From: a virus
Lineage: Duplodnaviria > Caudoviricetes
IMG/VR virus record: IMGVR_UViG_2974611271_000001
Location: 1-64,000 of that record
Strand: one strand, 5' to 3'
DNA length: 64,000 nt
This document shows positions 1 to 64,000 of the stretch, piece by piece. The position numbers were made by a program, and so were the translations under genes. The notes under the pieces were generated by a model. It made no database searches. It was given only the letters and a program-made list of their open reading frames with translations, and was not told the origin of the DNA. Numbering within the stretch: the first letter of the stretch is position 1; each line of letters starts with the position of its first letter.

Positions 1-4
1 CGAC

Positions 5-301
5 ATGACCGTTTACCAGGTGCAGTTCACCGACTATTCCGGTCAATGGTACGTCTGCGCCGATCACCGGGTCGAGTGCGTCGAACTGCTCGAGAAGGAC
101 GAGCGCGGCCTGCATCAGGGCATGAGCGCATCCGGGCGCGTGTGGCAACGCACGGGCATGCACGCGACCGAGGATCTCGACTATGCGAAGCAGTGCCTCG
201 CTCGCGCACGTCGCCTCGACACGAAGGGCTGGACATATCGACTGATCCGGCGCCGCATCGTGCAGAAGGTCGAAGTGCTGCAAGAGGAGACATGGGCATG
301 A
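5..301 (+). CDS. hypothetical protein
   Basis: 98-aa ORF with phage-like codon usage; stop overlaps next start (ATGA at 298-301). Confidence 0.6.
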   Translation: MTVYQVQFTDYSGQWYVCADHRVECVELLEKDERGLHQGMSASGRVWQRTGMHATEDLDYAKQCLARARRLDTKGWTYRLIRRRIVQKVEVLQEETWA

Positions 302-618
302 AACGCTACACGGTCACGCATGATGGGACGGCTGAACCCATCTCGCCGCTGCTCGAAGACATGCGCGTCGCGCACGGCATCGCTGCGTCGATGGGCGACG
401 ACTTCAACGTGACGACGTGGATCGGTCATTTCGGCCTCCCGTCCGTCGCCGTCGTCATGCGCGAACTCGACGGTCACGAGCGCGTCGAAACGATCTGCCT
501 TTACACGGCGCAGGCGAACAAACTCGCGCGGCAGTACAACGACGAGCGACCTGGTTCCTACGTCGTGCGCAACATCGTGCTGAACTGTCAGTACCCACAC
601 GGAGGAGACGACCTGTGA
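298..618 (+). CDS. hypothetical protein (MKRYTVTHDG...)
   Basis: ATG at 298 after GAGGAG; coupled to neighbours. Confidence 0.55.
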   Translation: MKRYTVTHDGTAEPISPLLEDMRVAHGIAASMGDDFNVTTWIGHFGLPSVAVVMRELDGHERVETICLYTAQANKLARQYNDERPGSYVVRNIVLNCQYPHGGDDL

Positions 619-863
619 GCCTCGAGATCGAACTGCGCGTCGAAACGAAAGCGACGGTCGAGTTCGACCGTGAACCGACGGACGAGGAATGGCGCTGCAT
701 CCTCGACTCGATCATCGGGCAGATGAGCGAGAACGAGGTCCTGCGATGGCTGAACGCGTCCGAGTACGGGCGCACGCTGAAATCCGCCTTCACACGTTCA
801 CATCTGAGAGCGCCGATGCGCGCCGGGCGCAAAGCATCAACGGGATCGGGAGATGACACATGA
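615..863 (+). CDS. hypothetical protein
   Basis: GTG start after GGAGGAG, overlapping previous stop. Confidence 0.55.
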   Translation: MSLEIELRVETKATVEFDREPTDEEWRCILDSIIGQMSENEVLRWLNASEYGRTLKSAFTRSHLRAPMRAGRKASTGSGDDT

Positions 864-1249
864 AACGGCTCGGTATCTTCAACTGGCTCGAGCACCAGAT
901 CCGGCACCGCAAGGTGCAACGCGAACGGCTCGGGCGCATCGACTTGACGCGCCACGTGGACAAGCCGTCGATGCTCGACCGCGTTCCCGTCGTGCATGTC
1001 GTCGACTATCGCATCCACATCGGTGCGCGCGTCGCTGTGCAAGACAGCACGGACGGCGCATGGGACGAGGCACGCGCGAAAGTGTGCGCGCTCATGGGTC
1101 GCGAGATGTTCACCGACCTGACCGGAGAGCTGCTCGACCTGCGCGAGTACGTCTTCGAGGAAGGCATCGGGCGCGACGTGGAAGATCGCATCACGCGCAT
1201 CATCGCGCTCACTCGTGGCGAGGAGGTTCCTGATGTGCCTCACTCCTGA
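860..1249 (+). CDS. hypothetical protein
   Basis: 129-aa ORF, GGAG SD, ATGA overlap. Confidence 0.6.
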   Translation: MKRLGIFNWLEHQIRHRKVQRERLGRIDLTRHVDKPSMLDRVPVVHVVDYRIHIGARVAVQDSTDGAWDEARAKVCALMGREMFTDLTGELLDLREYVFEEGIGRDVEDRITRIIALTRGEEVPDVPHS

Positions 1250-1424
1250 CATGTTCGCCTACTTCATCGGCCTGCTCGAGGCGCACCTGATCGAAGGCAT
1301 GATGACCGGCGTGCGCATCATGGCCGAGAACGGTCCGGTCGACTGGATCTGGCTTCCCGAGGAGCGCCTGTGGTGCATCGACGGCGCGCTCGCACCCATT
1401 GGACCGGATCGGAGGTTCCCATGA
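1233..1424 (+). CDS. hypothetical protein
   Basis: ATG after GAGGAGG; coupled. Confidence 0.5.
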   Translation: MCLTPDMFAYFIGLLEAHLIEGMMTGVRIMAENGPVDWIWLPEERLWCIDGALAPIGPDRRFP

Positions 1425-1549
1425 TCATCGTCAACGGAAAGACCCAGACGCTCGTCGTGTTCGGTGAGGTGTCGCAGAACGACTTCCTCAAGTTCATGGC
1501 GCAGATGCAGCACGCAATCTACCAGCACAAGGGAGGCGAACCGGTATGA
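1421..1549 (+). CDS. small hypothetical protein (42 aa, MIIVNGKTQT...)
   Basis: GGAGG SD; ATGA overlaps on both sides; below the ORF-track cutoff. Confidence 0.55.
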   Translation: MIIVNGKTQTLVVFGEVSQNDFLKFMAQMQHAIYQHKGGEPV

Positions 1550-1956
1550 GCGATCAACAAGCAATCGACGCGCTGTCGCAACTGCAGGACGTGATCCTGA
1601 CCAAGATGTGGGACGCCGCGCGCGGATCAGAGTTCGGCGACGACGGGATTGCGTTCGGACTGAAATTCTTCGAACCGATCCCGCGCGAGATCGCACGTGG
1701 CATGCTGCGCGACATGAAGGACCGCGGATATGTTCAGCACATGAAAGGGCTCTGGTCAGAAGACGGAGAGCCGCGCGGAGCTGGCTACGGTCTGACACAG
1801 AAGGCGATCCGTGAACTGCGATCCGGTGAGCGTGAGGCGTATGGCGACCAACCGTGGGAGGTTCGCGAAGCGGGCCGCTACGGACCGCCCGGGCTTGCGG
1901 ACCGGCCGTTCGACGCATCGAAGGAGTATGGTGGCAATGGTTCAATCCCGTTCTGA
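1546..1956 (+). CDS. hypothetical protein, possible winged-helix; ends GSIPF
   Basis: IARGMLRDMKDRGYVQH...GYGLTQKA resembles a wHTH wing. Confidence 0.55.
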   Translation: MSDQQAIDALSQLQDVILTKMWDAARGSEFGDDGIAFGLKFFEPIPREIARGMLRDMKDRGYVQHMKGLWSEDGEPRGAGYGLTQKAIRELRSGEREAYGDQPWEVREAGRYGPPGLADRPFDASKEYGGNGSIPF

Positions 1957-2281
1957 CTTCCTTATCAAGCGCTACTGCGTCGCCGTTGTTGGCTTTCCCG
2001 ACGTTTACTTCTACGCGTCGTCACCCGGCAAGGCACGGTCGAAAGCGTGGGAGTCATACCTGCACGCCGACGACCGGTGCTCGTTCAAGCGCTTCATGCA
2101 GATCTCACGCGTCACGAGATGCCGTCGCGTTCCTGATGGCTTCGGCGACGAGATCATGGTGGGCGACGAGCGCGCTTACCGCATCGGGTTCAACGGACAG
2201 TATGTGCAGTTCGTTCGACCGTGTTGCGACGTGATCCTGAACAGCCACCCGCTCGACGTGAAGGAGATCGAGAATGCCTGA
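1937..2281 (+). CDS. hypothetical protein
   Basis: AAGGAG SD upstream; start uncertain (1928 or 1937). Confidence 0.55.
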   Translation: MVQSRSDFLIKRYCVAVVGFPDVYFYASSPGKARSKAWESYLHADDRCSFKRFMQISRVTRCRRVPDGFGDEIMVGDERAYRIGFNGQYVQFVRPCCDVILNSHPLDVKEIENA

Positions 2282-2735
2282 GTTCCATCCAGAGTGGGAG
2301 ATGCGCGAAGAGCTGACGCAGACGGTCGATCTGTGGGTTGCTCGACCCGGCGCCGAGAAACTGCGCAAGCGCATGATGAGCGAGGTGCAGAAGTATTGCG
2401 ACGAGGTAGGCCTGTGCGTCACCGTCACATCGACGCGGTTCGTGTTCACGGGTGGCTACGAAATGGGCTACCGCGTCGGCCTTCGCAACTACCCGCGCTT
2501 CCCTGTCGATTGCACGACCGAGCTTTTGGGACACGCTGAGCGCATCGGCATGCGCATGGCTCAAGTCGGCGAGCAAGGATCGTTCATGATCGAGGAAGTG
2601 GGTCAGACGACCTACTGGTTCACTCGCCGTTTAAATGATGGTGAGTCGCCGCAAGGCATGGCGGAGTGCGATTGTCAGCAGCAATCGGTCTGCGCAAGAG
2701 TCGGCTGCGTCGAGCGCGGCTGGAAAGGTGACTGA
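2274..2735 (+). CDS. hypothetical protein
   Basis: 153-aa ORF, AAGGAG SD; FTGGYEMG...GLRNYPRFP is typical of a conserved phage family. Confidence 0.65.
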   Translation: MPEFHPEWEMREELTQTVDLWVARPGAEKLRKRMMSEVQKYCDEVGLCVTVTSTRFVFTGGYEMGYRVGLRNYPRFPVDCTTELLGHAERIGMRMAQVGEQGSFMIEEVGQTTYWFTRRLNDGESPQGMAECDCQQQSVCARVGCVERGWKGD

Positions 2736-2747
2736 AAGGACCTAGGA

Positions 2748-3944
2748 ATGGAAAAAGACACCAACCCGAAAGACGCCATCGGGACGAAAAAGTGGCGGCA
2801 ATTCATGGCGGTACCGCGTCAAGTGCTTTGGGAGGTGGGCGTCGGAATGCTCGAGGGTGCGCTCAAGTATGGGCGGCACAACTATCGCGCGGCCGGTGTT
2901 CGGGCGAGCGTGTATCTCGACGCCGCCTTCGGTCACCTCGACCAGTTCGTCGAGGGCGAGGATGTGGATGCGGACAGCGGTCTGTCGCACGTCACGAAGG
3001 CGATCTGCTCGCTTGTCGTGCTGCGCGACGCGATGATGAACGACTTCTGGGTCGATGATCGTCCGCCGAAGATCAAGGACCTGGATGGCGTGCGCGCACG
3101 GCTGCAGGCGATGGTCGAGGAGAATTTCGAACGCTATGAGGACAAGAATCCGCATCACTACACGCAGGCCGAGGATGAACCGCCCTACCTCGATCCCGAC
3201 GGGCAAGCGTTCTTCGGCGTAAATCTGGATCGCTACAAGCGAGCGGCGATGGATCGCATAGTCGATTCCGGCGAATGGCAGTCGCGAGTCGATGAAGAAA
3301 AGGCGCGTGCTGATCTCGACATGAAGAAGCGCGCGGATGCCCTTTCGCAGGAGCGTGCAAACCTCGACAAGATCCTCGAGTCGCTGAAAACACCGACGGT
3401 TCTCGGCATGCCGCCGACGTTCGACGATCTGACGGACCTCGGGTACTGGAACGCATCGGACGAGGACTTCGAGAACGACGACATCCTCGCGACGGCAGCG
3501 GCTCAACCTGCGCTGGTTTACCCGAGCGAGATGCGGATCGGAAAGTACTATCGCGCGGCGCGACGGCACAACGGCGACGACATTCCCGAGCACAAGGGCG
3601 GCGTGTGGAAATGTTTGCGCAAGGAAGGCGACGACGTCTTCGGTGTGAAGCCGGGTTGGCGCAGATCTCATCTCGGGACGAAACTCGCGCCATCGACCCA
3701 GTTCGTCGAGATCGGTGAGCCTGTTGCGACCGAGCGACGCATCCAGCGAGACCTGCTGGCACACGCGCAGAGCTCGGCGTCTGTCACGCCTCCCACGTGC
3801 GGGTTGTCGTCGCACGCGATCAACCTGCTCTGCGAGTGGCGCGAGGCGGAGACGGGCTCACGCATCGACATCGACGGCGATCCTGTTGCCGAGGCGATGG
3901 CGCTCAAGCAGTGGGCGAAGAACGTCGGGATCCTCGACAAGTGA
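2748..3944 (+). CDS. dATP/dGTP diphosphohydrolase N-terminal domain (DUF5664-type) with long C-terminal extension
   Basis: NPKDAIG...GALKYGRHNYR...YLDAAFGHL...GEDVDADSGLSHV...DDRPP signature. Confidence 0.8.
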   Translation: MEKDTNPKDAIGTKKWRQFMAVPRQVLWEVGVGMLEGALKYGRHNYRAAGVRASVYLDAAFGHLDQFVEGEDVDADSGLSHVTKAICSLVVLRDAMMNDFWVDDRPPKIKDLDGVRARLQAMVEENFERYEDKNPHHYTQAEDEPPYLDPDGQAFFGVNLDRYKRAAMDRIVDSGEWQSRVDEEKARADLDMKKRADALSQERANLDKILESLKTPTVLGMPPTFDDLTDLGYWNASDEDFENDDILATAAAQPALVYPSEMRIGKYYRAARRHNGDDIPEHKGGVWKCLRKEGDDVFGVKPGWRRSHLGTKLAPSTQFVEIGEPVATERRIQRDLLAHAQSSASVTPPTCGLSSHAINLLCEWREAETGSRIDIDGDPVAEAMALKQWAKNVGILDK

Positions 3945-4171
3945 TCTGGGACGTGATGGCATACGTGCTGTCCGCGTTCACGCTCGCCAACCTCTGGTTG
4001 GCGGGCAACGTCCATCCGTGGACGTGGCGCGTCGGTCTCGTCGGGCAAGCGCTGTGGTTCGTCTTCGTGATTGGCACGCAGCAATGGGGTCTCATGATCG
4101 GCGTCGTTGGTATCGCTGTCGTGATGATCCGCAACGAGGTGAAATGGAGGAAGAACGATGCGAGTGTCTGA
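3941..4171 (+). CDS. small PnuC-like membrane protein
   Basis: About 3 hydrophobic helices; WLAG...W.VGLVGQALW...QWGL pattern. Confidence 0.5.
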   Translation: MIWDVMAYVLSAFTLANLWLAGNVHPWTWRVGLVGQALWFVFVIGTQQWGLMIGVVGIAVVMIRNEVKWRKNDASV

Positions 4172-4358
4172 TTTGGCAGATGCGCTCAATCGCCAAGTCG
4201 CGAATGGGCATGGCGAGTTCGAGGTCGTCGTGCAGATGGGCAATGGTGACACGAAGCCGGTGAACGGATACGAGGTCGCGACATCGGCGGCCTATGTGGC
4301 GGGCGAGGCGCCGAAGGAACGGCAGCAGGTGCGCTTGATCACGAAGGTCCTGTTCTAG
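4158..4358 (+). CDS. hypothetical protein
   Basis: 66-aa ORF after GGAGG. Confidence 0.55.
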   Translation: MRVSDLADALNRQVANGHGEFEVVVQMGNGDTKPVNGYEVATSAAYVAGEAPKERQQVRLITKVLF

Positions 4359-4388
4359 TTGCGTCGTCGAGTATAAGTCGCTTATGAT
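4359..4388 (+). promoter_or_regulatory. sigma70-like promoter (TTGCGT-N18-TATGAT) overlapped by ATAAGTCGCTTAT operator
   Basis: Hexamers at 4359-4364 and 4383-4388; palindromic site at 4373-4385. Confidence 0.6.
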
Positions 4389-4421
4389 CTACGAAACAAC
4401 GGCGACTCAACGGAGAACAAC

Positions 4422-4676
4422 ATGTCACACGCCCACGCAGGAATGAGCCCGGCAGAAGCCCGCAGGCTCGCACGCATCATCGACGCGAACGCGTCGCGCA
4501 ACCCGGTCCCGTTCCAGTATCGCGTTCGCACGCGCCCGGTCGGTGATCGCTTCGGTGCTTGGACGACCCTCCCGGGTGTTCATTCGTCGCGCGCTGACGC
4601 GGAGAAGATCGCGAAGGCTCATCGCTCATCGTCCTTGGATGTGAGCATCACCGAGAACGCAACCGACGGCTACTAA
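4422..4676 (+). CDS. hypothetical early-type protein
   Basis: Preceded by CAACGGCGACTCAACGGAGA leader. Confidence 0.65.
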   Translation: MSHAHAGMSPAEARRLARIIDANASRNPVPFQYRVRTRPVGDRFGAWTTLPGVHSSRADAEKIAKAHRSSSLDVSITENATDGY

Positions 4677-4686
4677 GGAGATTCTC

Positions 4687-4800
4687 ATGACTACCTACGT
4701 TCAGCAATGGATGTTCCTCGCACTGCTCGGTGTGGTTGGCGCGATGCTCGAAGGTGTCACGATGCAGATCGAAGCCGATCTGAACCGCATCGCGAAGTGA
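4687..4800 (+). CDS. small membrane peptide (37 aa)
   Basis: TAAGGAG SD; one hydrophobic helix WMFLALLGVVGAML. Confidence 0.55.
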   Translation: MTTYVQQWMFLALLGVVGAMLEGVTMQIEADLNRIAK

Positions 4801-4805
4801 TCGAA

Positions 4806-4912
4806 CGCCCTCGCCGGACTCCTGCGGCTGCTGCCTCGCAGCCGTCATAGTCCTGCAATCGGTGCCGGGGAACGAGGGCTCCATAACATGCTCGCCGATT
4901 GCGGGAGGGGCG
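4806..4912 (+). ncRNA. candidate structured RNA (nested hairpins, possible pseudoknot)
   Basis: Stems 4816-20/4849-53, 4825-31/4838-44, 4852-64/4893-4905 (G-U pairs favour + strand) and 4807-13/4873-79. Confidence 0.3.
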
Positions 4913-5002
4913 CGCACCGTTGCGAGATACGGTAGGAGCGTCGCGGGATCGAGACTGCGCGAATGAGCGTGCAGATCGCGGTTTCGCGGCGCTTCGCTCT
5001 CT

Positions 5003-5232
5003 TATAGATCATAGACAAAATCGGTCCCTTTTTTCTCCGCAGAATCCGGTAGGTGTGTGTGTCTCGTGTGAACGGTTTGTTCTTCCAGGATAAACCGCGG
5101 CACACCTCGGTTTTTCGACGTGTGTCTCGTGTGCTTCAGTTGCGCGCCTGTGCTCAGAAGTGACGTTCTCTAATCGGGGATCTGTTTCCTTGCACAGAAC
5201 GAAAGAGGCATCAATTTCGTCTATGATCTATA
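5003..5232. repeat. non-coding repeat locus A: 19-bp inverted repeat TATAGATCATAGACRAAAT plus 14-bp direct repeat GTGTGTCTCGTGTG
   Basis: IR arms 5003-5021 and 5214-5232; DRs 5057-5070 and 5120-5133; related copy at 45053. Confidence 0.75.
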
Positions 5233-5339
5233 GGGAAATCATCCTGGAGACACGCTCTTCCTGGCGAACTCGCCCGGTTCTGGAGCGCGGATCGCTCGAG
5301 GCCTTATCCGGCCTCTGTGCAATCGTTCCTAGGACGGGT

Positions 5340-5360
5340 ATAAGCGACTTAGTTTAAACG
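5340..5360. promoter_or_regulatory. ATAAGCGACTTA operator abutting a GTTTAAAC site, upstream of terS
   Basis: Sequence ATAAGCGACTTAGTTTAAACG. Confidence 0.55.
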
Positions 5361-5379
5361 ATAGAGGATTCTAGTACCT

Positions 5380-5823
5380 ATGGGCGAGCAGATCGTGAAA
5401 CGGGTTGCGGCCGACGGGACCCAGCGCGGCCTCAAGCGACGCGGTTCGAAGAATCGTGCGACCGAACTCCTGGAGCAGATGCAGGAGGACGCCCATCGAC
5501 TGTTCGGGATCGACAACCACGATCCGGTGCGTGCGATGAACCTCGTCGGGATGATGGCCTGGCAAGGCTATCCTGCGACCGACAACGAAGGCCGACCCGT
5601 CCTGGACGAGAACGGCGATCAAGTCATGATCCCGCCCGATCATCAACTCGCCCTCGCTGCGTTCGCGAAGGTCGCGCCTTACGTGCGCTCGCAGCTGCGC
5701 CCGAAGGACGAGGAGGCCGACAACAACGACGACGATCCGAGCGAGGATCGGGAAGAGCTGCTTGGCGTGCTCGAGTCGATGGGCGTAAAGGTCGAAGGCT
5801 ACGAGGAGGGCGACGATGAGTAA
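5380..5823 (+). CDS. terS: terminase small subunit (putative)
   Basis: RRGSKNRAT N-terminal motif, AAFAKVAPYV.SQL motif, acidic tail; upstream of terL. Confidence 0.65.
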   Translation: MGEQIVKRVAADGTQRGLKRRGSKNRATELLEQMQEDAHRLFGIDNHDPVRAMNLVGMMAWQGYPATDNEGRPVLDENGDQVMIPPDHQLALAAFAKVAPYVRSQLRPKDEEADNNDDDPSEDREELLGVLESMGVKVEGYEEGDDE

Positions 5824-6055
5824 CCAGCAATCGTTCATGCCGGACGAGGTCCCGAAGAATCGCGCGTTTAAACGTCGAACGCCGAAACCGATCATCGTCG
5901 AATGGCGCGCGAAAGGTGGACGCTCGTTGATTTGGTTTCGCGATTGGTCGAAGTTCGGTCGATACAAGGACCGGGCAACCGCGGAACAGGTCCTGCGCCA
6001 GAAGGCGCACGACAAGCACTTCGAGTATCGGATCAAGGAGAATCCTGATGACTGA
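5816..6055 (+). CDS. hypothetical basic protein
   Basis: 79-aa ORF, GAGGAGG SD. Confidence 0.55.
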   Translation: MSNQQSFMPDEVPKNRAFKRRTPKPIIVEWRAKGGRSLIWFRDWSKFGRYKDRATAEQVLRQKAHDKHFEYRIKENPDD

Positions 6056-6293
6056 CATCGACCCGAACGATCTGCTTCTGCGGCGTTCGATCAAGTGGCG
6101 AGTTGCAGCAGGCTGGGTGATGGTGATCATCCTCGTTTGGCGATACCTGATCCACCCGGGCGCGAGCACGTTGCTCGTGTTCAACGGCGGTGACCCGCTC
6201 CCTGAACTCCCACCCATCGAATGGACCGACGTTCTCGCAATCATCGGCCTTCCCGTTGGGGGCGCGTTCGCGGATCGGATGACCGATGATTGA
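6048..6293 (+). CDS. holin-like membrane protein (GTA 3TM-holin type)
   Basis: WRVAAGWV motif, two TM segments, LAIIGL.VGG. Confidence 0.55.
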   Translation: MTDIDPNDLLLRRSIKWRVAAGWVMVIILVWRYLIHPGASTLLVFNGGDPLPELPPIEWTDVLAIIGLPVGGAFADRMTDD

Positions 6294-6295
6294 GT

Positions 6296-6532
6296 ATGCG
6301 CTCCTCGGACCGCATCGACTCGGCGGATGGGTCGGTCGACATTGCTTTCGACGTTGACCTGAAAGACGACGTCTTCGCGCTCAATGCAGCGCAGTCCGGG
6401 TGGGTGTATTTTATCGGGCACAACAATCGAGTCGGTCGCGTCTACGTCGCAGCAGGCATCGCGTTCCCGCTGCGCGTCTCTTGCGTTCTCTCCGCAGGGA
6501 CCGAACCCACCGACATCGTGGGGCTGGTATGA
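6296..6532 (+). CDS. head spike base protein (RcGTA Rcc01079-like)
   Basis: C-terminus AGIAFPLRVSCVLSAGTEPTDIVGLV matches the family pattern G..LP.RV..V..TGT....IV.L. Confidence 0.55.
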   Translation: MRSSDRIDSADGSVDIAFDVDLKDDVFALNAAQSGWVYFIGHNNRVGRVYVAAGIAFPLRVSCVLSAGTEPTDIVGLV

Positions 6533-6678
6533 TCGGGATCGGCGTCTCTCCGTCGCTGCTGGCGCTCCTGCGTGCGCCTGATGCGCAATCGCCCGACGAC
6601 GTGCTGTGGGTCTACGAGGGCCGCCCGATCACGCGATCCGTGATCCACGTTCTGGTGCGGTATCGGCTCGCTCGTTGA
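6529..6678 (+). CDS. short protein with MIGIGVS N-terminus (possible truncated head fibre)
   Basis: Directly follows spike base; N-terminus resembles RcGTA Rcc01080 MIALGLGL. Confidence 0.35.
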   Translation: MIGIGVSPSLLALLRAPDAQSPDDVLWVYEGRPITRSVIHVLVRYRLAR

Positions 6679-6765
6679 TACGGTCGAACCGTCGCACCTT
6701 GTTCTTCCGGAGACACGTATTGCGTGAGATCCTAGAATGCGTCCTCGAAACCTAGGAGACCGCTT

Positions 6766-7007
6766 ATGACTTGGCTTCAAGCACTGCGCGCAGCGATCCG
6801 TTCCTTCCTGATCACGCGCGAATCCGAGAACGTCGTCACCGATGTGATCAACAACGGTCTGACGCCCGAGGACATCACGATCATCGACACCTTCCTCGGG
6901 CAGACGATGCCATAACAAATCTCAGCTTCGATCTAGGCCGGGACCTCAACGCGAAATTGCACGTCATGCTCGAAGATGCCACGGTTGCTACAGCACCTTT
7001 AGCATAA
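6766..7007 (+). pseudogene. hypothetical protein interrupted by apparent -1 frameshift near 6898
   Basis: AGGAG-ATG ORF stops at 6915; coding-like -1 frame continues to 7007. Confidence 0.4.
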
Positions 7008-7024
7008 CTCAGGAGACCTCGACG

Positions 7025-7234
7025 ATGATCGACCCGCGCCTCGCAATCACTTGGATCAAACAGGAAGCCCAGGCCACGTGGCTCATGTCGTCGGTCATCG
7101 ACCGCGTCGTCGCAGCAGCGTCGGTCGCGTTCCTTGCGCTCGACATGCTGCAGTTCAACCTCTTCGGGATGATCATGGACGCGGTCGTCGTCGCATACGT
7201 CTGGCACACGGTACGGGAGCGAGTCAATGGTTGA
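7025..7234 (+). CDS. small membrane protein (2 TM)
   Basis: AGGAG SD; two hydrophobic helices. Confidence 0.6.
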   Translation: MIDPRLAITWIKQEAQATWLMSSVIDRVVAAASVAFLALDMLQFNLFGMIMDAVVVAYVWHTVRERVNG

Positions 7235-7544
7235 CATCGAGCAACCGCAGATCGACATCGACCTGACTATGCCGTTCCGTCGTGCGATGATCGAGGCCTT
7301 TGCGGACCTCATCATGTCGCAGCGGGATCTTCGGTTCGCAATCGTGCTCGAGATCCTGTCCCGTGACGACGTGATGGCCGACATGATCGCCGAGGAGTTC
7401 GGTGAGCGTGCGCTGACCTCGAGCGAGGATGACGCATGGCACGACATCATGGCCGACGCGCTCGAAGAGCTGCGCAACACCCCAGGCGGACGAGGCGAGG
7501 TCTTCCATGACGACTACGACGACGAGCCCGGGCTCGAAGACTGA
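7227..7544 (+). CDS. acidic hypothetical protein; probably extends to 7641 via +1 frameshift near 7530
   Basis: EDDAW motif recurs in the +1 frame (TEDDAWEVPY), which ends overlapping the terL start. Confidence 0.55.
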   Translation: MVDIEQPQIDIDLTMPFRRAMIEAFADLIMSQRDLRFAIVLEILSRDDVMADMIAEEFGERALTSSEDDAWHDIMADALEELRNTPGGRGEVFHDDYDDEPGLED

Positions 7545-7630
7545 GGACGATGCGTGGGAGGTCCCATATGTTGATCTCGACGACGAGGAACGCGCGAAGC
7601 GTTTAAACGCACGAGGGAAACGATACCGCC

Positions 7631-9136
7631 ATGCCATTTGACCAGTTTCAAGGCGTAGAATTTGATCCGAACCTGTTCAAGTCGCATGAACTGGGCAAAG
7701 CCCTGCGGTCCGTCGGCATCACCATGCAATCGTTGCGCGAGGACCCGGCACTCGCGCAATACTTCTTCGAGAACCTGTCGCCTCAGGTCCTGAAGAAGCT
7801 TCTCGCCGACTGGCACTTCCTCGCACGCGACAACCAGCTACCGCCCACGGACGATTTCTACGTCTGGCTCTTCCTCGCGGGACGTGGTGCGGGCAAAACG
7901 CGCACGGGCGCCGAATGGGTGCGCGACTCGATCAAAGCGGGCATGAACCGCGGCGGCCTCATCGCACCCACAGCAGCCGACACTCGAGACGTCATGATCG
8001 AAGGCGAATCCGGCCTGCTGTCCGTCTGCAAGCCGTGGGACCGCGACTATCGCGGCAACCTGATGGGCATCCCGGTCTATGAGCCCTCGAAGCGTCGCGT
8101 CACGTGGGAGAACGGCGCTTTCGTGACGACGTATTCCGCCGAAGAGCCCGCGCGCCTTCGAGGACCTCAACACCAGTTCATGTGGATGGACGAGCTCGCC
8201 GCGTGGAAGTCGATGGAGGCCTTCGATCAGGCGATCTTCGGTCTGCGTCTGCGCACGCCACGAGGACGCAAGAACCAGATCTTCATCTCGACGACGCCGC
8301 AACGAAAGCCGCTGGTCGCTGAACTCGTCGCCAAGGCGCTCGATCCCGACAACGCGTCCTTCGTGCGCACGCGCGGTTCGACGGACGAGAACGCGTCGAA
8401 CATGAGCGCCGAAGCCGTCGCACAGATGCGCGAACGCTACGACGGCACGTCGCTGGGTCGTCAAGAGCTCGACGGCGAACTGCTCGACGAGATGGAAGGT
8501 GCGCTGTGGACGCGCACGCTGATCGACTCGAAACGCGCCATGGTGCGCCCGGACATCAGCGACCCGGACACGTTCTGGTTCACGCGCATCGTGATTGGGC
8601 TCGACCCCGCAACGAAGTCGCACGAGGGCGCCGACCTCACCGGCATCGTCGTCGTGGGTCTGGGAAACGATGGGCACGCATACGTTCTCGCCGACTACAC
8701 CGGAAGGTACTCGCCTGGTGAATGGGCAGCGAAGGTGCAATGGGCGAAGGAGAAATGGTATGCGGACGCAATCGTCGCCGAGGTGAACCAAGGCGGCGAC
8801 ATGGTCAAGTTCACGCTTGAGCAATCAGGCGTCGAGACGGGTGGCAATCAACTCGTGATGGTGCACGCAGCACAGGGCAAGGTCGCACGCGCCGAACCTG
8901 TTGCAGCCCTCTACGAGCAGGGCAAGGTGCATCACGTCGGTCGAGCGGTGTTCGACACGCACGGCTTGAAGAACGAAGGCAACCTCGACCTGCTCGAGGA
9001 GCAGATGGTCAGCTGGGAACGCAACACGGCGACCTACTCACCCGACCGCATCGACGCGCTGGTGTGGGCAATCCACGACCTCATTCTGAAGTCGCGGAAA
9101 CCGATCATCACAGGAAAGTTGCGCGGGACGCATTGA
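7631..9136 (+). CDS. terL: terminase large subunit
   Basis: Walker A AGRGAGKT, LRGPQ, Walker B WMDELAAW, nuclease IGLDPA...SPDRIDALVWA. Confidence 0.95.
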   Translation: MPFDQFQGVEFDPNLFKSHELGKALRSVGITMQSLREDPALAQYFFENLSPQVLKKLLADWHFLARDNQLPPTDDFYVWLFLAGRGAGKTRTGAEWVRDSIKAGMNRGGLIAPTAADTRDVMIEGESGLLSVCKPWDRDYRGNLMGIPVYEPSKRRVTWENGAFVTTYSAEEPARLRGPQHQFMWMDELAAWKSMEAFDQAIFGLRLRTPRGRKNQIFISTTPQRKPLVAELVAKALDPDNASFVRTRGSTDENASNMSAEAVAQMRERYDGTSLGRQELDGELLDEMEGALWTRTLIDSKRAMVRPDISDPDTFWFTRIVIGLDPATKSHEGADLTGIVVVGLGNDGHAYVLADYTGRYSPGEWAAKVQWAKEKWYADAIVAEVNQGGDMVKFTLEQSGVETGGNQLVMVHAAQGKVARAEPVAALYEQGKVHHVGRAVFDTHGLKNEGNLDLLEEQMVSWERNTATYSPDRIDALVWAIHDLILKSRKPIITGKLRGTH

Positions 9137-9153
9137 CGCGCCCCGCGTTGGCG

Positions 9154-9438
9154 TTACCGCTTGCGCGGCTTGCCGGCCTTCGTCAGCGAGTCCTGGTAGA
9201 ACATGATGCGCGCAACGTCGTCAGCCGTCGGCACGAGGCGAACGCGGATTCCCCGACCTAGGACGACGCTCGACGGCTCGCCGTTGATGCACAGCGGTTC
9301 CTCGCCGTCGTATTTCGGTTTCCACGGGACCGCGTCTCTTGCGCGGACACCGCAGGGTTCTTCGTCCGGGCGTCGATCATGCGCGACGACGCCTAGCCTG
9401 TCGAGCTCCCTAAGCAGATCAGCAGGCACGTGCAACAT
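9154..9438 (-). CDS. hypothetical protein
   Basis: MLHVPADLL... after GGGAGG; last gene of the antisense island. Confidence 0.55.
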   Translation of the reverse strand: MLHVPADLLRELDRLGVVAHDRRPDEEPCGVRARDAVPWKPKYDGEEPLCINGEPSSVVLGRGIRVRLVPTADDVARIMFYQDSLTKAGKPRKR

Positions 9439-9739
9439 CGTAGGGATCCTCCCGGCCCTCGCGCACGAATTGAAAGACACGCGCCTCGATTGCAGCGAAA
9501 TCCGTCTCGACCGGGTCGAGTCCTGACAGCTGCGCGAGTTTCGCAGACCCGGCGCCGTATCGACGCGCGAACGTGATCACTTTCACCTGCTCACGCGTCA
9601 GTTCCTGCCATGCGGGTCCCGACGACGTGAACCGTCCGGTGATCGTCCCGCCCACTGGTGTGCTGCGAGATGCTACGGGTGCTACGGCGGCTGCAGCAAC
9701 TGCAGCAGAACCGAGCAAGAATCGACGACGTGTTAGCAT
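9419..9739 (-). CDS. Tat-signal protein carrying family-A DNA polymerase-like motifs
   Basis: MLTRRRFLLG + A-rich helix; TGRFTSSGP.WQ, R...KVITF...YGAG, DFAAIEARV. Confidence 0.6.
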   Translation of the reverse strand: MLTRRRFLLGSAAVAAAAVAPVASRSTPVGGTITGRFTSSGPAWQELTREQVKVITFARRYGAGSAKLAQLSGLDPVETDFAAIEARVFQFVREGREDPYDVARAC

Positions 9740-9936
9740 CACAGCCTCGCTCGTGCGATCATGTTCAGTTGAACGGTTCCGGGGTGCTGACCAATCGACA
9801 TGATCGAGTCCTCCCCGATCTCGACCTCGACGCCCATCTCCGCGAGTTCGCGCAGACAGATGTTGAGGTTGTTGAGCGTTTGCCGCGTCTCGCGCAGCTT
9901 CTCGTCTCTGACTTCGGTCGAGTGTGCCATGGTCAT
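9739..9936 (-). CDS. hypothetical protein
   Basis: Coupled ORF; AACGGA upstream. Confidence 0.5.
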   Translation of the reverse strand: MTMAHSTEVRDEKLRETRQTLNNLNICLRELAEMGVEVEIGEDSIMSIGQHPGTVQLNMIARARL

Positions 9937-10175
9937 GCGTCCGTTGCGATGTGGTCGGCAATGTCCCACATGCGAAGCAGGTCCTCGTATGGGACGACGA
10001 CGTGCTCCTTCACGGGCACGGGTCTCGAGGTGAGCTGCGCAGCGTTGAGGTGCCGGTTAGCGATTGCCTTGATGCGAAGCGCGCGTTGCTTGAGCAGCTT
10101 GCGATCCTCCGCCTCATAGCGTTTGAGGTCCGCCGCGCGCTGACGCGCGCGACGTGATGTGGGCCAGATGCTCAC
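9933..10175 (-). CDS. hypothetical protein
   Basis: GAGGAG SD; coupled. Confidence 0.5.
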   Translation of the reverse strand: MSIWPTSRRARQRAADLKRYEAEDRKLLKQRALRIKAIANRHLNAAQLTSRPVPVKEHVVVPYEDLLRMWDIADHIATDA

Positions 10176-10549
10176 GACATGCGCTCCTCGAGCACGTCAC
10201 GCAGCGGGCGACCGACGAGGGCGAGCAGCTGCGGATCGAGGCGCAACGCGGGCGTCTGATCGAAGTACAGCGCAAGGTCGTCGAGCGCTTTGAACGCGGC
10301 CTCCGCGTCGGTTTGCGGTGCGTCACCCATGCGCTGCAGCAAGAGCTCGGCTGCGAGTTCGTAGACGGGCAGCGTGCGCCCGTTCGCGAAGTGCTCGTTG
10401 ATCGTCGATCCAGCTACGCCCATGGCGCGGCCGATCTCGGCGCAGTTGTCGCCCATGCGTTCGCGCAGACGCGCGAGGTGTTTCGGCTCCGTCCAGTTGT
10501 AGGTCGGCGGCGACTTGATCTTCTTCTTCGTGGTTGTCGTGTCGGTCAT
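10172..10549 (-). CDS. XRE/Cro-like HTH DNA-binding protein
   Basis: LARLRERMG.NCAEIGRAMGVAGSTINEH; AAGGAGG SD. Confidence 0.65.
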   Translation of the reverse strand: MTDTTTTKKKIKSPPTYNWTEPKHLARLRERMGDNCAEIGRAMGVAGSTINEHFANGRTLPVYELAAELLLQRMGDAPQTDAEAAFKALDDLALYFDQTPALRLDPQLLALVGRPLRDVLEERMS

Positions 10550-10560
10550 GGAATCCTCCT

Positions 10561-10827
10561 TTAGCGACCAATGATGCGGGCCGCGCGAGCGGCCTCGGGG
10601 GTGCCGATACCGACACCGCGGTCGAGCATTTGCCCGACGCGCGCTTTCAGTTCAGCGTTGTAGATGCGACGCACAGCGACGAAGCGCTCGAGGGCGTTGT
10701 CGTCGAGGCGCATCGCACCCGATTGAATCTTGCGCGACGTGTCGATCTGCGCTTGCACGGTCGCCTTCAGCCGCTCGTTGTCGAGCGATGCGGCGAGCTT
10801 GCGGGTTGCTTCGAGCGTGGATTGCAT
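10561..10827 (-). CDS. hypothetical early-type protein
   Basis: CAACAACGGAGA leader and own promoter. Confidence 0.6.
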   Translation of the reverse strand: MQSTLEATRKLAASLDNERLKATVQAQIDTSRKIQSGAMRLDDNALERFVAVRRIYNAELKARVGQMLDRGVGIGTPEAARAARIIGR

Positions 10828-10850
10828 GTCATTTCTCCGTTGTTGCGTGA

Positions 10851-10880
10851 ACGATGCGCACTTAACGCGCGCACCGTCAA
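10851..10880 (-). promoter_or_regulatory. sigma70-like promoter TTGACG-N18-CATCGT
   Basis: Same hexamers and spacing as the 11994-12023 copy. Confidence 0.55.
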
Positions 10881-10887
10881 GTGGTGA

Positions 10888-11199
10888 TTAAGGTTGGATC
10901 GAGATCGGATCGTCGTAGCCCTCGGCGAGGTAAGAATCGACGAAACGTCCTGGTTGCATGGTCGACACATAAACGCGACGACCGCGAGCGCGCACGTCGT
11001 CAGCGGCGAGTGCGACGAGACCGGCGATGCGGTCGCCGTGACATTGCGCGACGCGATACGACCGGAGCGGTGTGATCGTCACCGGCCTGTCGCAGCACGC
11101 GGTCACGACGAGGTTGGTGTTCTGGTAGATGTCGGCATTCGCGAACGCGTTGCCGCGCACCTCCATCGACGAAGCATTGCACCATGGACAGCGACTCAT
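10888..11199 (-). CDS. hypothetical Zn-finger-like protein
   Basis: CPWC...ACC motifs; start at MSRCPWC. Confidence 0.5.
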   Translation of the reverse strand: MSRCPWCNASSMEVRGNAFANADIYQNTNLVVTACCDRPVTITPLRSYRVAQCHGDRIAGLVALAADDVRARGRRVYVSTMQPGRFVDSYLAEGYDDPISIQP

Positions 11200-11330
11200 G
11201 ACATCACCCCCGCGAAGATGAACAGGAGGAAGATCGTCGCGAACAGGCAGACGGCGCCGATCACGTCGCCGACGAACTCCCACGGGTGGTCGCGGATGTC
11301 GTCGATCACGTTCAGAAGAATGTCGATCAT
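11196..11330 (-). CDS. small membrane peptide (44 aa)
   Basis: MIDILLNV...VIGAVCLFAIFLLFIFAG; AAGGAG SD. Confidence 0.55.
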   Translation of the reverse strand: MIDILLNVIDDIRDHPWEFVGDVIGAVCLFATIFLLFIFAGVMS

Positions 11331-11533
11331 CAGTCGAACTCCTTGTTGAGGGTTTGCCGCGCGATCCACTCGTGGTCGATTGCGTGGCGCATGATGTGCG
11401 CGAGGTTGAAGTGCGCGGCCTTCGTTGCGGAATCCATGCGGTCGTCCGCGCGTGCGCTGTCCTCGAGCTCTTCGGCAATCGCGCCTGTCAGCTTCTCAGC
11501 GAACCGCGCGAGCATTTCCTGTCGTTCCATCAT
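11330..11533 (-). CDS. hypothetical protein
   Basis: AGGAG SD; coupled. Confidence 0.55.
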   Translation of the reverse strand: MMERQEMLARFAEKLTGAIAEELEDSARADDRMDSATKAAHFNLAHIMRHAIDHEWIARQTLNKEFD

Positions 11534-11742
11534 TTCGGTTCTCCTACCCAGAAGTCGTAGTAGGTCGAGGTGTCGACCGTGCCGGTGCCATCGCCAAGCG
11601 TGTACCAGCGCTTGCGGCCGGGTTCATCGTCGAACTCGACGACCGCGGTGTTGTTGTTGCCGAGCGCGATCACGTTCGCACCTGTGACGACCTCAACCTT
11701 GCCGGTCAGGATCGAGCGGCGGTGAAGACGAAAATGTTCCAT
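11530..11742 (-). CDS. hypothetical protein
   Basis: MEHFRLHRR...; TGATG coupling. Confidence 0.55.
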   Translation of the reverse strand: MEHFRLHRRSILTGKVEVVTGANVIALGNNNTAVVEFDDEPGRKRWYTLGDGTGTVDTSTYYDFWVGEPK

Positions 11743-11957
11743 CAGACGTTCCTCACGTGCGCGGTGCGGCCCTGCGCATCGACGGCATAGAGCATCGTGC
11801 GGCCGTCCTGTATCGCGTGGATGAGCGCGTCGTTCTCGGTCGCGTGACGCGTGACGGTGCGGTTCGAGCGCACACCGCGAACGCATGTCCACGCGACGGC
11901 GTTGGCGATGATGTCCAACTCGAGTTCGGTGCGCGGGGTGTTTCCTGAAAATGCCAT
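11742..11957 (-). CDS. hypothetical early-type protein
   Basis: Preceded by CATCAACAGCGACTCAACAACGGAGG leader. Confidence 0.6.
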   Translation of the reverse strand: MAFSGNTPRTELELDIIANAVAWTCVRGVRSNRTVTRHATENDALIHAIQDGRTMLYAVDAQGRTAHVRNV

Positions 11958-11993
11958 GATGGCCTCCGTTGTTGAGTCGCTGTTGATGCGGTG

Positions 11994-12023
11994 ACGATGG
12001 CACACGTCGCGCGCCACCGTCAA
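11994..12023 (-). promoter_or_regulatory. sigma70-like promoter TTGACG-N18-CATCGT
   Basis: Second copy, upstream of the conserved leader. Confidence 0.55.
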
Positions 12024-12030
12024 GTCGTGA

Positions 12031-12213
12031 TCAGTTCCAGCCGTTCAATTCGTCGTTGTTGAGCGTGTCGACCATGCGCAGCGTGTCGCGAATGTTGAAC
12101 AGGACGGCGACGCGGATCACCCAGATGTCTTGATCGTCGTGGCGTTCTTCGCTGCAGGTGTAGTTCGCGGTGCGCGAGTTCGATGCGAGGGCGATGCGTG
12201 CGGTGGCGTTCAT
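12031..12213 (-). CDS. hypothetical protein
   Basis: CAACGGAGACAACGAC-ATG leader, identical to that at 25164. Confidence 0.55.
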   Translation of the reverse strand: MNATARIALASNSRTANYTCSEERHDDQDIWVIRVAVLFNIRDTLRMVDTLNNDELNGWN

Positions 12214-12240
12214 GTCGTTGTCTCCGTTGCGAAGCGTCGC

Positions 12241-12429
12241 GTGAAGGCCGATTGGTCGGGCCTGTTCAACTTCAAGAAGGGAACAGAGCTCAAGGTCAAC
12301 GTCTACGATGTGACGCACATCCCGGACGGCAACGACATGCGCTTCGGTCATGACGGCGTGACGTGGATCGACGCGAACGGCGAATGCCACAGCGTTGAAC
12401 GCCTCGAGCTGGTCGAGACACAGTTCTGA
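12241..12429 (+). CDS. orphan ORF (62 aa) with good codon usage, weak start
   Basis: VKADWSGLFNFKKG...; followed by a C(TTCG)G hairpin at about 12437-12460. Confidence 0.35.
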   Translation: MKADWSGLFNFKKGTELKVNVYDVTHIPDGNDMRFGHDGVTWIDANGECHSVERLELVETQF

Positions 12430-12549
12430 GACAACAGGCCGCGGACCTTCGGGCCCGCGGTACCTTGTCTCTCCGTTGCGTGTCATCCAGCCCGCGCTTA
12501 TGATCGGCGCAACCGGGCGGAGCCCACCTGTCTCAATTCGAGGACCTAG

Positions 12550-14073
12550 ATGGCTCAATCAGTCGCAACCGTTCATTCAGATTTCACGCGTCGCACGATC
12601 CAGTGGGCGCGCATCCGTGACGCGCTCGAAGGCACCGACGAGATCAAAGAGAACGGCGAGTCGTATCTGCCGCGCCCTGATGGGATTACCAACAGCGCCT
12701 ACGACGCCTACAAGGCGCGAGCGGCGTTCTTTCCCGTCGCAGAGCGCACGCTGCGCGGCATGTCGGGCCTCGTGTTTCGTCATGCAGCGAAGTTCGAGCT
12801 CCCGACGCGTCTCGAGCCGCTCCGTGAGGCAGCGACGACGGACGGACATTCGCTCGAGGTGATGACCGAGCAGGTCGTGAATGAAGTCCTGAGCATCGGG
12901 CGCTACGGTCTGCTCCTCGACTATCCCGCCGGCAACACGACATCGCAGTCGATCCCTTACATCGCGACCTATACGGCCGAGAACATCACGGATTGGAAGG
13001 TGCAGTTCATCGACGGCATGCGCGTGCTGACTCGCGTCGTGTTGCGCGACGACTTCGACTCGGACGACGACGATGTGAACGATGAGGCCGAACAGCGCCT
13101 CGAACTCGTGATCAACGACGATCTGAACTATGAGGTGCGTCGCTGGATCGCCGCGGGTGCGAAAAAAAGCAAAACGGACACCGCAGCCTGGATCATGAAG
13201 GACTCGACCGTCCCAACGGTCAACGGCAAGCCGCTGAAGCGCATCCCCTTCGTGTTCATCAACCCCTACGACCTGCGCCCGGACGTCGAGAAGCCGCCAA
13301 TGCTCGACCTCGTGGATGTGAACCTGTCGCACTATCGCAACTCAGCCGACTACGAGCACGCGCTCTTTCTCACGTCGCAGCCGACACCGTGGGTGGCGGG
13401 CGCGATCAACGAGGAAAACAAGCCCGAGGCAATCGGGTCGGGCGCGTTCTGGGTCCTGCCCGAAGGATCGACGGTCGGCATGCTCGAGTTTCAAGGCGCG
13501 GGTGTCGCTGCGATGCGCACGGCGATGGAGGACAAGGAATACCGCATGGCGTCGCTCGGCGCCCGCATGATCCACGAAGGCAAGAACCGCAACGAGGCGT
13601 CCGACACGGCTCGGATGCGCGGGCGCTCGGAGCTCTCGCTCCTGACCAACGTCGTGAACATGGTCGAGGCAGGCATCGAGAAGATCCTTCGCATGGCAGC
13701 AGAATGGACGTCCGGCAGCGCCGACGACGTTGTGGTGAAGCTGAACCGCGATTGGGTCGAGACGCGCATGAACCCGAACGAACTAAACGCGCTCATGAAG
13801 GCGTGGCAGTCGGGCGCGATCTCGCACGACACGCTCTGGTCGAACCTGCAGCGCGGCGAAGTTGCCGACGTGGATCGCACGGTCGACGAAGAGAAGGACA
13901 TGATCGACGACGAGGGCGGCGATCTGACCCTCGGAGTCAACCAACTGCTGGCGAATGCCGCGCAGCAACCGCCCGGAGCCCCGGCAAATCCCGCGAGCCA
14001 AGGTGGTCAAGGGGCTGGCGGGGGTGATTCCGGGGAAGAGGAGGCCGCGGGCACAGACGAGGGGACACGCTGA
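12550..14073 (+). CDS. portal protein (DUF4055-type)
   Basis: YLPRP...Y.AYKARA.F, IPFVFI, PPMLDLV.VNLSHYRNSADYE, WQSGAIS. Confidence 0.9.
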   Translation: MAQSVATVHSDFTRRTIQWARIRDALEGTDEIKENGESYLPRPDGITNSAYDAYKARAAFFPVAERTLRGMSGLVFRHAAKFELPTRLEPLREAATTDGHSLEVMTEQVVNEVLSIGRYGLLLDYPAGNTTSQSIPYIATYTAENITDWKVQFIDGMRVLTRVVLRDDFDSDDDDVNDEAEQRLELVINDDLNYEVRRWIAAGAKKSKTDTAAWIMKDSTVPTVNGKPLKRIPFVFINPYDLRPDVEKPPMLDLVDVNLSHYRNSADYEHALFLTSQPTPWVAGAINEENKPEAIGSGAFWVLPEGSTVGMLEFQGAGVAAMRTAMEDKEYRMASLGARMIHEGKNRNEASDTARMRGRSELSLLTNVVNMVEAGIEKILRMAAEWTSGSADDVVVKLNRDWVETRMNPNELNALMKAWQSGAISHDTLWSNLQRGEVADVDRTVDEEKDMIDDEGGDLTLGVNQLLANAAQQPPGAPANPASQGGQGAGGGDSGEEEAAGTDEGTR

Positions 14074-14393
14074 TGGCAATCCAGGCCCGAGTTATCAAGT
14101 TTCCGCATGGCGACACGTTCGACCCGACCCTGACCTACAAGCAGGGGTCGGTCGCGCAGGACATTACCAACATCACCATCACCTCAGAGGTGCGGCAGAC
14201 GGACGGAACGCTCGTCGCGACACTTTCGGTGACCAAGATGGCGCCGCTGTCTGGTCAATTCACCGTGGTCGGTCAGACCACCGACTGGCCTGAGAACGAG
14301 AACCTGTGGTGGGACGTGCAGTTCGACAACGGCGGCATCATCAAGTCGATGCCGCGCGTGATCCTCAACGCAGAAAGTGACGTGACCCAGTGA
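14073..14393 (+). CDS. virion beta-sandwich protein (fibre attachment type)
   Basis: GDTF...DIT..TITSEVR...WDVQF...DVT pattern. Confidence 0.55.
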   Translation: MAIQARVIKFPHGDTFDPTLTYKQGSVAQDITNITITSEVRQTDGTLVATLSVTKMAPLSGQFTVVGQTTDWPENENLWWDVQFDNGGIIKSMPRVILNAESDVTQ

Positions 14394-14821
14394 GCCCCTT
14401 GACGGTCGAGATCCTTCCTCCGAATGCCTCGGTGGACGTCGAGCTCACCACTGGCGTGGGCGTCAACGTGCAGACCACCGAGTTCACCGCGACGTTCGGA
14501 ACGATCTCGGTCGAGATCGCGACGAACCAGGGCACGGCTGGCTTGACGGCCTACCAGATTGCCATCAATAACGGCTTCGAAGGCACAGAGGCAGAGTGGT
14601 TGGCGTCGCTCCAAGGACCCGCAGGGGCAGACGTCTACGTTCACACGCAGAGCGAGCCTGCGGCGGTGTGGACAATCAACCACAATCTCGGATCTTATCC
14701 GAATGTCTACGTCCTCGACACAGCAGGCGACGAGTGCGAAGGCGACGTGGACAACCCCACCGTGAACCAAACGGTGATCACGTTCTCGGCATCCTTCGCG
14801 GGAACGGCACGGCTGGTGTAA
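14390..14821 (+). CDS. fibre-associated structural protein
   Basis: GLTAYQIAINNGFEGTEAEWLASLQGPAG and HTQ....WTINHNLG motifs. Confidence 0.65.
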   Translation: MSPLTVEILPPNASVDVELTTGVGVNVQTTEFTATFGTISVEIATNQGTAGLTAYQIAINNGFEGTEAEWLASLQGPAGADVYVHTQSEPAAVWTINHNLGSYPNVYVLDTAGDECEGDVDNPTVNQTVITFSASFAGTARLV

Positions 14822-14833
14822 AGGAGACACGTC

Positions 14834-15994
14834 ATGGCCAAGAAGATCTTTCAGAACTACGACTTCGCGGGTAACCAGATCATTGACTTCCGCGCGGAGA
14901 ACCTGGGTGCGAACCCGTCGAGCGGAAAAGCGGGGCGCGTGTTCTTCAACACGAGCACCTCCGTCCTTGCAATCGACACCGGCTCGACCATCAAGCCGCT
15001 GCTGACCGAGGTCGCGTGGGACGACATCCTGAGCAAGCCGTCCACGTTCGCGCCGAGCGCGCACACCCACCCGCAGAGCGGGATCACCGACCTGGTCACC
15101 GACCTCGCCGCGAAAGCACCTCTTGCGTCTCCTGCGTTCACGGGCAACCCGACTGCGCCCACGCAGACGGCCGGGAACAACTCGACGCGCATCGCCACCA
15201 CGGCCTTCGTCCAGAACGCGCTTTCGGGCGCAGGCGAAGGCGACATGCTCAAGGCGACCTACGACACCAACGACGATGGCAAAGTCGACGCAGCAGACAC
15301 CGCAGACGCTGCGCCTTGGAGCGGCATCACGGGCAAGCCGACCACGCTGGCAGGTTTTGGCATCACAGACGCGTTCTCTGACGCAGAGGCCGGGGCTCTC
15401 GCGACGCTCGACACCGTGGGCACGGCGCAGATCGACGACGAGGCCGTGACCCTCGCGAAACTCGCGCACGTCGCGACCAATCGCATCCTGGGCCGCACGA
15501 GTGCGTCCACGGGCGACGTTGAAGTCCTGACCGCCGCGCAAGTCAAAGCGATCCTGAGCATTGCCATCGCGGACGTGACCGGTCTGCAGACGGCGCTCGA
15601 CAACAAGGCCGCATCCTCGCACACTCATACGGCGTCTGAGATCACCGACTTCGACGCGGAGGTGGAAGCGAAGATCATCTCGTACTGGGATTCCATTGCA
15701 GGCACCGACGCGAACGTGGACACGATCCGCGAGGTCCTTGACCTGATCCTTCAGAACGCCTCGGACATCACTGCGCAGATCGCTCGCTATAACGCGGACA
15801 TCGGTGACGGGTCCTCGACGAGTATCGCCGTGACTCACAACCTCAATTCGCTCGATGTGTCAGTCGAAGTTTATGATAAAGCTTCCGGCGACACCGTGGG
15901 CGTTGGCGTGACTCGCACCAACGCGAACGTGGTGACCATCGAAGCAATTCCGGCGCCTGCATCAAACGAGCTCCGCGTCGTGATCAAGAAGTAA
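14834..15994 (+). CDS. fibre protein
   Basis: HTH..S.ITD repeats, KAPLASPAFTGNPTAPT, VTHNLN C-terminal domain. Confidence 0.75.
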   Translation: MAKKIFQNYDFAGNQIIDFRAENLGANPSSGKAGRVFFNTSTSVLAIDTGSTIKPLLTEVAWDDILSKPSTFAPSAHTHPQSGITDLVTDLAAKAPLASPAFTGNPTAPTQTAGNNSTRIATTAFVQNALSGAGEGDMLKATYDTNDDGKVDAADTADAAPWSGITGKPTTLAGFGITDAFSDAEAGALATLDTVGTAQIDDEAVTLAKLAHVATNRILGRTSASTGDVEVLTAAQVKAILSIAIADVTGLQTALDNKAASSHTHTASEITDFDAEVEAKIISYWDSIAGTDANVDTIREVLDLILQNASDITAQIARYNADIGDGSSTSIAVTHNLNSLDVSVEVYDKASGDTVGVGVTRTNANVVTIEAIPAPASNELRVVIKK

Positions 15995-16004
15995 GGAGGC
16001 GCTG

Positions 16005-18041
16005 ATGGCGTTTCGTCGACTGGGTGACCTGATTGGTCGCTATATCGGAATTGGTGGCGCAACAGGTGACGCAACAAACCCGCTCTCTGTCCGAGGTGCG
16101 GGAGCGCTGTTCGACGGCGACTCGGGCGGTCACCAAGTTCGCATCAACAAGAGCGGCGTGAGCGACACGGCTTCCTTCCTGTTCCAGCGCGGCTTTTCAG
16201 GCCGCGCCGAGTTCGGCCTGATCGGCAACGACAATTTTGAGTTGAAAGTCTCGGCAGACGGCTCAGCGTTCAACCAGGCCTTCATCGTCGATGATGGGAC
16301 GGCCGTTACCGACTTCAAGCAGCAGCCGACCTATCTGGGGGCGGCTCTCTACTCGACCAGCGACTTCACTCTTTCAGACGTCGCGCGACGTTCAGGAGGT
16401 AACACCTTCACCGGCGCGCAGACATTCCAGGGGTCCATGAATGTCACCGCTGCTGGCTCGTTCGAATCCGCCTTTACCACAACTGATGCCTCGTTGCACG
16501 ATGTGGGACTCCGCATCGGCGGTGCGCGGACGGCCTCGTCGTCGTCAGATATTGCCTACGTCAAGCTGGCGAACACCACGGCTGAGAACTACGATCTGGC
16601 TCAGATCGTGGCTCAAGATCCCTCAGCGAACTCGACCCTCGAGAACGGGCGTCTGATTTTCCGAACGTCTGCGAGTGGGACGCTCACTGACGCCCTTCTT
16701 CTGAACAGCGACAACACGGCGGCATTCTACGGCGAGGTCACGATCAGCGGCGCCACCGTATGGCACGCTGACAACGACGGCGCAGGTTCTGGCCTCGACG
16801 CGGACCTGCTCGATGGCAACCAAGCGTCTGCGTTCGCGTTCCTCACGGGCGCGACGTTCACGGGTGGCGTTACCGCAACGACGTTCTCAGGGAACGGTTC
16901 GTCGCTCACCAATCTGAACGCGAGCAACCTCGCTTCTGGAACAGTCCCCGCCGCACGGTTGCCCGCTGTCACCAACACAGCAGATCAGCACGCCAATGCG
17001 ACTGGCAACTGGCACACGTTCGTCAATGACGGTGGTGGAAACATCGGCATGCGTTGGAACGCGACCCCTGGAGGCACTAATACCCTGGTTGAAGGCAACG
17101 CAACTGCAGGCGGTCACGCTTGGATGCTTCGCATCGACAACGACAACGCACTCGGCGACTTGTTCTGGAGACGAGGCAGCACTGCAACAAGCCAAGCAGG
17201 CGAGACCATTACCTGGGACAATTGGCTCGTCTTCGATGGTGGCCTTGATCGTGCGGAGTGGTTTAAAGATCTTGACCTGAACAACAACGACCTGGTCGGC
17301 GTAGGCGTCACGAATACGTCCCAACTTGGCGTGGGCGGCGCGACGCCCGACGCGACCAACACCTTCGCTTTCTACGGCACGGACCTCCTGCTCAATTCGG
17401 GCGGGTCCATCAACATGAAGTACAACAAGAACGCCGCGGGCGACGACGCGTCCATGACGTTCCAAAGTGGGTTCACAACCTACGGGCTCTTCGGGCTGCT
17501 CGGCAACAACGACGTGACGCTGAAAGTAGGCACCGGGTTCACTACCGCGATGATCGCCGACAATACGGATGGGACCGTCTCGTTCCCCGAAGGCGTCCGG
17601 CACGACACGGTCACAGCCTACAAGACGTCGAGCCAGACCCTGACGGGCACCGGAACTTGGGACGACATTGCGTCCTGGGATGGGACTCACATTGCAGCCA
17701 GCGGCAACTTGTCCTGGACGGCTTCGACGGGTCAAGCGTTCGTCGGCAAAGCCGGTCGGTTCCTCGTGTCCTACTCGCTATCGACCGAGATCAGCACTGG
17801 CTCGTCTCGCTCGGATTCACTTGCGAAGCTCCAGAAGTGGAACGGGTCGTCGTGGGTTGACGTTGAAGGTACTGAGCACCGGATGTATAACCGGGTCTCG
17901 GGACGCGGCGGCTCGAACGCGTCTTGGTCGGGTGTGCTCGATCTGACGGGATCGGAAGGCCTCAAAGTCGTCGCAACCGTCGAGACCGGAACGGACACCA
18001 TCATCGTCGACCAGGTGTCGCTGTCGATCTCGCGCATGTAA
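16005..18041 (+). CDS. fibre / receptor-binding protein with two GTA-fibre-like modules
   Basis: GIGGAT.DATN...NK...DTAS..FQ.GF occurs twice; WHADNDGAGSGLDADLLDG shaft motif. Confidence 0.75.
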   Translation: MAFRRLGDLIGRYIGIGGATGDATNPLSVRGAGALFDGDSGGHQVRINKSGVSDTASFLFQRGFSGRAEFGLIGNDNFELKVSADGSAFNQAFIVDDGTAVTDFKQQPTYLGAALYSTSDFTLSDVARRSGGNTFTGAQTFQGSMNVTAAGSFESAFTTTDASLHDVGLRIGGARTASSSSDIAYVKLANTTAENYDLAQIVAQDPSANSTLENGRLIFRTSASGTLTDALLLNSDNTAAFYGEVTISGATVWHADNDGAGSGLDADLLDGNQASAFAFLTGATFTGGVTATTFSGNGSSLTNLNASNLASGTVPAARLPAVTNTADQHANATGNWHTFVNDGGGNIGMRWNATPGGTNTLVEGNATAGGHAWMLRIDNDNALGDLFWRRGSTATSQAGETITWDNWLVFDGGLDRAEWFKDLDLNNNDLVGVGVTNTSQLGVGGATPDATNTFAFYGTDLLLNSGGSINMKYNKNAAGDDASMTFQSGFTTYGLFGLLGNNDVTLKVGTGFTTAMIADNTDGTVSFPEGVRHDTVTAYKTSSQTLTGTGTWDDIASWDGTHIAASGNLSWTASTGQAFVGKAGRFLVSYSLSTEISTGSSRSDSLAKLQKWNGSSWVDVEGTEHRMYNRVSGRGGSNASWSGVLDLTGSEGLKVVATVETGTDTIIVDQVSLSISRM

Positions 18042-18084
18042 ACGCGCGCCCCTAAGGACGCCCGTCTCGTCGTTTAAACGTCGA

Positions 18085-18948
18085 TCACCAAAACGAGCGA
18101 CCGGTGATGCGCTTCGCGAACGAGTTCCACGCGACGCGGACACAGTCGTCGGTCAGGTTCGACATGACAGAAGTCGAGCGCGACGTTGCGCGGTCGCCCT
18201 TGTTGAACAGTTCGCGCATAGCCATGTCTTCCATCTCCTCGAACGATGCGCCCGCGTTGAACACTTCGACGACGTGAGCAGCAACCTCGTAGTCGGCAGC
18301 CGACTGAACGAAGTCACCAGACCATCCCAGAGCGTAGGTCGGGTTGGCGGTCAGCTTTTCGACGTGATCGGCCAGCTTCTTCTCCCAGCCTTCGACCTCA
18401 CCGAACGCCCAGCGCATCGCGCAAGCCAGCTGGTAGTCCTTCTTGTCGTCGTCGCGAGCCGCGCGAGCCATCTGGGTCCACGCGTCGAAGTCGACGCGCT
18501 CTGCTGCGCGTTCCTTGCGCTCTGCGTCGCGACGTTCAGCCGCTTCTTTCTGCTCAGCAGCCGCGACCTCGCGAGCCTCGCGGGCCGCGATTGCCGCATG
18601 CTTCGACTCGGACAGGTGACGCAGTGACATGTTCTTGCGGACGTCAGCGCCTTCCTTTATGGCTTCCTCGTAGGCGCGCTCCTTCGCGACGCGCAGCGCG
18701 TCGGACCAACCTCCTTCCCAGATCTCAGACGTACCGTCAACGACCGGCTGGCGGTAGTGCGAGATGTTCGGGTGGCGATCTTTCACGGCGTCGCGCAGCA
18801 CGTCGATATTCTCGTGCTCGAGGATGTCCTTGACGGACAGCGCGTCGGTGTCGAGGTCGTTCTCAAAAACGATTGCGCGGGCGACGAAGTCACGACCTTC
18901 CTGGGTTGCGTCTTCGATGATCAGGATTTCTTTGGCTTCGTAGGTCAT
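18085..18948 (-). CDS. hypothetical early-type protein (stand-alone antisense cassette)
   Basis: MTYEAKEIL... after CAACGGAGA; own promoter. Confidence 0.7.
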   Translation of the reverse strand: MTYEAKEILIIEDATQEGRDFVARAIVFENDLDTDALSVKDILEHENIDVLRDAVKDRHPNISHYRQPVVDGTSEIWEGGWSDALRVAKERAYEEAIKEGADVRKNMSLRHLSESKHAAIAAREAREVAAAEQKEAAERRDAERKERAAERVDFDAWTQMARAARDDDKKDYQLACAMRWAFGEVEGWEKKLADHVEKLTANPTYALGWSGDFVQSAADYEVAAHVVEVFNAGASFEEMEDMAMRELFNKGDRATSRSTSVMSNLTDDCVRVAWNSFAKRITGRSFW

Positions 18949-18994
18949 TGTCTTCTCCGTTGATAAGGCCGACACCGCGCCGGCCATGTGACGA

Positions 18995-19023
18995 CGTATA
19001 AGCGAGTTATAGCACCTCGTCAA
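18995..19023 (-). promoter_or_regulatory. sigma70-like promoter TTGACG-N17-TATACG with operator ATAAGCGAGTTAT
   Basis: Hexamers at 19018-23 and 18995-19000; operator at 18998-19010. Confidence 0.6.
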
Positions 19024-19158
19024 CACCTTTTTTCACGGATAACCAAGTTAGGTTGCTCCTTGATTCTCGATTGCGTGTCGAAACGCAGTCGTCCATAGTG
19101 TTCAAGCGGGCGTCGAAAGGCGCCCGTTTCCATCGCTAGCATTGAAAGGATCCGCCGC

Positions 19159-21111
19159 ATGTATGGCCCTAGCCACCCCGTGTCAATCGACCAACACATC
19201 CAGAAATACCGCATCGGGCCAGACGAACAATTCCAGGACATGTGCTGGCGCATCGCAAGCACACTCGCTGATGATGAAGCGCACCGGCGCGACATCTACC
19301 TGACACTCCTTCACCAGAATTTCATGCCTGCGGGACGCGTTCAACGCGCGGTTGGGGCGCCTATGCGGATCTGCGCCCACAACTGCTTCGTCTCGGGCAC
19401 GATCAAAGACGACTCGGTGGACATCATCGACAAGGTGAAAGAGGCTTTCCTGACGATGCGGATGGGTGGGGGCATCGGTTACGACTTCTCGACCCTGCGG
19501 TGGCGGGGCGCGTTCATCAAGTCCCTGCGCTCGACGGCCTCGGGCGCTGTGTCCTTCATGAGCATCTACGACTCGGCCTGCAAGACCGTCCGGTCGGCGG
19601 GTGGGCGACGAGGCGCACAGATGGGCGTCCTGCGCATCGACCATCCGGACATCGAGGAGTTCATCGACGCGAAGACAGCCGTGCTCGCTGACGACGTGAT
19701 GAAGGCGCAGATGCTACTCGGCATGAAGCGCAAGGAGCTCGACGCCGCGGTCGACGCCGCCGGTGAGCAAGGCGAGAAACAGCTTGCCGAGGCGCGTGCG
19801 CGGTATGCTTTCTTCGAAGAGCTCGAGCCGTTCATGATCGACATGGTCGAAAAGGTGTCGATCCAGAACCGCCTGAGCGCGTTCAACGTGTCCGTCGCCG
19901 TGACGGACGAGTTCATGTGGGCAGTCGAGAACGACGACGAGTTCGACCTGGTCTTCGACGGTGAAGTCGTTCGCACGGTCCGCGCACGCGACCTCTGGGA
20001 CAAGTTGATGAAGGCGACCTGGGACTGGGCTGAGCCGGGCATCCTGTTCATCGACCGCATCAACAAGATGAACAATCTGCACTACTGCGAGTACATCGCC
20101 GCGACCAACCCGTGCGGCGAGCAGCCGCTGCCGCCCTACGGCGCCTGCCTCCTCGGTTCGTTCGCCGTGCCGAAGTACATGCGCAAGTGGGGCGACAAGT
20201 GGTTCTTCGACTATGAGGCCTTCAAGGCCGACATCCCGGGCGTCGTGCGAATGATGGACAACGTGATCGACGAAGCTCTCTATCCGCTCCCGCAACAGGA
20301 GAAGGAAGCGAAGGACAAGCGCCGCATGGGGCTGGGCGCCACGGGCATGGCGAACGCAATCGAGGCTATGGGCCACGAGTACGGCAGCGACGCCTACATC
20401 TGGGCGCAGGATCAGATCTTGCGCACGCTGTTGAATGAATGCTACCGCGCGTCGGCGCTGCTCGCGAAAGAGAAAGGCGCGTTCCCGCTCTGGGACAAGG
20501 ACAAGTTCATGGCGGGCGAGTTCGTCAACAGCGGCGTGCTGGATGACGACGTGCTCGCGCTGATCGAAGAGCACGGCCTGCGCAACTCGCACCTGACCTC
20601 CATCGCACCGACGGGCACCATCTCGCTCACCGCGGACAACATGTCGTCGGGCATCGAGCCGGTGTTCGCCTACAAGAACGGCCGCGAGATCATCAACCAG
20701 GACGGCGTGTCGAAACAGTATGTCGAGATCGACGACTACGGCGTGCGCGAGTTCGGCGTCTACGGCAAGCGCGCAGACGACTGCTCCATCGACGACCACG
20801 TGCGCGTCTACACGTCGGCGCAGAAGTACGTCGACTCGTCGATCTCGAAGACGATCAACGTCGGCGGCGCCATCACGTTCGACGAGTTCAAAGGCGTCTA
20901 CCAGCAGGCGTGGCGCGCAGGCGCGAAAGGCTGCACGACGTTCCGCATCGACGGCAAGCGCTTCGGCATGATGAAGTCGCTCGACGACGTGAAGCCGGAA
21001 CACGAGGAGCAGGTTCTCGACGGGACGACCGGACAGGTCGTTGACTTCGGCGACGCGTGCGGCTACGATCCGGTCACGGGCCAGCGAACTGGCGCATGTG
21101 CGGAAGGGTGA
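19159..21111 (+). CDS. nrdJ: class II (adenosylcobalamin-dependent) ribonucleotide reductase
   Basis: PAGRV, NCFV, GGGIGYDFS, RRGAQM, TNPCGEQPLPPYGACLLGS, IAPTGTIS, C-terminal Cys pair; no beta subunit nearby. Confidence 0.9.
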   Translation: MYGPSHPVSIDQHIQKYRIGPDEQFQDMCWRIASTLADDEAHRRDIYLTLLHQNFMPAGRVQRAVGAPMRICAHNCFVSGTIKDDSVDIIDKVKEAFLTMRMGGGIGYDFSTLRWRGAFIKSLRSTASGAVSFMSIYDSACKTVRSAGGRRGAQMGVLRIDHPDIEEFIDAKTAVLADDVMKAQMLLGMKRKELDAAVDAAGEQGEKQLAEARARYAFFEELEPFMIDMVEKVSIQNRLSAFNVSVAVTDEFMWAVENDDEFDLVFDGEVVRTVRARDLWDKLMKATWDWAEPGILFIDRINKMNNLHYCEYIAATNPCGEQPLPPYGACLLGSFAVPKYMRKWGDKWFFDYEAFKADIPGVVRMMDNVIDEALYPLPQQEKEAKDKRRMGLGATGMANAIEAMGHEYGSDAYIWAQDQILRTLLNECYRASALLAKEKGAFPLWDKDKFMAGEFVNSGVLDDDVLALIEEHGLRNSHLTSIAPTGTISLTADNMSSGIEPVFAYKNGREIINQDGVSKQYVEIDDYGVREFGVYGKRADDCSIDDHVRVYTSAQKYVDSSISKTINVGGAITFDEFKGVYQQAWRAGAKGCTTFRIDGKRFGMMKSLDDVKPEHEEQVLDGTTGQVVDFGDACGYDPVTGQRTGACAEG

Positions 21112-21115
21112 CACG

Positions 21116-21160
21116 ATGAAGAAGAAGCCATACGGCAAGAAGGGCGGGAAGAAGAAATGA
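21116..21160 (+). CDS. 14-aa lysine-rich peptide MKKKPYGKKGGKKK
   Basis: Purine-rich SD upstream; stop overlaps next ATG. Confidence 0.4.
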   Translation: MKKKPYGKKGGKKK

Positions 21161-21501
21161 TCTGCCGGACGCGCGCCTTGTCCTACTTGGCGCGCGTCTC
21201 CATGCGCGTAAACCGCGCTCGAGGCGGCCATCCTCACCTGACCTTGTGCGCGGAAATCTGGCTCTATGATCGTGTTCTTCTTTGCAGGTTGATCGACACC
21301 TTGATTCTCGTGATATTGCAGGAACGAGATCACTGCAGGAAACAGTACTACCGCTATGGCATCAATCAACGAGCGCTTCATGGACTTTCAGGTCGCGCAG
21401 CAGATCCGATGGATCAGGCTGCAGAATCGCGACGTGCGCGAAGCGCTTCAGATGCTGCGACGCAGCGAGAAGGACATCGAAGCCCTTCTGCGTCGGACTG
21501 A
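21157..21501 (+). CDS. hypothetical protein (GG.P..TL.A...ID......HC small phage family); 3' end uncertain
   Basis: Motif resemblance; 146-nt overlap with next gene makes the C-terminus doubtful. Confidence 0.4.
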   Translation: MICRTRALSYLARVSMRVNRARGGHPHLTLCAEIWLYDRVLLCRLIDTLILVILQERDHCRKQYYRYGINQRALHGLSGRAADPMDQAAESRRARSASDAATQREGHRSPSASD

Positions 21502-22462
21502 CCTCACGAACTACAACCAGGCGCGTTTAAACGCGCTGCGCCAGCAGATCGTCTCTCTTGTGCAGACGCTCGAGGCGACGCTCACGCCCGTACTCATCAA
21601 CAACGTGGACGAGGCCGCTCGTCTCGCCGCGGAGATCGAAGCGCAGGCTTTCCTCCGCATCATGCCCGCGGGGCTTGATGTGACGACGCCCAACCCGGGC
21701 GTGATCGCCACCGCTGCGACTTCGGCGCCGTTCAACGGCGCGAAGATGGACGACTGGGCGAAGTCCTATTTCCGCTCGCTCGAGACGACGACGTGGTCGA
21801 CGATCCTCGACGGCGTGACGCAAGGCATGACCAACGACGAACTCGTCCGAGCCGTCCGCGGCACGCGCTCGCGTCGATACATGGACGGCGCGCTGCAGCC
21901 GCGACGCCGCGGCCTCGAGACGCTCGTCCGCACATCGACGAACCACGCGACGAACCAGGGCCGGCAAGCCGTGTGGGAGGCCAATGAAGGCCTGATCTCA
22001 GGCGTGCGCTGGGTCTCGACGCTCGACACGCGCACGACGCCCATCTGCCGCGAACGCGACGGCAAGGTGGGACCCGTGTCCCCGAGCGACGATTGGAAGC
22101 CGCCGAACGGCGCACCGCGTCTGCATCCGCCCATGGCGCGCCCACCTGCGCACCCGAACTGCCGCTCGACGACGGTCGCGGTGACGAAGTCGTGGCGCGA
22201 ACTGGGCTTCGACATGGACGAGCTGCCATCCGGCACGCGCGCGTCGATGGACGGGCAGGTGCCTGCGAACATCACCTACTTCGAATGGCTGAACCGGCAG
22301 AGTGCTGCAACGCAGGAGGAGGTCCTCGGCCCTGCGCGGCTTCGACTATGGCGAGAGGGTGGTATCACGCCTGACCGCTTCCAGAACGACGAGGGCCACT
22401 TCTACACGCTTGCGGAGCTGCGTCGTCGTCAGCCCCAGGCGTTCAAGGATGCAGATCTCTAG
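21356..22462 (+). CDS. minor head / head morphogenesis protein (Mu gpF, SPP1 gp7 family)
   Basis: WVSTLDTRTTPICRERDG, PPAHPNCRST, RASMDGQVP. Confidence 0.9.
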   Translation: MASINERFMDFQVAQQIRWIRLQNRDVREALQMLRRSEKDIEALLRRTDLTNYNQARLNALRQQIVSLVQTLEATLTPVLINNVDEAARLAAEIEAQAFLRIMPAGLDVTTPNPGVIATAATSAPFNGAKMDDWAKSYFRSLETTTWSTILDGVTQGMTNDELVRAVRGTRSRRYMDGALQPRRRGLETLVRTSTNHATNQGRQAVWEANEGLISGVRWVSTLDTRTTPICRERDGKVGPVSPSDDWKPPNGAPRLHPPMARPPAHPNCRSTTVAVTKSWRELGFDMDELPSGTRASMDGQVPANITYFEWLNRQSAATQEEVLGPARLRLWREGGITPDRFQNDEGHFYTLAELRRRQPQAFKDADL

Positions 22463-22471
22463 GAGGACACC

Positions 22472-23278
22472 ATGACTGCTTCGAACTTCAATCAGACGAC
22501 GGAATGGCTCCTCGTTCACGAGGGCGGTTTCGTCAACAATCCCCGAGACCCTGGTGGTGCAACGAACCGCGGCGTGACCCAGGCCGTCTATGATGGCTAC
22601 CGCCGCCGTAAAGGTCTGCCCAAGCAGACCGTGCGCAACATCACGACCCAGGAGGTCTACGACATCTACCGCACGCAGTACTGGGACAAGGTCTGGGCCG
22701 ACGACCTGCCGCAGGGACTCGACTACGCCGTCTACGACTTCGCCGTGAACTCGGGTCCGTCGCGCGCCGTCAAGTTCTTGCAGCGCATTATCGGCGTGGC
22801 TGACGACGGCGTGATGGGCAACGTGACCATGGGCGCGATTGCAGCCTTGCCGCGTGATCAGGTGGACGACGTGATCATCCAGCTCTGCACCGACCGCTGG
22901 AACTGGATGAAGCGCCTCCGCACCTGGGACGCGTTCGGTCGTGGCTGGACCCGTCGCGTTATGGGCGAGGAGATCGGCGTGCAGGATCGTGACACCGGCG
23001 TGATCGACCGCGCGGTGAAGCTGCACAACGGCGCACCTGTGACCGCACCGACGCGTGCTGCTGGTGGTCAGGCCCGCGAACAAGACGAGCGCTCGACTGC
23101 TCGTGCTCGCGACGGCCTGAACCTCGACACCATCGGCACGATTGCCGGCGGTGTCGCACCCACCGCGGTCGTCGCAGCGATCCAGCAGGAGGGACCGATG
23201 CAGTACGCCCTCGCGGGTGTCGTCGTGCTTGCAGCCTTGATGGCAGCGGTCGTCTTCTACAAGAAGGTCATCCGCTAA
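22472..23278 (+). CDS. endolysin, glycoside hydrolase 108 with PG-binding domain and C-terminal TM helices
   Basis: HEGGFVNNPRDPGGATNRGVT; DFAVNSG; FGRGWTRRV. Confidence 0.9.
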   Translation: MTASNFNQTTEWLLVHEGGFVNNPRDPGGATNRGVTQAVYDGYRRRKGLPKQTVRNITTQEVYDIYRTQYWDKVWADDLPQGLDYAVYDFAVNSGPSRAVKFLQRIIGVADDGVMGNVTMGAIAALPRDQVDDVIIQLCTDRWNWMKRLRTWDAFGRGWTRRVMGEEIGVQDRDTGVIDRAVKLHNGAPVTAPTRAAGGQAREQDERSTARARDGLNLDTIGTIAGGVAPTAVVAAIQQEGPMQYALAGVVVLAALMAAVVFYKKVIR

Positions 23279-23511
23279 TGTGGGAGATCGTCGCAGTCAC
23301 TCTCTGCCTCGGCCTTCCCGCGGATGCTGAGCTGTCGAACTGCTCGACGTTCAACGACTCGTGGGGGCCCTACGCGACACGCGAGGAGTGCGACGCGCGA
23401 ACTGCCGAGATCGCAGTCACCTGGCCAATGACCATCGCTGCCGCGACTGGCTACATGGGCCCGGTGATCGTGATCGGGAACGAGTGCACGCTCTCGGGCG
23501 AGGATGTCTAG
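23278..23511 (+). CDS. small secreted Cys-containing protein
   Basis: Hydrophobic N-terminus; C..., GPY.T.EEC..R. Confidence 0.55.
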   Translation: MWEIVAVTLCLGLPADAELSNCSTFNDSWGPYATREECDARTAEIAVTWPMTIAAATGYMGPVIVIGNECTLSGEDV

Positions 23512-23614
23512 TACCTCGTTTCGACTATAACTCGGTTAGGCGTCAACCGCAAAGTTTGCTCGACGACTGGGCGCGCGCCGCCTAACCTCGAAGTGTCAGC
23601 ATAGGAGGCGGCCG

Positions 23615-24361
23615 ATGGGTAGCAACTCAATGAGGAAACAACGACAAGCCGAAAGAAATTGGAAACCTCCGCAGATTGAGACGCTCACGCAGAAGCAGGC
23701 CTCCTACGTTGCACAACTCGCGAAGAACGATTGCGTGGTCGCCACAGGACCCGCAGGCACGGGCAAGACCTATGTCGCGTGCGCTCACGCCGGACAGGCG
23801 CTCTTCAACAAGGACATCCACAACATCGTCCTGACACGACCCAACGTCGGCGTGGCAGGCAAGACGATGGGCTTCCTCCCGGGTGACGCGAAGCGCAAGA
23901 TGGCGCCTTGGGCCCGTCCGCTCGTCGAGGCGTTTAAACATCACATGGGCGCGAAGAAGCACGAGGAAGCGACCAACCAGGGCAAGATCAAGATCGAGGC
24001 GCTCGAGCACATCAGAGGCCTGACCTTCGACGATGCCGTGATGATCATCGACGAGGCGCAGAACACGACGCCCGAGGAGATGAAGGCTTTCCTGACGCGC
24101 ATCGGCGAGAACTCGCAGGTGATCATCTGCGGCGATGATCGGCAATCCGATCTGCATCCCACCGAGAACGGACTCGCGTGGGTGATGCGCGCAATTGAGC
24201 AAGGCCTCGTGCGCGGGATCGGTCGGACGAAGTTCACGCACGCCGACACCGTGCGCTCGGAGATGTGCCGCATGTGGGCGGAGGCGTTCGACGCGCTCGA
24301 AGACGAGGACGCCGACCCGAAGGCCGGCGTCAATCGTTTCCTGGTTGCGGCGAGCAGTTAA
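23615..24361 (+). CDS. phoH: PhoH-like ATPase
   Basis: GPAGTGKT, MGFLPG, RGLTF, IIDEAQN, CGD..QSD. Confidence 0.92.
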   Translation: MGSNSMRKQRQAERNWKPPQIETLTQKQASYVAQLAKNDCVVATGPAGTGKTYVACAHAGQALFNKDIHNIVLTRPNVGVAGKTMGFLPGDAKRKMAPWARPLVEAFKHHMGAKKHEEATNQGKIKIEALEHIRGLTFDDAVMIIDEAQNTTPEEMKAFLTRIGENSQVIICGDDRQSDLHPTENGLAWVMRAIEQGLVRGIGRTKFTHADTVRSEMCRMWAEAFDALEDEDADPKAGVNRFLVAASS

Positions 24362-24603
24362 AACGGGATCTCATCGTCGAGCGCGACGGCGCCCCAACCC
24401 GACGGCGCAGCGCGCGGCGTGTTCAGCGACGCCTTCCACGCATCGAACTCGAGCGGCTCCTCGCCGTCTTCGTCGCACGCGTTGCAGTAATCGCAGTAGC
24501 CCTCGTGATACGCGTCCAGTTCAGTCGCGGCGAAGCGTTCGCGAACGTCGTCGAACTGAGCGTTGAACTCGTGATCCATGGCTTCCTGGAATTGATCGAA
24601 CAT
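24358..24603 (-). CDS. small acidic protein ending in SSB-like tail DDEIPF
   Basis: D/E-rich 81 aa; CDYCNAC. Confidence 0.65.
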   Translation of the reverse strand: MFDQFQEAMDHEFNAQFDDVRERFAATELDAYHEGYCDYCNACDEDGEEPLEFDAWKASLNTPRAAPSGWGAVALDDEIPF

Positions 24604-24651
24604 CGTTTTTCTCTGTGGTTGGTGGGAGGGCTCGCGCCCTCCCGTTTCGAT

Positions 24652-25164
24652 TTATGCGGCCTGCATCTCTTTGAACTTTTTCTCCGGCGTGAACTTGCCG
24701 TCAACGTAGATGCGAGCCGGCCACTGCAGGAAGAACGTGCCTTTCGACGACACCTTGAAAACGACCTGCTGGTCGACGACGACTTGCGCGTCGCCCTGCA
24801 TGCCGCGGATCGTGAACTCGCCGTTGCCGCGCAGGTTCAGGACGCAATCGGTGAGGTGACCGATCTTGCCTTCGAGTTTCGCGATGAACGAGTCGACTTG
24901 GGCGTCGGCGAAGTCCTGCGCGTGCTTCTCGAGGCGTTCGACGTTCACGACACCTTCGCAGCCGGGTGCCACGCGATTGTCGGCCCAGGTGATGTAGCCC
25001 GACGCGAAAGCGTGGATGCGATAATCGCGGAAATGATAGCCGCGGATCGTGCCTTCCTCGTCGCGCAGTGCGTCGATTTTGGCGTGGGCGCGCTTGAGGA
25101 ACATTGCTTTGGCCTCTTCGCGGATCGGGTCGAAGGCGGCTTTGATGTTGTTGAAGGTCGTCAT
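24652..25164 (-). CDS. hypothetical early-type protein
   Basis: MTTFNNIK... after conserved 33-bp leader. Confidence 0.7.
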   Translation of the reverse strand: MTTFNNIKAAFDPIREEAKAMFLKRAHAKIDALRDEEGTIRGYHFRDYRIHAFASGYITWADNRVAPGCEGVVNVERLEKHAQDFADAQVDSFIAKLEGKIGHLTDCVLNLRGNGEFTIRGMQGDAQVVVDQQVVFKVSSKGTFFLQWPARIYVDGKFTPEKKFKEMQAA

Positions 25165-25169
25165 GTCGT

Positions 25170-25229
25170 TGTCTCCGTTGAGTCGCTGTTGATGAGTCGC
25201 TTGTAGCATCCCGCTCGTTTAAACGTCAA
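25170..25229 (-). promoter_or_regulatory. promoter TTGACG-N18-TACAAG plus 33-bp conserved leader; GTTTAAAC in the spacer
   Basis: 25170-25202 is the exact reverse complement of 54154-54186. Confidence 0.65.
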
Positions 25230-25253
25230 CCGGCCTAGTACCTTATTTCGTGC

Positions 25254-25290
25254 ATAAGCGACTTATACCCCGCAGTCATAAGCGACTTGC
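25254..25290. promoter_or_regulatory. tandem ATAAGCGACTT operators between the divergent early cassette and head operon
   Basis: Copies at 25254-25266 and 25278-25290. Confidence 0.6.
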
Positions 25291-25386
25291 GGGTTCCAGG
25301 TCTGCCTTTTATCGTCGGCCTCGACCTCACAACCCGAGGGCCTCGGGCGTGGTCTTAGGCAGAGCCGAAACTGAAAGGAAATCCAT

Positions 25387-26154
25387 ATGCCGTTCTTCGA
25401 TTCCGAAGGCAACGAAATCCAGATTGGCGCCGAAACCCCTGAGGTGAAGTCGCTCCTGGAACAGGCAGTCAAGGAGGCGACCTCCGGGCTGGCAGCGAAC
25501 AAGGACGAGATCCTGGGCGAGAAGAAAGCGCTTCAGGAAAAGCTCGACGAGATGCAGAAGACTTGGGGCTCGTATGACCCCGAAATGGTCAAAACGATCA
25601 TGACGCGTCTCGAGAACGACGAGGAGGCCAAACTCCTCGCAGAAGGCAAGACCGACGAGGTCTTCGAGCGTCGCGCGGAACGCCTCAAGGCGGATCACGC
25701 GAAGCAGATCGAGGCCTACGAGAAGAAGGTCGCTGAGCTCCAGCAAGGCTACGAAATGGCCGGCGAGCGAGTGAAGCGGTTGACCGTCGAAGGCGGGATC
25801 CGCCAGGCGGCTTCGGAACTCGGTGTCGTGCCTTCGGCCTTTGAGGATGCGCTGCATCGCGCCATGAGCGTTTTCAGCGTGGACGAAGAAGGCAAGCTGC
25901 ATGCTGCCGAGCCCGATGGGGGCACGATCTACGGCAAGGATGGCCAGCCCATTTCGCCTGCGGAATGGCTCGAGTCCATGAAGGAGAAGGCGCCGCATTG
26001 GTTCCCTGCTCCTCAGGGAGGCGGGGCCGGAGGCGGACGGGATCGAAGCGGAAGCTTCACCATCAGCCGCGCGGATGCGCGCGACGTCCAGAAGTATCGC
26101 GCTGCGAAAGAAGCAGCCGAGAAAGCGGGCTCTCAACTGCAGATCGTCGGCTGA
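25387..26154 (+). CDS. capsid scaffolding protein
   Basis: Coiled-coil, GL.ANKDEIL.EKK, EWLES...APHWFP...GGGAGG; precedes capsid gene. Confidence 0.8.
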   Translation: MPFFDSEGNEIQIGAETPEVKSLLEQAVKEATSGLAANKDEILGEKKALQEKLDEMQKTWGSYDPEMVKTIMTRLENDEEAKLLAEGKTDEVFERRAERLKADHAKQIEAYEKKVAELQQGYEMAGERVKRLTVEGGIRQAASELGVVPSAFEDALHRAMSVFSVDEEGKLHAAEPDGGTIYGKDGQPISPAEWLESMKEKAPHWFPAPQGGGAGGGRDRSGSFTISRADARDVQKYRAAKEAAEKAGSQLQIVG

Positions 26155-26231
26155 ACCTCGAACGGCCGCGCACGTGCGCGGTGACACTTTGAACCGCGCA
26201 CTTCGCGCACGCCAGTCGAAAGGAAAGACCG

Positions 26232-27461
26232 ATGGCAAACACCCTTGGGAACTACAATCCCGAGTTCTACGCTCAGGAGGCCCTCATCCAGCTCTTCAAG
26301 GCGCTGGGCATGGCCGGCCGCGTTCACCGCGGTGCCGAGCAGGAACGCAACTCCGCCGGGAACCAGAAAGGCGACACGATCAACCTCAAGCGTCCGACCA
26401 AGTTCACGGCCGCTGAGCACGTCGCCGGCACCGGTTCCGCAGTTCAGGACGTGGTCGGCGAGAACATCGCCATCGTCCTCAACAACCACCAGGAAGTGAA
26501 GTACAAGCTCACCGACCGCGAGCTGGCTTACACGACCGAGCAGATCATCACCGATCATATCACGCCTGCCGCGTATGCGCTGGCCGACAAGATCGACCAG
26601 GATCTGCACGCGCTCGGCTCGCGCGTCGGCCCCAAGGCCTTCGTTTCGGGCACCGCTTCCTCGGCCTTCATCACCGGCCCCCGGAAAGTGCTTCGCAACA
26701 ACGAAGTGCCGATGGACCCGGGCATGATCCACTACCTCGTCGATTCCGGCATGGAAGCCGCGTTCCTCGACCTGGGCATCTTCCACGAGGCACGCATCAC
26801 CGGTGAGGGCGCCAACGCTCAAGCCCTGATGAACGGCTCGCTGGGTCAGCGCTTCGGCGTTGAGGTGTTCGCGTCGCAGAACGCAGACGTGGACGTGGCG
26901 GCCCTCAGCTCGACCGCAACGGCTTCGGCCGCTACCGGCGACCCGGTCCTCGCGGTCAACAACGCGAGCGGCTACTCGGCCAACACCTCGACCATCGCGG
27001 TCGATGGCGGTACCGCCGCGGAGACGTTCCAGGTCGGTGACACGTTCACCATCGCTGGCGATCCGACGGTCTACACGCTGACGGCTGCGACCACGCTCTC
27101 GACGGGCGCCGGCAACTTGACGTTCTACCCGGCACTGCGCCGCAACGTCGCCGACGACGCGGTCGTGACGTTCAACCTGCTGAACGCCATCGAGGAAGCG
27201 GCTCACGTCCGCAACCTGATGTTCCACCGCAACGCGTTCGCGCTCGCCTTCGCACCGCTGCCGATGACCGGCGACGGCCGCGGCGCCGAGATGGCGACCG
27301 TCACCGACGAGATCACCGGACTGTCGGTCCGTGCTCGTATGTGGTACGACGGCGGCACCGCATCGAACTTCGTGGCACTGGACGCCCTCTACGGCACCCA
27401 GGTCCTCGACCCGATGCTGGGCGTGCAGGTCAAGCGCGCGACGAGCGTTTACCCCGCGTAA
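26232..27461 (+). CDS. major capsid protein (P22 coat-like family)
   Basis: GDTINLKRP, LADKID.DL, GDTFTIAG, NLMFHRNAFALA, D.LYG...LDP. Confidence 0.9.
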   Translation: MANTLGNYNPEFYAQEALIQLFKALGMAGRVHRGAEQERNSAGNQKGDTINLKRPTKFTAAEHVAGTGSAVQDVVGENIAIVLNNHQEVKYKLTDRELAYTTEQIITDHITPAAYALADKIDQDLHALGSRVGPKAFVSGTASSAFITGPRKVLRNNEVPMDPGMIHYLVDSGMEAAFLDLGIFHEARITGEGANAQALMNGSLGQRFGVEVFASQNADVDVAALSSTATASAATGDPVLAVNNASGYSANTSTIAVDGGTAAETFQVGDTFTIAGDPTVYTLTAATTLSTGAGNLTFYPALRRNVADDAVVTFNLLNAIEEAAHVRNLMFHRNAFALAFAPLPMTGDGRGAEMATVTDEITGLSVRARMWYDGGTASNFVALDALYGTQVLDPMLGVQVKRATSVYPA

Positions 27462-27469
27462 GTGATTGA

Positions 27470-27493
27470 CGGGGGCTCCTAACGGGGCCCCCG
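27470..27493 (+). terminator. GC hairpin after capsid gene
   Basis: CGGGGGCTCC-TAAC-GGGGCCCCCG; weak U tract. Confidence 0.4.
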
Positions 27494-27527
27494 CCTCCAC
27501 GCAACGAGACCCGACGAGGATCAACCC

Positions 27528-27779
27528 ATGAAAAATCTCCAGACTTACCCTGTCGCCAAGAACGGCAAGTTTTTCGGCTACGCAGACGCCGACCAGATCG
27601 CTGCAGCGGGCGGAAAGCTCGAACTGTTCGACGAGAACAAGGCGGCGAAGATCTCGACCGAAGCCAAGATCGCCGAGTCGAAGGCGAAGCAGGCGGCGAA
27701 GTCGAACGAGGTCAAGGACGCGGAAGCCGCGGGCGGCGCCGACAACGGCACCCCGCCGAAGAAAGGCCCCGCCAAGTAA
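27528..27779 (+). CDS. hypothetical Ala/Lys-rich protein
   Basis: 83-aa ORF after capsid. Confidence 0.65.
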   Translation: MKNLQTYPVAKNGKFFGYADADQIAAAGGKLELFDENKAAKISTEAKIAESKAKQAAKSNEVKDAEAAGGADNGTPPKKGPAK

Positions 27780-27805
27780 TTCGACACGCTGTCGCGAATT
27801 GATAC

Positions 27806-27838
27806 GCGGGCGCGTCGGAAACGACTGCGCCCGCTTTC
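27806..27838 (+). terminator. intrinsic terminator
   Basis: GCGGGCGC...GCGCCCGC followed by TTTC. Confidence 0.5.
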
Positions 27839-27853
27839 CTCATGAGGAGTGGG

Positions 27854-28120
27854 ATGCCTGACGACTTGTCACATATCGAACAGCGGCTCGAGCAGCACAC
27901 GGACCGCATCACGGCGCTAGAGCTCTGGAAGGCAGAGCAAGCGACGTTTCTCGCCGTCCGCGAAGAGCGCGACAAGCACCTCGACCGCCGGTTCGACAAG
28001 CTCGAGCAAGGCGTTGACGAGGTGAAGGGCTACCTGTTGAAGATCGTCTGGGTGATCGTGCTCGGCATCCTCGGGTCGCTCGTGATGTTCATCATCAATG
28101 GAGGGCTGGCAGGTGTCTGA
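27854..28120 (+). CDS. XhlA-like coiled-coil plus TM protein (holin-like)
   Basis: RITALE coiled coil then KIVWVIVLGILGSLVMFIINGG. Confidence 0.6.
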   Translation: MPDDLSHIEQRLEQHTDRITALELWKAEQATFLAVREERDKHLDRRFDKLEQGVDEVKGYLLKIVWVIVLGILGSLVMFIINGGLAGV

Positions 28121-28549
28121 TCGAAACAGCCGGCAACTTTCGTTCATCCTGAGTCTGCCGACACTGTTTCTTCTCATCACTCTCGGGTTCATTCCGGTGA
28201 TGTTCCCGATCATGGCGCAATGGGAAGGCAACCTCATGCCGGTCGTGCGCAACGTCGAAGTCCGCGAGGTCGAGAACACCGAAACCGGGATCATCGTGGA
28301 CGTGCACTTCGACAAGGTGCGGTCGTGTGAGTTCCTGGGAATTTCGTGGTACGACTCTTTCGGTGATCGTGCCCCGTGCTATTCGACCTCGACAATGAGG
28401 GCGATCTCCCGAGGTCGCGACCTGTCATGGAGGACCAGAATGCGGGCCCGTGGAAGCTGCTTGGGATCGACCAGCTCGACGGATTGGTTGCGATCACGTC
28501 ACATCGCTGCCATCCGCTCTGGATCACTTACACGCGATTCTATCCTTGA
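28113..28549 (+). pseudogene. membrane-anchored protein with apparent -1 frameshift at about 28372
   Basis: FDKVRSCEFLGISWY continues coherently in -1 frame: SRP...AGPW...HRCHPLWITYTRFYP*. Confidence 0.55.
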
Positions 28550-28558
28550 GCGAGATTG

Positions 28559-30208
28559 ATGCCGAAGCAGATTGACTACACCCCCGAAGAAGTGTTCGAC
28601 GCGTTCCAGCGGCTCGGACGATCACAGCGCGCAGTGTCGCGCGAACTTGGAATCTCGAGGGGTGCGGTCAAGTATCGGCTCGAGAAGGCCGCGCAACTCG
28701 GCATGGACTACGACGCGCCCATCTCGGGCGGCAAGTTCACCGCGTTCAAGACCATCGTCATGCCGCTGCCGAAGGTGGGCGAAGTCAAGCGCTACATCCT
28801 GTCCTCGATCCAAAACAACACGGACGCGCACGTCCCCTTCGTCGAAAACCTCGTCGCATACGCCGAGCACATCGGTGCCGAGTTCAAGGTCGCGCGCTAC
28901 TCCTACAACCGCGCCGCATACGGCAACAAAGGCACGAAGGCGGGCAAAGGGCCGACCGAGGACGACACGAAAGAGCTGTGGTTCGATCCGATCTTCGACG
29001 AGTACATCTGCGACGACCGCCTCGAGCTGGCACCGCAGCTCCTGTTCTGCGGTGAGATGAACATCTCGCCCACGGCGAAGCGCCCATTGTCGAGCCTCGA
29101 GACGTATGCAGGCCGCAAATCCGCGATCTTCCCGCACACCAAGTTCGCGCTCGAGTCGATTGCAGGCACGGCGAACGAAGGCGCGAAGTTCAACTACACC
29201 ACGGGCACGGCGACGCTGCTCAACTACATCCAGAAGAAGCAGGGCTTGCAGGCGGAATTCCATCACGGCTTCGGCGCCGTGATCGTCGAAGTCGATCATG
29301 AAGGCGACTGGTTTGTCCGGCAGCTGAACGCGGACAACGACGGGACGTTCTACGACATCACGCCGGCCGGTGTCGTGCGTGTCTCCGACGGAGAGGTGAG
29401 CTCTGGCGCCGTTGCGGCGATCAACTGGGGAGACATCCACGCCGAGGTCGTCGATCCCGAAATCTACGAACTGTCCTTCGCGGACGGCGGCATCCTCGAC
29501 ACGCTGCGCCCGTCGCATCAGTTCGCGCATGACGTGCTCGACTTTCGCGCACGCAATCACCACGAGATCAAGAACTGCCACCAGATGTTTAAACGCTGGA
29601 GGGAGGGCACCGACAACGTGCGCGACGAGGTTCATCGCGTGAAAGCGCTGCTCGAGGACATCGACCGCGACTTTTGCACGACGGTCATCGTCGACTCGAA
29701 CCACGACCGCGCGCTCGAGCGCTGGCTGCGCGAGGCGGACTACAAAACCGACCCAGAGAACGCCGTGTACTTCCTCGAGCGTCAACTCGCGCAGTACCGC
29801 GCAATCGAGAACGACGACCAGGACTACCACGCGTTGCGCGAGGCATTGCGCGACGCAGGGCTCAGCCGAGACTTCCTGTTCCTCGGGCCGGACGATTCTT
29901 TCGTCCTGTGCAACGAAGACGACGAATTCTCCGGCGGTGTCGAGTTCGGGATGCATGGGCACTTGGGACCGAACGGATCGCGCGGCACGCCGCTGGGTCT
30001 GTCGCGTCTGGGCCGCAAGGCGAACACCGGGCACACTCACAGCGCGCAGATCATCGACGGGCTCTATGTCGCGGGCACGATGAGCAAGCTCCGCCTCGAC
30101 TACAACTCGGGGCCGTCGTCGTGGTCGCACTCGTTCATCGTGACCTACGAGAACGGGAAGCGCACGATCATCACTTGCTACAACGGGAAGTGGCGCGCAG
30201 GACCTTAA
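28559..30208 (+). CDS. HTH plus calcineurin-like metallophosphoesterase (T5 A1-like)
   Basis: N-terminal HTH; WGDIH, HDVLDF..RNHH, SNHD, MHGHLGPNGSRG, GHTHS. Confidence 0.75.
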   Translation: MPKQIDYTPEEVFDAFQRLGRSQRAVSRELGISRGAVKYRLEKAAQLGMDYDAPISGGKFTAFKTIVMPLPKVGEVKRYILSSIQNNTDAHVPFVENLVAYAEHIGAEFKVARYSYNRAAYGNKGTKAGKGPTEDDTKELWFDPIFDEYICDDRLELAPQLLFCGEMNISPTAKRPLSSLETYAGRKSAIFPHTKFALESIAGTANEGAKFNYTTGTATLLNYIQKKQGLQAEFHHGFGAVIVEVDHEGDWFVRQLNADNDGTFYDITPAGVVRVSDGEVSSGAVAAINWGDIHAEVVDPEIYELSFADGGILDTLRPSHQFAHDVLDFRARNHHEIKNCHQMFKRWREGTDNVRDEVHRVKALLEDIDRDFCTTVIVDSNHDRALERWLREADYKTDPENAVYFLERQLAQYRAIENDDQDYHALREALRDAGLSRDFLFLGPDDSFVLCNEDDEFSGGVEFGMHGHLGPNGSRGTPLGLSRLGRKANTGHTHSAQIIDGLYVAGTMSKLRLDYNSGPSSWSHSFIVTYENGKRTIITCYNGKWRAGP

Positions 30209-30215
30209 AGAGCCT

Positions 30216-30228
30216 ATAAGCGACTTAT
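30216..30228. promoter_or_regulatory. ATAAGCGACTTAT operator upstream of neck/tail operon
   Basis: Exact consensus copy. Confidence 0.6.
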
Positions 30229-30300
30229 TCCTAGGACGAATCCACGCTCGAGTCACGGCACGTTCTGCCGTAGGATCGCCGCGACGAAAGGACCGGCGCA

Positions 30301-30792
30301 ATGACTCTGACTGTTGGAACTGATGCCTACGACACGCTTGCCAATGTGCGCGCCTATTGGGCCGCGCGCGATGCAACTGCGTCGGCAGCATGGATCGCAC
30401 TCGCGGACGCAGACGCCGAATTGCTGATCCGCAAGGCGACCGACTACGTCGACCGCAATTTCTCCTACATCGGGGACAAGGCGACGGCCGCGCAGCGCCT
30501 GAAATGGCCGCGCAAGTTCGCTGAGGTCGAAGGCTTCCTGCTCGACTCGGCGACGATCCCGTGGCAGGTGCAAGAGGCGACCGCGATCATCGCGGAGCTG
30601 TATCGCCTCGGCACGTTCGACATGGAAGGCATCATCACCGACGACGCTGCAGCGATCTCGATGCAGAAGGTCGATGTGATCACCGTCCAGTACGACACGA
30701 CGAAACGGTTGCAAGGCAAGGACGTGCCGTCGCACGTCTACGCACTGCTCCGCCCACTCACGCTTGGAACGGGAGGATTGAAGCGCGCATGA
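30301..30792 (+). CDS. head-tail adaptor (DnaT-like family)
   Basis: Y.TLA....Y, ATDYVD, QRLKWPR, IP.QVQEA, KVDVITVQY. Confidence 0.75.
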   Translation: MTLTVGTDAYDTLANVRAYWAARDATASAAWIALADADAELLIRKATDYVDRNFSYIGDKATAAQRLKWPRKFAEVEGFLLDSATIPWQVQEATAIIAELYRLGTFDMEGIITDDAAAISMQKVDVITVQYDTTKRLQGKDVPSHVYALLRPLTLGTGGLKRA

Positions 30793-31166
30793 ATTTCTAC
30801 GAAGGCCTCCGCGACGACACCGCCGGCCCGCTGATCGCTCAGTTCGGGCAGCTCGCGACGTACCGCGTCTTCGGGGCGGAGACCTACGACAACGCGACCG
30901 GGAAGACGACGAAAGGCTCGCCGACCGATACCGCGATCCAGATGCTCGACTTGCCCATGCGCGAGCGCGAGTTCACGGAAGCAGTGACGGCTCAAGCCGA
31001 CGCCATGCTCCTCGTCGCAGCGAAGGAATTGAATGCCGCAGGCGTGACGCCCGCAGTCGACAACGAGGTGATCTTCGGTTCGAAGACCTACCGCATCCTG
31101 TCCATCAACACGGTCGGCCCTTCGAGCGTTGCCGTGATCTACAAGATGGCGGTGCAAAATGCCTAG
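30789..31166 (+). CDS. head closure / stopper protein
   Basis: LIAQFGQ, YDNATG; synteny. Confidence 0.65.
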   Translation: MNFYEGLRDDTAGPLIAQFGQLATYRVFGAETYDNATGKTTKGSPTDTAIQMLDLPMREREFTEAVTAQADAMLLVAAKELNAAGVTPAVDNEVIFGSKTYRILSINTVGPSSVAVIYKMAVQNA

Positions 31167-31572
31167 GGGTCTGTCAGCACGCGAGTTCGCCATCGACCTG
31201 AAACGGTTCGGTAAGGTGACCGAGGAACAGGCAACGCTGATCTTCCAGAAGATCGCCATCGACCTGGACACGCGCGTCGTCCTCGGCACGCCTGTCGACT
31301 CGGGTCGCGCACGCGGCAACTGGTTCCCGTCCGTCGGCTCGCCGTCGGCTCAGGTGGACATGAACGCATCAGACAAGTCGGGGTCCGCGGCAACCGCGGC
31401 CGCGACGAGCACGGTGTCGGGCGCGAAGATCGGCGACGTGCTGTGGTTGACCAACAACCTGCCCTATATCCTGCCGCTCGAGAACGGCTGGTCGGGGCAG
31501 GCGCCCGAAGGCATGGTCGACCTGAACCTGAACGCCATCGCGGCGCAGTACGGCGGGAGCATTCAGCGATGA
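31159..31572 (+). CDS. tail completion / neck protein (HK97 gp10-like)
   Basis: TPVDSGRARGNW, NNLPYI..LENGWS.QAPEGMV. Confidence 0.8.
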   Translation: MPRGLSAREFAIDLKRFGKVTEEQATLIFQKIAIDLDTRVVLGTPVDSGRARGNWFPSVGSPSAQVDMNASDKSGSAATAAATSTVSGAKIGDVLWLTNNLPYILPLENGWSGQAPEGMVDLNLNAIAAQYGGSIQR

Positions 31573-31976
31573 CTTACGCCGTGGCACACGCAGCGATCCG
31601 GCAACGGTTCGAAGCGCAATGGGGCGCGACCACTGACGTGCAGTGGCCGTCCACGAAATACACCCCGGGCGAAGACCCGTGGGTTCGACTTCAGATCGCA
31701 CCGGCGAACGCCCTCTGGGCCTCGTTCGGTGATCCTGGCAACAACGTCGAGCGCAATCTCGGCCAGGTGACGGTCCAGATCTTCGTTCAATCGGGCGAAG
31801 GCGAAGGGCTCGCGATGGAGTATGCTGATCAGGTTCGAGCTGTTTTCCGCAACTGGCGGGATGCAGTATCGGGCGTGCGGTTCCTGGAGCCGCCGTATGC
31901 CCGCCAGATCGGATTCGATGGAAAGTGGTTCCAGGTCAACGTCGTCGCGCCGTTCCAGTTCGACGACTACACTTGA
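31569..31976 (+). CDS. tail terminator
   Basis: PWVRL, G.VTVQIFV..GEG, WFQVNV..PF; synteny. Confidence 0.7.
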   Translation: MTYAVAHAAIRQRFEAQWGATTDVQWPSTKYTPGEDPWVRLQIAPANALWASFGDPGNNVERNLGQVTVQIFVQSGEGEGLAMEYADQVRAVFRNWRDAVSGVRFLEPPYARQIGFDGKWFQVNVVAPFQFDDYT

Positions 31977-31994
31977 TGGGAAAGGAGAACCCCA

Positions 31995-33191
31995 ATGCCT
32001 GATTTTGGCACTTCCAACCGGGTGGCGCTCCGTCGAGTCGCGGAATCGACTTGGGGTACCACTCCCGCAACTCCGACGCTGGACCCGATCCGGTTCACTT
32101 CGGAATCGCTCAACTACAACGCCGACTTCATCACGTCGGAAGAGATCCGCGCTGACCGCATGACGCCCGACACCATCCAGGTGTCGTCGCAAGCGGGTGG
32201 CGACATCAATGGGGAATGGTCCTACGCCACCTACGATGACTTCATTGAAGGCGCCATGTTCTCGTCCTGGCTGACCACGGGTTCGGCACAGGGTCCGGAC
32301 ACGACCATCGCCATCGTGAAGACGGGCGGCTCGCCCAACACCTGGACGCTCACCGACTCCGGCAGCGGGTTCGCCTCGAACTCGTGGGTCGTTGGTCAGT
32401 TCGTCAAGGTCGAGGGCTTCTCGACCGCGGGCACGTTCTTCGCCGAGATCACGTCGATTGCCGCAGGCACCCTGGGCATCACGCCGCTCACCGACGTTGC
32501 GTCGGAAGCCGCGGGCGACTCCGTGACGATCACGCCGCTCGACTTCATCCGCAACGGCACGACCAAGAACTCCTACACGATCCAGAAGGCGTTCACCGAC
32601 CTGGCGACGCCCGAGCTGTGGAACTTCACTGGTTCGCGCATCTCGACCTGGAGCCTGGAGCTCGCGACTGGCTCGATCCTGACCACGACCTTCACCGTGC
32701 TGGCGAAGGACGCGCAGATGACCGAGTCCCAGTTCTCGGGTGCGACCGTGAACGCGGCGAACACCAACACCGTGCTGAACGCCGTGGACAACGTCGCTGC
32801 CATCGTGTTCGATGGTGACCCGGGCAGCTCGACGTTCTACTTCAACTCCCTGTCGATCACGCTCGACAACCAACTGCGCGGGCAGGAGGCTGTCGGCACG
32901 CTGGGTCTGATCGGGATCGAAGCAGGTCGTCTGTCGCTCACGGGTGCCATCGAGCTCTACTTCGAGAACTCGTCCCTGTTCGACAAGTTCCGCGCCGCGA
33001 CCGCGTTCGGCCTGTCCTTCCTCGCGCAGGACGCCGCCGGCAATGCCTACGTGGTGACGATCCCGCGGGCGAAGTACACTCAGATGGAAATCGTCGCGGG
33101 TGGCCTCGACCAGGACATCTTCGCTTCGGCACAGTTCGAGGCGATCATCAACGCTGCTGGCACCTACCAGTACCAGATCAGCCGCACCTAA
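31995..33191 (+). CDS. major tail tube protein
   Basis: ESTWGTTP, SEEIRADR, GGDINGEWS, SYTIQK, G.IELYF. Confidence 0.85.
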   Translation: MPDFGTSNRVALRRVAESTWGTTPATPTLDPIRFTSESLNYNADFITSEEIRADRMTPDTIQVSSQAGGDINGEWSYATYDDFIEGAMFSSWLTTGSAQGPDTTIAIVKTGGSPNTWTLTDSGSGFASNSWVVGQFVKVEGFSTAGTFFAEITSIAAGTLGITPLTDVASEAAGDSVTITPLDFIRNGTTKNSYTIQKAFTDLATPELWNFTGSRISTWSLELATGSILTTTFTVLAKDAQMTESQFSGATVNAANTNTVLNAVDNVAAIVFDGDPGSSTFYFNSLSITLDNQLRGQEAVGTLGLIGIEAGRLSLTGAIELYFENSSLFDKFRAATAFGLSFLAQDAAGNAYVVTIPRAKYTQMEIVAGGLDQDIFASAQFEAIINAAGTYQYQISRT

Positions 33192-33221
33192 GTCGCAGGC
33201 GCCTCTGGGCGTCCGCGCACC

Positions 33222-33252
33222 GCGGGAGGGGTAGTCGGGTCGCCCCTCCCGC
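33222..33252 (+). terminator. hairpin after tail tube gene
   Basis: GCGGGAGGGG...CCCCTCCCGC. Confidence 0.5.
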
Positions 33253-33338
33253 ACCTTGTTCTTCGATTGCAGAACAGGCCGTTTCCGCCTATCTTCGCCG
33301 CTGTCATGTGACCCGACCTGAACGAAAGGAACCTTTCA

Positions 33339-33740
33339 GTGGCTGACCTCAAATTCGACATTAACGACTTCCGCCTCGACTACGACGCTGTCCAGAACGG
33401 CGTGTGGGTCGAGTTCGGCGGTGGCGCGTCCTTCAAGATCGCCCCGTTCGACAACCCGTCCTTCGAGGACGCGTTCCGCAAGGCCAACAAGCCCTACAAC
33501 GATCTGGGCCGGAAGCCCAACGACGACGAGCAAGAAGAGATCATGTGCCGCACCATGTCTCAGTTCATCGTCCTGGGCTGGAAGGGCGTCTTCGACGGCG
33601 ACGCCGAACTGCCCTACTCGCAGGAAGCCGCCTACCGCCTGCTGACCGAGCTGCCGCGCATCCGCGCGAAGATCATCACCGAGGCGCAGAAGCTCGAGAA
33701 CTTCAAAGCCAAGGCCCGCGAGGCGACCGAGGGAAACTGA
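33339..33740 (+). CDS. tail assembly chaperone (G)
   Basis: GVWV, LGWKGV...LPYS; ends EGN*. Confidence 0.8.
   Translation: MADLKFDINDFRLDYDAVQNGVWVEFGGGASFKIAPFDNPSFEDAFRKANKPYNDLGRKPNDDEQEEIMCRTMSQFIVLGWKGVFDGDAELPYSQEAAYRLLTELPRIRAKIITEAQKLENFKAKAREATEGN
33731..33737 (+). promoter_or_regulatory. programmed -1 ribosomal frameshift site G GGA AAC
   Basis: X XXY YYZ heptamer right before the TAC stop; -1 frame open to 34111. Confidence 0.8.
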
Positions 33741-34111
33741 AGAGCTGCGTCCTGTGGGAAATGAGCTATGGCGACCGGATCGCCATGCTCCAGAAGATCG
33801 CCGAGCGGGAGGGAAAGATGCCTCCCGCTCTTGCCAATCGCCCGGTCGTCACAGAGCACGCAGCACCTTATTTGACCTCTTTCAAAAGGCTCCATTCTTC
33901 GCGTATGATGAGTGCCAACGGCACCCCGTCTGGGATCCCTCTGTCAGAGATGGAGTCCTATGCGCGAATGTTCGGTTTCGGTAGTCCGGAGGACCGCCTG
34001 GATCTCGTGCACTACGTCAAGATCTGCGACGATGCCTGGTTGACCGAAGTGAACAAGCGGAGGAAGCCAGTTGGCAACCCAGGAAAGCACACTCCGGGTA
34101 GGCGTCGATAG
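33737..34111 (+). CDS. tail assembly chaperone T segment (G-T fusion)
   Basis: -1 frame: F..L.SSR...P.GIPLSE...Y...D.AWL. Confidence 0.75.
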   Translation: MKSCVLWEMSYGDRIAMLQKIAEREGKMPPALANRPVVTEHAAPYLTSFKRLHSSRMMSANGTPSGIPLSEMESYARMFGFGSPEDRLDLVHYVKICDDAWLTEVNKRRKPVGNPGKHTPGRRR

Positions 34112-37100
34112 CCGCCCAATGGTCGAAGGAGCCCGCAAAGGTGAGCGGGCTCTTGACGGCCTCGGGCGCAAGGCTGGCGTCCTCGGAGAAACCTTCGACC
34201 GGCTGAATACTCGAACCAACCTCCTCGCTCGCGCGTTCGAGGCCCTTGTCGCTGTGGGCATCGCGACCTTCTTCACTCAAGCCGTCACCGCGGCTGGCTC
34301 GTTCGAAACCGCAATGGCGGAGGTCAGCACGCTCGTAGACGAGACCGTCTTCAATCTGGGACGGCTAGAGGACGCAATCCTTGCACAGTCGCGAGCGTTC
34401 GGTGCAGCCCCTGTCCAGCAGGCCGCTGCTGCCTACCAGATCATCTCGGCAGGCGCGAGCACTGCCACCGAAGCCATCGACCTCCTCGACGCATCGAACC
34501 GCCTCGCCATTGGCGGGGTCACAGACGTTGCTACGGCTGCGGATGGCTTGACGTCCGTCCTCAACGCCTATGGTATGGCGGCGTCGGAGGTTTCCGACGT
34601 TAGTGACGTGCTCTTCGTCGGTATGCGCGCTGGTAAGACGACCATCGGGGAGCTGGCCTCCTCGCTCGGTAACGTCGCGCCGCTGGCCGCGCAAGCAGGC
34701 GTCGGGTTCGATGAACTGGTCGCCTCGATTGCAGCTCTGACCAAAGGCGGTATCTCGACGCAGCAGGCAGTGACGGGCGTCCGCGCGATCCTTGCGGCCG
34801 TCACCAACCCGACCGTCGAAGCAGCCGACATGGCAGAGCGCCTAGGCCTCAACTTCAACGCCGCCGCACTCGAGTCGCGCGGCTTCGCTGGCTTCATGGA
34901 AGACGTGGTCACGGCGACGGGCGGCTCGTCCGACGCGATGGCGCAGCTCTTCGGCGGCGTCGAAGCCCTGGTTCCTGCCCTCGCACTCGCGGGTCAGGCG
35001 GGCGTCGATATGACCGCGATTCTCGAGGACATGGAGGAGCGCGGAGGCGCGACCCAAGAAGCCTTCGAGAGGATGACCAATACCTTCGAGTTCCAGTCTG
35101 CGCGTCTGCGTCAGTCGCTCATGACCGCGCTGATCGAACTGGGCTCCATCATCACGAGCGCGCTCACTCCTGCGATCAAATTCCTTGCCGACAACTTCGA
35201 CGCGCTCAGCCGCTTCGTCATGGTCGCAGCCGCTGGGTTCACCGCCCTGATGATCCCGGCAGTCATCGCCATGATCCCCGCAATCGCATCCGCGACGGCT
35301 GGCCTCGTCGCAATGGCCGCTGCTTGGCTTCTGACGCCGTTCGGCGCGATCCAAGCTCTGATCATCGGCGCAGCCGCTGCGCTGGCCTACTTCGGGGACA
35401 CCAACGTCGAGGTCGCTGGCCGCGTCGCGACGGTGTGGCAGGTGCTCAAGGCCGTCCTGATGACCGTGGGCCAATACTTCGGGCGCATCTACGACATTGC
35501 GGTCACCGCCTTCCAAGGCATCGTTGACGGGCTGGCTGACTTTGGTGAGTCGGCCTACAACATCTTCCTGCAGGTGTGGAACTGGGCGACGAGCGCCTGG
35601 GACGGCGCGAAAGCGTCCGCGGGGAACTTCTTCTCAAACGTGGCCGAACGCCTCGACGAGTTCCTGGGCAACTGGGGCCTTTCGCTCGACACGATTGCCG
35701 ACTGGATCAAAGGCGCGGTCAACTTCTGGATCGGTCTCCACGTCGGGTTAATCGCAGCGATCCGCCCGACGATCACCGAAGGCATTCCCGCTCTGTTCGA
35801 GCTCGCCATGGCGAAGGCGAAGAACATGGCGATCCAGGGCCTGCAGAACATCATCAACGTCTTCGTCCGCGGCCTGGGTGGCCTGGGCGACGCGCTCGAC
35901 CTGATCCCTGGTTTCGAAGGCATCGGTGACGCGATCCGCGAGAGCCTGACGGTCGACTTCTCCGACCTGCAGACGGACACGGCTGCGCTCGAGGCGAACC
36001 TTGCATCCGCAGGCGCAAACATCGGGTCCGCGTTTGGCGAGGCGCTCAACGTCGACTACGTCGGGAACTTCGGGACGGCTGTCCGCGAAGGCGCCGAGAC
36101 CGTTCGCACGGCCTTCGACGAGAACATTCTAGGCCCGTTCAACGACGCACTGACTCGCACGGGTCAGACGCTCGCGAACGACTTCGGCGCGAACCTGGAC
36201 ACCGTGATCGAGCAGCAGGAAACCTCGTCCGAGATCCAGGAGCAACTCAACACGGTCATCGAAGACGGCACGCCGGTCATCACCGACTTCGGTGACGCGG
36301 CGGGCGGTGCAGCCGGTCAGCTCCGCGAACTCAACGCCGCACAGCAGGAGTACATCGACGGCCTGACCGACGAGTACGAGCAGATCGTCCAGAACAATGG
36401 CGGCGCCCGCGACGCAGTGCGCGCTTGGTACCAGGAGCAACTGATGATCCTGGAAGACCTCGGCTTGAAGTACGAGGACTACGCCACAATGATCGAGACG
36501 ATCTTCGAGGAGCGCATGAAGGAAGCGCGCGAGCAGGATCTCGAGAACGCGACCGACTGGGCATCGGGCATCTCCCGCGCACTGGACAGCATCGAAGCGG
36601 ACATCGGCACGGCTGCTGACCGCGCGGAAAGCATGTTCAAGAGCGCCTTCGACAAGTCGGCGGATGCGCTCGCTGACTTCGTGATGACTGGCAAGCTCGA
36701 CTTCGGTGAGCTGGCTCGTTCGATCATCGCGGACATCATCAAGATGCAGACGCGGATGCTGCTCTTCAACGCCATCAAGATGGCGTTCCCTGGGTTCGCA
36801 GACGGCGGGATGGTTCCTGTGTTCGCAGACGGGGGTCGCATCAGCGGGCCGGGTACCGGTCGTTCTGATTCTATTCTTGCGCGTGTCTCGAATGGGGAAT
36901 ATATCGTGAACGCCAAGGCGACCCGCGAATTTCTCCCGATGCTGAACCAGATCAACTCTGGCCAGATGCCGACGTTCGCGGACGGTGGTCTTGCGATGGG
37001 GTCGATTGCTGCGCCGCGTCGCATGGCTTCCGGTGACGAGCAGACGAACCGCGGAGACAACCCGACCATGATCTTCAACATCACGACGCCCGACGCCCAA

Positions 37101-37175
37101 TCGTTTAAACAGTCGGAAGGCCAGATCGCCAACCGGATGCGTCGCATGGCACAGCGAGGAGTGCGCGGCGCATGA
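34071..37175 (+). CDS. tape measure protein (TP901-type core)
   Basis: 1034 aa Ala-rich; FETAMAEV, GKTTIGELA, C-terminal FADGG, GPGTGRSDSI. Confidence 0.92.
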   Translation: MATQESTLRVGVDSRPMVEGARKGERALDGLGRKAGVLGETFDRLNTRTNLLARAFEALVAVGIATFFTQAVTAAGSFETAMAEVSTLVDETVFNLGRLEDAILAQSRAFGAAPVQQAAAAYQIISAGASTATEAIDLLDASNRLAIGGVTDVATAADGLTSVLNAYGMAASEVSDVSDVLFVGMRAGKTTIGELASSLGNVAPLAAQAGVGFDELVASIAALTKGGISTQQAVTGVRAILAAVTNPTVEAADMAERLGLNFNAAALESRGFAGFMEDVVTATGGSSDAMAQLFGGVEALVPALALAGQAGVDMTAILEDMEERGGATQEAFERMTNTFEFQSARLRQSLMTALIELGSIITSALTPAIKFLADNFDALSRFVMVAAAGFTALMIPAVIAMIPAIASATAGLVAMAAAWLLTPFGAIQALIIGAAAALAYFGDTNVEVAGRVATVWQVLKAVLMTVGQYFGRIYDIAVTAFQGIVDGLADFGESAYNIFLQVWNWATSAWDGAKASAGNFFSNVAERLDEFLGNWGLSLDTIADWIKGAVNFWIGLHVGLIAAIRPTITEGIPALFELAMAKAKNMAIQGLQNIINVFVRGLGGLGDALDLIPGFEGIGDAIRESLTVDFSDLQTDTAALEANLASAGANIGSAFGEALNVDYVGNFGTAVREGAETVRTAFDENILGPFNDALTRTGQTLANDFGANLDTVIEQQETSSEIQEQLNTVIEDGTPVITDFGDAAGGAAGQLRELNAAQQEYIDGLTDEYEQIVQNNGGARDAVRAWYQEQLMILEDLGLKYEDYATMIETIFEERMKEAREQDLENATDWASGISRALDSIEADIGTAADRAESMFKSAFDKSADALADFVMTGKLDFGELARSIIADIIKMQTRMLLFNAIKMAFPGFADGGMVPVFADGGRISGPGTGRSDSILARVSNGEYIVNAKATREFLPMLNQINSGQMPTFADGGLAMGSIAAPRRMASGDEQTNRGDNPTMIFNITTPDAQSFKQSEGQIANRMRRMAQRGVRGA

Positions 37176-37792
37176 GTTTCCACGAGATCCGGTTCCCGAC
37201 AAGCATCTCCCGAGGATCAGAAGGTGGCCCCGTTCGACTGACGGACGTGGTCATCCTTCGCTCGGGTTTCGAGCGGCGCAACTCGATCTGGGCGAACGCG
37301 CGACGCAAGTATGACGCGGGCCTTGGGATCCGCAACGTCAACGACCTCTACGAAGCCTACGAGTTCTTCGAGGGTCGCGAGGGTCGTCTCTACGGGTTCC
37401 GCTGGAAGGACTGGCTCGACTACAAGTCCTGCAAGCCCAACGAGATGATCTCGGACACCGACCAGAACATCGGGACGGGCGACGGCTCGACGACGGTGTT
37501 CCAGCTCAAGAAGGCCTACGTGTCTGGATCCTCGACGATCTCGCGCGACGTGACCAAGCCGGTCGACGGCACTGTGGTCGTCGCTGTCAATGGAACGCCC
37601 ACCGCTGTCACGGTCGACCTGACCAACGGCGAAGTGACGTTCTCGTCCGCGCCCGCAGGTGGCGCAGCAATCACCGCTGGCTTCGAGTTCGACGTGCCTG
37701 TCCGCTTCGACCAAGACGAGTTCATGGTCAACCTGGAGCACTTCGACGCAGGCGCCGTGCCCGACCTGAAAGTGATCGAGATCCGAGTATGA
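37172..37792 (+). CDS. distal tail protein DUF2460 (RcGTA g12-like)
   Basis: MSFHEIRFP, GFRWKDW.D, AGFEFDVPVRFD. Confidence 0.92.
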   Translation: MSFHEIRFPTSISRGSEGGPVRLTDVVILRSGFERRNSIWANARRKYDAGLGIRNVNDLYEAYEFFEGREGRLYGFRWKDWLDYKSCKPNEMISDTDQNIGTGDGSTTVFQLKKAYVSGSSTISRDVTKPVDGTVVVAVNGTPTAVTVDLTNGEVTFSSAPAGGAAITAGFEFDVPVRFDQDEFMVNLEHFDAGAVPDLKVIEIRV

Positions 37793-38670
37793 AGAACCTT
37801 TCCGCAGCCATGATCTCCGCCCTTGGTGAAGAGGCGTCCAAGCTGTGCTACTGCTGGCGCATCGAGCGCACGGATGGCACGGTCGTCGGTTTCACCGAGC
37901 ATGACAAGGACCTGACGTTCGATTCCGTGACCTATACGGCCGCGGATGGCATCCAGGCGACCACAATCGTCCAGTCGCTCGGGCTGGCCGTTGACAACCT
38001 GAACCTCGAAGGCGCCATCTCGTCGTCGTCGCTGAATGAGGACGACCTGGACAACGGGCTCTACGACGACGCCGAAGTGACGCTCTATCTCGTCGACTGG
38101 TCCGACGTGTCAACGCGCATGACCATCGCCCGCGGCTCGGTCGGTGAAGTGAAGCGGTTCGAGACGGCCTTCTCGACGGAATTCCGCTCCCTTGCGCATC
38201 GACTGAACCAGAAGACGGGACGCGTGTACCAGCGCTACTGCGACGCCAACCTCGGAGACGCGCGCTGCGGGCGCGACGTGAGTGGTTCGACGTTCACACT
38301 GTCGTCGGGGGCGGTGACCGCGTCTGACGGGCGTCTGCTCACTGTCACGGGCGCTGATGGTTACACAGGCGGCTGGTTTGACCGCGGCCTGCTCACGGTG
38401 CTGTCGGGATCGGCGTCAGGCGCGATTCTCGAGATCAAAGAGCACTCGGGCACCACCATCGAACTGTGGACGCCGCCCCCGACCGCGATTGCGGTCAGCG
38501 ACACGGTCAAGCTGGTGGCTGGGTGCGACAAGTCCTATACCACCTGCAAGGACAAATTCTCGAACGGCACCAACTTCCGCGGATGCCCGTTCATCCCGGG
38601 CAACGACATTCTGACCTGGCTCGCCAATCCGGGAGACGACGTCTACGACGGTGGGAGCCTGTTCGAATGA
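37789..38670 (+). CDS. baseplate hub DUF2163 (RcGTA g13-like)
   Basis: CWRIERTDG..GFTEHD, CDANLGDARC, GCDK...C..KF.N..NFRG.PFIPGND. Confidence 0.92.
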   Translation: MKNLSAAMISALGEEASKLCYCWRIERTDGTVVGFTEHDKDLTFDSVTYTAADGIQATTIVQSLGLAVDNLNLEGAISSSSLNEDDLDNGLYDDAEVTLYLVDWSDVSTRMTIARGSVGEVKRFETAFSTEFRSLAHRLNQKTGRVYQRYCDANLGDARCGRDVSGSTFTLSSGAVTASDGRLLTVTGADGYTGGWFDRGLLTVLSGSASGAILEIKEHSGTTIELWTPPPTAIAVSDTVKLVAGCDKSYTTCKDKFSNGTNFRGCPFIPGNDILTWLANPGDDVYDGGSLFE

Positions 38671-39086
38671 TCGTGGTCGAGAAAGCGCGATCTTGGATTG
38701 GCACGCCCTACCGTCACCAGCAGAAGGTCAAAGGCGCGGGTTGCGACTGCCTCGGCCTGCTGCGCGGCGTCTACGAAGAAGTCACGGGCCTGCTTTCGGA
38801 GAAGCCGCCGCCCTACACGCCTTCCTGGGGCGAAGCGCAAGGGCAGGAGCTCATGCTCGCTGCTGCCGCGAAGTACCTGGTTCCCGCGACCGAGATCGAG
38901 CCGGGTGCTGTCCTCGTGTTCAGGATGAAACCAGGTGCAGTTGCAAAACACTGTAGCATCGTGACGGAAAAGGATGCCATGGTGCACGCGCACATCCGCC
39001 GCGGCGTCGTCGAGGAGTTCCTCGTTCCTTACTGGACGCGTCGCATCGCGGGCATCTTTAAGTTCCCGGAGGACGCTATTGGCTAA
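38667..39086 (+). CDS. NlpC/P60 peptidase (RcGTA g14-like)
   Basis: ARSWIGTPYRHQ..G.GCDCLGL.RGV, AKHC. Confidence 0.92.
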   Translation: MIVVEKARSWIGTPYRHQQKVKGAGCDCLGLLRGVYEEVTGLLSEKPPPYTPSWGEAQGQELMLAAAAKYLVPATEIEPGAVLVFRMKPGAVAKHCSIVTEKDAMVHAHIRRGVVEEFLVPYWTRRIAGIFKFPEDAIG

Positions 39087-42000
39087 CCTTGTGATCCAGG
39101 CAGCGGTGACTGTCGCGCTCGGCGCAGCCTACCGCGCGTTGACGCCCGACACGATCATCCAGAACGAAGAAGCGCGGCTCGAAGAAGCCAAGATCACGTC
39201 CGCCTCCGAAGGCGCGACGATTGCGCAGTTGTGGGGTCGTCAGCGCGTTCCTGGTCAGATCATCTGGGCAACCAAATTCCGCGAGGTCGTCGAGGTCGAG
39301 ACGGAGACGCAGAGTGGCGGTAAAGGCGGTGGCCCGGACATCGTCACCGAGACGACGACCTACCGGTACTTCCAATCGTTCGCGGTCGGCCTGTGTGAAG
39401 CGAACGGCGCGCGGATCCGCGTCGGGCGTATCTGGGCAGATGGCGTTGAACTCGACCAGTCGGCCTACACCATCAGGTTCTACGACGGCAGCGAGACGCA
39501 GTCGCCCGACTCGGCAATCGTCGCGACGGAAGGCGACGCGCCTGCGTTCCGCGGGCTGGCCTACCTGGTGTTCGACGACTTCGAGGTCTCGGATCATGGC
39601 AACCGCATCCCGCAGATCACCGTCGAGGTGACGCGCTCCTTGGACGACGATCCCGACCGCATCGAAGAGAAGCTCGAGGCCGTGACGATGATCCCGGGCG
39701 CCAACGAGTTCATCTATGGGACGCGCACCTACTACACGGGCGGCGGTGAGAACAGCTCCACCGAGAACGTGTCTCAGGTGCCCGACACCCCTGACTTGAA
39801 GGTCTCGCTCGATCAACTCGAGGACGACGTGACCAACATCGCCTCGGTGGAGCTCGTCGTGTCGTGGTTCGGCACTGACCTGCGCTGTGGCAACTGCGAA
39901 GTCAAGCCCAAGGTTGACTTCAAGGAAAAGACGGTCAAGCCAGTCGACTGGCGCGTCGCGACCGAGACGCGCTCGTCTGCTGACCTCGTGAGCGAGTACG
40001 AATCTGGCAAGGTGGCTTTCGGTGGCACGCCTGCAGACGTCACTGTGCGCGAGGCTCTGACCGAGATCAAAGGCCGCGGGCATCGCGCTGTCTTCTATCC
40101 GTTCATCATGATGGACATCGAGAACGGCAACTCGCTCCCCAACCCGTATTCCGACAACGCTGCGACGACGGGTCAACCAGTCTACCCGTGGCGCGGCCGG
40201 ATCACCTGCTCCCCAGCCGCGGGTTACGTGGGATCCCCGGACAAGACGGCAGCAGCCGGGACGCAGGTCGCGTCCTTCGTCGGCACGGCAGCAGCCGGCG
40301 ACTTCGGCACCTGGAATGGGACCAACGTCCCCTACACGGGTCCCAGCGAGTGGTCGTTCCGCCGGATGGTCTTGCACTACGCGCACCTGTGCAAGGACAT
40401 CCTCGCCTCGGGAGACGCGTTCATCATCGGCACCGAGATGGTCGGAATGACGACCGTCCGCGATTCCGCGTCGAACTACCCCTTCGTCAATGCGCTGGTC
40501 ACCCTGCTTGCAGACGTCAAGTCGATCCTGCCCTCGGGCGTGGACGTGTCTTACGCGGCTGACTGGTCGGAATACCACTCACATCGCCCGAGCGATGGCT
40601 CAGGGGACGTCTATTTCAACATGGACCCGCTTTGGGCGGTGTGCGACTTTATCGGGATCGACAACTACCTGCCGCTGACTGACTGGCGCACGGCTGACGA
40701 GTACGACTACCGGCTCGACACGCTCATGGACGGCGTTGAAGGAGGCGAGTACTACGACTACTTCTACGCGTCGGATGCTGATCGGGACGCCAACACGCGC
40801 TCGACCATCGTCGATGGTCTCTACTCGATCTCGGGACTCGCAATCGACGACACGATTTCTCCTTCGACAAACGGGACTTCGTATAATCCGAGCATCCGGC
40901 AGAATAACGTTTCGTTTAGCTGCCGCGTGCGACTGCCATCGACACCGGCCGAAGGCGTCCTGTATAAGCAAGGCGGTCCGTCGCTTGGTTGCTGTGTTGT
41001 CCTGCGAGACTCTGGTAGCACGTTGCGTCTGCGGTCCGGCGACGGCGGAGCGTTGGGCGCTTCTACAAGTGACACGGTCGTTCTCGACGTTGACACGTCA
41101 ACTCTGCCCATGGACGGTGAGCTTCACACCATCGCCTGGGATTTCCGCGTAAACCCCGGGCGCGTGCGACTGTGGATTGACGGCGTGTTAATCGGTACCG
41201 AGAACACAACAGGTAGTGGCGCGCTCGACGGTAACGTCTGGTGCGGAACAAACGACTACGGCTACCTTGACGACTTCGGTGACGACGGGATGACCGGTGA
41301 ACCCGTTGGAGCTTGGCCTGATACAACTGGAGCGGAAGATCTTCTCGTCTACCAAGGCGAACTGATCGACGATGCAGGGCCCGTCTACGAGCACTGGATC
41401 TACCGCCAGAAGGACATGCGCAACTGGTGGCTGCATGATCACTTCGACCGCCCGGGCGGGACGCGCGACACGTCGAGCACGTCCTTCACTCCTGGGTCGA
41501 AGCCGATCTGGTTCACCGAGTTCGGCTGCGCGGCAATCGACAAGGGCGCTAACCAGCCGAACGTGTTCCTGGACCCGAAGTCGTCGGAGTCCTTCACGCC
41601 GCACTTCTCGACGGGTGCTCGCGACGACCTGATCCAGCGACGCTACGCCGAGGCGTGGATCAAGTACTGGGCCGCGAACTCGCCCTCGGGCATGATCAGC
41701 ACCGCGGATATGTTCGCCTGGACGTGGGACGCGCGACCGTTCCCGAACTACCCCTATGGCAACTGGGGCGACCGCGACAACTGGCGGCAGGGTCACTGGC
41801 TGAACGGGCGTTTAAACGTCATGTACTTGAAGGACGTCTGCCGCGACCTCGGGTCGATGGTTGGCTTGACCGACGATGACTTCGACTTCACCGGCCTCGA
41901 GAAGTTCCCCGTCCTCGTCCGCGGGCACCTGTCCACAACGATGAAGTCACCGCGCGAGGTGATCGAAGAGCTTGCCATGCTGAACCATGCGAGCATCCTC

Positions 42001-43473
42001 GAGTCGGAGGGCCTTATCAAGGTGCTTCGCAAGCGCCTCGCTGACCGCGTCGATCTGTCCGCTGACGACCTCATCTCGACGAGCAACAACCCGGGCGGGT
42101 TCGAGATCGTCACGGCGCAGGAGACAGAGGTCCCGCGCGAGGTCACGATCACCTTCTCGAACGAGTCGAACGCGTTCCAATCGGCATCTGCCAACGGCAA
42201 GCGGCAGACAGGCAACTCCCAGCTCGTCCAGGACATCCGTTCCTCGACCGTGATCGAACCCGAGGAGGCACGCAACATCTGCGAGGAGCTGCTCAACGAG
42301 CGCGTGATCGGTCGTCAGACGTTCAAGGGTTCCTTCCCGCGAGACATCCTTCGCTACGACCCGGGCGACCTGTTCGGGATCACGTTGCGCGGGCGAGACG
42401 CCGACTTCAAGATCGCGGAGCTGACCATCGGCTCGGACGTGCAGGTTGAGGCGACGCGCTGCGACAAGACGATCTACACGCCGCGCTCTGTCATTGCGCC
42501 CCTGCCCACGACGGGATCAGGCATCTCGACCCCTGGCTCTGCCCTCGTCGAGTTCATCGACATTCCGCTGCTCACCGCAGCCAGCCTGCGCCCTTGGGCG
42601 CCGCGTGTCGTCGCATTCCAGAACCCGTGGCCTGGCGGCGTTGTCATCTACCAGGACGACGGGTCGGGCGGCTACTCCGAGATCAACCGCCTCACAACGC
42701 CCGCAACGATGGGCGAGACGGTCGACGTGTTCACCGCGGGCCCTGTCGCTAAGTGGGACAACGAGTCGACCCTCGCTGTGTCGTTCTACGCGCCCACGAC
42801 GAGCATCCTGTCGCTGTCTGAGACGTCTGTGCTCAACGGCTCGAACACCATCGCCGTGCAGACGTCGAAGGGCTGGGAGCTTGTGCAGTTCCGCACCGCG
42901 ACGCTGCAAGGAGACGGGTCGTATCACCTGACGGGCCTGCTGCGCGGTCAGAATGGCACCGAGTACGCCATGGACACGTCGCTCGCTGCTGGTGCGCGGG
43001 TCGTGTTCATCAACGCGGCGTGGGGATCGCTCAACATGACGCAGGGCCAGATCGGCATCGAGAAGGACTACCGCTACGGGCCTGCAGGTATCGCGGTCGG
43101 AGATGATCGCTACCAAGATGAGACCTATACCCCGAGCGGACGCTCGCTCATGCCGTTCTCGCCTGTTCACCTCAAGCGCAAGACGTCGGGAACCGACCAC
43201 GTCCTGCAGTGGATCCGGCGGTCGCGCATCAACGCAGACACCTGGGATGGTACTGTTCCGCTGAACGAGGAGACAGAAGCCTACGAGGTGGACATCTACG
43301 ACGGCTCGTCCGTCGTGCGAACCATCGAAGTTGCGGGAACCAACTCGGTCACGTATACTGCCGCGCAACAGACGGCTGACTTCGGGAGCACGCAATCGCG
43401 CCTCAAGTTCACCGTCTACCAGATCTCGGCCGCTGTGGGCCGTGGCGAAGGAGCCACCTATGACGACACCTAA
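39079..43473 (+). CDS. baseplate megatron / host-specificity protein (RcGTA g15-like, GTA TIM-barrel)
   Basis: GQIIWAT, RIWADG, PAFRGLAY, YPWRGRIT, YAADWSEY, KPIWFTEFGC.AIDKG.NQPNVF.DPKSSES; TTG start inferred. Confidence 0.92.
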   Translation: MANLVIQAAVTVALGAAYRALTPDTIIQNEEARLEEAKITSASEGATIAQLWGRQRVPGQIIWATKFREVVEVETETQSGGKGGGPDIVTETTTYRYFQSFAVGLCEANGARIRVGRIWADGVELDQSAYTIRFYDGSETQSPDSAIVATEGDAPAFRGLAYLVFDDFEVSDHGNRIPQITVEVTRSLDDDPDRIEEKLEAVTMIPGANEFIYGTRTYYTGGGENSSTENVSQVPDTPDLKVSLDQLEDDVTNIASVELVVSWFGTDLRCGNCEVKPKVDFKEKTVKPVDWRVATETRSSADLVSEYESGKVAFGGTPADVTVREALTEIKGRGHRAVFYPFIMMDIENGNSLPNPYSDNAATTGQPVYPWRGRITCSPAAGYVGSPDKTAAAGTQVASFVGTAAAGDFGTWNGTNVPYTGPSEWSFRRMVLHYAHLCKDILASGDAFIIGTEMVGMTTVRDSASNYPFVNALVTLLADVKSILPSGVDVSYAADWSEYHSHRPSDGSGDVYFNMDPLWAVCDFIGIDNYLPLTDWRTADEYDYRLDTLMDGVEGGEYYDYFYASDADRDANTRSTIVDGLYSISGLAIDDTISPSTNGTSYNPSIRQNNVSFSCRVRLPSTPAEGVLYKQGGPSLGCCVVLRDSGSTLRLRSGDGGALGASTSDTVVLDVDTSTLPMDGELHTIAWDFRVNPGRVRLWIDGVLIGTENTTGSGALDGNVWCGTNDYGYLDDFGDDGMTGEPVGAWPDTTGAEDLLVYQGELIDDAGPVYEHWIYRQKDMRNWWLHDHFDRPGGTRDTSSTSFTPGSKPIWFTEFGCAAIDKGANQPNVFLDPKSSESFTPHFSTGARDDLIQRRYAEAWIKYWAANSPSGMISTADMFAWTWDARPFPNYPYGNWGDRDNWRQGHWLNGRLNVMYLKDVCRDLGSMVGLTDDDFDFTGLEKFPVLVRGHLSTTMKSPREVIEELAMLNHASILESEGLIKVLRKRLADRVDLSADDLISTSNNPGGFEIVTAQETEVPREVTITFSNESNAFQSASANGKRQTGNSQLVQDIRSSTVIEPEEARNICEELLNERVIGRQTFKGSFPRDILRYDPGDLFGITLRGRDADFKIAELTIGSDVQVEATRCDKTIYTPRSVIAPLPTTGSGISTPGSALVEFIDIPLLTAASLRPWAPRVVAFQNPWPGGVVIYQDDGSGGYSEINRLTTPATMGETVDVFTAGPVAKWDNESTLAVSFYAPTTSILSLSETSVLNGSNTIAVQTSKGWELVQFRTATLQGDGSYHLTGLLRGQNGTEYAMDTSLAAGARVVFINAAWGSLNMTQGQIGIEKDYRYGPAGIAVGDDRYQDETYTPSGRSLMPFSPVHLKRKTSGTDHVLQWIRRSRINADTWDGTVPLNEETEAYEVDIYDGSSVVRTIEVAGTNSVTYTAAQQTADFGSTQSRLKFTVYQISAAVGRGEGATYDDT

Positions 43474-44173
43474 TTTCTCGATCCCTGAGATCCAGAGCAA
43501 CCAGGCGCAGAAACACGTCACTGCCAACGAAGCCTTCACCGTGATCGACGCGGCGATGGACAGGACCGTCGTGAGCGCAGCAGTCTCGACGCCTCCCGGG
43601 TCGCCCAGCGAGGGAGACAAGTACATCGTCGCTTCGGGTGCAACGGGCGACTGGTCGGGCAACGTCGGCAGCGTGGCCTGCTACATCGACGCGACCTGGA
43701 TCTTCTTCACGCCGAAGGAGGGCTGGGAGTACTACGACCTCAACACGTCGACCATGCTGCGCTACACGGGCAGCGCGTGGGAGGAGGCGCCTGTCGGTTC
43801 CTTCCTGAGCCTGACCGCGAATGGTGCAGGGGTCAAGCTGTCCTCAATCGAGGAGGAGCTGACTTCGCTGTCCGGCGCGACCGTCACGTCGTCCGCAGCC
43901 TTCCCGAACCAGAGCCTGATGCTCAGCGTCTCGCTGCGCGTCACCACGTCGATCACTGGCGCGACCTCGTTCGATTGCGGGGACTCTGGCAGCGCGTCGC
44001 GCTTCGGCGGGTCGCTCGGTATCACGGCGGGGACGACGAACCAGGGGACAATCGGCCCGACCGGCAACTACGCCAGCACGCCGGTGGTTTTGACCGCGAA
44101 CGGCGGCAACTTCACAGGCGGGGACGTGCGCATCGCGCTGCACTACCTCGAGTTCATCGCACCCACGTCGTAG
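43460..44173 (+). CDS. DUF2793 tail fibre protein
   Basis: TPNF.IP.I...QAQKHVT.NEA...ID; PPGSP.EGD.YIV...ATGDW.G. Confidence 0.88.
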   Translation: MTTPNFSIPEIQSNQAQKHVTANEAFTVIDAAMDRTVVSAAVSTPPGSPSEGDKYIVASGATGDWSGNVGSVACYIDATWIFFTPKEGWEYYDLNTSTMLRYTGSAWEEAPVGSFLSLTANGAGVKLSSIEEELTSLSGATVTSSAAFPNQSLMLSVSLRVTTSITGATSFDCGDSGSASRFGGSLGITAGTTNQGTIGPTGNYASTPVVLTANGGNFTGGDVRIALHYLEFIAPTS

Positions 44174-44182
44174 GAGACGACC

Positions 44183-44578
44183 ATGTTCTTCACCGGATTC
44201 CTCGCGCGCTTCGCAATCGGCCAGACAGTTGGGCGCGTCGCTTCGCGTCTACCCTGGCAAATCTGGGCAGCTCTGGGCATCGCGGTGGTCTTGGGCATCA
44301 CGGCATGGCAGATCAACGACCGCGCGTATGACCGCGGTTTCGCTGAGGCTGAGCGTCAATGGCAAGAGCGCCTCGAAGCGGAGCTCGAACGCCAGGACGC
44401 CGCGAACCGTGAGGCACTTCGTCTCGCCCAAGAAGAAATCGACCGTTTGACCGAAGCAAAGGAGGTGCGAGATGCAACGATTGCTCGCCTTATCGAAGAG
44501 GCCCGGCAGGATCCTGATGCTGATCGGCCTGCCGTTTCTGCTCCTGGGGTGCGCCGCCTCAATTCAGTACTCGACTGA
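44183..44578 (+). CDS. i-spanin (Rz-like)
   Basis: N-terminal TM then coiled coil; overlapped by a lipoprotein ORF. Confidence 0.7.
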   Translation: MFFTGFLARFAIGQTVGRVASRLPWQIWAALGIAVVLGITAWQINDRAYDRGFAEAERQWQERLEAELERQDAANREALRLAQEEIDRLTEAKEVRDATIARLIEEARQDPDADRPAVSAPGVRRLNSVLD

Positions 44579-44780
44579 GCCGCCGCGTCTCTCTGATGCG
44601 CCTGCCGCGCTGGCCGCGCGATGCGCGACGCCTGTCCGCTTGCTTGAGCGCGAGTTGACGCAGGCAGAAGTCGAGGAATACTGGTTGCGGGATCGCCAAG
44701 CACTGATCGAGTGCGGCGTGTCGAAAGATGCGCTGCTGCAGTATTATCAGAATCGGGACGCGCTGCTCAGGGGCCAGTAG
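44472..44780 (+). CDS. o-spanin (Rz1-like lipoprotein); start may be 44517
   Basis: Lipobox LLLGC; P..L...C..P; W..DR.AL.EC. Confidence 0.7.
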   Translation: MQRLLALSKRPGRILMLIGLPFLLLGCAASIQYSTEPPRLSDAPAALAARCATPVRLLERELTQAEVEEYWLRDRQALIECGVSKDALLQYYQNRDALLRGQ

Positions 44781-44964
44781 ACGGCTTCTGCTCGCGCAGC
44801 TTCCTCAACGCAGCATCAAGGAGGACCTCGACATGCTCGGGAATACGCTGCCGCCCATTGCGGTAATTCGAGATTGACTGCGCGGTCTTGCGCAGGTGAC
44901 CGGCCATTTTCTCGTTTGTCCAGCCCAGCGCAGACTGCTTTCGTTTGAATTCTTCAGGAGTCAT
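44767..44964 (-). CDS. small XRE-family HTH regulator
   Basis: MTPEEFK.....LGWT...MA..L......ISNY..G...IP; GAGG SD. Confidence 0.75.
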   Translation of the reverse strand: MTPEEFKRKQSALGWTNEKMAGHLRKTAQSISNYRNGRQRIPEHVEVLLDAALRKLREQKPSTGP

Positions 44965-44995
44965 CGAACCCTCACAATTGCGTTCTAGAACTAGC

Positions 44996-45008
44996 ATAAG
45001 CGACTTAT
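44996..45008. promoter_or_regulatory. ATAAGCGACTTAT operator upstream of the HTH gene
   Basis: Exact consensus copy 31 bp from the HTH start. Confidence 0.6.
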
Positions 45009-45052
45009 AGTGACGAGCGGCAAAAACAGAACCCGCGACGAGTCTCACCCTC

Positions 45053-45196
45053 TATAGATCATAGACAAAATTGCTCCCTCTTTTTCACCGCCAGACCGTT
45101 GTGTCGTGTGTGCCGCGTGTGCCGCAGTACCATATTCATAGATCATTCGAGGATCGTATCTCAAAAAAGGCTACGATTTACTCCATGATCTCTATA
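45053..45196. repeat. non-coding repeat locus B (sister of 5003-5232)
   Basis: TATAGATCATAGACAAAAT..TCCCT.TTTT..CCGC, GTGTG-rich repeats, degenerate inverted arm near 45183-45195. Confidence 0.7.
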
Positions 45197-45233
45197 TCTC
45201 TGGTTCATCAACGCTCAACGGAGATCGGAATTT

Positions 45234-46088
45234 ATGACATCGCTCATCTGGCAACCTGACGTTTTTGCAATCGGCCAAACGCAGTGGAACGTCGATGACT
45301 TCCACGCCTGGATCGGACACAACGGCTTTCAGAACCACACCGTCGTCGCTTCCGAAGGCGGATCGACACCCCTCGGCAACCTCTGGCTGGACGTCGAGGA
45401 AGACGACGCCATCGAGCGCATGATCGAGTTCGGCGGTCGTCACTGCTATCGCGCATGGCAGTCGGGACGCGACCGCGCGTCCTACATCAAGAACATCATC
45501 GAGATGGAACATGGGTCGGTGCTCGAGCATTCGTCGATCAACTGGGCCGTGCAAGGCGTCAGCCGTTCGCTGTCGCTCGAACTCGCGCGCCATCGCGTCG
45601 GCATCGCACTGTCGCAGGAGTCGCAGCGCTACGTTGACGCGAAGGACATCGAGTTCGTCGTCCCACCCATGGTGCAGTATCTCGCCGGCGGTTCGTTGAA
45701 CGGCGCCGACATGATCCAGGCCTTCGCGGACGATTGCGCGGCTGCACGCGCGTCCTACATCGACCTGCAGGAGCGCATCGTCGCCCAGATCAAGGCGACC
45801 GAGCCCAACATCAAATCGCTGACCATGGTCAAGAAGCGCGCGAACGAGGCCGCGCGTGCGCACCTGCCGAACGCCGCCGAAACGCGCTTCTTGTGGACGA
45901 CCAACATGCGCCTCCTGCGTCACTTCCTCTGGCTGCGCGGCGGCAGCGGCGCCGACCTCGAGATCCGTCGCCTCGCGTGCTTCCTGCTCGGCTACGCGCA
46001 CGAGAAAGCGCCCGCCGTGTTCCACGACATGACGCTCTCGGTCAACGATGGCGCCTATGGCGTCCCGATCATCGTGTCCAATGCCTGA
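45234..46088 (+). CDS. thyX: flavin-dependent thymidylate synthase
   Basis: GR.CY, HGSVLEH, RHRVGIALSQESQRY, AAR..LPN, N.R...HF..LR. Confidence 0.93.
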   Translation: MTSLIWQPDVFAIGQTQWNVDDFHAWIGHNGFQNHTVVASEGGSTPLGNLWLDVEEDDAIERMIEFGGRHCYRAWQSGRDRASYIKNIIEMEHGSVLEHSSINWAVQGVSRSLSLELARHRVGIALSQESQRYVDAKDIEFVVPPMVQYLAGGSLNGADMIQAFADDCAAARASYIDLQERIVAQIKATEPNIKSLTMVKKRANEAARAHLPNAAETRFLWTTNMRLLRHFLWLRGGSGADLEIRRLACFLLGYAHEKAPAVFHDMTLSVNDGAYGVPIIVSNA

Positions 46089-47850
46089 AGTCCTCGTCGA
46101 AAACGCTTGGGGCGTCGTTGACGGTCTCGACTATGAACGCTCGCGCGACATCGCCGAGCGTTTAAACACCGAAGTCGAGTTCCAAGGCACGCGCGTCCGT
46201 TTCAAGCCGACGCGATACGCGCTCGACCTCCTCGTGAAGGAGTTCGGCGCTGCGTCGTTTCATTCCGGTTGCCGGTTCGCGTGGGGTCACTTCTACAAGG
46301 ACACGCCGACGCAGGAGGTCGAGTTCAATTTCGTGACTCAGCCCTACCCGCACCAGCGCGAGTGGTTTTCGAACATCAAGGACCTCCCATTCTTCGCGCT
46401 CGAATGGGAAATGGGGCTCGGCAAGACGAAAACGATCCTTGACGTCTGCCACTGGGCATACTCGAAGGGCGACATCGACGCGATCTTGGTCGTCACGCTG
46501 AAAGGCGTGCACCGTAAGTGGGTCGAAAAGGAAGCACCTGCGCACCTGCCTCGCGGGATGTGGGACGGTGCGTTCTGGAAGCGCGCAATCGTGGACAACG
46601 GGATGTGGACGGGCGAGAACGCGCGCAAGCGCACGCCGATCATCGAGTCGAAGAAGCTGGCAATCGCCACTATCAACTTCGAGTCGTGTCACCGCGCGAA
46701 AGGCCTCAAATTCTGCGAGCGGTTCATGCGCCAGCGCAAAGTCGCGCTCGTGGTCGACGAATCTCATCACATCAAGACGCCCAGCGCCGCGACGACGAAG
46801 GCGCTCCTGAAACTCGGCAAGATGGCGAAGCGCCGCTACATCACGACGGGCACAGTCTCGACCGGCTCACCCCTCGACACGTGGTCGCAGTATTCCTTCC
46901 TGGATCCGCGCATCGTAAACAACTGGAAGTATTGGGCGTTCAAGGCCGAGTTCGCCGTGCAAGAACAGGTGGGCGACAAGACCTTCGAAACGTGGGAAAA
47001 GAACCCAGTCACGGGTCGTTCACAGAAAGTCGAGAAGCCGGTGATGGCTGTCGTCGGATACAAGAACGAAGACAAGCTGCGCGCGATGCTCGACCCGTAT
47101 CGGTCGCGCCTCCTGAAAGAGGATTGTCTCGACCTGCCGCCGAAACTGTATCGCATGAGGTCCTTCGAGATGACCGACGCGATGCGCAAGGCCTACATCG
47201 ACATGAGCACGGAGTTCCTGACCGAGTTCAACGGCTCGACGATGACCGCGTCCATGGCAATGGTCAAGCTCTTGCGGCTGCAGCAGATCACGTGCGGTTA
47301 CATCGTTCCCGACGACGTGGATCCGACGGCCGAAGACATCCCGGGCATCCCGATTGAGGAGAACAACCCGCGCATCGAAGCGCTGATGGAAGAGATCGAG
47401 AAGATCCGCGGGATGGGAGTGATCTGGTCCTACAAGCGCTATTGTCTGCGCGAGATCGCGCAAGCGCTGCGCTCTGCTTACGGAGACGCGTCGGTTGTCG
47501 AGTACCATGGCGGGATCGACGAGGAAACGAAAGCCGCCAATCTCCGCGCGTTCCACGAAGAGCGCTGCCGCTGGTTCGTCGGCAACCCGCAATCGGGTGG
47601 CACGGGCATCGACCTCGTGCAGGCTCAGGACATGATCTACCACGACAACTCCTTCAACTTGGGTCTGCGCCTGCAATCCGAAGACCGCATCCATCGGATT
47701 GGCCAGGAAGGCACTGCGTGCACCATCACCGATCTCGAGTGCCTCGGCACCATCGACCGGCTGCAACTTCGCTCGTTGAAGGACAAGCGAGACATCGCGG
47801 CCAGCGTGTCGGGCGATCTTCTAAAACAGTGGTTGACCGAGTCCGTCTGA
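46081..47850 (+). CDS. SNF2-family helicase
   Basis: EMGLGKT, VDESH.IK, TGT, GGTGIDL, QSEDRIHRIGQ. Confidence 0.92.
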   Translation: MPEVLVENAWGVVDGLDYERSRDIAERLNTEVEFQGTRVRFKPTRYALDLLVKEFGAASFHSGCRFAWGHFYKDTPTQEVEFNFVTQPYPHQREWFSNIKDLPFFALEWEMGLGKTKTILDVCHWAYSKGDIDAILVVTLKGVHRKWVEKEAPAHLPRGMWDGAFWKRAIVDNGMWTGENARKRTPIIESKKLAIATINFESCHRAKGLKFCERFMRQRKVALVVDESHHIKTPSAATTKALLKLGKMAKRRYITTGTVSTGSPLDTWSQYSFLDPRIVNNWKYWAFKAEFAVQEQVGDKTFETWEKNPVTGRSQKVEKPVMAVVGYKNEDKLRAMLDPYRSRLLKEDCLDLPPKLYRMRSFEMTDAMRKAYIDMSTEFLTEFNGSTMTASMAMVKLLRLQQITCGYIVPDDVDPTAEDIPGIPIEENNPRIEALMEEIEKIRGMGVIWSYKRYCLREIAQALRSAYGDASVVEYHGGIDEETKAANLRAFHEERCRWFVGNPQSGGTGIDLVQAQDMIYHDNSFNLGLRLQSEDRIHRIGQEGTACTITDLECLGTIDRLQLRSLKDKRDIAASVSGDLLKQWLTESV

Positions 47851-47885
47851 CCACGTAAAACCGCAACACTAACGGAGCAAAAACA

Positions 47886-48245
47886 ATGCCCAAAGTCTAC
47901 ATCGTCAACGAACCAGACGAGTCCCGTGTGCCTGCAGGCCACACATCGTGGGACACGTCGCCCGCCGCGTATTTCGGGGATCTCGTCTACGTGTTCACCG
48001 CCGACAACCCGCCGCCTGTGCGCGACCGGGATGCGGCATTCGAGCGCGCTCACGAAGTCCTCAGCGAGGCGACGTCCGACGACTTCCTCGTCTGGGCCGG
48101 AGGTGATCCTTTCGGCATGGTGATCGCTGCAGCAGTGCTGGCCGACTACACGGACGGTCAGTTCACCTATCTGATGTGGGACCGCATGGCGCGAACGTAT
48201 GCGCCGGTGCCTGTCGATATCTTCAACAACGGAGAACCCGAATGA
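47886..48245 (+). CDS. conserved hypothetical protein
   Basis: KVYIV.E...D.SPA..FG...DFL...GDP...L.WDR. Confidence 0.7.
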   Translation: MPKVYIVNEPDESRVPAGHTSWDTSPAAYFGDLVYVFTADNPPPVRDRDAAFERAHEVLSEATSDDFLVWAGGDPFGMVIAAAVLADYTDGQFTYLMWDRMARTYAPVPVDIFNNGEPE

Positions 48246-48787
48246 CCGACGAACTGATGGACGAACTCGAGGCCGACGGCGCAAAGCCCTCGACCGATCT
48301 CGCGGACGTGAAAGCGCTCGCGCACAAGCAACTCGAACTCGAGGCGAAGGTCGCCCGGGCCGAGCAGGCGTTGAAGGACGCGCAGAAAGAGCTGATGCAG
48401 ATCTCTGACCGCGACCTGCCCGCTGCGCTCAAAGCCGCGGGCATCCCGTCCTTCACGCTCGATAACGGGATGAAGGTCGCTTACAAGGAAGACCTGAAGG
48501 TATCCGTCCCGAAAAAGAACCTTCCGGCCGTCCTCAAGCACATGCGCGAGTGGGGCTATGAGGCGAACATCTCGACGACGATGACCATCGACCTCGGCAA
48601 AGGCAACGACAACGCCGCGAAGGCACTCGCACAGCAGGCGTCCGAGATGGGCCTCACCGCGAACGTGGATGAGACAATCGCCACGGGAACGGTGAAGAAG
48701 GTCCTGAACCAGCGCATCGACGAAGGCAAGTCCGACGACTTGTCGCTGTTCGGCGCGTTCCCATTCACCCGAGCAACGGTGAAATAA
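48242..48787 (+). CDS. conserved replication-module protein
   Basis: Coiled coil, LP......GI.SFTLDNG; precedes SSB-like gene. Confidence 0.7.
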   Translation: MTDELMDELEADGAKPSTDLADVKALAHKQLELEAKVARAEQALKDAQKELMQISDRDLPAALKAAGIPSFTLDNGMKVAYKEDLKVSVPKKNLPAVLKHMREWGYEANISTTMTIDLGKGNDNAAKALAQQASEMGLTANVDETIATGTVKKVLNQRIDEGKSDDLSLFGAFPFTRATVK

Positions 48788-48812
48788 ACCAGCCAGTAGA
48801 GGAGACCTTACT

Positions 48813-49700
48813 ATGGCTGCTTCGAAGAAAACCGAAGTCGCGCAAGCGAAAGAGGCGGGGCTTCCCGCCGAACTGATGGACGAACTCGCACTCGACGGTG
48901 AACAGCACCGCGAGACGATGTCCAAGGACGACATGTCCATTCCGTTCCTGGCCATCCTGCAGTCGCTGTCGCCGCAGTGCACGCGCGGCGAGGCCGAGTA
49001 CATCAAAGGCGCCGAACCGTCGGACCTGTTCGACACGGTCACCCAGCGCCTGTTCAAGACGCGCGACGAAGACGACAACGCGATCCCCGCGGAAATCCGC
49101 ATCATGCCGATCCACTACAAGCGGTCCTTCATCGAATGGGTCCCGCGCAACAAGGGCGGCGGCATGGTCCAGGAATACTCTGTCGAGGACGGCCTGTCGA
49201 TCAACACGGCTCGCAACGACATGAACCAGGACATCATCCAGGACGGCTCGCCGCTGGGCACGCCCGGCAACCAGCTGGTCGACACCCACACGCACTTCGT
49301 CTTCGTGATCCACCCGGATGGTTCGTTCGAACCGATGATCCTGGCGCTCTCGAGCACGCAGTTGAAGCCGTCGAAAGACCTCAACAACATGGTCTCGAAG
49401 CACCGGCTGCCCAACGGCGCGCAGGCCGCGCGCTTCTTCGGCGTGTACTCGATCACGACCCAGTTCCGGTCGAACGAGAAGGGCTCCTGGTACATCTGGA
49501 AGTTCGAGAAGGTGGACGACGTTGCCGCCAACAACGACCTCCTGCCGATGTATCGCGAGGCGAAGACCTTCGTCGAAGGCATCAAGTCGGGCGAGCACAA
49601 GGCCGACTACTCGAAGATGGACGGTGAAGAAAATCCTGGGACGGATGACGCAGCACCTGCTGATGGGGGTGGCGACGGCGACGAAGAGATCCCATTCTGA
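48813..49700 (+). CDS. ssDNA-binding / annealing-type protein
   Basis: DD..IPFL.ILQSLSPQ, FIEW.PR..GGG, STQLK.SK, acidic tail EEIPF. Confidence 0.7.
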   Translation: MAASKKTEVAQAKEAGLPAELMDELALDGEQHRETMSKDDMSIPFLAILQSLSPQCTRGEAEYIKGAEPSDLFDTVTQRLFKTRDEDDNAIPAEIRIMPIHYKRSFIEWVPRNKGGGMVQEYSVEDGLSINTARNDMNQDIIQDGSPLGTPGNQLVDTHTHFVFVIHPDGSFEPMILALSSTQLKPSKDLNNMVSKHRLPNGAQAARFFGVYSITTQFRSNEKGSWYIWKFEKVDDVAANNDLLPMYREAKTFVEGIKSGEHKADYSKMDGEENPGTDDAAPADGGGDGDEEIPF

Positions 49701-49718
49701 TCGTCGATTGATCGCCAG

Positions 49719-49745
49719 CGGGGCCGGCTCGTCCGGCCCCGTTTC
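49719..49745 (+). terminator. intrinsic terminator
   Basis: CGGGGCCGG-CTCGT-CCGGCCCCG followed by TTTC. Confidence 0.55.
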
Positions 49746-49762
49746 ATCAACAGGAGAACGGC

Positions 49763-51541
49763 ATGAACAACGCAGAACGCTTCGAGCGTCTGTTCGACGG
49801 ATACCGCAAGCGGTTCGGTCGATACGACCTCGCAGGACGCAAATCCGCAAAAGGCAAGGAAGAAGGCAAAGCGACGACGGTCGACCAAGAGCTGACGTCC
49901 GACCTCTACGGCAAGCACATCGAAGGCGAAGTCGGGATCGGTGTGATCCCGCTGCGCGCAGACAACACGGTTCACTTCGCGGCAATCGACGTTGACGTCT
50001 ACAGCGAGGAAGATCGCGAGAAGCGCAAGCTCACCCACGAAGACGTCGCGAGCGCTGTCGCGGATTCGCCTCTCATCGTGACGCGGTCGAAGTCGAACGG
50101 CGTCCACGTCTGGCTCTTCATGAAGAACGCGGTTCCCGCGCAGATCGCAATCGAGTATCTGCAAGGTGTCGCCGCGCGCCTCGGCGTCGCAGGCACTGAG
50201 CTCTTCCCGAAGCAGGTCGCACGTGCGAACGAAGGCGACGTGGGCAACTGGATCAACCTCCCATACTTCGGCGGCGGTCGCGTCGCGGTCATTCCTGAGC
50301 GCACCGAAGCCGGCACCGACCGCTACATCGAACCCGACCTCGAGCAGTTCCTCGAGATCGCTGAGGCCGCGGCGATTGACGCGACCGAGGAGTGGCTGGT
50401 CGCGAACACCGAAGCCGTGAACACCGACAAGCAGGACGAGGAGGCGGAGCTGTTCTTCGACGGGCCGCCGTGCCTGCAAACTCTGCTCGCAGGCTGGCCG
50501 AACCGTCGCGCGTCCATCGAACGCAAGTTCAAGGAAGGTGCAATCAGCGAGGACCAGTACAAGAAGCAAATGGCCTACACCTATCCGCAACTCGAGGAAG
50601 GCAACCGCGACAACACGTTCTTGAACGTCGGGCACTACATTCGGCGCCGCATCATGAAGTTCAACACCGACGCCGAAATGAGCAAATCCGAAAAGGAACT
50701 GCTGCTCGAGGAACTGCGTCGTGCGCACGACGTCTGGGGCATGAACAAGTATGGCAACGACTGGCTGGACCCTGCGTTTAAACGCAAGTACGGGATCGAA
50801 GGCGATCTGCCGCGCATCGCGAACCAGGCGTCGAAAGGAAAGTGGGGCTACGCTTGCACGAAGGAACCGCTCGTCGGTTTCTGCAATCGCCGCCTCTGCG
50901 TCAAACGCAAGTTCGGTGTCGGAACGTCGATGGCTGACATGCCCGAGTTGTCGGAATTCACCATCGTGTCGTCCGAGGATCGTCAGTACTACGTGACATG
51001 CCACAACGCGATGGGCCAACCCACGCGCGTCTACATCCCGGACGTCGAGACGCTTTACTCGCAGACGAAGTTCTCGCAGGCGATCACGAACCAGACCGAC
51101 ATGTTCTGGCGCACGATGCCCGCGCCGAAGTATCAGGAACTCATCGAAGGCATGATGAAGGACGCGAACGAGAATCGCCGCATCGTGCCGCCGCCCGCCG
51201 ACTCTGATCGTCGTCAGATTCTGATCTCAGCGCTCGAGGAGTTCATCGAGAACAAGAAGCTGCCCGCAGGCAAGAACGATTCCGCGATCCAATCGGGCCG
51301 CGTGATCATGGCGGAAAACGAGCTCGAGGCCTATTTCAAGCTCCAGCACTTCATCAACTTCCTGCGCACGAAAGGCATCGGGTTCCCACAACCCATCATC
51401 GCGAAGATGCTGACCGAGGACTTCAATCTGACCTACAAGACGAAGCAGTTCGCCAACCGACGCGTGCGCGTCTACGTCGCGAACATGGAACAGCTCGAGA
51501 TTCTTTCGACCGAAGGTTTCGAGGACGATGGGGAGGCTTAG
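49763..51541 (+). CDS. AEP-superfamily primase with PriCT-like region
   Basis: AAIDVD, RSKSNGVHVWLF, GNWINLPY, PPCL, EGNRDN, C...P....C....C. Confidence 0.8.
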   Translation: MNNAERFERLFDGYRKRFGRYDLAGRKSAKGKEEGKATTVDQELTSDLYGKHIEGEVGIGVIPLRADNTVHFAAIDVDVYSEEDREKRKLTHEDVASAVADSPLIVTRSKSNGVHVWLFMKNAVPAQIAIEYLQGVAARLGVAGTELFPKQVARANEGDVGNWINLPYFGGGRVAVIPERTEAGTDRYIEPDLEQFLEIAEAAAIDATEEWLVANTEAVNTDKQDEEAELFFDGPPCLQTLLAGWPNRRASIERKFKEGAISEDQYKKQMAYTYPQLEEGNRDNTFLNVGHYIRRRIMKFNTDAEMSKSEKELLLEELRRAHDVWGMNKYGNDWLDPAFKRKYGIEGDLPRIANQASKGKWGYACTKEPLVGFCNRRLCVKRKFGVGTSMADMPELSEFTIVSSEDRQYYVTCHNAMGQPTRVYIPDVETLYSQTKFSQAITNQTDMFWRTMPAPKYQELIEGMMKDANENRRIVPPPADSDRRQILISALEEFIENKKLPAGKNDSAIQSGRVIMAENELEAYFKLQHFINFLRTKGIGFPQPIIAKMLTEDFNLTYKTKQFANRRVRVYVANMEQLEILSTEGFEDDGEA

Positions 51542-53042
51542 GTCGACACTCATCCTGGGCGGTCCCGGATGCGGCAAGACGACCGCGCTGCTCAAGATCG
51601 TTGAGCAGGCGTTCTCCCGCGGCGTCGAACCGGAACGGATCGCCTTTGTCGCTTTCACACGAAAGGCGGCGCAAGAGGCGAGGGAGCGCATGAGCGAGAA
51701 GTTTGGGATCGAACCCGACCAAATCCCATACTTTCGGACTCTGCACTCCTTCGCTTTCTCATTCATCGACGCGCAGCGGTCACAGATCCTCGACGAGGAC
51801 AAGCTGCGCGAGTATGCGAAGGCGGAGGGCTTGCAGCTCTCCGCATCGTTCATCGACGACTTCAACCAGGCCGAACTCACTCCCCACACGCCCGACGAGC
51901 AAGCGCTTGCTGCCGCTGCTCTGTCGCGTCTGATGTGCGTCCCGTTCGACGACCTCGTGGTGAAGTACGACCTCGACCACGGGCACGCCACGAAGGTCGT
52001 CGCGGACTATGAGGAGTTCAAAGAGGACGCATCGCTGCTCGACTTCACCGACATGATCGAGCAGTTCGACGGTGCTGACCTGCCTTCGTTCGACTTGCTC
52101 ATCGTTGACGAGGCGCAGGACCTTTCGCGACTGCAATGGCGCATGGTCGAGCGCATGATTGAGCACTCGAAGGACGTGTACTTCGCAGGCGACGACGACC
52201 AGGCGATCTACGAATGGGCAGGCGCCGACGTGCCCTACTTCCTCACGCTCGATGCTGACCGCGAGGTCCTTCCCGTTTCATATCGGCTGAAACGAAACAT
52301 CTTCGACGCGTGCCAGAAGATGATTGCGCACTGCGACCACCGCTACGAAAAGGGCTGGCAACCGCACGCCGACGGCGGCGAAGTCGATCACGTCGCCTCG
52401 TTGCACGACCTCGACTTCAGCGAAGGCACCTGGTTCCTTCTCGCACGCACCAACACGCTAGTGCAGGCGTTCACGAAGCACATGCGCGACCAGGGGTGGG
52501 CGTATATCAGCCCGACGGTCGAAGGCATGAAGCCCTCGACGTCCGCGCCCGCGGTGCAAGCCGTCCTGGTGTTCGAAAACCTGAAGCGCGGTCGCACGTT
52601 CAAGGCCGATCAGGTGCAGAACATGTGGAAGCACGTTCGACCGAAACTGCGACCCGAAGCGATGCCAGCATTCCAGCTGGATCAGGACTACGGGATCGAC
52701 GACGTTGCAGCGACGGGGCTCTCGTTCGACATGAACTGGATGGAAGCGCTCGCAATGTCGTCGCCGATGCAGGCCTATATCCGGGCTATGCGCGCACGCG
52801 GGGAATCGCTTATCAAGAAGCCGCGCATCACCGTCTCGACGTTTCACGGCGTCAAAGGCGGCGAGGCAGACAACGTCGTGATCTGGCAGAAGCTGACATC
52901 GCGAACCTATCAACGGTGGATCGAGCATGATGACCAAGAAGTGCGCGCCATGTTCACGGCAATGTCTCGTGCGAAGGAACGGCTCATTTTTCTCGATGCG
53001 CCCACGCGCATCTCATACGGCATAGAAAGGTTCTTGCTATGA
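51528..53042 (+). CDS. UvrD/Rep-like SF1A helicase
   Basis: GGPGCGKT, AFTRKAA, VDEAQD, GDDDQAIY, STFHGVKGGEA, SRAK. Confidence 0.9.
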   Translation: MGRLRSTLILGGPGCGKTTALLKIVEQAFSRGVEPERIAFVAFTRKAAQEARERMSEKFGIEPDQIPYFRTLHSFAFSFIDAQRSQILDEDKLREYAKAEGLQLSASFIDDFNQAELTPHTPDEQALAAAALSRLMCVPFDDLVVKYDLDHGHATKVVADYEEFKEDASLLDFTDMIEQFDGADLPSFDLLIVDEAQDLSRLQWRMVERMIEHSKDVYFAGDDDQAIYEWAGADVPYFLTLDADREVLPVSYRLKRNIFDACQKMIAHCDHRYEKGWQPHADGGEVDHVASLHDLDFSEGTWFLLARTNTLVQAFTKHMRDQGWAYISPTVEGMKPSTSAPAVQAVLVFENLKRGRTFKADQVQNMWKHVRPKLRPEAMPAFQLDQDYGIDDVAATGLSFDMNWMEALAMSSPMQAYIRAMRARGESLIKKPRITVSTFHGVKGGEADNVVIWQKLTSRTYQRWIEHDDQEVRAMFTAMSRAKERLIFLDAPTRISYGIERFLL

Positions 53043-53641
53043 CATCAACGGTACTGCTCGACTGCGACGACGTTCTCCTGAACTGGCTCGACGGCTTCCG
53101 AAAATACGTCGCCGCGAAGCGTGGCGTCGAAATCTGCGAACGCGGCCCGACCGATTGGGTCATGGACGAGTGGCTTGGCACTGAGCCCCACGAAACCATC
53201 CAACTGATCGAGGAGTTCAACGCGTCGCCCGCGTTCGGCAAACTCGAACCCGTCGAAGGTGCGCAGGACGCCATCCGCATGATGGGCGTGATGAGCGACT
53301 ACCACGTGCGGATGCACGTGATCACCTCATGCTCGTCCGATTGGGCGACCGTCGAGATGCGCAAGACCAACCTGCGCGAGCACTACGGGTTCAACACGTT
53401 CGATTCCGTTCACTGCCTCGACCTCGGGCAGTCGAAAGAGTCGATCCTGCACGCGTTCGACGCACCGTGCTTGTGGATCGAAGACAACATCAAGAACGCG
53501 CTTCTGGGCGTGAAAGCCGGGCACCGCGTCGTCATGCGTCAGACGTCGCACAACGTCAGACACCGAGCGGACGCTGAGTCTGCCGGCATCGTCTGGATCG
53601 AACACTGGAACGAACTCAAACTCGGAGACTACTTCAAATGA
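53039..53641 (+). CDS. HAD-family 5'(3')-deoxyribonucleotidase-like
   Basis: LLDCDDVL, ITS, K, WIEDN. Confidence 0.8.
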   Translation: MTSTVLLDCDDVLLNWLDGFRKYVAAKRGVEICERGPTDWVMDEWLGTEPHETIQLIEEFNASPAFGKLEPVEGAQDAIRMMGVMSDYHVRMHVITSCSSDWATVEMRKTNLREHYGFNTFDSVHCLDLGQSKESILHAFDAPCLWIEDNIKNALLGVKAGHRVVMRQTSHNVRHRADAESAGIVWIEHWNELKLGDYFK

Positions 53642-54081
53642 AATACCGCTCGACCAAACTCTTCAAGGACCTCGGCCCTGTCGCATATCGTCAGTGGCGC
53701 GCAGATTCGCACTGCAACCTGATCCACGGCTACTCGCTGTCCTTCAAGTTCACCTTCGAGTCCGACGACCTCGACGCGCGCAACTGGGTCGTCGACTTTG
53801 GCGGTCTCAAGGAAGTGAAGGCGATGCTCGAGTCGCAGTTCGATCACACGCTCCTCGTTGCGTCCGACGATCCGCACCTCGACTGGTACAACGAGGCGCA
53901 CGAGCGCGGCATCGCGAAGGTGATGGAGTTCCCGGCGCTCGGGTGCGAAGCGATTGCCGACATGGTCTTCGAATGGATGGCCGACTGGCTCGCGACGGAC
54001 GGCGGCTACGGCGACCGCGTTCGCCTCGTGTCCGTAGAGGTCATGGAACACGAGAAGAATTCAGCGATCAGGATGGCCTGA
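53638..54081 (+). CDS. queD: 6-carboxy-5,6,7,8-tetrahydropterin synthase
   Basis: SHCNLIHGY, VVDFG.LK, FDH, E.EKNSA. Confidence 0.9.
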   Translation: MKYRSTKLFKDLGPVAYRQWRADSHCNLIHGYSLSFKFTFESDDLDARNWVVDFGGLKEVKAMLESQFDHTLLVASDDPHLDWYNEAHERGIAKVMEFPALGCEAIADMVFEWMADWLATDGGYGDRVRLVSVEVMEHEKNSAIRMA

Positions 54082-54105
54082 CCTCGACCCACCAGGTCGT
54101 CCTAG

Positions 54106-54147
54106 CGAGGTGCGCAGCCCGAAAAGGTTGCGCACCTCGTCCTTTTG
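54106..54147 (+). terminator. intrinsic terminator after queD
   Basis: CGAGGTGCGCAGCC-CGAAAA-GGTTGCGCACCTCG then TCCTTTT. Confidence 0.6.
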
Positions 54148-54153
54148 TGCGAA

Positions 54154-54186
54154 AAGCGACTCATCAACAGCGACTCAACGGAGACA
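54154..54186 (+). promoter_or_regulatory. 33-bp conserved leader AAGCGACTCATCAACAGCGACTCAACGGAGACA
   Basis: Identical to reverse complement of 25170-25202. Confidence 0.7.
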
Positions 54187-54191
54187 CGAAA

Positions 54192-54353
54192 ATGAACATC
54201 GAGCGCATCAACGCACGTTTCATCAAAAACCACGGCGAGATCGTGCGCACCTGGGACGAGACCCAGCGCGACTCGCAGCGCAAGGTCACCTACGCCGTCA
54301 CGATGTGCGAACATGCCGACGGCTTCAAACGCGTCTTGACCGTCGCTGAATGA
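54192..54353 (+). CDS. small early-type protein (53 aa)
   Basis: MNIERINARF... directly after the leader. Confidence 0.6.
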   Translation: MNIERINARFIKNHGEIVRTWDETQRDSQRKVTYAVTMCEHADGFKRVLTVAE

Positions 54354-54411
54354 TCTGAACAACCTCAACCGCGTGATCAACGCTTAATTCTGAACAACGG
54401 AGACCAAACCT

Positions 54412-55209
54412 ATGAAACAGTTCATCGCACATACTGACGAACCGAAAACCTTCGCCCACAAAAAGGGCGCGACGGCCGCGATCAAGCGCGACCTGAACAA
54501 GCACCACGACGCCTACGGCGATGTGCTCTACGACACTGGCTTCGACGTGAAGCCGACGGGTGACCGTTTCGGTGTCGTCGTTTACGTCGATCTCACGCCG
54601 ACGCAGGCGCAGGAACTTGTCGGTCCCGAACTCAGCGGCTACGTTATCGAACCTCAACTGAAAGAGGACGATCCGAAGGTGAACGCGAAAACCGACGAAC
54701 CGTCCGACACGAAAACCGACGAACCGTCCACGCCGAAACGCGTAAAAGGCCGCGTCGAGATCGAACCGTCGGGCTTGAACCTTGTGCCTGCACGTCACGG
54801 CTCGAAGCAGCAGCAGATCATCGAGATGCTTGCGCGGCCTGAAGGCGCGTCCATCGACGAAATGGTCGCCGACCTCGCACGTCGCGACGGCTCGAACTGG
54901 AAGCCGCAATCGCTCATGGCGGGCCTGTACCACCACTTCCCCCACAAGGGCTATGGCATCACGACGACCGAAGGCGACAACGGCGAGTACCGCTACCACC
55001 TCGTCTACCCTGAGGGCGTGACGACGTTCGCCGCGCCGCGGCGACCGCAGTCGCAGCAGACGAAGATCGACCGGATGCGCGGGTTCCTCGCGTCGCACGA
55101 AACCGACGGTGCAAAGAAGGTCGGTGAGCTGACCGACGACGCGCTGCTCGAGAAGTTCAAGAACGTGACCGCGCTCAAGGACTACGTCGAACGCATGGAC
55201 GACATCTGA
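54412..55209 (+). CDS. DUF3489-like winged-helix protein
   Basis: SKQQQIIEMLARPEGASIDEM....W.PQS; CAACGGAGA leader; KTDEPS tandem repeat. Confidence 0.65.
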   Translation: MKQFIAHTDEPKTFAHKKGATAAIKRDLNKHHDAYGDVLYDTGFDVKPTGDRFGVVVYVDLTPTQAQELVGPELSGYVIEPQLKEDDPKVNAKTDEPSDTKTDEPSTPKRVKGRVEIEPSGLNLVPARHGSKQQQIIEMLARPEGASIDEMVADLARRDGSNWKPQSLMAGLYHHFPHKGYGITTTEGDNGEYRYHLVYPEGVTTFAAPRRPQSQQTKIDRMRGFLASHETDGAKKVGELTDDALLEKFKNVTALKDYVERMDDI

Positions 55210-55217
55210 AGTCGCGC

Positions 55218-55246
55218 TTGACCGTTGATCGGTCAGAACTTAATGT
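55218..55246 (+). promoter_or_regulatory. sigma70-like promoter TTGACC-N17-TAATGT for queC-folE-queF
   Basis: Near-consensus hexamers; TGACCG-N5-CGGTCA palindrome overlaps the -35. Confidence 0.65.
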
Positions 55247-55343
55247 GATCGAAGGCGGCGCACTCGCGTCGCCTTCATTCATGCAACTGCGCGTTTAAAC
55301 GACGCGCGCCTGTGGTGGCTTACCAGGAAAGGAAAACCACACC

Positions 55344-56192
55344 ATGACATCGAAAGCACTCGTCGTCCTGTCAGGCGGACAGGATTCCACGACATGCCTC
55401 TACTGGGCCCTGCAGCAGGGCTACGATGAGGTCCACGCCATCACCTTCGACTACAATCAGCGCCATCGTGCCGAGATCGACGCAGCCGTGAAGATCGCGA
55501 AGGACGCCGGCGTGAAGACGCACCAGGTGATCGAGATCGGTCCGATCCTGGGCGGCACGTCGCCGCTCGTGTCCGACAACGAACTCGAGCAGTATCCCGA
55601 TGGTGACCTGCCCGGCGGTCTCGAAAAGACCTTCGTGCCGATGCGCAACCAGACCTTCCTCACGCTCGCAGCGAACCGCGCCTACGTGCTCGGCTGTCGC
55701 AACCTGATCACGGGCGTTTGTCAGGAAGACTTCGGCGGCTACCCCGACTGTCGGCAGGTGTTCATCGACGCGCTCGAGAAGGCCTGCAACCTGGGCACAT
55801 TCACGGGTGAGGATGGCGCGCTCGGCGCGTTGAAGATCCACACCCCGCTGATGAACCTCACGAAGGCCGAAAGCGTGCATCTCGCGCGCCGCCTGCCCGG
55901 GTGCATGGAGGCGCTCGCGTACTCCCACACGGCCTACGACGGTCAGTATCCGCCGACCGGCTCCGATCACGCGACGAAGTTGCGCGAACAGGGCTTCGAG
56001 GCGGCAGGCGTCGCGGACCCGATCTGGTTGCGTGCCGCGTGCGAAGGCCTGGGCGAGCTGCCCGCGTCGTCGAACTACGACATCGCGCGCGAAGTCACGG
56101 CGAAGGGTCCCAAGGGCAAGAAGAAGCACTGGACGCCTGACGAGTTCGTCTCGCTCGTTCAGGAAGCCGAGTTCGACGCGGTGCCCGCCTGA
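55344..56192 (+). CDS. queC: 7-cyano-7-deazaguanine synthase
   Basis: SGGQDSTT, FDYNQRH..E, TFVPMRN, GYPDCR..F, TPLM.LTK. Confidence 0.93.
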   Translation: MTSKALVVLSGGQDSTTCLYWALQQGYDEVHAITFDYNQRHRAEIDAAVKIAKDAGVKTHQVIEIGPILGGTSPLVSDNELEQYPDGDLPGGLEKTFVPMRNQTFLTLAANRAYVLGCRNLITGVCQEDFGGYPDCRQVFIDALEKACNLGTFTGEDGALGALKIHTPLMNLTKAESVHLARRLPGCMEALAYSHTAYDGQYPPTGSDHATKLREQGFEAAGVADPIWLRAACEGLGELPASSNYDIAREVTAKGPKGKKKHWTPDEFVSLVQEAEFDAVPA

Positions 56193-56755
56193 TGGACACG
56201 AAGCACGACATCATCCGCGCGATGCTGCGCGAGATCGGTGAGGATGAACGCGAAGGGCTGGCTGAAACGCCAGCCCGGGTCGTCAAGGCGTGGAACACCT
56301 GGTTCGGCGGATACGGGCGCGACCCGGTCGAAGTCCTGAAGGTGTTCGAAGACGGCGCCGAAGGCGTGGACGAGATGGTCATCGAAGTCGACATCCCGTT
56401 CTACACGCACTGCGAGCACCACATGGCGCCTTTCTTCGGCCTCGCGTCCGTCGCGTATGTCCCGAACGGGAAAGTGCTCGGCCTGTCGAAGATGAACCGC
56501 CTCGTCGATCTGTTCGCGCGTCGCCTGCAGGTTCAGGAGCGTCTCACGAACCAGATCGCCGACGCGCTCGAGGAAAACCTGAAACCGAAAGGCGTGGGCG
56601 TCCTGCTGCGTGCGCGCCACATGTGCGTCGAGTCGCGCGGTGTTCAGCATCGCGGATGCTCGACCACGACGAGCGCGCTGCGAGGCGCGATCAAAGACGA
56701 ACCGGACGCGCGGATGGAATTCCTGACGCTCGCCAAGACGACAACGCCAATCTGA
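56192..56755 (+). CDS. folE: GTP cyclohydrolase I
   Basis: REGL.ETP.RV, CEHH..PF, GLSK..R, RRLQVQERLT.QIA, HMC...RG. Confidence 0.95.
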   Translation: MDTKHDIIRAMLREIGEDEREGLAETPARVVKAWNTWFGGYGRDPVEVLKVFEDGAEGVDEMVIEVDIPFYTHCEHHMAPFFGLASVAYVPNGKVLGLSKMNRLVDLFARRLQVQERLTNQIADALEENLKPKGVGVLLRARHMCVESRGVQHRGCSTTTSALRGAIKDEPDARMEFLTLAKTTTPI

Positions 56756-56763
56756 GGACCAAC

Positions 56764-57348
56764 ATGACCACGGAATACTCGAAACCCGACGACCTCGAGA
56801 AGCTGGGCTCCGGCTCCGCTGATCAACGTGAGTGGCCCAAGCTGCCTCCCACGCCCGAAGTGCTCGAGCGCTTCCCGAACCCGATGAAGTTCTCGCGTCA
56901 CCCGTCGCCCAATCCCATCCAGCTCGGCGGCTACGACGACCCCTTCGAGTTCACTTCGCTGTGTCCGAAGACCGGTCAGCCCGATCATGCGCGCATCGTC
57001 GTCAACTACCAGCCGAAGGACTGGTGCGTTGAGTCGAAGTCGTGGAAGATCTACCTGCAATCGTTCCGGCTGCATGGCGAATTCCACGAGTCTTGCATCC
57101 AGCGCATCAAGGACGACCTGGTCGACCTGCTCGACCCGCTGTGGATCGAGGTGACCGGCGAGTTCACGCCGCGCGGCGGCATCTCGATCAACCCGACTGC
57201 GCGCTGGGAATACCCGATGAAGGGCGTCACGTTCGAACAGATGACCGACACGCGCTCGCCGCAAGATCGCCTGAACGAGATGCTGGCGAATGGCTCGCAC
57301 GTCGGCGAGCGTATCGGTGAAGGCGAAATGCCTGATCCGACCATGTGA
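56764..57348 (+). CDS. queF: NADPH-dependent preQ0 reductase (type I)
   Basis: EFTSLCPKTGQPD, QueF motif ESKSWKIYL, FHESC, PRGGI. Confidence 0.92.
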   Translation: MTTEYSKPDDLEKLGSGSADQREWPKLPPTPEVLERFPNPMKFSRHPSPNPIQLGGYDDPFEFTSLCPKTGQPDHARIVVNYQPKDWCVESKSWKIYLQSFRLHGEFHESCIQRIKDDLVDLLDPLWIEVTGEFTPRGGISINPTARWEYPMKGVTFEQMTDTRSPQDRLNEMLANGSHVGERIGEGEMPDPTM

Positions 57349-57430
57349 TCAAGATGCGCGCCTTGTTTCGTCCTTGAGGCAAGGCGCGCATCCCACTACA
57401 ACGGTTGCACATCGAACAACGGAGACCGAC

Positions 57431-57628
57431 ATGGCCCACAACTACCTCACCGACGCGCAGTCGCGCATCGTGCAGCAGATCAGCAACGACGTGACCGTGC
57501 CGGAAAAGATCCGCAACGTCGTCGTCGCTGCGATGCGTCAGCGCAATGCCAAACTTCGTGGCTCGTTCGACGATTGCCGGGAAGCGAACGATGCGCTGGT
57601 CAGCGCTGTTGATGCGCTGGAGGTCTGA
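57431..57628 (+). CDS. small early-type protein
   Basis: CAACGGAGA leader; MAHNYLTD... Confidence 0.6.
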   Translation: MAHNYLTDAQSRIVQQISNDVTVPEKIRNVVVAAMRQRNAKLRGSFDDCREANDALVSAVDALEV

Positions 57629-57630
57629 TC

Positions 57631-58923
57631 ATGCACCTTTACATGAGCGGCACGCCGCGCAACGACCCCTACCAGACCATCGAGAATCGCCTCTGCACGC
57701 ATCGCCTTTTCTCGATGCACGCCGAGTATGAACGCCCAGTGCTGCGCTGGGTCGATGATCTGCGCAACGGCATCCTCGACGCTGAGGACTACCTGCGCGC
57801 CTACCCGCACCACCGAGACAACATCATCAAGCGCGACGCCGCGCGCCGTGAGATGCAGAAGCAGTATGGGCACAGCGAGGACTACGACATGTCCGAAGTG
57901 CTCGAGCACGTCTGCAAGACGCTCAAGGGCCGTCCATACCCGAAGGCGATCCTGCTCGACTCGGGCGCGTTCACGGCCTGGAACAAAGGCGAGACGACGA
58001 CGGTCGACGACGTGAAGCGCAAGTACACGTCCTTCATCGAGAAGGCCGGCGACATGTTCGACGAGATCTGGGGCGTCAACCTCGACGTAATCCCGGGCGA
58101 AAAAGGTCGCGACCCGACCGAAGACGAACTCAAGCGCGCGGTCGAGGTGTCGGACATCAACTTCGAGATCCTGGTCAAGGAGTTCGGGGACATCATCCTT
58201 CCCGTGTATCACCAAGGCGAAAGCCTCGACCGGCTCGACGGGTGCGTTGCGCAGGTCGATGGCAAATCGAACTACATCTGCGTCTCGCCTCGAAACGACC
58301 TGCCGGAAGGCAAGCGCGTCGATTGGTCGCGCGACGTTCACTTCGAGATCAAGCGTCGCTACTCGCACATCATGACGCACGGCCTCGCGACGACGGGCAA
58401 TCGCATGGTTCGCACCGTGCCGTGGTACTCGGGCGACTCCGCCGCATGGGTGCAGCACGGCGGCTTCGGCATGATCGACATCTTCCACGACGAAGATCAC
58501 TCGTTCGGTCGCAAAGCGCAGCCGCACTACATGAACTACTTCGTGTCGCTCGACAAAGTCGAGTTCGACCTCGACGGCTCCTTCGTGTCGAAGACCGGTG
58601 AGCGTTTAAACGCGCGGTCGCTCGGCTGTCATGAGGATATGAAGATGGGCGAGGTTGCCGAGGTCTTGATGCAGCATGTGTCCGACATCGACGCGCTGCC
58701 CATGGTTGGCGGTCACATTCGCGACGAGTCCAAGCACTTCAATCGGCTGGGACCTGAGCACCGTGCGTTCATCAAGCAACGCGTCGAACGCCTCGGTTTC
58801 CCGTTCGAGTCGTGCCGCTGGGATTCTCGCATCAGGAATCTGATCTGCATGGCTGAGTTCGTCGAGTTCGCTGAATGGGCGAAAGATGCGCCGAAAGACC
58901 GCGCGCAGGTGAGCCTCTTCTGA
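57631..58923 (+). CDS. dpdA: DNA-guanine transglycosylase (DpdA-like, TGT fold)
   Basis: LLDSGAFT, NLDVIPG, LPVYHQGE, HGLA, PWYSGDSAAW; next to que genes. Confidence 0.8.
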   Translation: MHLYMSGTPRNDPYQTIENRLCTHRLFSMHAEYERPVLRWVDDLRNGILDAEDYLRAYPHHRDNIIKRDAARREMQKQYGHSEDYDMSEVLEHVCKTLKGRPYPKAILLDSGAFTAWNKGETTTVDDVKRKYTSFIEKAGDMFDEIWGVNLDVIPGEKGRDPTEDELKRAVEVSDINFEILVKEFGDIILPVYHQGESLDRLDGCVAQVDGKSNYICVSPRNDLPEGKRVDWSRDVHFEIKRRYSHIMTHGLATTGNRMVRTVPWYSGDSAAWVQHGGFGMIDIFHDEDHSFGRKAQPHYMNYFVSLDKVEFDLDGSFVSKTGERLNARSLGCHEDMKMGEVAEVLMQHVSDIDALPMVGGHIRDESKHFNRLGPEHRAFIKQRVERLGFPFESCRWDSRIRNLICMAEFVEFAEWAKDAPKDRAQVSLF

Positions 58924-59234
58924 TGTTTGAGATCCTGCACTCCGCAATGCAACGCGACCAGGTGCGTTTCGTGGACGACGGCTTCTTCATGTTCGCGGAT
59001 CGGGGCGACTTCGTCACGTCGACCGCGTTCTTCGCCATGAAGCCATCCGCGGCGCACATCATGGTCGCAGACATCGAGAAGATCGCGAACGGGCGACCGA
59101 TCAGGATCAGTCTGAACAAGGCCGACGAACTCGAGGCACGCGCGCTGGAATCGTCCGGCTTTGTCGTCGTCGAGGAGAAAGGCCAGCTCAACTACTGGGT
59201 GAAGGGGGACCTGCATGCTGCTCGCGATGCGTGA
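58923..59234 (+). CDS. degenerate GNAT-fold paralogue
   Basis: Aligns by eye with next gene (VDDG/VDGG, AMKP/ATKP, ESSGF/EKKGF, GQLNYW/GRELNVW); lacks G.G motif. Confidence 0.6.
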   Translation: MFEILHSAMQRDQVRFVDDGFFMFADRGDFVTSTAFFAMKPSAAHIMVADIEKIANGRPIRISLNKADELEARALESSGFVVVEEKGQLNYWVKGDLHAARDA

Positions 59235-59550
59235 GGCCGCCGAGGCCGGACATCTCAAGATCGTCGATGGCGGGTTGCTCGAGTTCAAACCGCGCCGCGA
59301 CGGGCAACTGACGATCTACACCATTGTGGCGACGAAGCCCGGCGTCGGTTCGCAACTGTTCAAGTGGCTGCTCGACTACTGCCGCGAGCACCGCGTGCAA
59401 TTCATTCAGGCGAAGTGCCCGGTCGATCTGCCGAGCAACGCCTGGTACGAGAAAAAGGGCTTCGAACTCGCGTGCGTCGAAAAGACGAAACGCTCGGGCC
59501 GTGAGTTGAACGTGTGGCGGTATCCGCTGACACGTCGGGAGCTGTTCTGA
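59215..59550 (+). CDS. GNAT acetyltransferase
   Basis: IYTIV..KPGVGSQL (motif A), SNAWYEKKGF (motif B). Confidence 0.8.
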   Translation: MLLAMREAAEAGHLKIVDGGLLEFKPRRDGQLTIYTIVATKPGVGSQLFKWLLDYCREHRVQFIQAKCPVDLPSNAWYEKKGFELACVEKTKRSGRELNVWRYPLTRRELF

Positions 59551-60758
59551 TGGATTGGTCCGATGATCAAAAGACCGCGCTGACGCGCATCGACCAATGG
59601 TTGAAGCAGAGCGATTCTCCGCGGTTCTCTCTGGGTGGCTACGCCGGGACGGGTAAGACGACGCTCGCCAAGCACATCGCGGAGAGCCACGGCGGAGACG
59701 TGCGCTTTGCGGCGTTCACAGGCAAAGCCGCGTCCGTGTTGCGCGCGAAGGGCTGTCCAGGTGCGACGACCATCCACAAACTGATCTACCAGCCGAAAGG
59801 CGACACCAACGCTTCGCAGATCGACGAACTGCGACAACTGATCGAAAACGAATCCGCGAAACCTGAACCCGACCGCGCGAACATCGCGACATGGAAGCAC
59901 GACCTCGAACGGCTCGAGGCGGAATCCAATGCGATGTTTGAGCGCAAGGCCGAAGCCGAGATCGCGGAAGCGGACCTCGTGATCATCGACGAGTCGTCGA
60001 TGGTCGACCGACGCATGGGAAGCGACCTCGAGTCCTACGGCGTGCCGATCCTGTATCTCGGCGACCCCGGCCAGCTCCCGCCCGTCAAAGGCAAGGCGCA
60101 TCTTCGTCCCGGCGAGTACGACTACGTCCTCGAGCAGATCCATCGCCAAGCGGCGGACAGCCCGATCATCTGGCTCGCCAATCAGGTGCGCAACGGGCAC
60201 GAGATCCAGTTCGGCACGTTCGACGGCCTGGTGCGCTGCCTGCCGAAGTCGTCGTGGGACATGGATCTCGTCGTCAACGCAGATCAGGTCCTGACAGGAA
60301 CCAACGTGTCGCGGCATCGCATCACGCGGTCGATGCGCAAGCACATCGGTTTCGAGCAGCTCTATCCGCTCGCCAACGACAAACTCGTGATCCGAAAGAA
60401 CGATCACGAGAAAGCGATCCTGAACGGCGTCACGTGTCGCGCGGTGCGCGAAGGTTTCCTGCGCAACGGCATCCTTCGACTGGACATCGAGTACGACGGT
60501 CGAGTGCTCGCAGACCAGCTCTGTTGCCCGGGCTATTTCCAGGAAAACTACGGCGAGCGAACCGTCTGGAAAAAAGGCGACGGCATCACCCACGTCGACT
60601 ATGGCTACTGCATCACTGGTCACAAGTCGCAGGGCTCGCAATGGCGGCACGTCGTCGTCGCAGACGACCGGATGCGTGCCCAGGACCGCGAACAGCGCAA
60701 GCGCTGGCTCTATACCGTTATCACACGCGCAGAAGAGGAACTGACGTATTATGTCTAG
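59550..60758 (+). CDS. Dda/RecD-like SF1B helicase
   Basis: GYAGTGKTT, FTGKAA, IDESSM, GDPGQLPPV, HRQ, HKSQGSQW, YT.ITRA. Confidence 0.9.
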   Translation: MDWSDDQKTALTRIDQWLKQSDSPRFSLGGYAGTGKTTLAKHIAESHGGDVRFAAFTGKAASVLRAKGCPGATTIHKLIYQPKGDTNASQIDELRQLIENESAKPEPDRANIATWKHDLERLEAESNAMFERKAEAEIAEADLVIIDESSMVDRRMGSDLESYGVPILYLGDPGQLPPVKGKAHLRPGEYDYVLEQIHRQAADSPIIWLANQVRNGHEIQFGTFDGLVRCLPKSSWDMDLVVNADQVLTGTNVSRHRITRSMRKHIGFEQLYPLANDKLVIRKNDHEKAILNGVTCRAVREGFLRNGILRLDIEYDGRVLADQLCCPGYFQENYGERTVWKKGDGITHVDYGYCITGHKSQGSQWRHVVVADDRMRAQDREQRKRWLYTVITRAEEELTYYV

Positions 60759-61122
60759 GACTCGCGAGCAACACAACGCTTACATGCGAGAGTGGCGCAC
60801 GCGCGACCCAGTTCGTGCGTTACTGGCGTCCGCGAAGAAGTCAGCAAAAATTCGCGGAATTGAGTTCTCGCTCGTCCGAGAAGACGTCAAGATTCCTGCG
60901 CGCTGCCCAATCTTTGCAATCCCGCTGCGCCTCGGTAAAGAAGGACTTGGAGCATGTCGAGATGCGGCGCCTTCTATTGACCGAATTGACTCGAGCAAAG
61001 GATACGTTCGAGGAAATATCGTCGTGGTATCGTTCAAAGCGAACCGCATCAAGAGCAACGCCTCAGCCGACGAGGTGTTGAAAGTCGGAAGATTCTACAA
61101 GGAGCTGACAACTAATGTTTGA
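60751..61122 (+). CDS. HNH-like endonuclease (putative homing endonuclease)
   Basis: CPIF.IPL...PSIDRIDSSKGY..GN..VVS..AN..K; AT-shifted codons. Confidence 0.75.
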   Translation: MSRTREQHNAYMREWRTRDPVRALLASAKKSAKIRGIEFSLVREDVKIPARCPIFAIPLRLGKEGLGACRDAAPSIDRIDSSKGYVRGNIVVVSFKANRIKSNASADEVLKVGRFYKELTTNV

Positions 61123-61552
61123 CACCTTCCACGATCACCTGAGCCGGCAGTGCGCTGTCGGCCGCGAGAAGTTCGGCCCTGGCGAACGCACGAAAGGCGT
61201 GATGGACCACATCCGCAAGGAGTTCGACGAGATCGAAGCCGAGGAAACGCCCGACGGGCGCGCCGAGGAATGGACGGACGTCGCCATCCTGGGCCTCGAC
61301 GGTCTGTTGCGCGCCGTTCGCGAAATGCTGCGCAAGCAGCTCTCGAAGCAGGAGGTCCCGCACGGCATCAACGTCGACCGCGGGGGCAACATCCTGGGCT
61401 ATAACGGCGAGCCGACCAACGACTTCGTCGCCGCGGTCGCGTGCCGCATGATCCGCCAGAAGCAGGCGAAGAACGAATTGCGCGACTTCGGCAACTGGCG
61501 CGACAAGTCCGAAGACGTCGCAATCGAGCACACGCGAGGCATCCATGACTGA
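61115..61552 (+). CDS. DUF550 dATP/dGTP pyrophosphohydrolase (MazG-like)
   Basis: FGPG.R..G..DHIRKE..E...EW.DV.IL.LDG..R...KQ.KN..R.F..WR. Confidence 0.85.
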   Translation: MFDTFHDHLSRQCAVGREKFGPGERTKGVMDHIRKEFDEIEAEETPDGRAEEWTDVAILGLDGLLRAVREMLRKQLSKQEVPHGINVDRGGNILGYNGEPTNDFVAAVACRMIRQKQAKNELRDFGNWRDKSEDVAIEHTRGIHD

Positions 61553-62213
61553 GATCAAGACACTCGTCTTCGACACCGAAACCAACGGCAAGCGCCCGAA
61601 GGGGCGTAACGTGCCGTTGACGTCCGAGCCCGGTCTCGTCCAGCTCGCCGCGATCTTGTATCTCGGCCGGCGACCCGTCGGGCACATGTCTTGCTTCATG
61701 CCGCCGTTGGGTGCGCAAGGTGATCGACGACCCATCCCCGATCCCGCGCTCGCGCCGAACGGCTTGACGGAGAAGGACTACGAATTCTTCCGAAAATCGG
61801 GCATCACCGAGGAAACGGTCGACGCAGCCGGCCTTCCGTTCAAGGTGGGCGTCGCGATGTTCAACAACTTCGTGAAGGTCGCCGACCGCATCGTTGCGCA
61901 CAACATCGCCTTCGACGATCCGATTGTCCGGGCCGCCTACTCCCGCATCGCGTGCCCGCAGCAAGAGCTTTGGGAAACACCCAAGTTCTGCACTATGAAA
62001 ACCCTCGAGCCCGTGCTCAAACTGCCTGGCAAGTATGGCTACAAATTCCCGACGCTGGACGAGTCATACCGAGCACTCGTGGACCCGATGGGTTTCGAGG
62101 GCGCTCACGATGCGATGGTCGACGTGGAAGCGTGCGCCGCCGTGCTGTGGGCAATCGAAGACAAGGGTCACGACCTCTGGCAGCTGCCCGAGAATTGGCC
62201 GAAAGGAGAATGA
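61545..62213 (+). CDS. DEDDh 3'-5' exonuclease (DnaQ-like)
   Basis: FDTETNG, VAHNIAFD, AHDAMVDV. Confidence 0.88.
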   Translation: MTEIKTLVFDTETNGKRPKGRNVPLTSEPGLVQLAAILYLGRRPVGHMSCFMPPLGAQGDRRPIPDPALAPNGLTEKDYEFFRKSGITEETVDAAGLPFKVGVAMFNNFVKVADRIVAHNIAFDDPIVRAAYSRIACPQQELWETPKFCTMKTLEPVLKLPGKYGYKFPTLDESYRALVDPMGFEGAHDAMVDVEACAAVLWAIEDKGHDLWQLPENWPKGE

Positions 62214-62216
62214 ACG

Positions 62217-63191
62217 GTGAAAACAGAATTCAACCTCATCCGTCCCGCGTGTGACTTCGCTGGTGTGATCTCGACCGACGCGTCGGTTCACATCCTCGGC
62301 GGTCGCATGGAGACGGCAAACAAGAAACTGATCGTGTCGCAGCCGGTCGACGGCCTGCCCGACATGACGGTCGCCGCGGTCGATCTCGACTTCGTCTTGC
62401 GCAAGATGCCGGACGTCGAGTCGGTCAAGGTCAACAAGACCTTCGCGACGCTCAATCCGTCGACCGGGTCCTCGACGCGTATCAAGTTGATGCCCGACGG
62501 CAAGCCCTACAAGAAACCCGACATCGAGACGACCGACATCGTGGACATCGCCGGTCTGCTGAACGGCATCGACGAAGTGCTCCCGTTCTCTGTCGGCGAT
62601 CCGACACGACCCTGGTCCGAAGGCGCGCGGTTCGACGGCACGAAGATCACCGCCACGAACTCGACGATGCTGATCCAGGCGAACATGGCGGAGAGCTGCG
62701 GTCTCGACGGCATCACGATCTCGCGTGAAGCGCTGCAGTACATCGCGCAGAGAGGCGACGCTCTGAAAGCGTGGGGCGTGTCTGAGCGCGGCATCCTGCT
62801 CGAGTATCACGACGGCGGCTGGGCGCTTGTCGCTCGCATGTCGATGGAGATGCCCGACAACGCGGTGACGATGATCAACGGCATCAACGATTGGTCCGAC
62901 ATGCAGGAAGTCGACGACGAGTACCGCGCGGCGCTCGAGTTCACGTCCGACTTCGCCGAGAAGGCGGTCGAGATCCATGCCGACAAGATCTTCGGCGCGC
63001 GGTACTCGTCGGAACACGACGAGCCTGCGACGACGAATCTCGGCGACGTTGACAAGGCGGTCTTCGATCCGAAGAACCTCGTGCTTGTCGCGCGCGTCGC
63101 GAACGAGATCGGTTTCGACCGGTACCCGAACCCGGTACCGTTCACCACCCCCGGCGGCTCGAAAGGCCTCATCGCCGGACTCATCGAGTAA
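62217..63191 (+). CDS. DNA sliding clamp-like protein (DnaN-like, divergent)
   Basis: 324 aa; ATN motif in second domain, C-terminal P..F......GLI..; follows DnaQ-like gene. Confidence 0.55.
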   Translation: MKTEFNLIRPACDFAGVISTDASVHILGGRMETANKKLIVSQPVDGLPDMTVAAVDLDFVLRKMPDVESVKVNKTFATLNPSTGSSTRIKLMPDGKPYKKPDIETTDIVDIAGLLNGIDEVLPFSVGDPTRPWSEGARFDGTKITATNSTMLIQANMAESCGLDGITISREALQYIAQRGDALKAWGVSERGILLEYHDGGWALVARMSMEMPDNAVTMINGINDWSDMQEVDDEYRAALEFTSDFAEKAVEIHADKIFGARYSSEHDEPATTNLGDVDKAVFDPKNLVLVARVANEIGFDRYPNPVPFTTPGGSKGLIAGLIE

Positions 63192-63205
63192 GAAAGGCCC
63201 AACGG

Positions 63206-63598
63206 ATGAACATTTTCAGCAAACTCGTGCAGGCGCTCACGGGCGACAAGACGAAGGAAGGCCCGATCCCGGGCGCGATGGGGCGCATCCTCGCGCAGCA
63301 AGGCATCTACAAGATCGGCCCGCACGTGCGCAAAGGCACGCCGGTCAATGTCCTGATGGGCTGCAAGGAAGAACTCGTGATCGTTCCCGGCTCTGATCGG
63401 CCCGCGACGCGCAAGGACGGCACGCCGATCATCGGCACCGCGAAGGGCGGGAAGAAGTATCAGGTCATGGACCAGTACGCGATCCCGAAAAAGCGCTGGA
63501 AGGCGATGCAGAACGACCAGAAGCGCAAGGCCGAGGGTCGCTGGTATTCCGGCGAGCCGCAATCGTCCATCGACGCGCGGAAAGCGAAGGCGGCCTGA
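63206..63598 (+). CDS. hypothetical basic protein
   Basis: 130-aa ORF coupled to queE. Confidence 0.6.
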   Translation: MNIFSKLVQALTGDKTKEGPIPGAMGRILAQQGIYKIGPHVRKGTPVNVLMGCKEELVIVPGSDRPATRKDGTPIIGTAKGGKKYQVMDQYAIPKKRWKAMQNDQKRKAEGRWYSGEPQSSIDARKAKAA

Positions 63599-64000
63599 TG
63601 TTCGGTCACAATGAAATCGTCGGGAAGCGTGCGTTTCCCGACGACGACAAACTCCTGGTCACTTCGATCTTCGTCACGATGCAAGGCGAAGGACCTTTCT
63701 CGGGAATGCCCGCCGTCTTCGTGCGCCTCGCGAAGTGCAATCTCGCGTGCTCGTTCTGCGACACCTACTTCGATTCCGGCGACTGGCTGACGTTCGACGA
63801 ACTGGACACGTGCATCGACGACTTGCTGTGGGATGCGTCGCCCGTCCTGGACAAGGAAGACTATGTCCTGATCATCACCGGCGGCGAACCAATGCTGCAG
63901 AAGGCGCTCGTGCCCTACCTGTACTCGCAGGATCGGAAATGGCGCCACGTGCAGATCGAATCCAACGGCATCATCGTGCAGGACATCCCGGCGGCGGTCA
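63598..64000 (+). CDS. queE: 7-carboxy-7-deazaguanine synthase (radical SAM), truncated by window end
   Basis: SIF.TMQGEGP..G.PAVFVRL..CNLACSFCDT, ITGGEP, IESNG. Confidence 0.92.
   Translation, partial: MFGHNEIVGKRAFPDDDKLLVTSIFVTMQGEGPFSGMPAVFVRLAKCNLACSFCDTYFDSGDWLTFDELDTCIDDLLWDASPVLDKEDYVLIITGGEPMLQKALVPYLYSQDRKWRHVQIESNGIIVQDIPAAV

What the first reader, a model, noticed from the sequence alone, without database searches (positions are those of the whole stretch)
5352..58611. Genome-wide, quasi-periodic (C)GTTTAAAC(G) palindrome written into genes with rare codons
Seen: at least 14 GTTTAAAC sites; 9 are the full CGTTTAAACG and 21521-21536 is a perfect 16-mer. My rough expectation at about 64% GC is well under one copy. 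Of the 16 TTTAAA hexamers I spotted, 14 are in this context. Ten are in coding frames, as R-L-N (CGT TTA AAC) or x-F-K (TTT AAA), where the genome otherwise uses CTG/CTC, TTC and AAG, so they look synonymously selected. Four are intergenic, three at promoters or operators. Consecutive spacings from 37103 are 4707, 4350, 4616, 4517 and 3311 bp; larger gaps (7.6-18 kb, 29.6-37.1 kb) also exist. Inference: a dispersed cis-acting system, such as binding sites for a DNA-organising or partitioning protein (matS/parS-like), programmed nick or ejection-pause sites (a T5 A1-like gene is present), or loading sites for the modification machinery.
Basis: partly seen in the sequence, partly recalled or inferred. 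Interest (0 to 1): 0.87.

Follow-up and report, generated by a model that had tools for sequence, protein, structure and literature searches.

The report
Evenly spaced palindrome marking a phage genome
A marine phage and its relatives keep one rare 10-letter palindrome about every 4,000-4,500 letters along their DNA, even rewriting genes with rare codons to do so, which points to an unknown phage-made reader that handles the whole chromosome.

Summary
GTTTAAAC occurs 14 times in the window and 17 times in the 77,874-bp genome. Shuffles give 0.09 and a codon-preserving null gives 0.24 coding sites, against 10 seen. It is the most enriched 8-mer. The full word is YGTTTAAACR. Ten of only 27 coding positions that could carry it synonymously do carry it, using rare TTA or TTT-AAA codons.

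The word is not a host signal: 61 genomes of a likely host family hold 0-56 copies each. It is a trait of the Nanhaivirus-like phage clade (R26L 20, Pan1 16, metagenomic relatives 9-25). Spacing is more even than chance. Individual sites turn over, but density is kept. Relatives use dialects: GTGTAAAC, which is asymmetric and found in both orientations, and GTGTACAC. This implies a co-evolving, phage-encoded reader.

The winged-helix protein, DpdA and the primase each failed a co-variation or cross-clade test.

My best guess, at about 0.3, is loading or priming sites for the phage's unusual replication machinery. Rivals are architectural binding sites, nuclease-stop self tags, and modification or nick sites. 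The closest precedent is the unexplained 17-bp dyad repeat of Cluster O mycobacteriophages.

The parts
5352..5359 (.). Site AGTTTAAACG. Intergenic, 28 bp upstream of ORF 5380-5823 and directly after a promoter-like TATAAGCGACTTA element.
5866..5873 (.). Site CGTTTAAACG inside ORF 5816-6055, read GCG TTT AAA CGT (A-F-K-R).
7601..7608 (.). Site CGTTTAAACG. Intergenic, 30 bp upstream of the large terminase gene 7631-9136. R26L has a site 17 bp upstream of its terminase gene.
18072..18079 (.). Site CGTTTAAACG between convergent ORFs 16005-18041(+) and 18085-19026(-). Conserved in R26L.
21525..21532 (.). Site at the centre of the perfect 16-mer GCGCGTTTAAACGCGC, inside ORF 21356-22462, read CGT TTA AAC (R-L-N). 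Conserved in R26L.
23932..23939 (.). Site in the PhoH-like gene 23615-24361 (A-F-K-H). Pan1 and G003 keep it. R26L, G001 and G002 have the synonymous TTC AAG instead.
25217..25224 (.). Site between divergent ORFs 24652-25209(-) and 25387-26154(+), upstream of promoter-like ATAAGCGACTTATA elements.
29587..29594 (.). Site TGTTTAAACG in ORF 28556-30208 (PHROG label 'DNA transfer protein'), read M-F-K-R. Conserved in Pan1 and G001, absent in R26L.
37103..37110 (.). Site near the end of the tape-measure gene 34071-37175 (S-F-K-Q). Conserved in R26L.
41810..41817 (.). Site in the GTA-like tail gene 38974-43473 (R-L-N). Conserved in R26L.
46160..46167 (.). Site in the SNF2-like helicase gene 46048-47850 (R-L-N). 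Conserved in R26L, Pan1 and G001. Decayed to CGC CTG AAC in G002, which uses another dialect.
50776..50783 (.). Site in the archaeo-eukaryotic (AEP) primase gene (A-F-K-R).
55293..55300 (.). Intergenic site between the winged-helix gene and queC, just upstream of a conserved pseudoknot-like queC leader. A site is present at this place in R26L, Pan1, G001, G003, G080 and G081.
58604..58611 (.). Site in the DpdA-like transglycosylase gene 57631-58923 (R-L-N).
49763..51541 (+). Candidate reader, unproven: AEP primase of 592 aa. It has an N-terminal Prim-Pol fold, a conserved Cys-rich middle part, and a C-terminal part with a weak likeness to a winged-helix oriT-binding protein.
   Evidence: Pfam AEP-TOTE E 8.5e-16. 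AlphaFold2 model, mean pLDDT 76. Foldseek: 7nqe E 6.7e-10, RepB' 3h20 E 1e-3, 5vfx E 0.028.
54412..55209 (+). Candidate reader, disfavoured: DUF3489 winged-helix protein.
   Evidence: Pfam E 1.7e-7. No co-variation with the motif. Homologues occur in four phages without the motif.
57631..58923 (+). Candidate reader, unproven: DpdA-like DNA transglycosylase of 430 aa. Only residues about 104-283 resemble other phage DpdA.
   Evidence: phrog_887 E 1e-72; tblastn; alignment.

Best explanation
SHOWN. GTTTAAAC (full form YGTTTAAACR) is a selected cis-element of the phage, not a host or compositional signal. It is a trait of the Nanhaivirus-like clade. It is kept at about one site per 3.3-5.6 kb and is spaced more evenly than chance. 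It sits in non-coding DNA where possible, and otherwise is written synonymously into genes. Its sites turn over while density is kept. Sub-lineages use one-letter dialects: CGTGTAAACG (asymmetric, in both orientations) and CGTGTACACG.

INFERRED. The word is read by a phage-encoded factor that co-evolves with it. That factor contacts the two halves non-equivalently, so it is a monomer, a pseudo-dimer or a single-strand reader rather than a simple homodimer. The function needs coverage of the whole chromosome.

MY COMMITMENT, weakly held. The sites are loading or initiation points for the phage's own replication-recombination machinery. That machinery comprises an AEP primase, three SF1 helicases, an SNF2-like helicase, a family-A polymerase, a beta clamp, a clamp loader and an epsilon exonuclease. 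No DnaB/DnaG pair was found. In this reading the sites are dispersed priming or origin-like signals, so every stretch of phage DNA has a start site within a few kb on either strand. A palindrome serves both strands at once. A pyrimidine at position -1 would template a purine-initiated primer.
For: Selection and phage specificity:
- (enrichment, codon-aware null, 10 of 27 possible coding positions used)
- (61 host-family genomes: 13 have none, the maximum is 56 per genome, and only 2 of 61 exceed the reversed control word)

Clade trait and dialects:
- The word or its dialect is the top 8-mer in 7 of the first 8 whole genomes examined.
- G002: 11 of 12 sites are GTGTAAAC or GTTTACAC.
- G077 plus G004: 13 GTGTACAC in 61 kb, with the same C...G flanks.

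Turnover:
-. In G002, ancestral sites have decayed to preferred codons, and new sites appear where relatives have CGTGTAGACG.

Asymmetry:
-. The probability of 11 or more hybrids among 12 sites under random pairing of half-sites is about 0.01.

Even spacing:
-. Over 144 gaps the median is 4.0 kb. Gaps under 1 kb are 7.6% against 21% expected; gaps over 8 kb are 5.6% against 14.6%.

Strictness:
-. All 24 one-mismatch variants together occur 6 times in this genome.

For the replication reading specifically:
- The primase has an AEP Prim-Pol fold, and the structural matches include RepB', which I recall (no call checked it) to be a sequence-specific primase.
- AEP Prim-Pols are reported to need template words, including an 8-nt one and GTG(A/G) in phage NrS-1 (PMC8718748, passages read). 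Here the half-site is Y-G-T-(T/G).
- The helicases scanned are UvrD-like (two), Dda-like and SNF2-like, not DnaB-like.
- The motif co-occurs with this replication module and is absent from five capsid relatives that carry other modules.
Against: - No reader was identified.
- The primase of G002, which uses another dialect, keeps all 79 positions that are invariant among type-A primases.
- The primase's C-terminal winged-helix-like part is poorly conserved among phages that share the same motif.
- Four phages with full-length homologues of the primase (23-27% identity: DSL-LC04, PMBT28, PSA28, 023Pt) show no word of comparable enrichment; the best have 5 copies.
- Known primase words are 3-8 nt and frequent. 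A 10-nt word every 4 kb would be unprecedented.
- In G002 the asymmetric word is not twice as dense, as a strictly strand-specific function would predict.
- The asymmetry argument rests mainly on one genome. The flank asymmetry of G080 is not significant (P 0.14).
- No read-level or bench data exist.
Confidence: 0.3

Rival explanations
1. Architectural or regulatory binding sites. A phage DNA-binding protein occupies the sites to organise, bridge, silence or partition the chromosome. Analogues are KorB operators on plasmid RK2, matS/Noc-type sites, and the 17-bp dyad repeats of Cluster O mycobacteriophages.
For: - The sites are strictly conserved palindromes dispersed over the replicon, in and out of genes, like the 34 invariant Cluster O repeats. 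Those authors predict a DNA-binding protein acting in a process other than transcription initiation (PMC4351075, passages read).
- Both phage groups have elongated heads.
- Site density is unchanged in the asymmetric dialect, which fits an orientation-free duplex function.
- One site abuts the -35 region of the promoter of the SprT-like gene in 5 genomes, and the type-C phage has its own dialect at that place.
Against: - No ParB/KorB-like or other convincing site-specific binder was found in the proteins scanned.
- The one clear winged-helix protein fails the co-variation and cross-clade tests.
- A simple homodimer does not explain 11 of 12 hybrid sites in G002.
- Most sites are not at promoters.
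Confidence: 0.2
2. Self tag against a translocating nuclease (Chi-like logic). The word stops or tames a phage-encoded or host helicase-nuclease that would otherwise degrade DNA. Phage DNA is then protected about every 4 kb in both directions, while host DNA, which almost lacks the word, is not.
For: - An 8-mer at about 4.5-kb spacing, needed in both orientations, with lineage-specific dialects and site turnover, is the pattern known for Chi (recalled knowledge).
- The word is extremely rare in 61 host-family genomes.
- The phage encodes several SF1 helicases, exonucleases and a nucleotide-salvage set.
Against: - It cannot be the host's own Chi, which must be frequent in the host chromosome.
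- No AddAB/RecBCD-like helicase-nuclease fusion was found in the phage.
- A Pam3 gp33-like protein, annotated elsewhere as a host-nuclease inhibitor, is present and would make Chi-like protection less necessary.
- Per-orientation density is halved in G002 without compensation.
Confidence: 0.15
3. Enzyme target on the phage DNA itself. The word is the site of a sparse base modification (insertion of a 7-deazaguanine by the DpdA-like enzyme at the Y-G-T guanines) or of programmed single-strand nicks. The mark or nick is what the phage needs at regular intervals.
For: - All motif-bearing genomes whose covered sequence includes that region encode DpdA and the preQ pathway. Five of five motif-less capsid relatives lack DpdA.
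- Base-flipping enzymes read sites as monomers, which would explain asymmetric dialects.
- 34 guanines out of about 47,900 would be 0.07%, within the 'less than 0.1% of Gs' reported for some DpdA classes whose role is unexplained (PMC10516641, passages read).
- I recall that tRNA transglycosylases recognise U-G-U; here the context is Y-G-T.
- Dispersed nick consensus sites are known in T5-like and other phages (recalled knowledge).
Against: - The DpdA core resembles the DpdA1-type enzymes of phages 9g and Iggy, whose reported motifs are 2-3 nt with 16-30% of G replaced (abstracts).
- G078, a complete phage with a 35%-identical DpdA, and the other DpdA loci of 37% identity or less, apart from type-C L120, show no such word.
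- G003 and G007 have similar short DpdAs, but G007 shows only weak enrichment.
- Nicks on both strands of a palindrome would break the genome.
- Being a modification target does not by itself explain enrichment or even spacing.
Confidence: 0.15
4. Packaging recognition. The word is a multi-copy pac-like signal that lets the terminase start on, or stay on, phage DNA and ignore host DNA.
For: - Rarity in the host gives discrimination.
- A site lies 17-30 bp upstream of the large terminase gene in this phage and in R26L, and 285 bp upstream in G001.
- Genomes in this clade assemble as circular or permuted, consistent with headful packaging (passages).
Against: - One pac site is enough for known headful phages (recalled knowledge).
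- Even spacing and use of both orientations are not predicted.
- There is no consistent relation to the putative small-terminase gene across genomes.
Confidence: 0.06
5. No function: a by-product of composition, codon usage, a repeat element, or a programmed -1 frameshift signal (U UUA AAC).
For: The heptamer T TTA AAC is a classical slippery sequence (recalled knowledge), and 5 of the 10 coding sites are in the matching frame.
Against: - Enrichment survives dinucleotide shuffles, order-3 Markov and codon-shuffle nulls.
- Flanks beyond +/-1 are not conserved, so the word is not part of a mobile repeat.
- 7 of 17 sites are intergenic, and 5 coding sites are in the non-slippery frame.
- The dialects GTGTACAC and GTGTAAAC are not slippery.
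Confidence: 0.02

Closest known systems
17-bp dyad-symmetric repeats of Cluster O mycobacteriophages (Corndog group)
   Same: Invariant palindromic word; 31-34 copies spread through a roughly 70-kb genome of a non-temperate siphophage with a prolate head; partly intergenic and partly in genes; mostly not at promoters; function unknown (PMC4351075 passages; PMC6439249 abstract).
   Different: The sequence is unrelated (TGTTCGGNNNCCGAACA), with a 3-bp spacer. The phage lineage and host are unrelated. The authors describe the repeats as denser at one genome end; the first 50 kb of Corndog gave 13 sites with CV 0.63. No dialects, even spacing or codon cost have been described there.
KorB operators (OB) of IncP plasmid RK2 and ParB-parS systems (recalled, not checked in a call)
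   Same: About a dozen identical palindromic sites dispersed over a roughly 60-kb replicon, some far from promoters, read by one replicon-encoded protein.
   Different: No ParB/KorB-family protein was found here. The sites here are 8-10 bp, often inside genes, and evenly spaced. One lineage has an asymmetric dialect.
Chi sites and DNA uptake sequences (recalled)
   Same: Short exact words kept at a roughly constant density over a whole genome, with lineage-specific dialects, turnover of individual sites, and a function that needs coverage.
   Different: Those words are abundant in the cell's own chromosome and are asymmetric. This word is nearly absent from the host family, belongs to the phage, and is palindromic in most lineages.
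Stoperators of Cluster A mycobacteriophages (as described in PMC4351075, and recalled)
   Same: Tens of near-identical sites across a phage genome, read by a phage protein, with subcluster-specific variants.
   Different: Stoperators are asymmetric, oriented with transcription, and serve lysogenic silencing. These phages have no lysogeny genes, and orientation is mixed where it can be seen.
Template recognition words of AEP primase-polymerases (NrS-1; pRN1 recalled)
   Same: AEP enzymes that start synthesis only next to a specific word: NrS-1 uses 5'-TTTGGTTA-3' and 5'-GTG(A/G)-3'. The half-site here is Y-G-T-(T/G), and the phage encodes an AEP primase.
   Different: No biochemical link has been shown. 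The word here is longer, palindromic and rare. Homologous primases in four other phages come without such a word.

Membership tests
ParB-parS / KorB-OB partition or global-regulator system | A ParB/KorB-family protein encoded by the replicon | tested here: not met
   Pfam scans of about 79 own proteins gave no ParB-like N-terminal or KorB hit. Some small ORFs in gaps between my gene calls were not scanned.
ParB-parS / KorB-OB partition or global-regulator system | Palindromic sites clustered near an origin, or placed at promoters | tested here: not met
   Sites are spread evenly over the genome. Only 3 of 7 intergenic sites lie near promoter-like elements, and at varying positions.
Host Chi site | Over-represented in the host chromosome, about one per few kb | tested here: not met
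   0-56 copies per 2.1-5.6 Mb genome in 61 genomes of the family of a Paracoccaceae MAG; 13 genomes have none.
Host Chi site | Asymmetric word with orientation bias | tested here: not met
   The word is palindromic in most lineages. In G002, seven sites read GTGTAAAC and four read GTTTACAC on the + strand.
Cluster A stoperator system | Temperate phage with a repressor; sites oriented with transcription | tested here: not met
   No lysogeny genes are reported for R5C, R26L or Pan1 (passages). The sites are palindromic, or of mixed orientation.
Dispersed dyad repeats of Cluster O type (function unknown) | Tens of invariant dyad-symmetric copies throughout a non-temperate phage genome, both in and between genes | tested here: met
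   17-25 invariant copies per complete genome. 53 of 117 sites are not inside called genes. This is a likeness of pattern only; no shared sequence or shared protein was shown.
Localized nick sites (T5 / phiKMV / tf type) | A physical single-strand interruption at the consensus in virion DNA | not testable with these tools
   Only one public run held 5% of the sampled words, and only as contigs. No read ends are available.
DpdA (7-deazaguanine transglycosylase) target motif | A modified G at the motif in virion DNA | not testable with these tools
   The genes are present. Reported DpdA motifs are GA and GGC (abstracts). No modification data were seen for this clade.
Restriction-site avoidance (PmeI/DraI-type sites) | The site is depleted in the phage relative to expectation | tested here: not met
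   The opposite is seen: 17 observed against fewer than 1 expected.
Programmed -1 frameshift slippery site | The heptamer lies in the X XXY YYZ frame of a gene | tested here: not met
   5 of 17 sites are in that frame, 5 are in the other frame, and 7 are intergenic.
AEP primase initiation word | The word co-varies with, or is shared by, the primase family | tested here: inconclusive
   The AEP fold is confirmed. However, 0 of 79 type-A-invariant primase positions change in the dialect phage G002, and 4 of 4 phages with homologous primases lack a comparable word.

The most novel reading that the evidence does not exclude
A phage-encoded 'chromosome identity code'. An asymmetric reader, not yet identified, co-evolves with a 10-bp word. 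The phage keeps that word every 4 kb or so on both strands, at real coding cost. This gives phage DNA, and not host DNA, access to a genome-wide process: priming or loading of a DnaB-less replisome, or protection from a translocating nuclease. Dialect switches (GTTTAAAC, then GTGTAAAC, then GTGTACAC) would then act like specificity changes that isolate related phages from each other.
Probability: 0.35. Interest if true: 0.9.

Novelty: new variant of a known kind. Interest (0 to 1): 0.78.

Why it matters
Three papers on these phages (R5C, R26L and Pan1; passages searched) do not mention the motif. Three full-text searches found no description of it.

It is a clean natural case of a genome-wide, evenly spaced, exactly conserved word with lineage dialects in lytic phages. 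Its selection can be measured: 10 of 27 possible coding positions are used, with the rarest codons.

It might also explain the unexplained Cluster O repeats.

There are practical uses too. The word predicts PmeI/DraI fragment patterns that test DNA modification directly. The dialects give a sequence marker for sub-lineages in metagenomes.

Tried and rejected
- Host signal or Chi: rejected by counts in 61 host-family genomes.
- Composition or codon artefact: rejected.
- Longer repeat or hairpin: no conservation beyond +/-1. Arm extension of 3 bp or more occurs in only 11 of 103 sites.
- Promoter element: the phage's promoter-like word ATAAGCGA (full form TATAAGCGACTTATA) occurs 10 times, and only 3 copies (at two sites) lie within 100 bp of a site.
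- Recombination break-points: blast blocks between this phage and R26L often end near intergenic sites, but not specifically.
- Winged-helix protein as reader: disfavoured.
- 'DNA transfer protein' as reader or as T5 A1: a remnant only in G002 and not found in the 80%-complete G006; only weak HTH hits; the PDB sequence search gave a coiled-coil match only.
- Small protein 63206-63598, the outlier in my specificity scan (7 of 19): its slot is empty in the motif-bearing G006.
- The universal unknown protein at 68972-69745 has an HExxH motif plus Cys-rich zinc-ribbon-like motifs, which I read as SprT-like. It is not an obvious sequence reader.
- Phylogenetic profiling: the motif-less relatives share only structural genes, so profiling does not single out a gene.
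- Rfam: no family in the window, and none at the queC leader.
- Sequencing runs: no RNA holder listed. The one holder is a small share kept as contigs, so I did not lay reads.
- Supplementary tables were not opened. The 7-deazaguanine papers and the R26L and Pan1 papers may list modification levels or DpdA classes for this clade there.
- The possible fourth dialect CAGTGCACTG rests on 3 copies in one 10-kb fragment and is left as a lead.

Full report
IDENTITY OF THE WINDOW

The window is the first 64 kb of a 77,874-bp virus record. Its tail region is 95% identical to Dinoroseobacter phage vB_DshS_R26L. The record length equals the published genome size of vB_DshS-R5C (PMC5454422, passage read). 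It is therefore probably R5C or a near-identical phage; this is an inference. Close relatives are R26L (79.5 kb) and Pseudanabaena phage Pan1 (72 kb), all filed under Nanhaivirus.

GTTTAAAC occurs at the 14 stated places. Dinucleotide shuffles give 0.09 on average and never more than 1. Fourteen of the 16 TTTAAA hexamers lie inside it. The whole genome has 17 copies, and the reversed control word has none. It is the most over-represented 8-mer against an order-3 Markov model.

I called 89 genes with a simple codon-usage score; this is crude and covers 84% of the genome. Ten sites lie in genes, five read as xGT TTA AAC and five as xxG TTT AAA Cxx. Seven are intergenic.

Shuffling synonymous codons within each gene 1000 times gave a mean of 0.244 coding sites and a maximum of 3. 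The codons are indeed rare:
- TTA is 0.6% of Leu codons, and half of all 10 TTA codons are in sites.
- 5 of the 6 TTT-AAA pairs among 46 Phe-Lys dipeptides are sites.
- Only 27 positions in the called genes could carry the word without changing the protein, and 10 do.

ANATOMY OF THE WORD

Over 103 sites from six genomes, position -1 is C in 82% and T in 16%. Position +1 is G in 82% and A in 16%. Nothing further out is conserved. The unit is therefore YGTTTAAACR and not part of a longer repeat or hairpin.

The word is exact. All one-mismatch variants together occur only 6 times in this genome.

Across seven genomes, 53 of 117 sites are not inside a called gene. Such DNA is only 15.7% of bases (binomial P 4e-14). 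My gene calls miss small genes, so the true non-coding share is lower still.

NOT A HOST SIGNAL

One genome-contig scan gave a Paracoccaceae MAG, with 2 sites in 3.4 Mb. In 61 genomes of its family:
- the word occurs 0-56 times per genome;
- 13 genomes have none;
- it exceeds the same-composition control word in only 2 of 61.

The phage has 218 copies per Mb. The richest of these genomes has about 19 per Mb.

A CLADE TRAIT WITH DIALECTS

R26L has 20 copies and Pan1 has 16. In both, every TTTAAA lies inside the word.

Among IMG/VR loci found with the capsid protein, GTTTAAAC was the top 8-mer in 10 of the 19 loci longer than 9 kb whose capsid is at least 69% identical. It was the top word in none of the loci with 57% identity or less.

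Whole records gave these counts:
- G001: 10 copies plus 2 GTGTAAAC (67 kb).
- G003: 25 (84 kb).
- G006: 15 (62 kb).
- G080: 9 (40 kb).
- G081: 11 (37 kb).
- G007, a 44%-GC relative: only 6 against 2.1 expected.

Three records differ:
- G002 (58 kb) has 11 sites of the asymmetric CGTGTAAACG, in both orientations, and a single GTTTAAAC.
- G077 and G004 are two fragments from one sample. They carry 7 and 6 copies of (C)GTGTACAC(G) and no GTTTAAAC.
- One 10-kb fragment has 3 copies of CAGTGCACTG. I treat this as a lead only.

The dialects differ at one base pair per half-site (position 3/6) and keep the flanks.

Orthology mapping shows both conservation and turnover:
- 46160 is kept in R26L, Pan1 and G001, but reads CGC CTG AAC in G002.
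- At 23932, relatives without the site have the preferred TTC AAG.
- G002's own sites lie where relatives have CGTGTAGACG and similar sequences.

EVEN SPACING

The CV of gaps is 0.33-0.72, against about 0.9 for random placement. P is at most 0.034 in 9 of 11 genomes or fragments. The exceptions are G006 (P 0.16) and G004 (P 0.44). The genomes are related, so these tests are not independent, but the site positions largely differ between genomes.

Pooling 144 gaps gives a median of 4.0 kb. There are too few short gaps (7.6% under 1 kb against 21% expected) and too few long gaps (5.6% over 8 kb against 14.6%). What is conserved is density and coverage, not particular positions.

WHAT READS THE WORD?

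The candidates fared as follows.

1. DUF3489 winged-helix protein (54412-55209).
   - Its presumed recognition helix differs between this phage and R26L, which share the motif. It is nearly identical between R26L and G002, which use different dialects.
   - Pam3, M6, CN1 and RHph_I65, which carry homologues, have no such palindrome.

2. DpdA.
   - It is present in every motif-bearing genome whose covered sequence includes that region, and absent from five motif-less capsid relatives.
   - However, a complete phage with a 35%-identical DpdA (G078) has no such word. Nor do the other DpdA loci of 37% identity or less, apart from type-C L120.
   - Its core resembles enzymes reported to act on 2-3-nt motifs.

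3. AEP primase (49763-51541).
   - Pfam gives AEP-TOTE. The AlphaFold2 model has mean pLDDT 76. Foldseek matches Prim-Pol domains, RepB' and S-2L PrimPol, and the C-terminal part weakly resembles a winged-helix oriT-binding protein.
   - AEP Prim-Pols can require template words of 3-8 nt (PMC8718748, passages).
   - Against this, G002's primase keeps all 79 type-A-invariant residues.
   - Four phages with full-length homologues lack a comparable word.

4. 'DNA transfer protein'. It is a remnant in G002 and was not found in the 80%-complete G006.

5. Profiling. The motif-less relatives share only structural genes, so profiling does not narrow the list.

Eleven hybrids among 12 sites in G002 are unlikely under random pairing of half-sites (P about 0.01). 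A single homodimer would move both halves together.

The steps GTTTAAAC, GTGTAAAC, GTGTACAC are then single-position changes. The similar flank asymmetry in G080 (7 of 9 sites) is not significant (P 0.14). This inference therefore rests mainly on one genome.

MECHANISM

Coverage, strictness, use of both strands, rarity in host DNA and co-evolution fit several readings.
- I rank replication loading or priming sites first, at about 0.3. The phage has an AEP primase, and the scanned helicases are UvrD-like (two), Dda-like and SNF2-like rather than DnaB-like. The evidence against this reading is real and is listed in the Best explanation section.
- Architectural binding sites: 0.2.
- A nuclease-stop self tag: 0.15.
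- A modification or nick target: 0.15.
- Packaging recognition: 0.06.
- Chance or frameshifting is excluded for practical purposes.

COMPARISON WITH WHAT IS KNOWN

The nearest documented case is the invariant 17-bp dyad repeat of Cluster O mycobacteriophages. It has 34 copies in Corndog, a non-temperate siphophage with a prolate head. About a third of the copies lie clearly inside genes, and the function is unknown (PMC4351075, passages).

R26L has an elongated head and Pan1 a prolate one. This parallel is noted, not explained.

The even spacing, the dialects, the opportunity count and the host contrast were not mentioned in the passages of that paper that I read (a search for 'evenly' found nothing). 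KorB operators, Chi, uptake sequences and stoperators resemble single aspects; the membership table lists which defining features fail.

I found no prior description of this motif. The R5C, R26L and Pan1 papers were searched for 'motif', 'palindrom' and 'restriction'. Three full-text searches found nothing. Supplements were not consulted.

VERDICT

This is a genuine, strongly selected and phage-specific dispersed element with lineage dialects. Its reader and function remain open. The decisive tests are cheap: PmeI digestion, native sequencing, pull-down and primase assays.

Noticed in passing
window 55250-55349 (leader of queC), and the same place in R26L, Pan1, G001, G003, G006, G080 and G081: There is a conserved 5' leader that can form an H-type pseudoknot: CCUG...CAGG plus G(G/A)UGG...CCA(C/U)C, with an A-rich, Shine-Dalgarno-containing linker next to the start codon. 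One pair co-varies (A-U in 5 sequences, G-C in 3, none unpaired). The architecture recalls a preQ1-type riboswitch in front of preQ-pathway genes, but Rfam gave no match.
   Followed up: partly
window 2748-3944 and 61115-61552: Two proteins have dATP/dGTP diphosphohydrolase (MazZ-like) domains (PF18909, E 8e-22; PF04447, E 5e-9). They occur in a phage that also carries queCDEF, folE and DpdA, which hints at manipulation of the dGTP pool.
   Followed up: no
G000 68972-69745 (L103 8972-9745): This gene is annotated 'transcription elongation protein' in R26L and Pan1. It has a conserved HExxH motif and C-terminal Cys-rich zinc-ribbon-like motifs, which I read as an SprT-like metalloprotease. It is universal in the clade. 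Its promoter abuts the most widely conserved motif site.
   Followed up: partly
window 4378, 5340, 18998, 25254, 25278, 30216, 44996 (and 71612, 77228 beyond the window): A phage-specific promoter-like element, (T/C)ATAAGCGACTTATA, often with a CTAG-containing word about 10-15 bp upstream. The core word ATAAGCGA occurs 10 times in the genome, one copy of which (52806) lacks the TATA context and is not listed here. R26L uses a variant, TATAACTCG.
   Followed up: no
window 28556-30208: The 'DNA transfer protein' (phrog_1745, E 5e-184) shows only weak N-terminal HTH hits and a coiled-coil match in the PDB. Nothing supports a T5 A1-type nuclease. It sits between the head and tail genes.
   Followed up: partly
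Pan1 record ON968452 (L007, L008): Pan1 is reported on a cyanobacterium, yet it has 62.5% GC, an 88%-identical capsid, and the same motif system as the roseophages. Its paper itself notes that the GC content is far above that of the host. The host assignment deserves a second look.
   Followed up: no
G007 21181-24906 (L100): The large terminase homologue lies in a 3.7-kb ORF and matches in four separate pieces, as if interrupted by inteins or insertions.
   Followed up: no
G076 (L218-L220) and Bordetella phage CN1 (L111): Other unexplained repeats were seen: GGCCCCACGCG about 14 times in G076, and TAGATAGATA 8 times in the first 50 kb of CN1.
   Followed up: no
Salmonella phage PMBT28 (L222) and Pseudomonas phage PSA28 (L223): Both carry an adenylosuccinate-synthetase-like gene next to a pyrophosphohydrolase (a PurZ/MazZ-like pair, suggesting 2-aminoadenine DNA). 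Both also have the same primase, UvrD-like helicase and PolA module as this clade.
   Followed up: no

Follow-up and report, generated by a model that had tools for sequence, protein, structure and literature searches.

The window analysed here, a stretch of 64,000 nucleotides from the virus record IMGVR_UViG_2974611271_000001 (77,874 bases in full), encodes a 7-deazaguanine DNA transglycosylase (DpdA), a pathway to preQ1 and, directly behind dpdA, two small genes, of which the second is predicted to encode a minimal GNAT acyltransferase (GNAT2) and the first a degenerate paralogue of it (GNAT1). Since members of the GNAT2 family nearly always lie beside, or are fused to, base-swapping enzymes, the DNA of this phage probably contains acylated preQ1, and on balance we favour an N-acyl, probably an N-acetyl, form of the base.

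The preQ1 pathway and the genes around dpdA

The genes that concern us all lie on the plus strand.

queD, 6-carboxytetrahydropterin synthase: 53638..54081, + strand (Pfam PTPS, E = 3.8e-18)
queC, preQ0 synthase, 282 aa: 55344..56192, + strand (Pfam QueC, E = 8.9e-54)
folE, GTP cyclohydrolase I: 56192..56755, + strand (Pfam GTP_cyclohydroI, E = 1.2e-66)
queF, single-domain NADPH-type preQ0 reductase making preQ1: 56764..57348, + strand (PF14489, E = 1.1e-29)
Small conserved ORF of 65 aa, upstream of dpdA: 57431..57628, + strand (ORF call)
dpdA, 7-deazaguanine DNA transglycosylase of the phrog_887 type, not DpdA4, 430 aa: 57631..58923, + strand (phrog_887, E = 1.1e-72)
GNAT1, degenerate GNAT paralogue, 103 aa: 58923..59234, + strand (hhalign and Atlas model)
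GNAT2, predicted minimal GNAT acyltransferase, 111 aa: 59215..59550, + strand (model, Foldseek and signature)
Dda/RecD-like helicase, downstream boundary of the cassette: 59550..60758, + strand (phrog_325, E = 3.8e-96)
queE, radical SAM CDG synthase, cut by the window end: 63598..63999, + strand (Radical_SAM, E = 1.8e-06)

An earlier note on this DNA, made from its letters, had named folE, queD, queC, queE, an NADPH-type queF and a DpdA gene, and Pfam and PHROG matches place all six at the positions listed above. The Radical_SAM score of QueE (28.7 bits, against a Pfam cut-off of 29.5) was obtained with an incomplete window copy, which is 70–74% identical to QueE- or radical SAM-annotated genes of phages R26L and Pan1; QueD is 85% identical to the QueD-annotated gene of R26L. 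The translation of queF contains ESKSWKIY and SLCPKTGQPD. Its domain, together with ESKSWKIY, which fits the NADPH motif E(S/L)K(S/A)hK(l/Y)(Y/F/W) (PMC10516641), identifies it at the sequence level as an NADPH-dependent QueF and not as QueF-L. The QueC protein (282 aa) carries no glutamine amidotransferase fusion, and profile searches of the whole 77,874-base record for an ArcS core and for CxxCxxCC (PF03692), formyltransferase (PF00551) and DUF6610 domains gave no match. The earlier note had seen no ArcS, Gat-QueC or QueF-L in the window. PF03692 and PF00551 represent the DpdM- and DpdN-type domains, and with the ArcS, PF03692 and PF00551 profiles no other candidate tailoring enzyme was found in the genome of this phage.

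The profile family matched by DpdA is labelled 'queuine tRNA-ribosyltransferase'. With the protein as a tblastn query, 68 phage records gave matches to DpdA/TGT genes, among them the records of phage 9g, Cellulophaga phage phiSM and DpdA-annotated Pseudomonas phages. The 65-aa ORF upstream of dpdA had no family match in Pfam and PHROG profile searches; in R26L and Pan1 the equivalent site is taken by hypothetical genes of about this length.

The stop codon of dpdA had been described as overlapping the first small gene, and one base is indeed common to the two, the TGA of dpdA occupying 58921–58923 and the ATG of GNAT1 starting at 58923. The reading frames of GNAT1 and GNAT2 overlap by 20 nt, and the TGA of GNAT2 again has one base in common with the ATG of the helicase gene (59550). 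The pair forms a cassette of 627 bp between dpdA and the helicase gene, with a GC3 of 0.81–0.82 that is fully host-like.

Fold and motifs of GNAT2

The pyrophosphate-binding loop of motif A in GNAT enzymes has the form Q/R-x-x-G-x-G/A. The motifs that the earlier note had reported as intact in the second gene, KPGVGSQL and NAWYEKKGF (also read as TKPGVGS and SNAWYEKKGF), are present in GNAT2, and they provide both the motif A loop and motif B (N...Y..GF). On its own, GNAT2 reaches 19.4 bits with the Pfam GNAT model, just below the cut-off of 20.7 bits, and 8 of 11 members of its family match GNAT models, the best with an E-value of 5.2e-08. The structure model has a pLDDT of 92.6 and secondary structure elements in the order H-E-E-E-H-E-H-E-E. 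A Foldseek search with this model returned GNATs that include RimI and Ard1 (E-values from 2.7e-06 upwards, TM-scores ranging from 0.65 to 0.80); there were 234 PDB matches at E ≤ 0.001, and among the matches listed the top rows are almost all GNATs. GNAT2 is therefore confidently modelled with the GNAT fold, a mixed β-sheet with the β4-α3-β5-α4 core.

A family signature was defined by 27 alignment columns with at least 90% conservation, of which GNAT2 retains 24, the differences being H25K, L26P and L49F. The GxG, AKCP and N..WY..GF motifs are conserved at 90% or above over 102 family sequences, as is each of the residues G43, G45, N75, W77, Y78, G82 and F83. Outside the CoA motifs, a hairpin with the sequence HLRRDGQxTI is highly conserved in the family. 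GNAT2 shares 40–50% identity with the mini-GNATs of DpdA4 operons and fusions; its closest homologues (P0002–P0007) are 67–81% identical.

GNAT1, a degenerate paralogue

The two small genes had been read as paralogues, the first without its acetyl-CoA glycine loop, and this reading is upheld, with the relationship a remote one. BLASTP gave no match between GNAT1 and GNAT2, and their local alignment score was equalled or bettered in 20 of 2000 shuffles. A profile-profile comparison of GNAT1 with the GNAT2 family by hhalign yielded a probability of 94% (E = 1.1e-07) over 94 columns. The model computed for GNAT1 is poor (pLDDT 57, from an alignment of 4 sequences); its Foldseek list consists nearly entirely of GNATs, at E-values of 6e-03 or weaker, and the Atlas model (pTM 0.71) superimposes on GNAT clusters with TM-scores of 0.67–0.75. 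GNAT1 retains only 6 of the 27 signature columns and is devoid of G43, G45, AKCP, N75, W77 and Y78, with PSAAH standing where GNAT2 has PGVGS. The same pattern of loss is found in all four GNAT1 homologues, and a search of viral_contigs returned no relatives of GNAT1. By these profile and motif comparisons, GNAT1 is a remote paralogue of GNAT2 in which the acetyl-CoA loop and the catalytic residues have been lost.

We infer that GNAT1 is most likely a non-catalytic partner, which would be co-translated with GNAT2 and would pair with it as a scaffold in a heterodimer. Mycothiol synthase MshD has a two-GNAT arrangement with one catalytic copy, and the combination of an active with a degenerate GNAT would be the same here; in MshD, however, the two are domains of one chain, whereas the window encodes two separate minimal proteins for which pairing is proposed. 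A toxin-antitoxin reading of the pair was given low weight, as no result supported it.

Linkage of the GNAT2 family to DNA transglycosylases

The neighbourhoods of the family were compared in 96 non-identical loci, namely the window and 95 of 113 family loci, after merging of identical proteins and removal of one locus that was too short (L025). A DNA transglycosylase is encoded in 81 of the 96 (78 of the DUF6610 type and 3 of the phrog_887 type), counts that are inflated by related phages, since loci were merged only when their GNAT proteins were identical, and that rely on a DUF6610 HMM built from these same loci. All 78 DUF6610-type genes lie downstream of the GNAT and on the same strand. 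Pfam confirmed PF20314 in each of four representatives (E = 1e-36 to 8e-40), and the domain is present in 18 of 23 viral records, including all 5 complete ones. It is also found in 54 of the 58 longer GNAT2 homologues, which are GNAT–DUF6610 fusions; one of them, P0018, is a single continuous GNAT+DUF6610 protein.

DUF6610 is the family named DpdA4, described from gp69 of Halovirus HVTV-1, a virus whose DNA carries preQ1 (PMC10516641). A neighbour of the GNAT in locus L008 matches HVTV-1 gene 69 (E = 6e-19). HVTV-1 itself, whose DNA was measured as containing dPreQ1, has no GNAT2 homologue at a tblastn threshold of E = 1e-3. The possibility that a GNAT is fused to HVTV-1 DpdA4 was considered and rejected, as the N-terminus of that protein is an acidic low-complexity tail.

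Synthesis genes for the base accompany the GNAT in some loci, with the orders GNAT-QueC-FolE-QueF-DpdA (L056), FolE-GNAT-QueF-DpdA (L005) and QueF-GNAT (L031), and with GNAT-DpdA4 together with YhhQ and QueF in L024. Overall, queF occurs in 5 of the 96 family loci, compared with 34 of 50,697 phage records, and whenever a family locus has any biosynthesis gene it also has queF (5 of 5). Transporter families for preQ0/preQ1 adjoin as well, Vut_1/YhhQ in 15 and QueT in 9 of the 96 loci, as identified with HMMs made for this analysis. In the 50,697 phage records, tblastn with GNAT2 found one weak match, in the Thermocrinis Great Boiling Spring virus. In that genome, the gene after an annotated acetyltransferase bears the label 'acetyltransferase/queosine tRNA-guanine transglycosylase'. 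A DNA-level search of the phage collection with the cassette returned no match.

QueC/phrog_887 had been seen in only 1 of the 23 viral records and in none of the 5 complete ones, which at first suggested that these GNATs occur independently of the Que genes; this was rejected because clustering of the neighbours put DUF6610/DpdA4 directly downstream of the GNAT. The link between the GNAT and 7-deazaguanine DNA modification that the earlier note had drawn is, through this family linkage, far stronger than the sequence alone could show. GNAT2 of the window is neither upstream of nor fused to DUF6610; it follows a DpdA of the phrog_887 type, a type found in 3 of the 96 loci. In a tree of the 96 GNATs made with a quick method and without L025, in which 62 of 93 inner branches are unresolved, the Que-linked GNATs are scattered on long branches, and GNAT2 is also on a long branch.

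The gene linkage fits the role of an accessory subunit as well as that of a tailoring enzyme. As an accessory or regulatory subunit, GNAT2 (alone or together with GNAT1) might contribute to base binding, anchor the transglycosylase to DNA, or acetylate a protein of the pathway such as DpdA; the base in DNA would then stay dPreQ1. Tight operon linkage and frequent fusion to DUF6610 are what one would expect of an obligate subunit, the bacterial DpdA requires a partner, DpdB (PMC12839542), and the HLRRDGQxTI hairpin could be a binding surface. We nevertheless consider this reading fairly unlikely. The strong conservation of the acetyl-CoA loop and of N..WY, at 90% or above, argues for catalysis, the DpdA4 of HVTV-1 has no GNAT and the DNA of that virus is nonetheless preQ1-modified, and R26L and Pan1 have closely related DpdA proteins (68–72% identical to that of the window) without any GNAT.

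The gene orders bear further on what is acylated. The GNATs of L005 and L056 stand among the base-synthesis genes and not after dpdA, as would suit an enzyme whose substrate is the free base. The sequence does not specify the donor. One could imagine transfer from another acyl-CoA or an aminoacyl donor, or acylation of free preQ1 that is diverted from host tRNA use, with a product that does not enter DNA. That 54 of the 58 longer homologues are fused to the transglycosylase, however, speaks for a product that is incorporated into DNA, and a minimal GNAT would have little room for a large donor; we regard this alternative as very unlikely.

Loci without a detectable transglycosylase

The closest GNAT1+GNAT2 pairs are found in two Rhodobacterales genomes, within islands that bear an integrase and a methylase, and their GNAT2 proteins are 69–73% identical to that of the window. 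Neither PF20314 nor phrog_887 was detected in either genome, although the phrog_887 negative is weak because the phrog_887 control matched nothing in the control genomes. A transglycosylase gene thus accompanies the GNAT homologue in most loci (81 of 96, with queF in 5 of 96) but was not found with these nearest pairs, which match the independent occurrence that the earlier note had named as counting against its proposal.

No recognizable transglycosylase was seen in the assessable loci L006, L013 and L022, and L081 has only a 78-aa transglycosylase fragment. In L013 and L006 a 240-aa gene comes after the GNAT; these genes, together with other neighbours from L022 and L107, were considered as divergent DpdA proteins and set aside for want of an hhalign match to the DUF6610 alignment or of a Pfam match; the hhalign comparison also missed the DpdA of the window and is thus insensitive.

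A variable slot beside dpdA

R26L and Pan1 are the two nearest named relatives of the phage; they belong to the same genus and have culturable hosts. Their helicase gene directly follows dpdA, and the GNAT pair is absent. The slot beside dpdA holds nothing in R26L, a CxxCxxCC/YkgJ-type (DpdM-like) gene in Pan1 and the GNAT pair in the window. The gene in Pan1 is of the kind validated as DpdM (PMC10516641).

The absence of the cassette from R26L and Pan1 would also suit a mobile anti-defence or host-takeover cassette that stands beside dpdA by chance and whose mini-GNAT acetylates a host protein, much as AcrVA5 acetylates Cas12a. The pair does move as a two-gene unit and is found, with integrase and DNA methylase genes as neighbours, in the two Rhodobacterales genomes without a detectable DpdA. 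Foldseek ranks AcrVA5, a mini-GNAT of 95 aa, first for the low-confidence GNAT1 model (E = 5.9e-03), a match of little weight because the model is poor. We judge this explanation unlikely, since the family whose signature GNAT2 retains at 24 of 27 residues is otherwise tied to DNA transglycosylases, the insertion sits precisely at the junction of dpdA and the gene that follows, with stop and start bases in common at both ends, and the GC3 of the cassette is that of the host.

Proposed chemistry and comparison with known systems

In the acylation pathway that we infer, DpdA would exchange guanine in the phage DNA for preQ1, whose aminomethyl nitrogen would be acylated by GNAT2. The simplest case is acetylation with acetyl-CoA as the donor. 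The transfer could take place on the free base, immediately ahead of its insertion, or on the dPreQ1 of the DNA, and would lead to a 7-(acylaminomethyl)-7-deazaguanine in DNA.

Two tailoring enzymes have been described in phage 7-deazaguanine systems, the dPreQ1/preQ1 N-methyltransferase DpdM, which is DUF3109/YkgJ-like, and DpdN, a predicted PurN-like N-formyltransferase (PMC10516641). As with these, a cluster that includes queF has an additional enzyme gene next to dpdA, and for GNAT2 we propose the same target, the aminomethyl nitrogen of preQ1. The likeness is in role alone; the window enzyme has a GNAT fold, is predicted to transfer an acyl group and is accompanied by a degenerate paralogue. 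The operons and fusions of mini-GNAT and DpdA4 in uncultured phages resemble the window in that the GNAT abuts a DNA transglycosylase gene. They differ in that the transglycosylase of the window is of the phrog_887 type with the GNAT downstream and not upstream, and in that this phage makes its own preQ1 and has a second, degenerate GNAT.

A chemical precedent exists in phage PaMx11, where the GNAT gp48 acetylates the aminomethyl group of 5-aminomethyl-2'-deoxyuridine in DNA (PMC8989533). Both are phage GNATs, and in PaMx11 the acetylation of a major-groove aminomethyl group is the final step; gp48 acts on a C5 substituent of a pyrimidine, however, whereas the proposed target of GNAT2 is the C7 substituent of a 7-deazapurine. 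The tblastn search of the 50,697 phage records with GNAT2 gave no sequence similarity to PaMx11.

BREX-related capture (BRC) modules with GNAT and TGT components have been proposed, on genomic grounds, to place acyl and 7-deazaguanine marks on DNA (PMC12839542). As described there, they too contain a GNAT that is sometimes fused to a TGT homologue, but they belong to bacterial defence, with HerA/FtsK, PglZ and STAND proteins, the proposed base is preQ0, and a link to queF is not discussed in the accessible text of that paper. The earlier note had known of no description of the base. A search of titles, abstracts and passages of article text for an acylated dPreQ1 or a GNAT–DpdA link found no acylated dPreQ1 and, as relevant papers, only PMC10516641 and PMC12839542; the proposal of acyl and 7-deazaguanine marking by GNAT/TGT modules in PMC12839542, published in 2026, qualifies the novelty of the idea to that extent. 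The literature examined contained no nucleoside data for the phage or its genus.

Significance

DNA is known to contain eight derivatives of 7-deazaguanine (PMC10516641), and none of those named in the text examined is acylated. An acetamidomethyl-7-deazaguanine, if it is indeed made, would be an addition to the natural bases of DNA. The positive charge of dPreQ1 in the major groove would be lost, and this should alter recognition by restriction enzymes and by modification-dependent defence nucleases.

More tentatively, and at somewhat less than even confidence, the mini-GNAT family may mark N-acylated 7-deazaguanines as a widespread class of bases in the DNA of viruses. Dozens of uncultured phages encode it, next to DpdA4 or within the same protein, and here it stands beside a classical DpdA and a full preQ1 pathway, possibly as an obligate pair of an active and a dead enzyme; R26L, Pan1 and the window phage might then form a series of dPreQ1, methyl-dPreQ1 and acyl-dPreQ1. 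The window is a useful test case, with close named relatives that have culturable hosts and that differ exactly at the slot beside dpdA. If the proposal is true, it would give the GNAT family a function and provide a chemical context for the many DUF6610/DpdA4 genes of uncultured phages.

The que/dpdA gene cluster and its surroundings

The source virus record has a length of 77,874 bases and is 100% complete according to CheckV. Its que/dpdA genes are closely packed, and all of them lie on the + strand.

Genes of the que/dpdA cluster in the window
53638-54081, +, QueD
55344-56192, +, QueC
56192-56755, +, FolE
56764-57348, +, QueF (PF14489, E = 1.1e-29)
57431-57628, +, 65-residue open reading frame between QueF and DpdA
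57631-58923, +, DpdA, the DNA transglycosylase (phrog_887, E = 1.1e-72)
58923-59234, +, GNAT1, 103 residues
59215-59550, +, GNAT2, 111 residues
from 59550, +, Dda/RecD-like helicase (phrog_325)
from 63598, continuing past the window end, +, QueE

The QueF segment ESKSWKIY matches the NADPH motif given in the available text of PMC10516641. The stop of DpdA shares one base with the start of GNAT1, GNAT1 runs 20 nt into GNAT2, and the stop of GNAT2 shares one base with the helicase start. A domain search of the whole 77,874-base record returned no ArcS-core, formyltransferase, CxxCxxCC or DUF6610 domain. The que cluster is flanked on one side by a dATP/dGTP pyrophosphohydrolase-like gene (61115-61552; PF04447, E = 4.9e-09) and on the other by an NT5C/HAD-like nucleotidase (53039-53641; E = 2.3e-04, below the cut-off).

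Among named phages, Dinoroseobacter phage R26L and Pseudanabaena phage Pan1 are the closest relatives; the records of both place them under Nanhaivirus. Their gene order is that of the window, and their DpdA proteins are 68-72% identical to that of the window, but in both the helicase gene follows dpdA directly, with no GNAT pair between. The GC3 of the GNAT cassette (0.81-0.82) equals that of its neighbours. Pan1 has an extra gene of its own immediately upstream of dpdA, gp55 (5359-6009 of its locus), annotated as a ‘YkgJ family cysteine cluster protein’, which has a weak match to Pfam CxxCxxCC (E = 1.8e-03) and a strong one to phrog_16018 (E = 1.9e-38). PMC10516641 places DpdM, a validated preQ1 methyltransferase, in the DUF3109 family and describes it as homologous to YkgJ. 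Judged by its sequence, Pan1 gp55 is a putative protein of the DpdM type, which predicts methyl-dPreQ1 in Pan1 DNA. Because R26L, Pan1 and the window differ beside dpdA, the surroundings of this gene in the phage group are a slot in which tailoring genes vary. The accessible part of the Pan1 paper discusses the genes of this region solely as tRNA queuosine genes; papers on R26L and Pan1, in the portions available, relate the que genes to queuosine or to DNA modification and do not mention an acetyltransferase.

A 123-residue gene (60751-61122, +) lies between the helicase and the pyrophosphohydrolase-like gene, with a GC of 0.53 and a GC3 of 0.565, far below its neighbours (GC3 ~0.8); it has no Pfam match and no counterpart at that position in R26L or Pan1, and from its sequence looks like a recent insertion of homing-endonuclease (HNH) type. 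The C-terminal sequence of DpdA is QVSLF (58897-58923) and that of GNAT2 is RRELF (59533-59547). In R26L and Pan1, DpdA has a different tail (QQYLLGDL and QQYLFGGL, respectively), and the RRELF tail, disordered in the model (pLDDT <50), is retained in the closest GNAT2 homologues.

An intact and a degenerate GNAT

GNAT2 alone scores slightly below the Pfam GNAT cut-off, and 8 of 11 GNAT2 relatives match GNAT models. Its predicted fold, calculated with a 102-sequence alignment, is a minimal GNAT (pLDDT 92.6) that resembles the solved structures of RimI, Ard1 and other GNATs with TM scores of 0.65-0.80. GNAT1 had no family match in Pfam and PHROG profile searches and no BLASTP similarity to GNAT2. 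A profile-profile comparison of the two, however, gave 94% probability (E = 1.1e-07, 94 columns), and a shuffle test on the raw pair gave a z of 3.2, the score being equalled in 20 of 2000 shuffles. The Atlas model of GNAT1 matches GNAT clusters with TM scores of 0.67-0.75.

The GNAT2 family has a signature of 27 alignment columns with at least 90% conservation. GNAT2 keeps 24 of these and GNAT1 only 6, with both loop glycines, the AKCP strand, N75, W77 and Y78 gone; the earlier note was therefore right to describe one intact and one degenerate GNAT. The pairing and its 20-nt overlap are seen again in L003/L106 and L107, other loci with family members. Two GNAT2 homologues, P0072 and P0008, carry a V(V/I)RDGFFYH stretch beyond the GNAT2-like domain, similar to the N-terminal strand VDDGFFMF of GNAT1, a sequence likeness that hints at forms with GNAT1 and GNAT2 joined or differently arranged.

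The GNAT1 model made here is poor (pLDDT 57) and its GNAT matches are weak, the top one being AcrVA5. Since AcrVA5 also has the mini-GNAT format, the pair may have an anti-defence role.

Linkage of the GNAT2 family to DNA transglycosylases

Close homologues are scarce: among 5.8 billion protein clusters, GNAT2 has 10 besides the window’s own protein and GNAT1 has 3. Pattern scans added 23 viral loci, the best 80 of 165 metagenomic loci and 10 genomic loci, giving 96 loci, window included, after identical GNAT proteins were merged and one short fragment was removed; counts over these loci ignore relatedness beyond that merging, and the tree of the family is unresolved. QueC and phrog_887 occur in only one of the 23 viral records, which had suggested that the family is independent of Que genes, a reading overturned by BLAST clustering of the neighbours. 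One downstream gene is common to 56 of the 96 loci, and all four representatives tested are Pfam DUF6610 (PF20314). With HMMs, DUF6610 was found in 78 of the 96 loci, always downstream on the same strand, and a phrog_887-type DpdA in 3 more, including the window. In 9 of the remaining 15, the sequence ends ≤633 nt past the GNAT. A separate Pfam-based search placed DUF6610 in 18 of the 23 viral records and in all 5 complete ones. According to the available text of PMC10516641, DUF6610 proteins are named DpdA4 after gp69 of Halovirus HVTV-1, whose DNA carries preQ1; the neighbour in locus L008 matches the gp69 gene with an E-value of 6e-19.

GNAT-DUF6610 fusions make up 54 of 58 longer homologues. 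Linkage and fusion would be explained equally well if the GNAT were a subunit of the transglycosylase without a tailoring role. Other neighbour families are Vut_1 and QueT; YhhQ, which the title of a cited reference calls a preQ0 transporter, belongs to Vut_1.

The co-occurrence of the GNAT with queF and dpdA, put forward as a check in the earlier note, holds in part. A transglycosylase is present in 81 of 96 loci. Evidence against a role in preQ1 acylation comes from the nearest relatives of the GNAT1+GNAT2 pair (GNAT2 identity 69-73%): they belong to a Rhodobacter sp. and to an Albidovulum MAG, and lie near an integrase or DNA methylase. DUF6610 and phrog_887 had no match in these two genomes, a weak negative because their completeness is not given and the phrog control matched no control genome. 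No recognisable transglycosylase was found in loci L006, L013 and L022 either. L006 has a TET-associated glycosyltransferase (10381-11247; PF20691, E = 2.5e-40) ~2 kb downstream, an enzyme of another DNA hypermodification system.

The Thermocrinis Great Boiling Spring virus (BK013347.1; locus L116, 3848-5025) encodes an annotated acetyltransferase of 135 residues with RRKGFG and LKCP motifs, followed by an ‘acetyltransferase/queosine tRNA-guanine transglycosylase’; a hot-spring virus thus has this GNAT-transglycosylase pairing too. Gene 1 of two Mycobacterium phages, Rinkes (PQ449568.1) and Knocker (MZ150786.2), is annotated as a ‘ParB-like nuclease domain protein’ and includes a segment that resembles DUF6610/DpdA4 (33-37% identity; E = 5e-18 and 2e-16). 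Rinkes gene 2 is QueF-like; gene 1 is possibly a fusion of ParB and DpdA4 with a connection to preQ1.

Association with QueF

A 7-deazaguanine biosynthesis gene is present in 5 of the 96 loci, and QueF in all five; the same query found QueF in 34 of 50,697 phage records. Besides the window, these loci comprise L056, with overlapping genes GNAT-QueC-FolE-QueF-DpdA; L005, FolE-GNAT-QueF-DpdA; L031, QueF-GNAT at a contig end; and L024, GNAT-DpdA4 with YhhQ and QueF ~4.6 kb away. The GNAT takes three different placements relative to the pathway genes. The L024 record (G022; genes at 48233-48799, 52858-53088 and 53713-54264) is a complete 70-kb phage with two DUF6610 copies, one after the GNAT and the second in a 603-residue open frame adjoining QueF and the YhhQ-like gene. 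Four of the five complete GNAT-DpdA4 phages lack QueF and all five lack QueC; the four would need a host-derived base.

A proposed acylation of preQ1

What sets preQ1 apart from preQ0 is a primary aminomethyl group, the natural acceptor for a GNAT, and the GNAT PaMx11 gp48 is known to acetylate just this kind of group on a DNA base, with 5-aminomethyl-dU in oligonucleotides as the substrate (PMC8989533). By analogy, our proposal is that GNAT2 adds an N-acyl group to preQ1, either ahead of its insertion by DpdA or afterwards, and that GNAT1 would be a dead partner held at matching levels by translational coupling. In the literature examined, HVTV-1 alone among DpdA4 viruses has had its DNA measured, and its dPreQ1 is unacylated; no GNAT was found in HVTV-1, which is consistent with this. 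What the earlier note observed, the gene set with its intact/degenerate pair, is confirmed, and its reading finds partial support, with the acylated product a proposal.

By role, the known systems closest to the GNAT pair are DpdM and DpdN (PMC10516641); by fold and chemistry, PaMx11 gp48; and by homology, the GNAT-DpdA4 operons of uncultured phages. A literature search found no report that connects DpdA or dPreQ1 to a phage acetyltransferase. For BREX-related systems, a comparative-genomics paper of 2026 describes GNAT and TGT modules, occasionally fused, and suggests that derivatives of acyl and 7-deazaguanine type serve as self-markers (PMC12839542). The window is distinctive in combining a classical DpdA and a full preQ1 pathway with a GNAT pair of predicted active and degenerate members, in a phage group that has cultured representatives. 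Hypermodification of DNA with 7-deazaguanines is already known; what is added here is a predicted acyl tailoring step.

Follow-up and report, generated by a model that had tools for sequence, protein, structure and literature searches.

Clients of the bacterial beta clamp such as Pol II, Pol IV, Pol V, Hda, MutS and MutL carry motifs of the QL(S/D)LF type, and in phages T4 and RB69 the clients of the gp45 clamp (the gp43 polymerase, gp33 and gp55) use hydrophobic terminal tails. The bacterial clamp-binding consensus QL(S/D)LF is described as variable in a review (PMC9690074) whose text also covers the clamp-binding motif of gp55 and, in eukaryotic form, the tethering of DNMT1 to PCNA through a PCNA-binding motif. 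For the DNA guanine transglycosylases named DpdA, the bacterial enzyme depends on a ParB-like ATPase, DpdB, for which a dimer enclosing a 20 Å, DNA-sized tunnel has been modelled (PMC10164549), and the main text of Cui et al. 2023 (PMC10516641) describes base insertion solely as a post-replication event. Hutinet 2019, Cui 2023, the Iggy paper and the DpdA/DpdB structure paper nowhere use the word "clamp" in their main texts. A full-text literature search on DpdA and clamp gave none relevant by title or abstract among the matches listed, a search on "clamp-binding motif" with deazaguanine and phage gave no such proposal, and we found no paper in the literature searched that states a docking of DpdA on a clamp.

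The window analysed here, a stretch of 64,000 bases, belongs to a 77,874-base virus genome whose relatives include the Nanhaivirus phages R26L and Pan1, and it carries a dpdA gene whose product ends in a candidate clamp-binding peptide. As in the bacterial clamp clients, there is a five-residue Q-x-x-L-F at a disordered terminus, tolerant of variation, and a beta-type three-domain clamp, here encoded nearby; unlike those clients, the protein is a base-exchange enzyme, a class absent from the partner table of the review (PMC9690074), and the clamp on which DpdA is predicted to dock is a phage protein just 8-16% identical to the solved DnaN chains matched. The DNMT1-PCNA pair is a parallel in that a DNA-marking enzyme sits on a replication clamp and new DNA is marked when it is made (predicted for DpdA), but clamp family, motif (PIP box) and chemistry (methyl transfer versus base exchange) differ and the two are not homologous; a clamp tail would link a DNA hypermodification pathway to the replisome, as DNMT1 is linked to PCNA. 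The gp45 system of T4 and RB69 is alike in that a phage clamp serves several phage proteins via short terminal peptides of one flavour, but gp45 is a PCNA-like trimer instead of a DnaN-like clamp, and in the present phage the peptides sit at the N-terminus of the polymerase and at the C-terminus of DpdA. The DpdA-DpdB pair shares the enzyme family and the need for help on DNA; the window DpdA differs in its clamp-type tail, and its accessory would be the replicative clamp.

dpdA, its tail and the neighbouring genes

The dpdA gene, its terminal features and the 7-deazaguanine pathway genes around it are:

57631..58923, plus strand: DpdA, DNA guanine transglycosylase of the TGT superfamily, 430 aa (phrog_887, E 1.1e-72)
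58888..58920, plus strand: disordered C-terminal tail, residues 420-430, a variable linker followed by Q-V-S-L-F (AF2 model, alignment)
58906-58920, plus strand: motif Q-V-S-L-F, residues 426-430, at the end of DpdA
53638..54081, plus strand: QueD, 6-carboxytetrahydropterin synthase (Pfam PTPS, E 3.8e-18)
55344..56192, plus strand: QueC (Pfam QueC, E 8.9e-54)
56192..56755, plus strand: FolE, GTP cyclohydrolase I (Pfam GTP_cyclohydroI, E 1.2e-66)
56764..57348, plus strand: QueF-like preQ0 reductase (Pfam QueF, E 1.3e-29; start codon located)
63598..64000, plus strand: QueE, radical SAM, cut at the window end and running to 64431 in the genome (orthologues annotated QueE in R26L and Pan1)

The PHROG family matched by the product of 57631-58923 (phrog_887) is annotated "queuine tRNA-ribosyltransferase". 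Across 137 diverse DpdA homologues, D152 and D269 are invariant and D110 and G112 are invariant or nearly so. The AF2 model of the protein has an overall pLDDT of 90.3, and its best 29 Foldseek matches are all TGT or DpdA structures, with DpdA 7ui4 at rank 24; large insertions keep the scores weak (E 4e-4 to 1.4e-3, TM 0.34-0.38). The gene shares its module with the preQ0/preQ1 pathway (FolE, QueD, QueC, QueF and QueE), and since a QueF-like reductase is present, preQ1 is the expected inserted base; on this gene content the base inserted by DpdA should be preQ1.

Positions 58897-58923 encode D-R-A-Q-V-S-L-F and the stop codon, so that the protein end given by the sequence-only reading, an earlier reading of this DNA made without database searches, can be read directly from the DNA. 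That reading had also called QL[S/D]LF the canonical bacterial clamp-binding motif, in agreement with the review (PMC9690074), and residues 426-430 fit both this consensus and the looser pattern Q-x-x-[LM]-[FL]. In the AF2 model the last helix spans residues 399-419 and residues 420-430 form a coil; the mean pLDDT falls to 61 over the last 10 residues, and to less than 50 at residues 428-430. Among about 124 GC3-filtered ORFs of the whole genome, DpdA alone has a clear C-terminal Q-x-x-L-F. A 66-aa ORF of the same genome (4158-4358) has V-L-F at its end.

Downstream of dpdA lie, in order, two small ORFs, a Dda-like helicase, an HNH endonuclease, a dNTP pyrophosphohydrolase-like gene, a DnaQ-like exonuclease and a clamp; the members that matter here, with two genes just past the window end, are:

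58923..59234, plus strand: 103-aa ORF whose start overlaps the dpdA stop (TGATG; ORF call)
59215..59550, plus strand: short GNAT-like protein, 111 aa, ending R-R-E-L-F (Pfam Acetyltransf_1, E 0.0013)
59514..60758, plus strand: Dda/RecD-like superfamily 1 helicase (AAA_30, E 1.1e-20; UvrD_C_2, E 1e-15; phrog_325, E 3.8e-96)
61545..62213, plus strand: DnaQ-like 3'-5' exonuclease (Pfam RNase_T, E 2.1e-8; phrog_192, E 1.5e-27)
62217..63191, plus strand: DnaN-like beta-type sliding clamp, 324 aa, the proposed docking partner (phrog_947, E 2.9e-38)
Genome positions 64432-66447: family-A polymerase with D-L-F-G-G near its N-terminus
Genome positions 67137-68057: clamp loader (DNA_pol3_delta2, E 9e-24)

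The 103-aa ORF has no Pfam or PHROG match. The exonuclease family phrog_192 is annotated "DNA polymerase exonuclease subunit", and the aromatic C-terminus of this protein is kept in its relatives. With the exonuclease 2.6 kb and the clamp 3.3 kb downstream of dpdA, the DnaN-like and DnaQ-like genes that had been proposed for this region are both in place. The product of 62217-63191 gave no Pfam match and no meaningful PDB sequence match, and its identification therefore needed PHROGs, where phrog_947 is annotated "DNA polymerase processivity factor", together with the fold. Its AF2 model (pLDDT 93.6, pTM 0.86) has the three-domain fold, and all listed top Foldseek matches are bacterial DnaN (best E 6.9e-18, TM 0.70-0.78) with just 8-16% identity to the matched solved chains; the expectation that this ORF folds as a clamp is borne out by the model.

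The tail, the clamp and the polymerase peptide across phages

The sequence-only reading had proposed that conservation of a terminal QxxLF be checked in DpdA homologues, and the motif proved widespread. In 120 DpdA homologues drawn from a 90%-clustered protein collection (a set that includes the window's own protein and one fragment), Q-x-x-[LMIV]-[FLMIYW] occurs within the last 12 residues of 85 and the strict form Q..L[FL] within the last 12 residues of 75, against 3.2 and 0.68 expected, respectively, when the last 30 residues are shuffled; in internal 12-residue windows of these homologues the motif was found in 24 of 3690. Many of the 35 homologues without the motif carry near variants. 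When 55 close relatives were aligned, Q426 was present in 52 and L429 in 51, and in the linker columns 419-425 the commonest residue was found in 16-32 of 51-55 sequences, except for K422 (45/51). At greater distance, the Q-containing pattern is present in 47 of 150 representatives of 50%-identity DpdA clusters, many more of these representatives have L-F plus zero to three residues at the end without Q, and the tail persists down to 26-40% identity in the DpdA core. L-F-G-G tails occur in sister DpdAs. On the evidence of these alignments, the DpdA tail is conserved in the way expected of a short linear motif that selection maintains.

A phrog_947 clamp is encoded 0-4 genes downstream of dpdA in eight named lineages (9g, Iggy, RHph_Y55, ZHS, ALK, pVco-14, Dp-1 and Flasso), with hosts ranging from E. 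coli to Streptococcus and Bacillus, and every one of the eight DpdAs has Q-x(1-2)-L-[F/W] at its end. None of the three ParB-linked DpdAs of phiSM, Mufasa8 and Sonali has this terminal pattern; neither Mufasa8 nor Sonali has a phrog_947 gene anywhere in its genome, and in phiSM such a gene lies 2.5 kb downstream of dpdA.

A wider survey covered 93 rows, namely viral contigs, 13 named phages and the window; of 80 contigs collected with a profile of 137 diverse DpdAs, one with a broken frame was left out. Since no dereplication was applied to the rows, the counts overstate independence. We counted as a tail any L-[F/W] within four residues of the DpdA end, and as a clamp phrog_947 in the locus or record; three rows were uninformative. 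In a first pass with a custom clamp HMM, 50 tail-bearing rows had a clamp and 7 had none, and 12 tail-less rows had a clamp and 21 had none. This HMM missed or under-scored distant clamps (L055, L056, L063, L073, L079 and L093), which were recovered with phrog_947; in all 7 rows with a tail and no clamp, a phrog_947 clamp lay farther off or had been missed by the HMM, and the tail-less L073 also has one. After correction, the (non-dereplicated) tail-bearing rows comprised 57 with a clamp and 0 without, and the tail-less rows 13 with and 20 without. The clamp gene in tail-bearing rows is usually just downstream of dpdA. Nine of the 13 clamp-linked tail-less rows have near variants of the tail (L-L-G-D-L, I-F, G-F-F), and four, including phiSM, are without a hydrophobic tail. 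A tree-aware independent-pairs test yielded 4 supported contrasts, at which significance is unreachable (sign test median p 1); in these independent contrasts the tail changed the same way as the clamp in about 1.3, the opposite way in 0.1, and showed no difference in 2.6. The association of tail and clamp in these genomes is real as a pattern, but it is largely a split between clades and may reflect descent.

The large ORF that follows the clamp encodes a family-A polymerase in 7 of the 10 cases tested (the remaining three comprise two UDG-exonuclease parts and one ORF without a match). A peptide G-[LMIFV]-[FYIA]-W stands within the first 30 residues of this ORF in 29 of 45 distinct cases, and in none of 892 windows taken from the interior of these proteins; several further post-clamp ORFs carry a G-L-F-W-type peptide behind a mis-called start. 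The N-termini in 9g, ALK and pVco-14 have this peptide too. In the polymerase of the present phage, residues 19-23 read D-L-F-G-G; the peptide is internal to a non-conserved N-terminal stretch, not at the extreme end, and has no Q. This D-L-F-G-G resembles the L-F-G-G tails of sister DpdAs. The flavours of DpdA and polymerase agree in several examples: the two proteins share G-F-F in L084 and Q-[LV]-D-[LM]-[LM]-G in L019, and in the Nanhaivirus group each shows L-F followed by Gly or Asp. A processivity clamp would be expected to serve the polymerase, and the peptide type shared by polymerase and DpdA thus points to the clamp as their common partner. The C-terminus of the polymerase was considered as a clamp tail and rejected; what stands there is a conserved family-A motif, and a clamp-type tail is absent.

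Probable clamp docking and competing explanations

We give a probability of about 0.65 to the reading that the DpdA tail docks on the phage's own beta-type clamp. Q-V-S-L-F on the 11-residue disordered tail would serve as a sliding-clamp-binding peptide and dock DpdA on the clamp encoded at 62217-63191, which the phage clamp loader would place at phage replication forks. The clamp would be a dimer with two pockets, and given the related N-terminal peptide on the family-A polymerase, polymerase and DpdA could occupy one ring together or take turns on it. In this way the modification of DNA is probably coupled, physically, to the phage replication machinery; that the proteins bind, which pocket is occupied, when this happens at the fork and whether efficiency or selectivity benefit are matters that we infer. 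The sequence-only reading had the modifying enzymes, DpdA and the GNAT-like protein, both riding a clamp. For DpdA this is well supported by comparison, the tail being conserved, disordered, linked to a clamp and accompanied by a polymerase peptide, and for the GNAT-like protein the case is weak.

A clamp tail would offer a concrete mechanism for how phage DpdA finds its substrate, and for the wide spread of modification levels, yet tail and modification level are not simply linked. In Rosebush DNA 28% of G is modified (PMC6884629), although its DpdA is without such a tail, no phrog_947 gene is present in its genome and a ParB-like gene adjoins dpdA; Dp-1, which has both tail and clamp, has a modification of just 1.7% in its DNA (PMC6884629).

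The best surviving alternative, itself unlikely, is that the tail is intrinsic to DpdA, as an oligomer contact, a DNA wedge or an autoinhibitory plug, and that the link to the clamp reflects common descent of the module. The clamp-linked DpdAs with a tail fall mostly in one deep group, and the four supported contrasts of the tree-aware test, short of significance, are compatible with such descent. A part of the enzyme proper is harder to reconcile with the predicted disorder and the freely varying linker, with a tail kept at 26-40% core identity, and with the presence of the same kind of peptide on proteins unrelated to DpdA, namely the polymerase, at its opposite end, and a neighbouring DNA methylase (the methylase adjoining dpdA in L077 has an L-F end).

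Docking on the host DnaN, with DpdA riding host-type clamps, ranks next and is also improbable as the sole explanation. The motif does match the bacterial consensus, and the DpdA of phage 9g functions in E. coli that lacks its phage clamp: expressed there with Gat-QueC, it led to plasmid modification of up to 18 +/- 10% of G (PMC6884629). The phage clamp is thus unnecessary for catalysis, and the earlier proposal that host DNA is spared does not follow and is not supported, as the plasmid in those cells was modified without a phage clamp. Against a host partner stand the phage's own phrog_947 clamp, encoded in 57/57 informative tail-bearing rows, the related peptide on the phage polymerase that adjoins the clamp, and motif flavours that track phage lineage. 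The sequence-only reading had left phage and host clamp side by side, and the co-occurrence with the clamp gene and the polymerase peptide point to the phage clamp rather than to the host one, though the tail may bind both.

Less probable again is a different replisome protein as the partner, be it the polymerase, the helicase, SSB or the clamp loader. In phages such as T7, other replisome contacts are made through terminal peptides, and the present phage also uses SSB-type acidic tips. Yet a peptide type common to polymerase and DpdA suggests a shared third partner, the clamp is the sole gene that always accompanies the tail, and the motif is clamp-like and unlike the acidic D-E-E-I-P-F type. 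That Q-V-S-L-F is a functionless chance resemblance is highly implausible: short motifs do arise by chance, and one other small ORF ends in V-L-F, but 85/120 homologues have the motif where 3.2 are expected, and Q426 and L429 are more than 90% conserved.

ParB-like neighbours and further candidate clients

If docking on the phage clamp is the function of the tail, DpdAs without it might be held on DNA by other means. Tail-less DpdAs end in a conserved L-W-x-x-R-G-x-x-W, and a ParB_N gene is directly downstream in 14 of the 15 loci scanned; a ParB-like gene is also found beside dpdA in phiSM, Mufasa8, Sonali and Rosebush, and the window DpdA has no ParB-like neighbour. Taken with the requirement of bacterial DpdA for DpdB, the ParB_N genes beside tail-less DpdAs lead us to see the tail and the ParB-like partner as alternatives for holding the enzyme on DNA, and this is what the two look like. 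A more general form, which we offer tentatively and hold to be possible while leaning against it, is that DpdAs need a DNA ring, supplied either by a ParB-like DpdB or by a clamp-docking tail in a mutually exclusive manner, and that base exchange in the second class would be co-replicative and not just post-replicative, working as a tool-belt beside the polymerase. If true, co-replicative exchange would explain a preference for phage DNA without a strict sequence code. The corresponding sorting rule for DpdA systems would set a terminal L-F tail with a phrog_947 clamp against a ParB-like neighbour.

The phage clamp is further predicted to be a hub for anti-restriction enzymes, and, if the ring model is true, other modifiers of the cassette (GNAT, DNA methylase) may share the dock. 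The NT5C-like phosphatase at 53039-53641, with the end L-K-L-G-D-Y-F-K, was considered as a client and rejected; its orthologues have different ends, which apparently belong to the fold.

For the GNAT-like protein at 59215-59550 the claim of clamp riding fared less well than for DpdA. The protein does end in T-R-R-E-L-F, but its Acetyltransf_1 score of 19.4 bits is under the 20.7 cut-off, with precomputed GNAT Pfam domains on one of its homologues, and the tail is found in 4-6 of 11 homologues (R-R-E-L-F end in 4, T-T-L-F in 1, a related L-D-F-E in 1, other ends in 5), the Q of the clamp motif being absent from all 11. The protein is a possible, weakly supported second client of the clamp. A distant full-length GNAT beside dpdA in L084 has L-F at its end, which is suggestive only of clamp use.

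Terminal peptides of the replication proteins

The family-A polymerases encoded after phage DnaN-like clamps of family phrog_947 begin with an N-terminal peptide of the type M-R-x-D-x-x-G-L-F-W in 29 of 45 cases among the viral contigs L017-L096 (scored as G-[LMIFV]-[FYIA]-W within the first 30 residues), and the family-A polymerases of phages 9g, ALK and pVco-14 (L006, L012 and L015) start in the same way. We propose that this N-terminus is probably the clamp-binding motif of these polymerases; no description of it in them was found in the literature searched. The DnaQ-like exonuclease (window 61545-62213) carries a conserved aromatic C-terminal peptide, L-W-Q-L-P-E-N-W-P, which is kept in the related phages R26L and Pan1 and in three viral contigs and is a possible further interaction motif that would contact either the polymerase or the clamp. 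Two further window proteins end in SSB-type acidic tips and probably dock on SSB-tip-binding partners, the first having R26L orthologues with the same tip:

48813-49700 (+), ending D-E-E-I-P-F
24358-24603 (-), ending D-D-E-I-P-F

One window gene, located between the helicase gene and a dNTP pyrophosphohydrolase-like gene, is probably a mobile insertion; no gene is found at its position in R26L or Pan1:

60751-61122, HNH/endonuclease VII-like (phrog_3322, E 2e-36)

DpdA proteins encoded next to ParB_N genes

DpdA proteins ending in L-W-x-x-R-G-x-x-W lack a clamp and are encoded beside a ParB_N-domain gene (14 of the 15 loci scanned, L060-L094), an arrangement resembling the bacterial DpdA-DpdB pair. 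The named phages of this type are phiSM (with a phrog_947 gene 2.5 kb downstream), Mufasa8, Sonali and Rosebush.

Other genes beside dpdA

In several unrelated phages with QueF, GNAT-type acetyltransferase genes directly adjoin dpdA; these and the window genes are:

window 58923-59234 (103-aa ORF, no family found) and 59215-59550 (GNAT-like; Acetyltransf_1, E 0.0013, below cut-off)
L084:8818-9294, one GNAT-type gene
L085:10209-11143, two in tandem
L087:3799-4736, two in tandem

The window phage should make preQ1, and it is tempting to speculate that the GNAT protein could add an acyl group to the aminomethyl moiety of DNA-borne preQ1; if so, acylated preQ1 would be a derivative outside the eight that PMC10516641 lists.

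Two other proteins encoded next to dpdA terminate in L-F:

L077:5686-6420, DNA methylase (N6_N4_Mtase)
L084:7474-8199, QueC

The methylase end fits the clamp-client idea, and that of QueC is unexpected because its substrates are small molecules.

Directly upstream of dpdA in Pan1 and two viral contigs lies a gene for a YkgJ-like cysteine-cluster protein, ending in P-L-F-L-E or P-L-L-V-E-A and found neither in the window nor in R26L:

L002:7347-7997
L017:8601-9254
L005:6524-7186

Apart from that of DpdA, only one C-terminus in the genome combines L-F with a Q close by, that of a 66-aa ORF (window 4158-4358) ending Q-Q-V-R-L-I-T-K-V-L-F.
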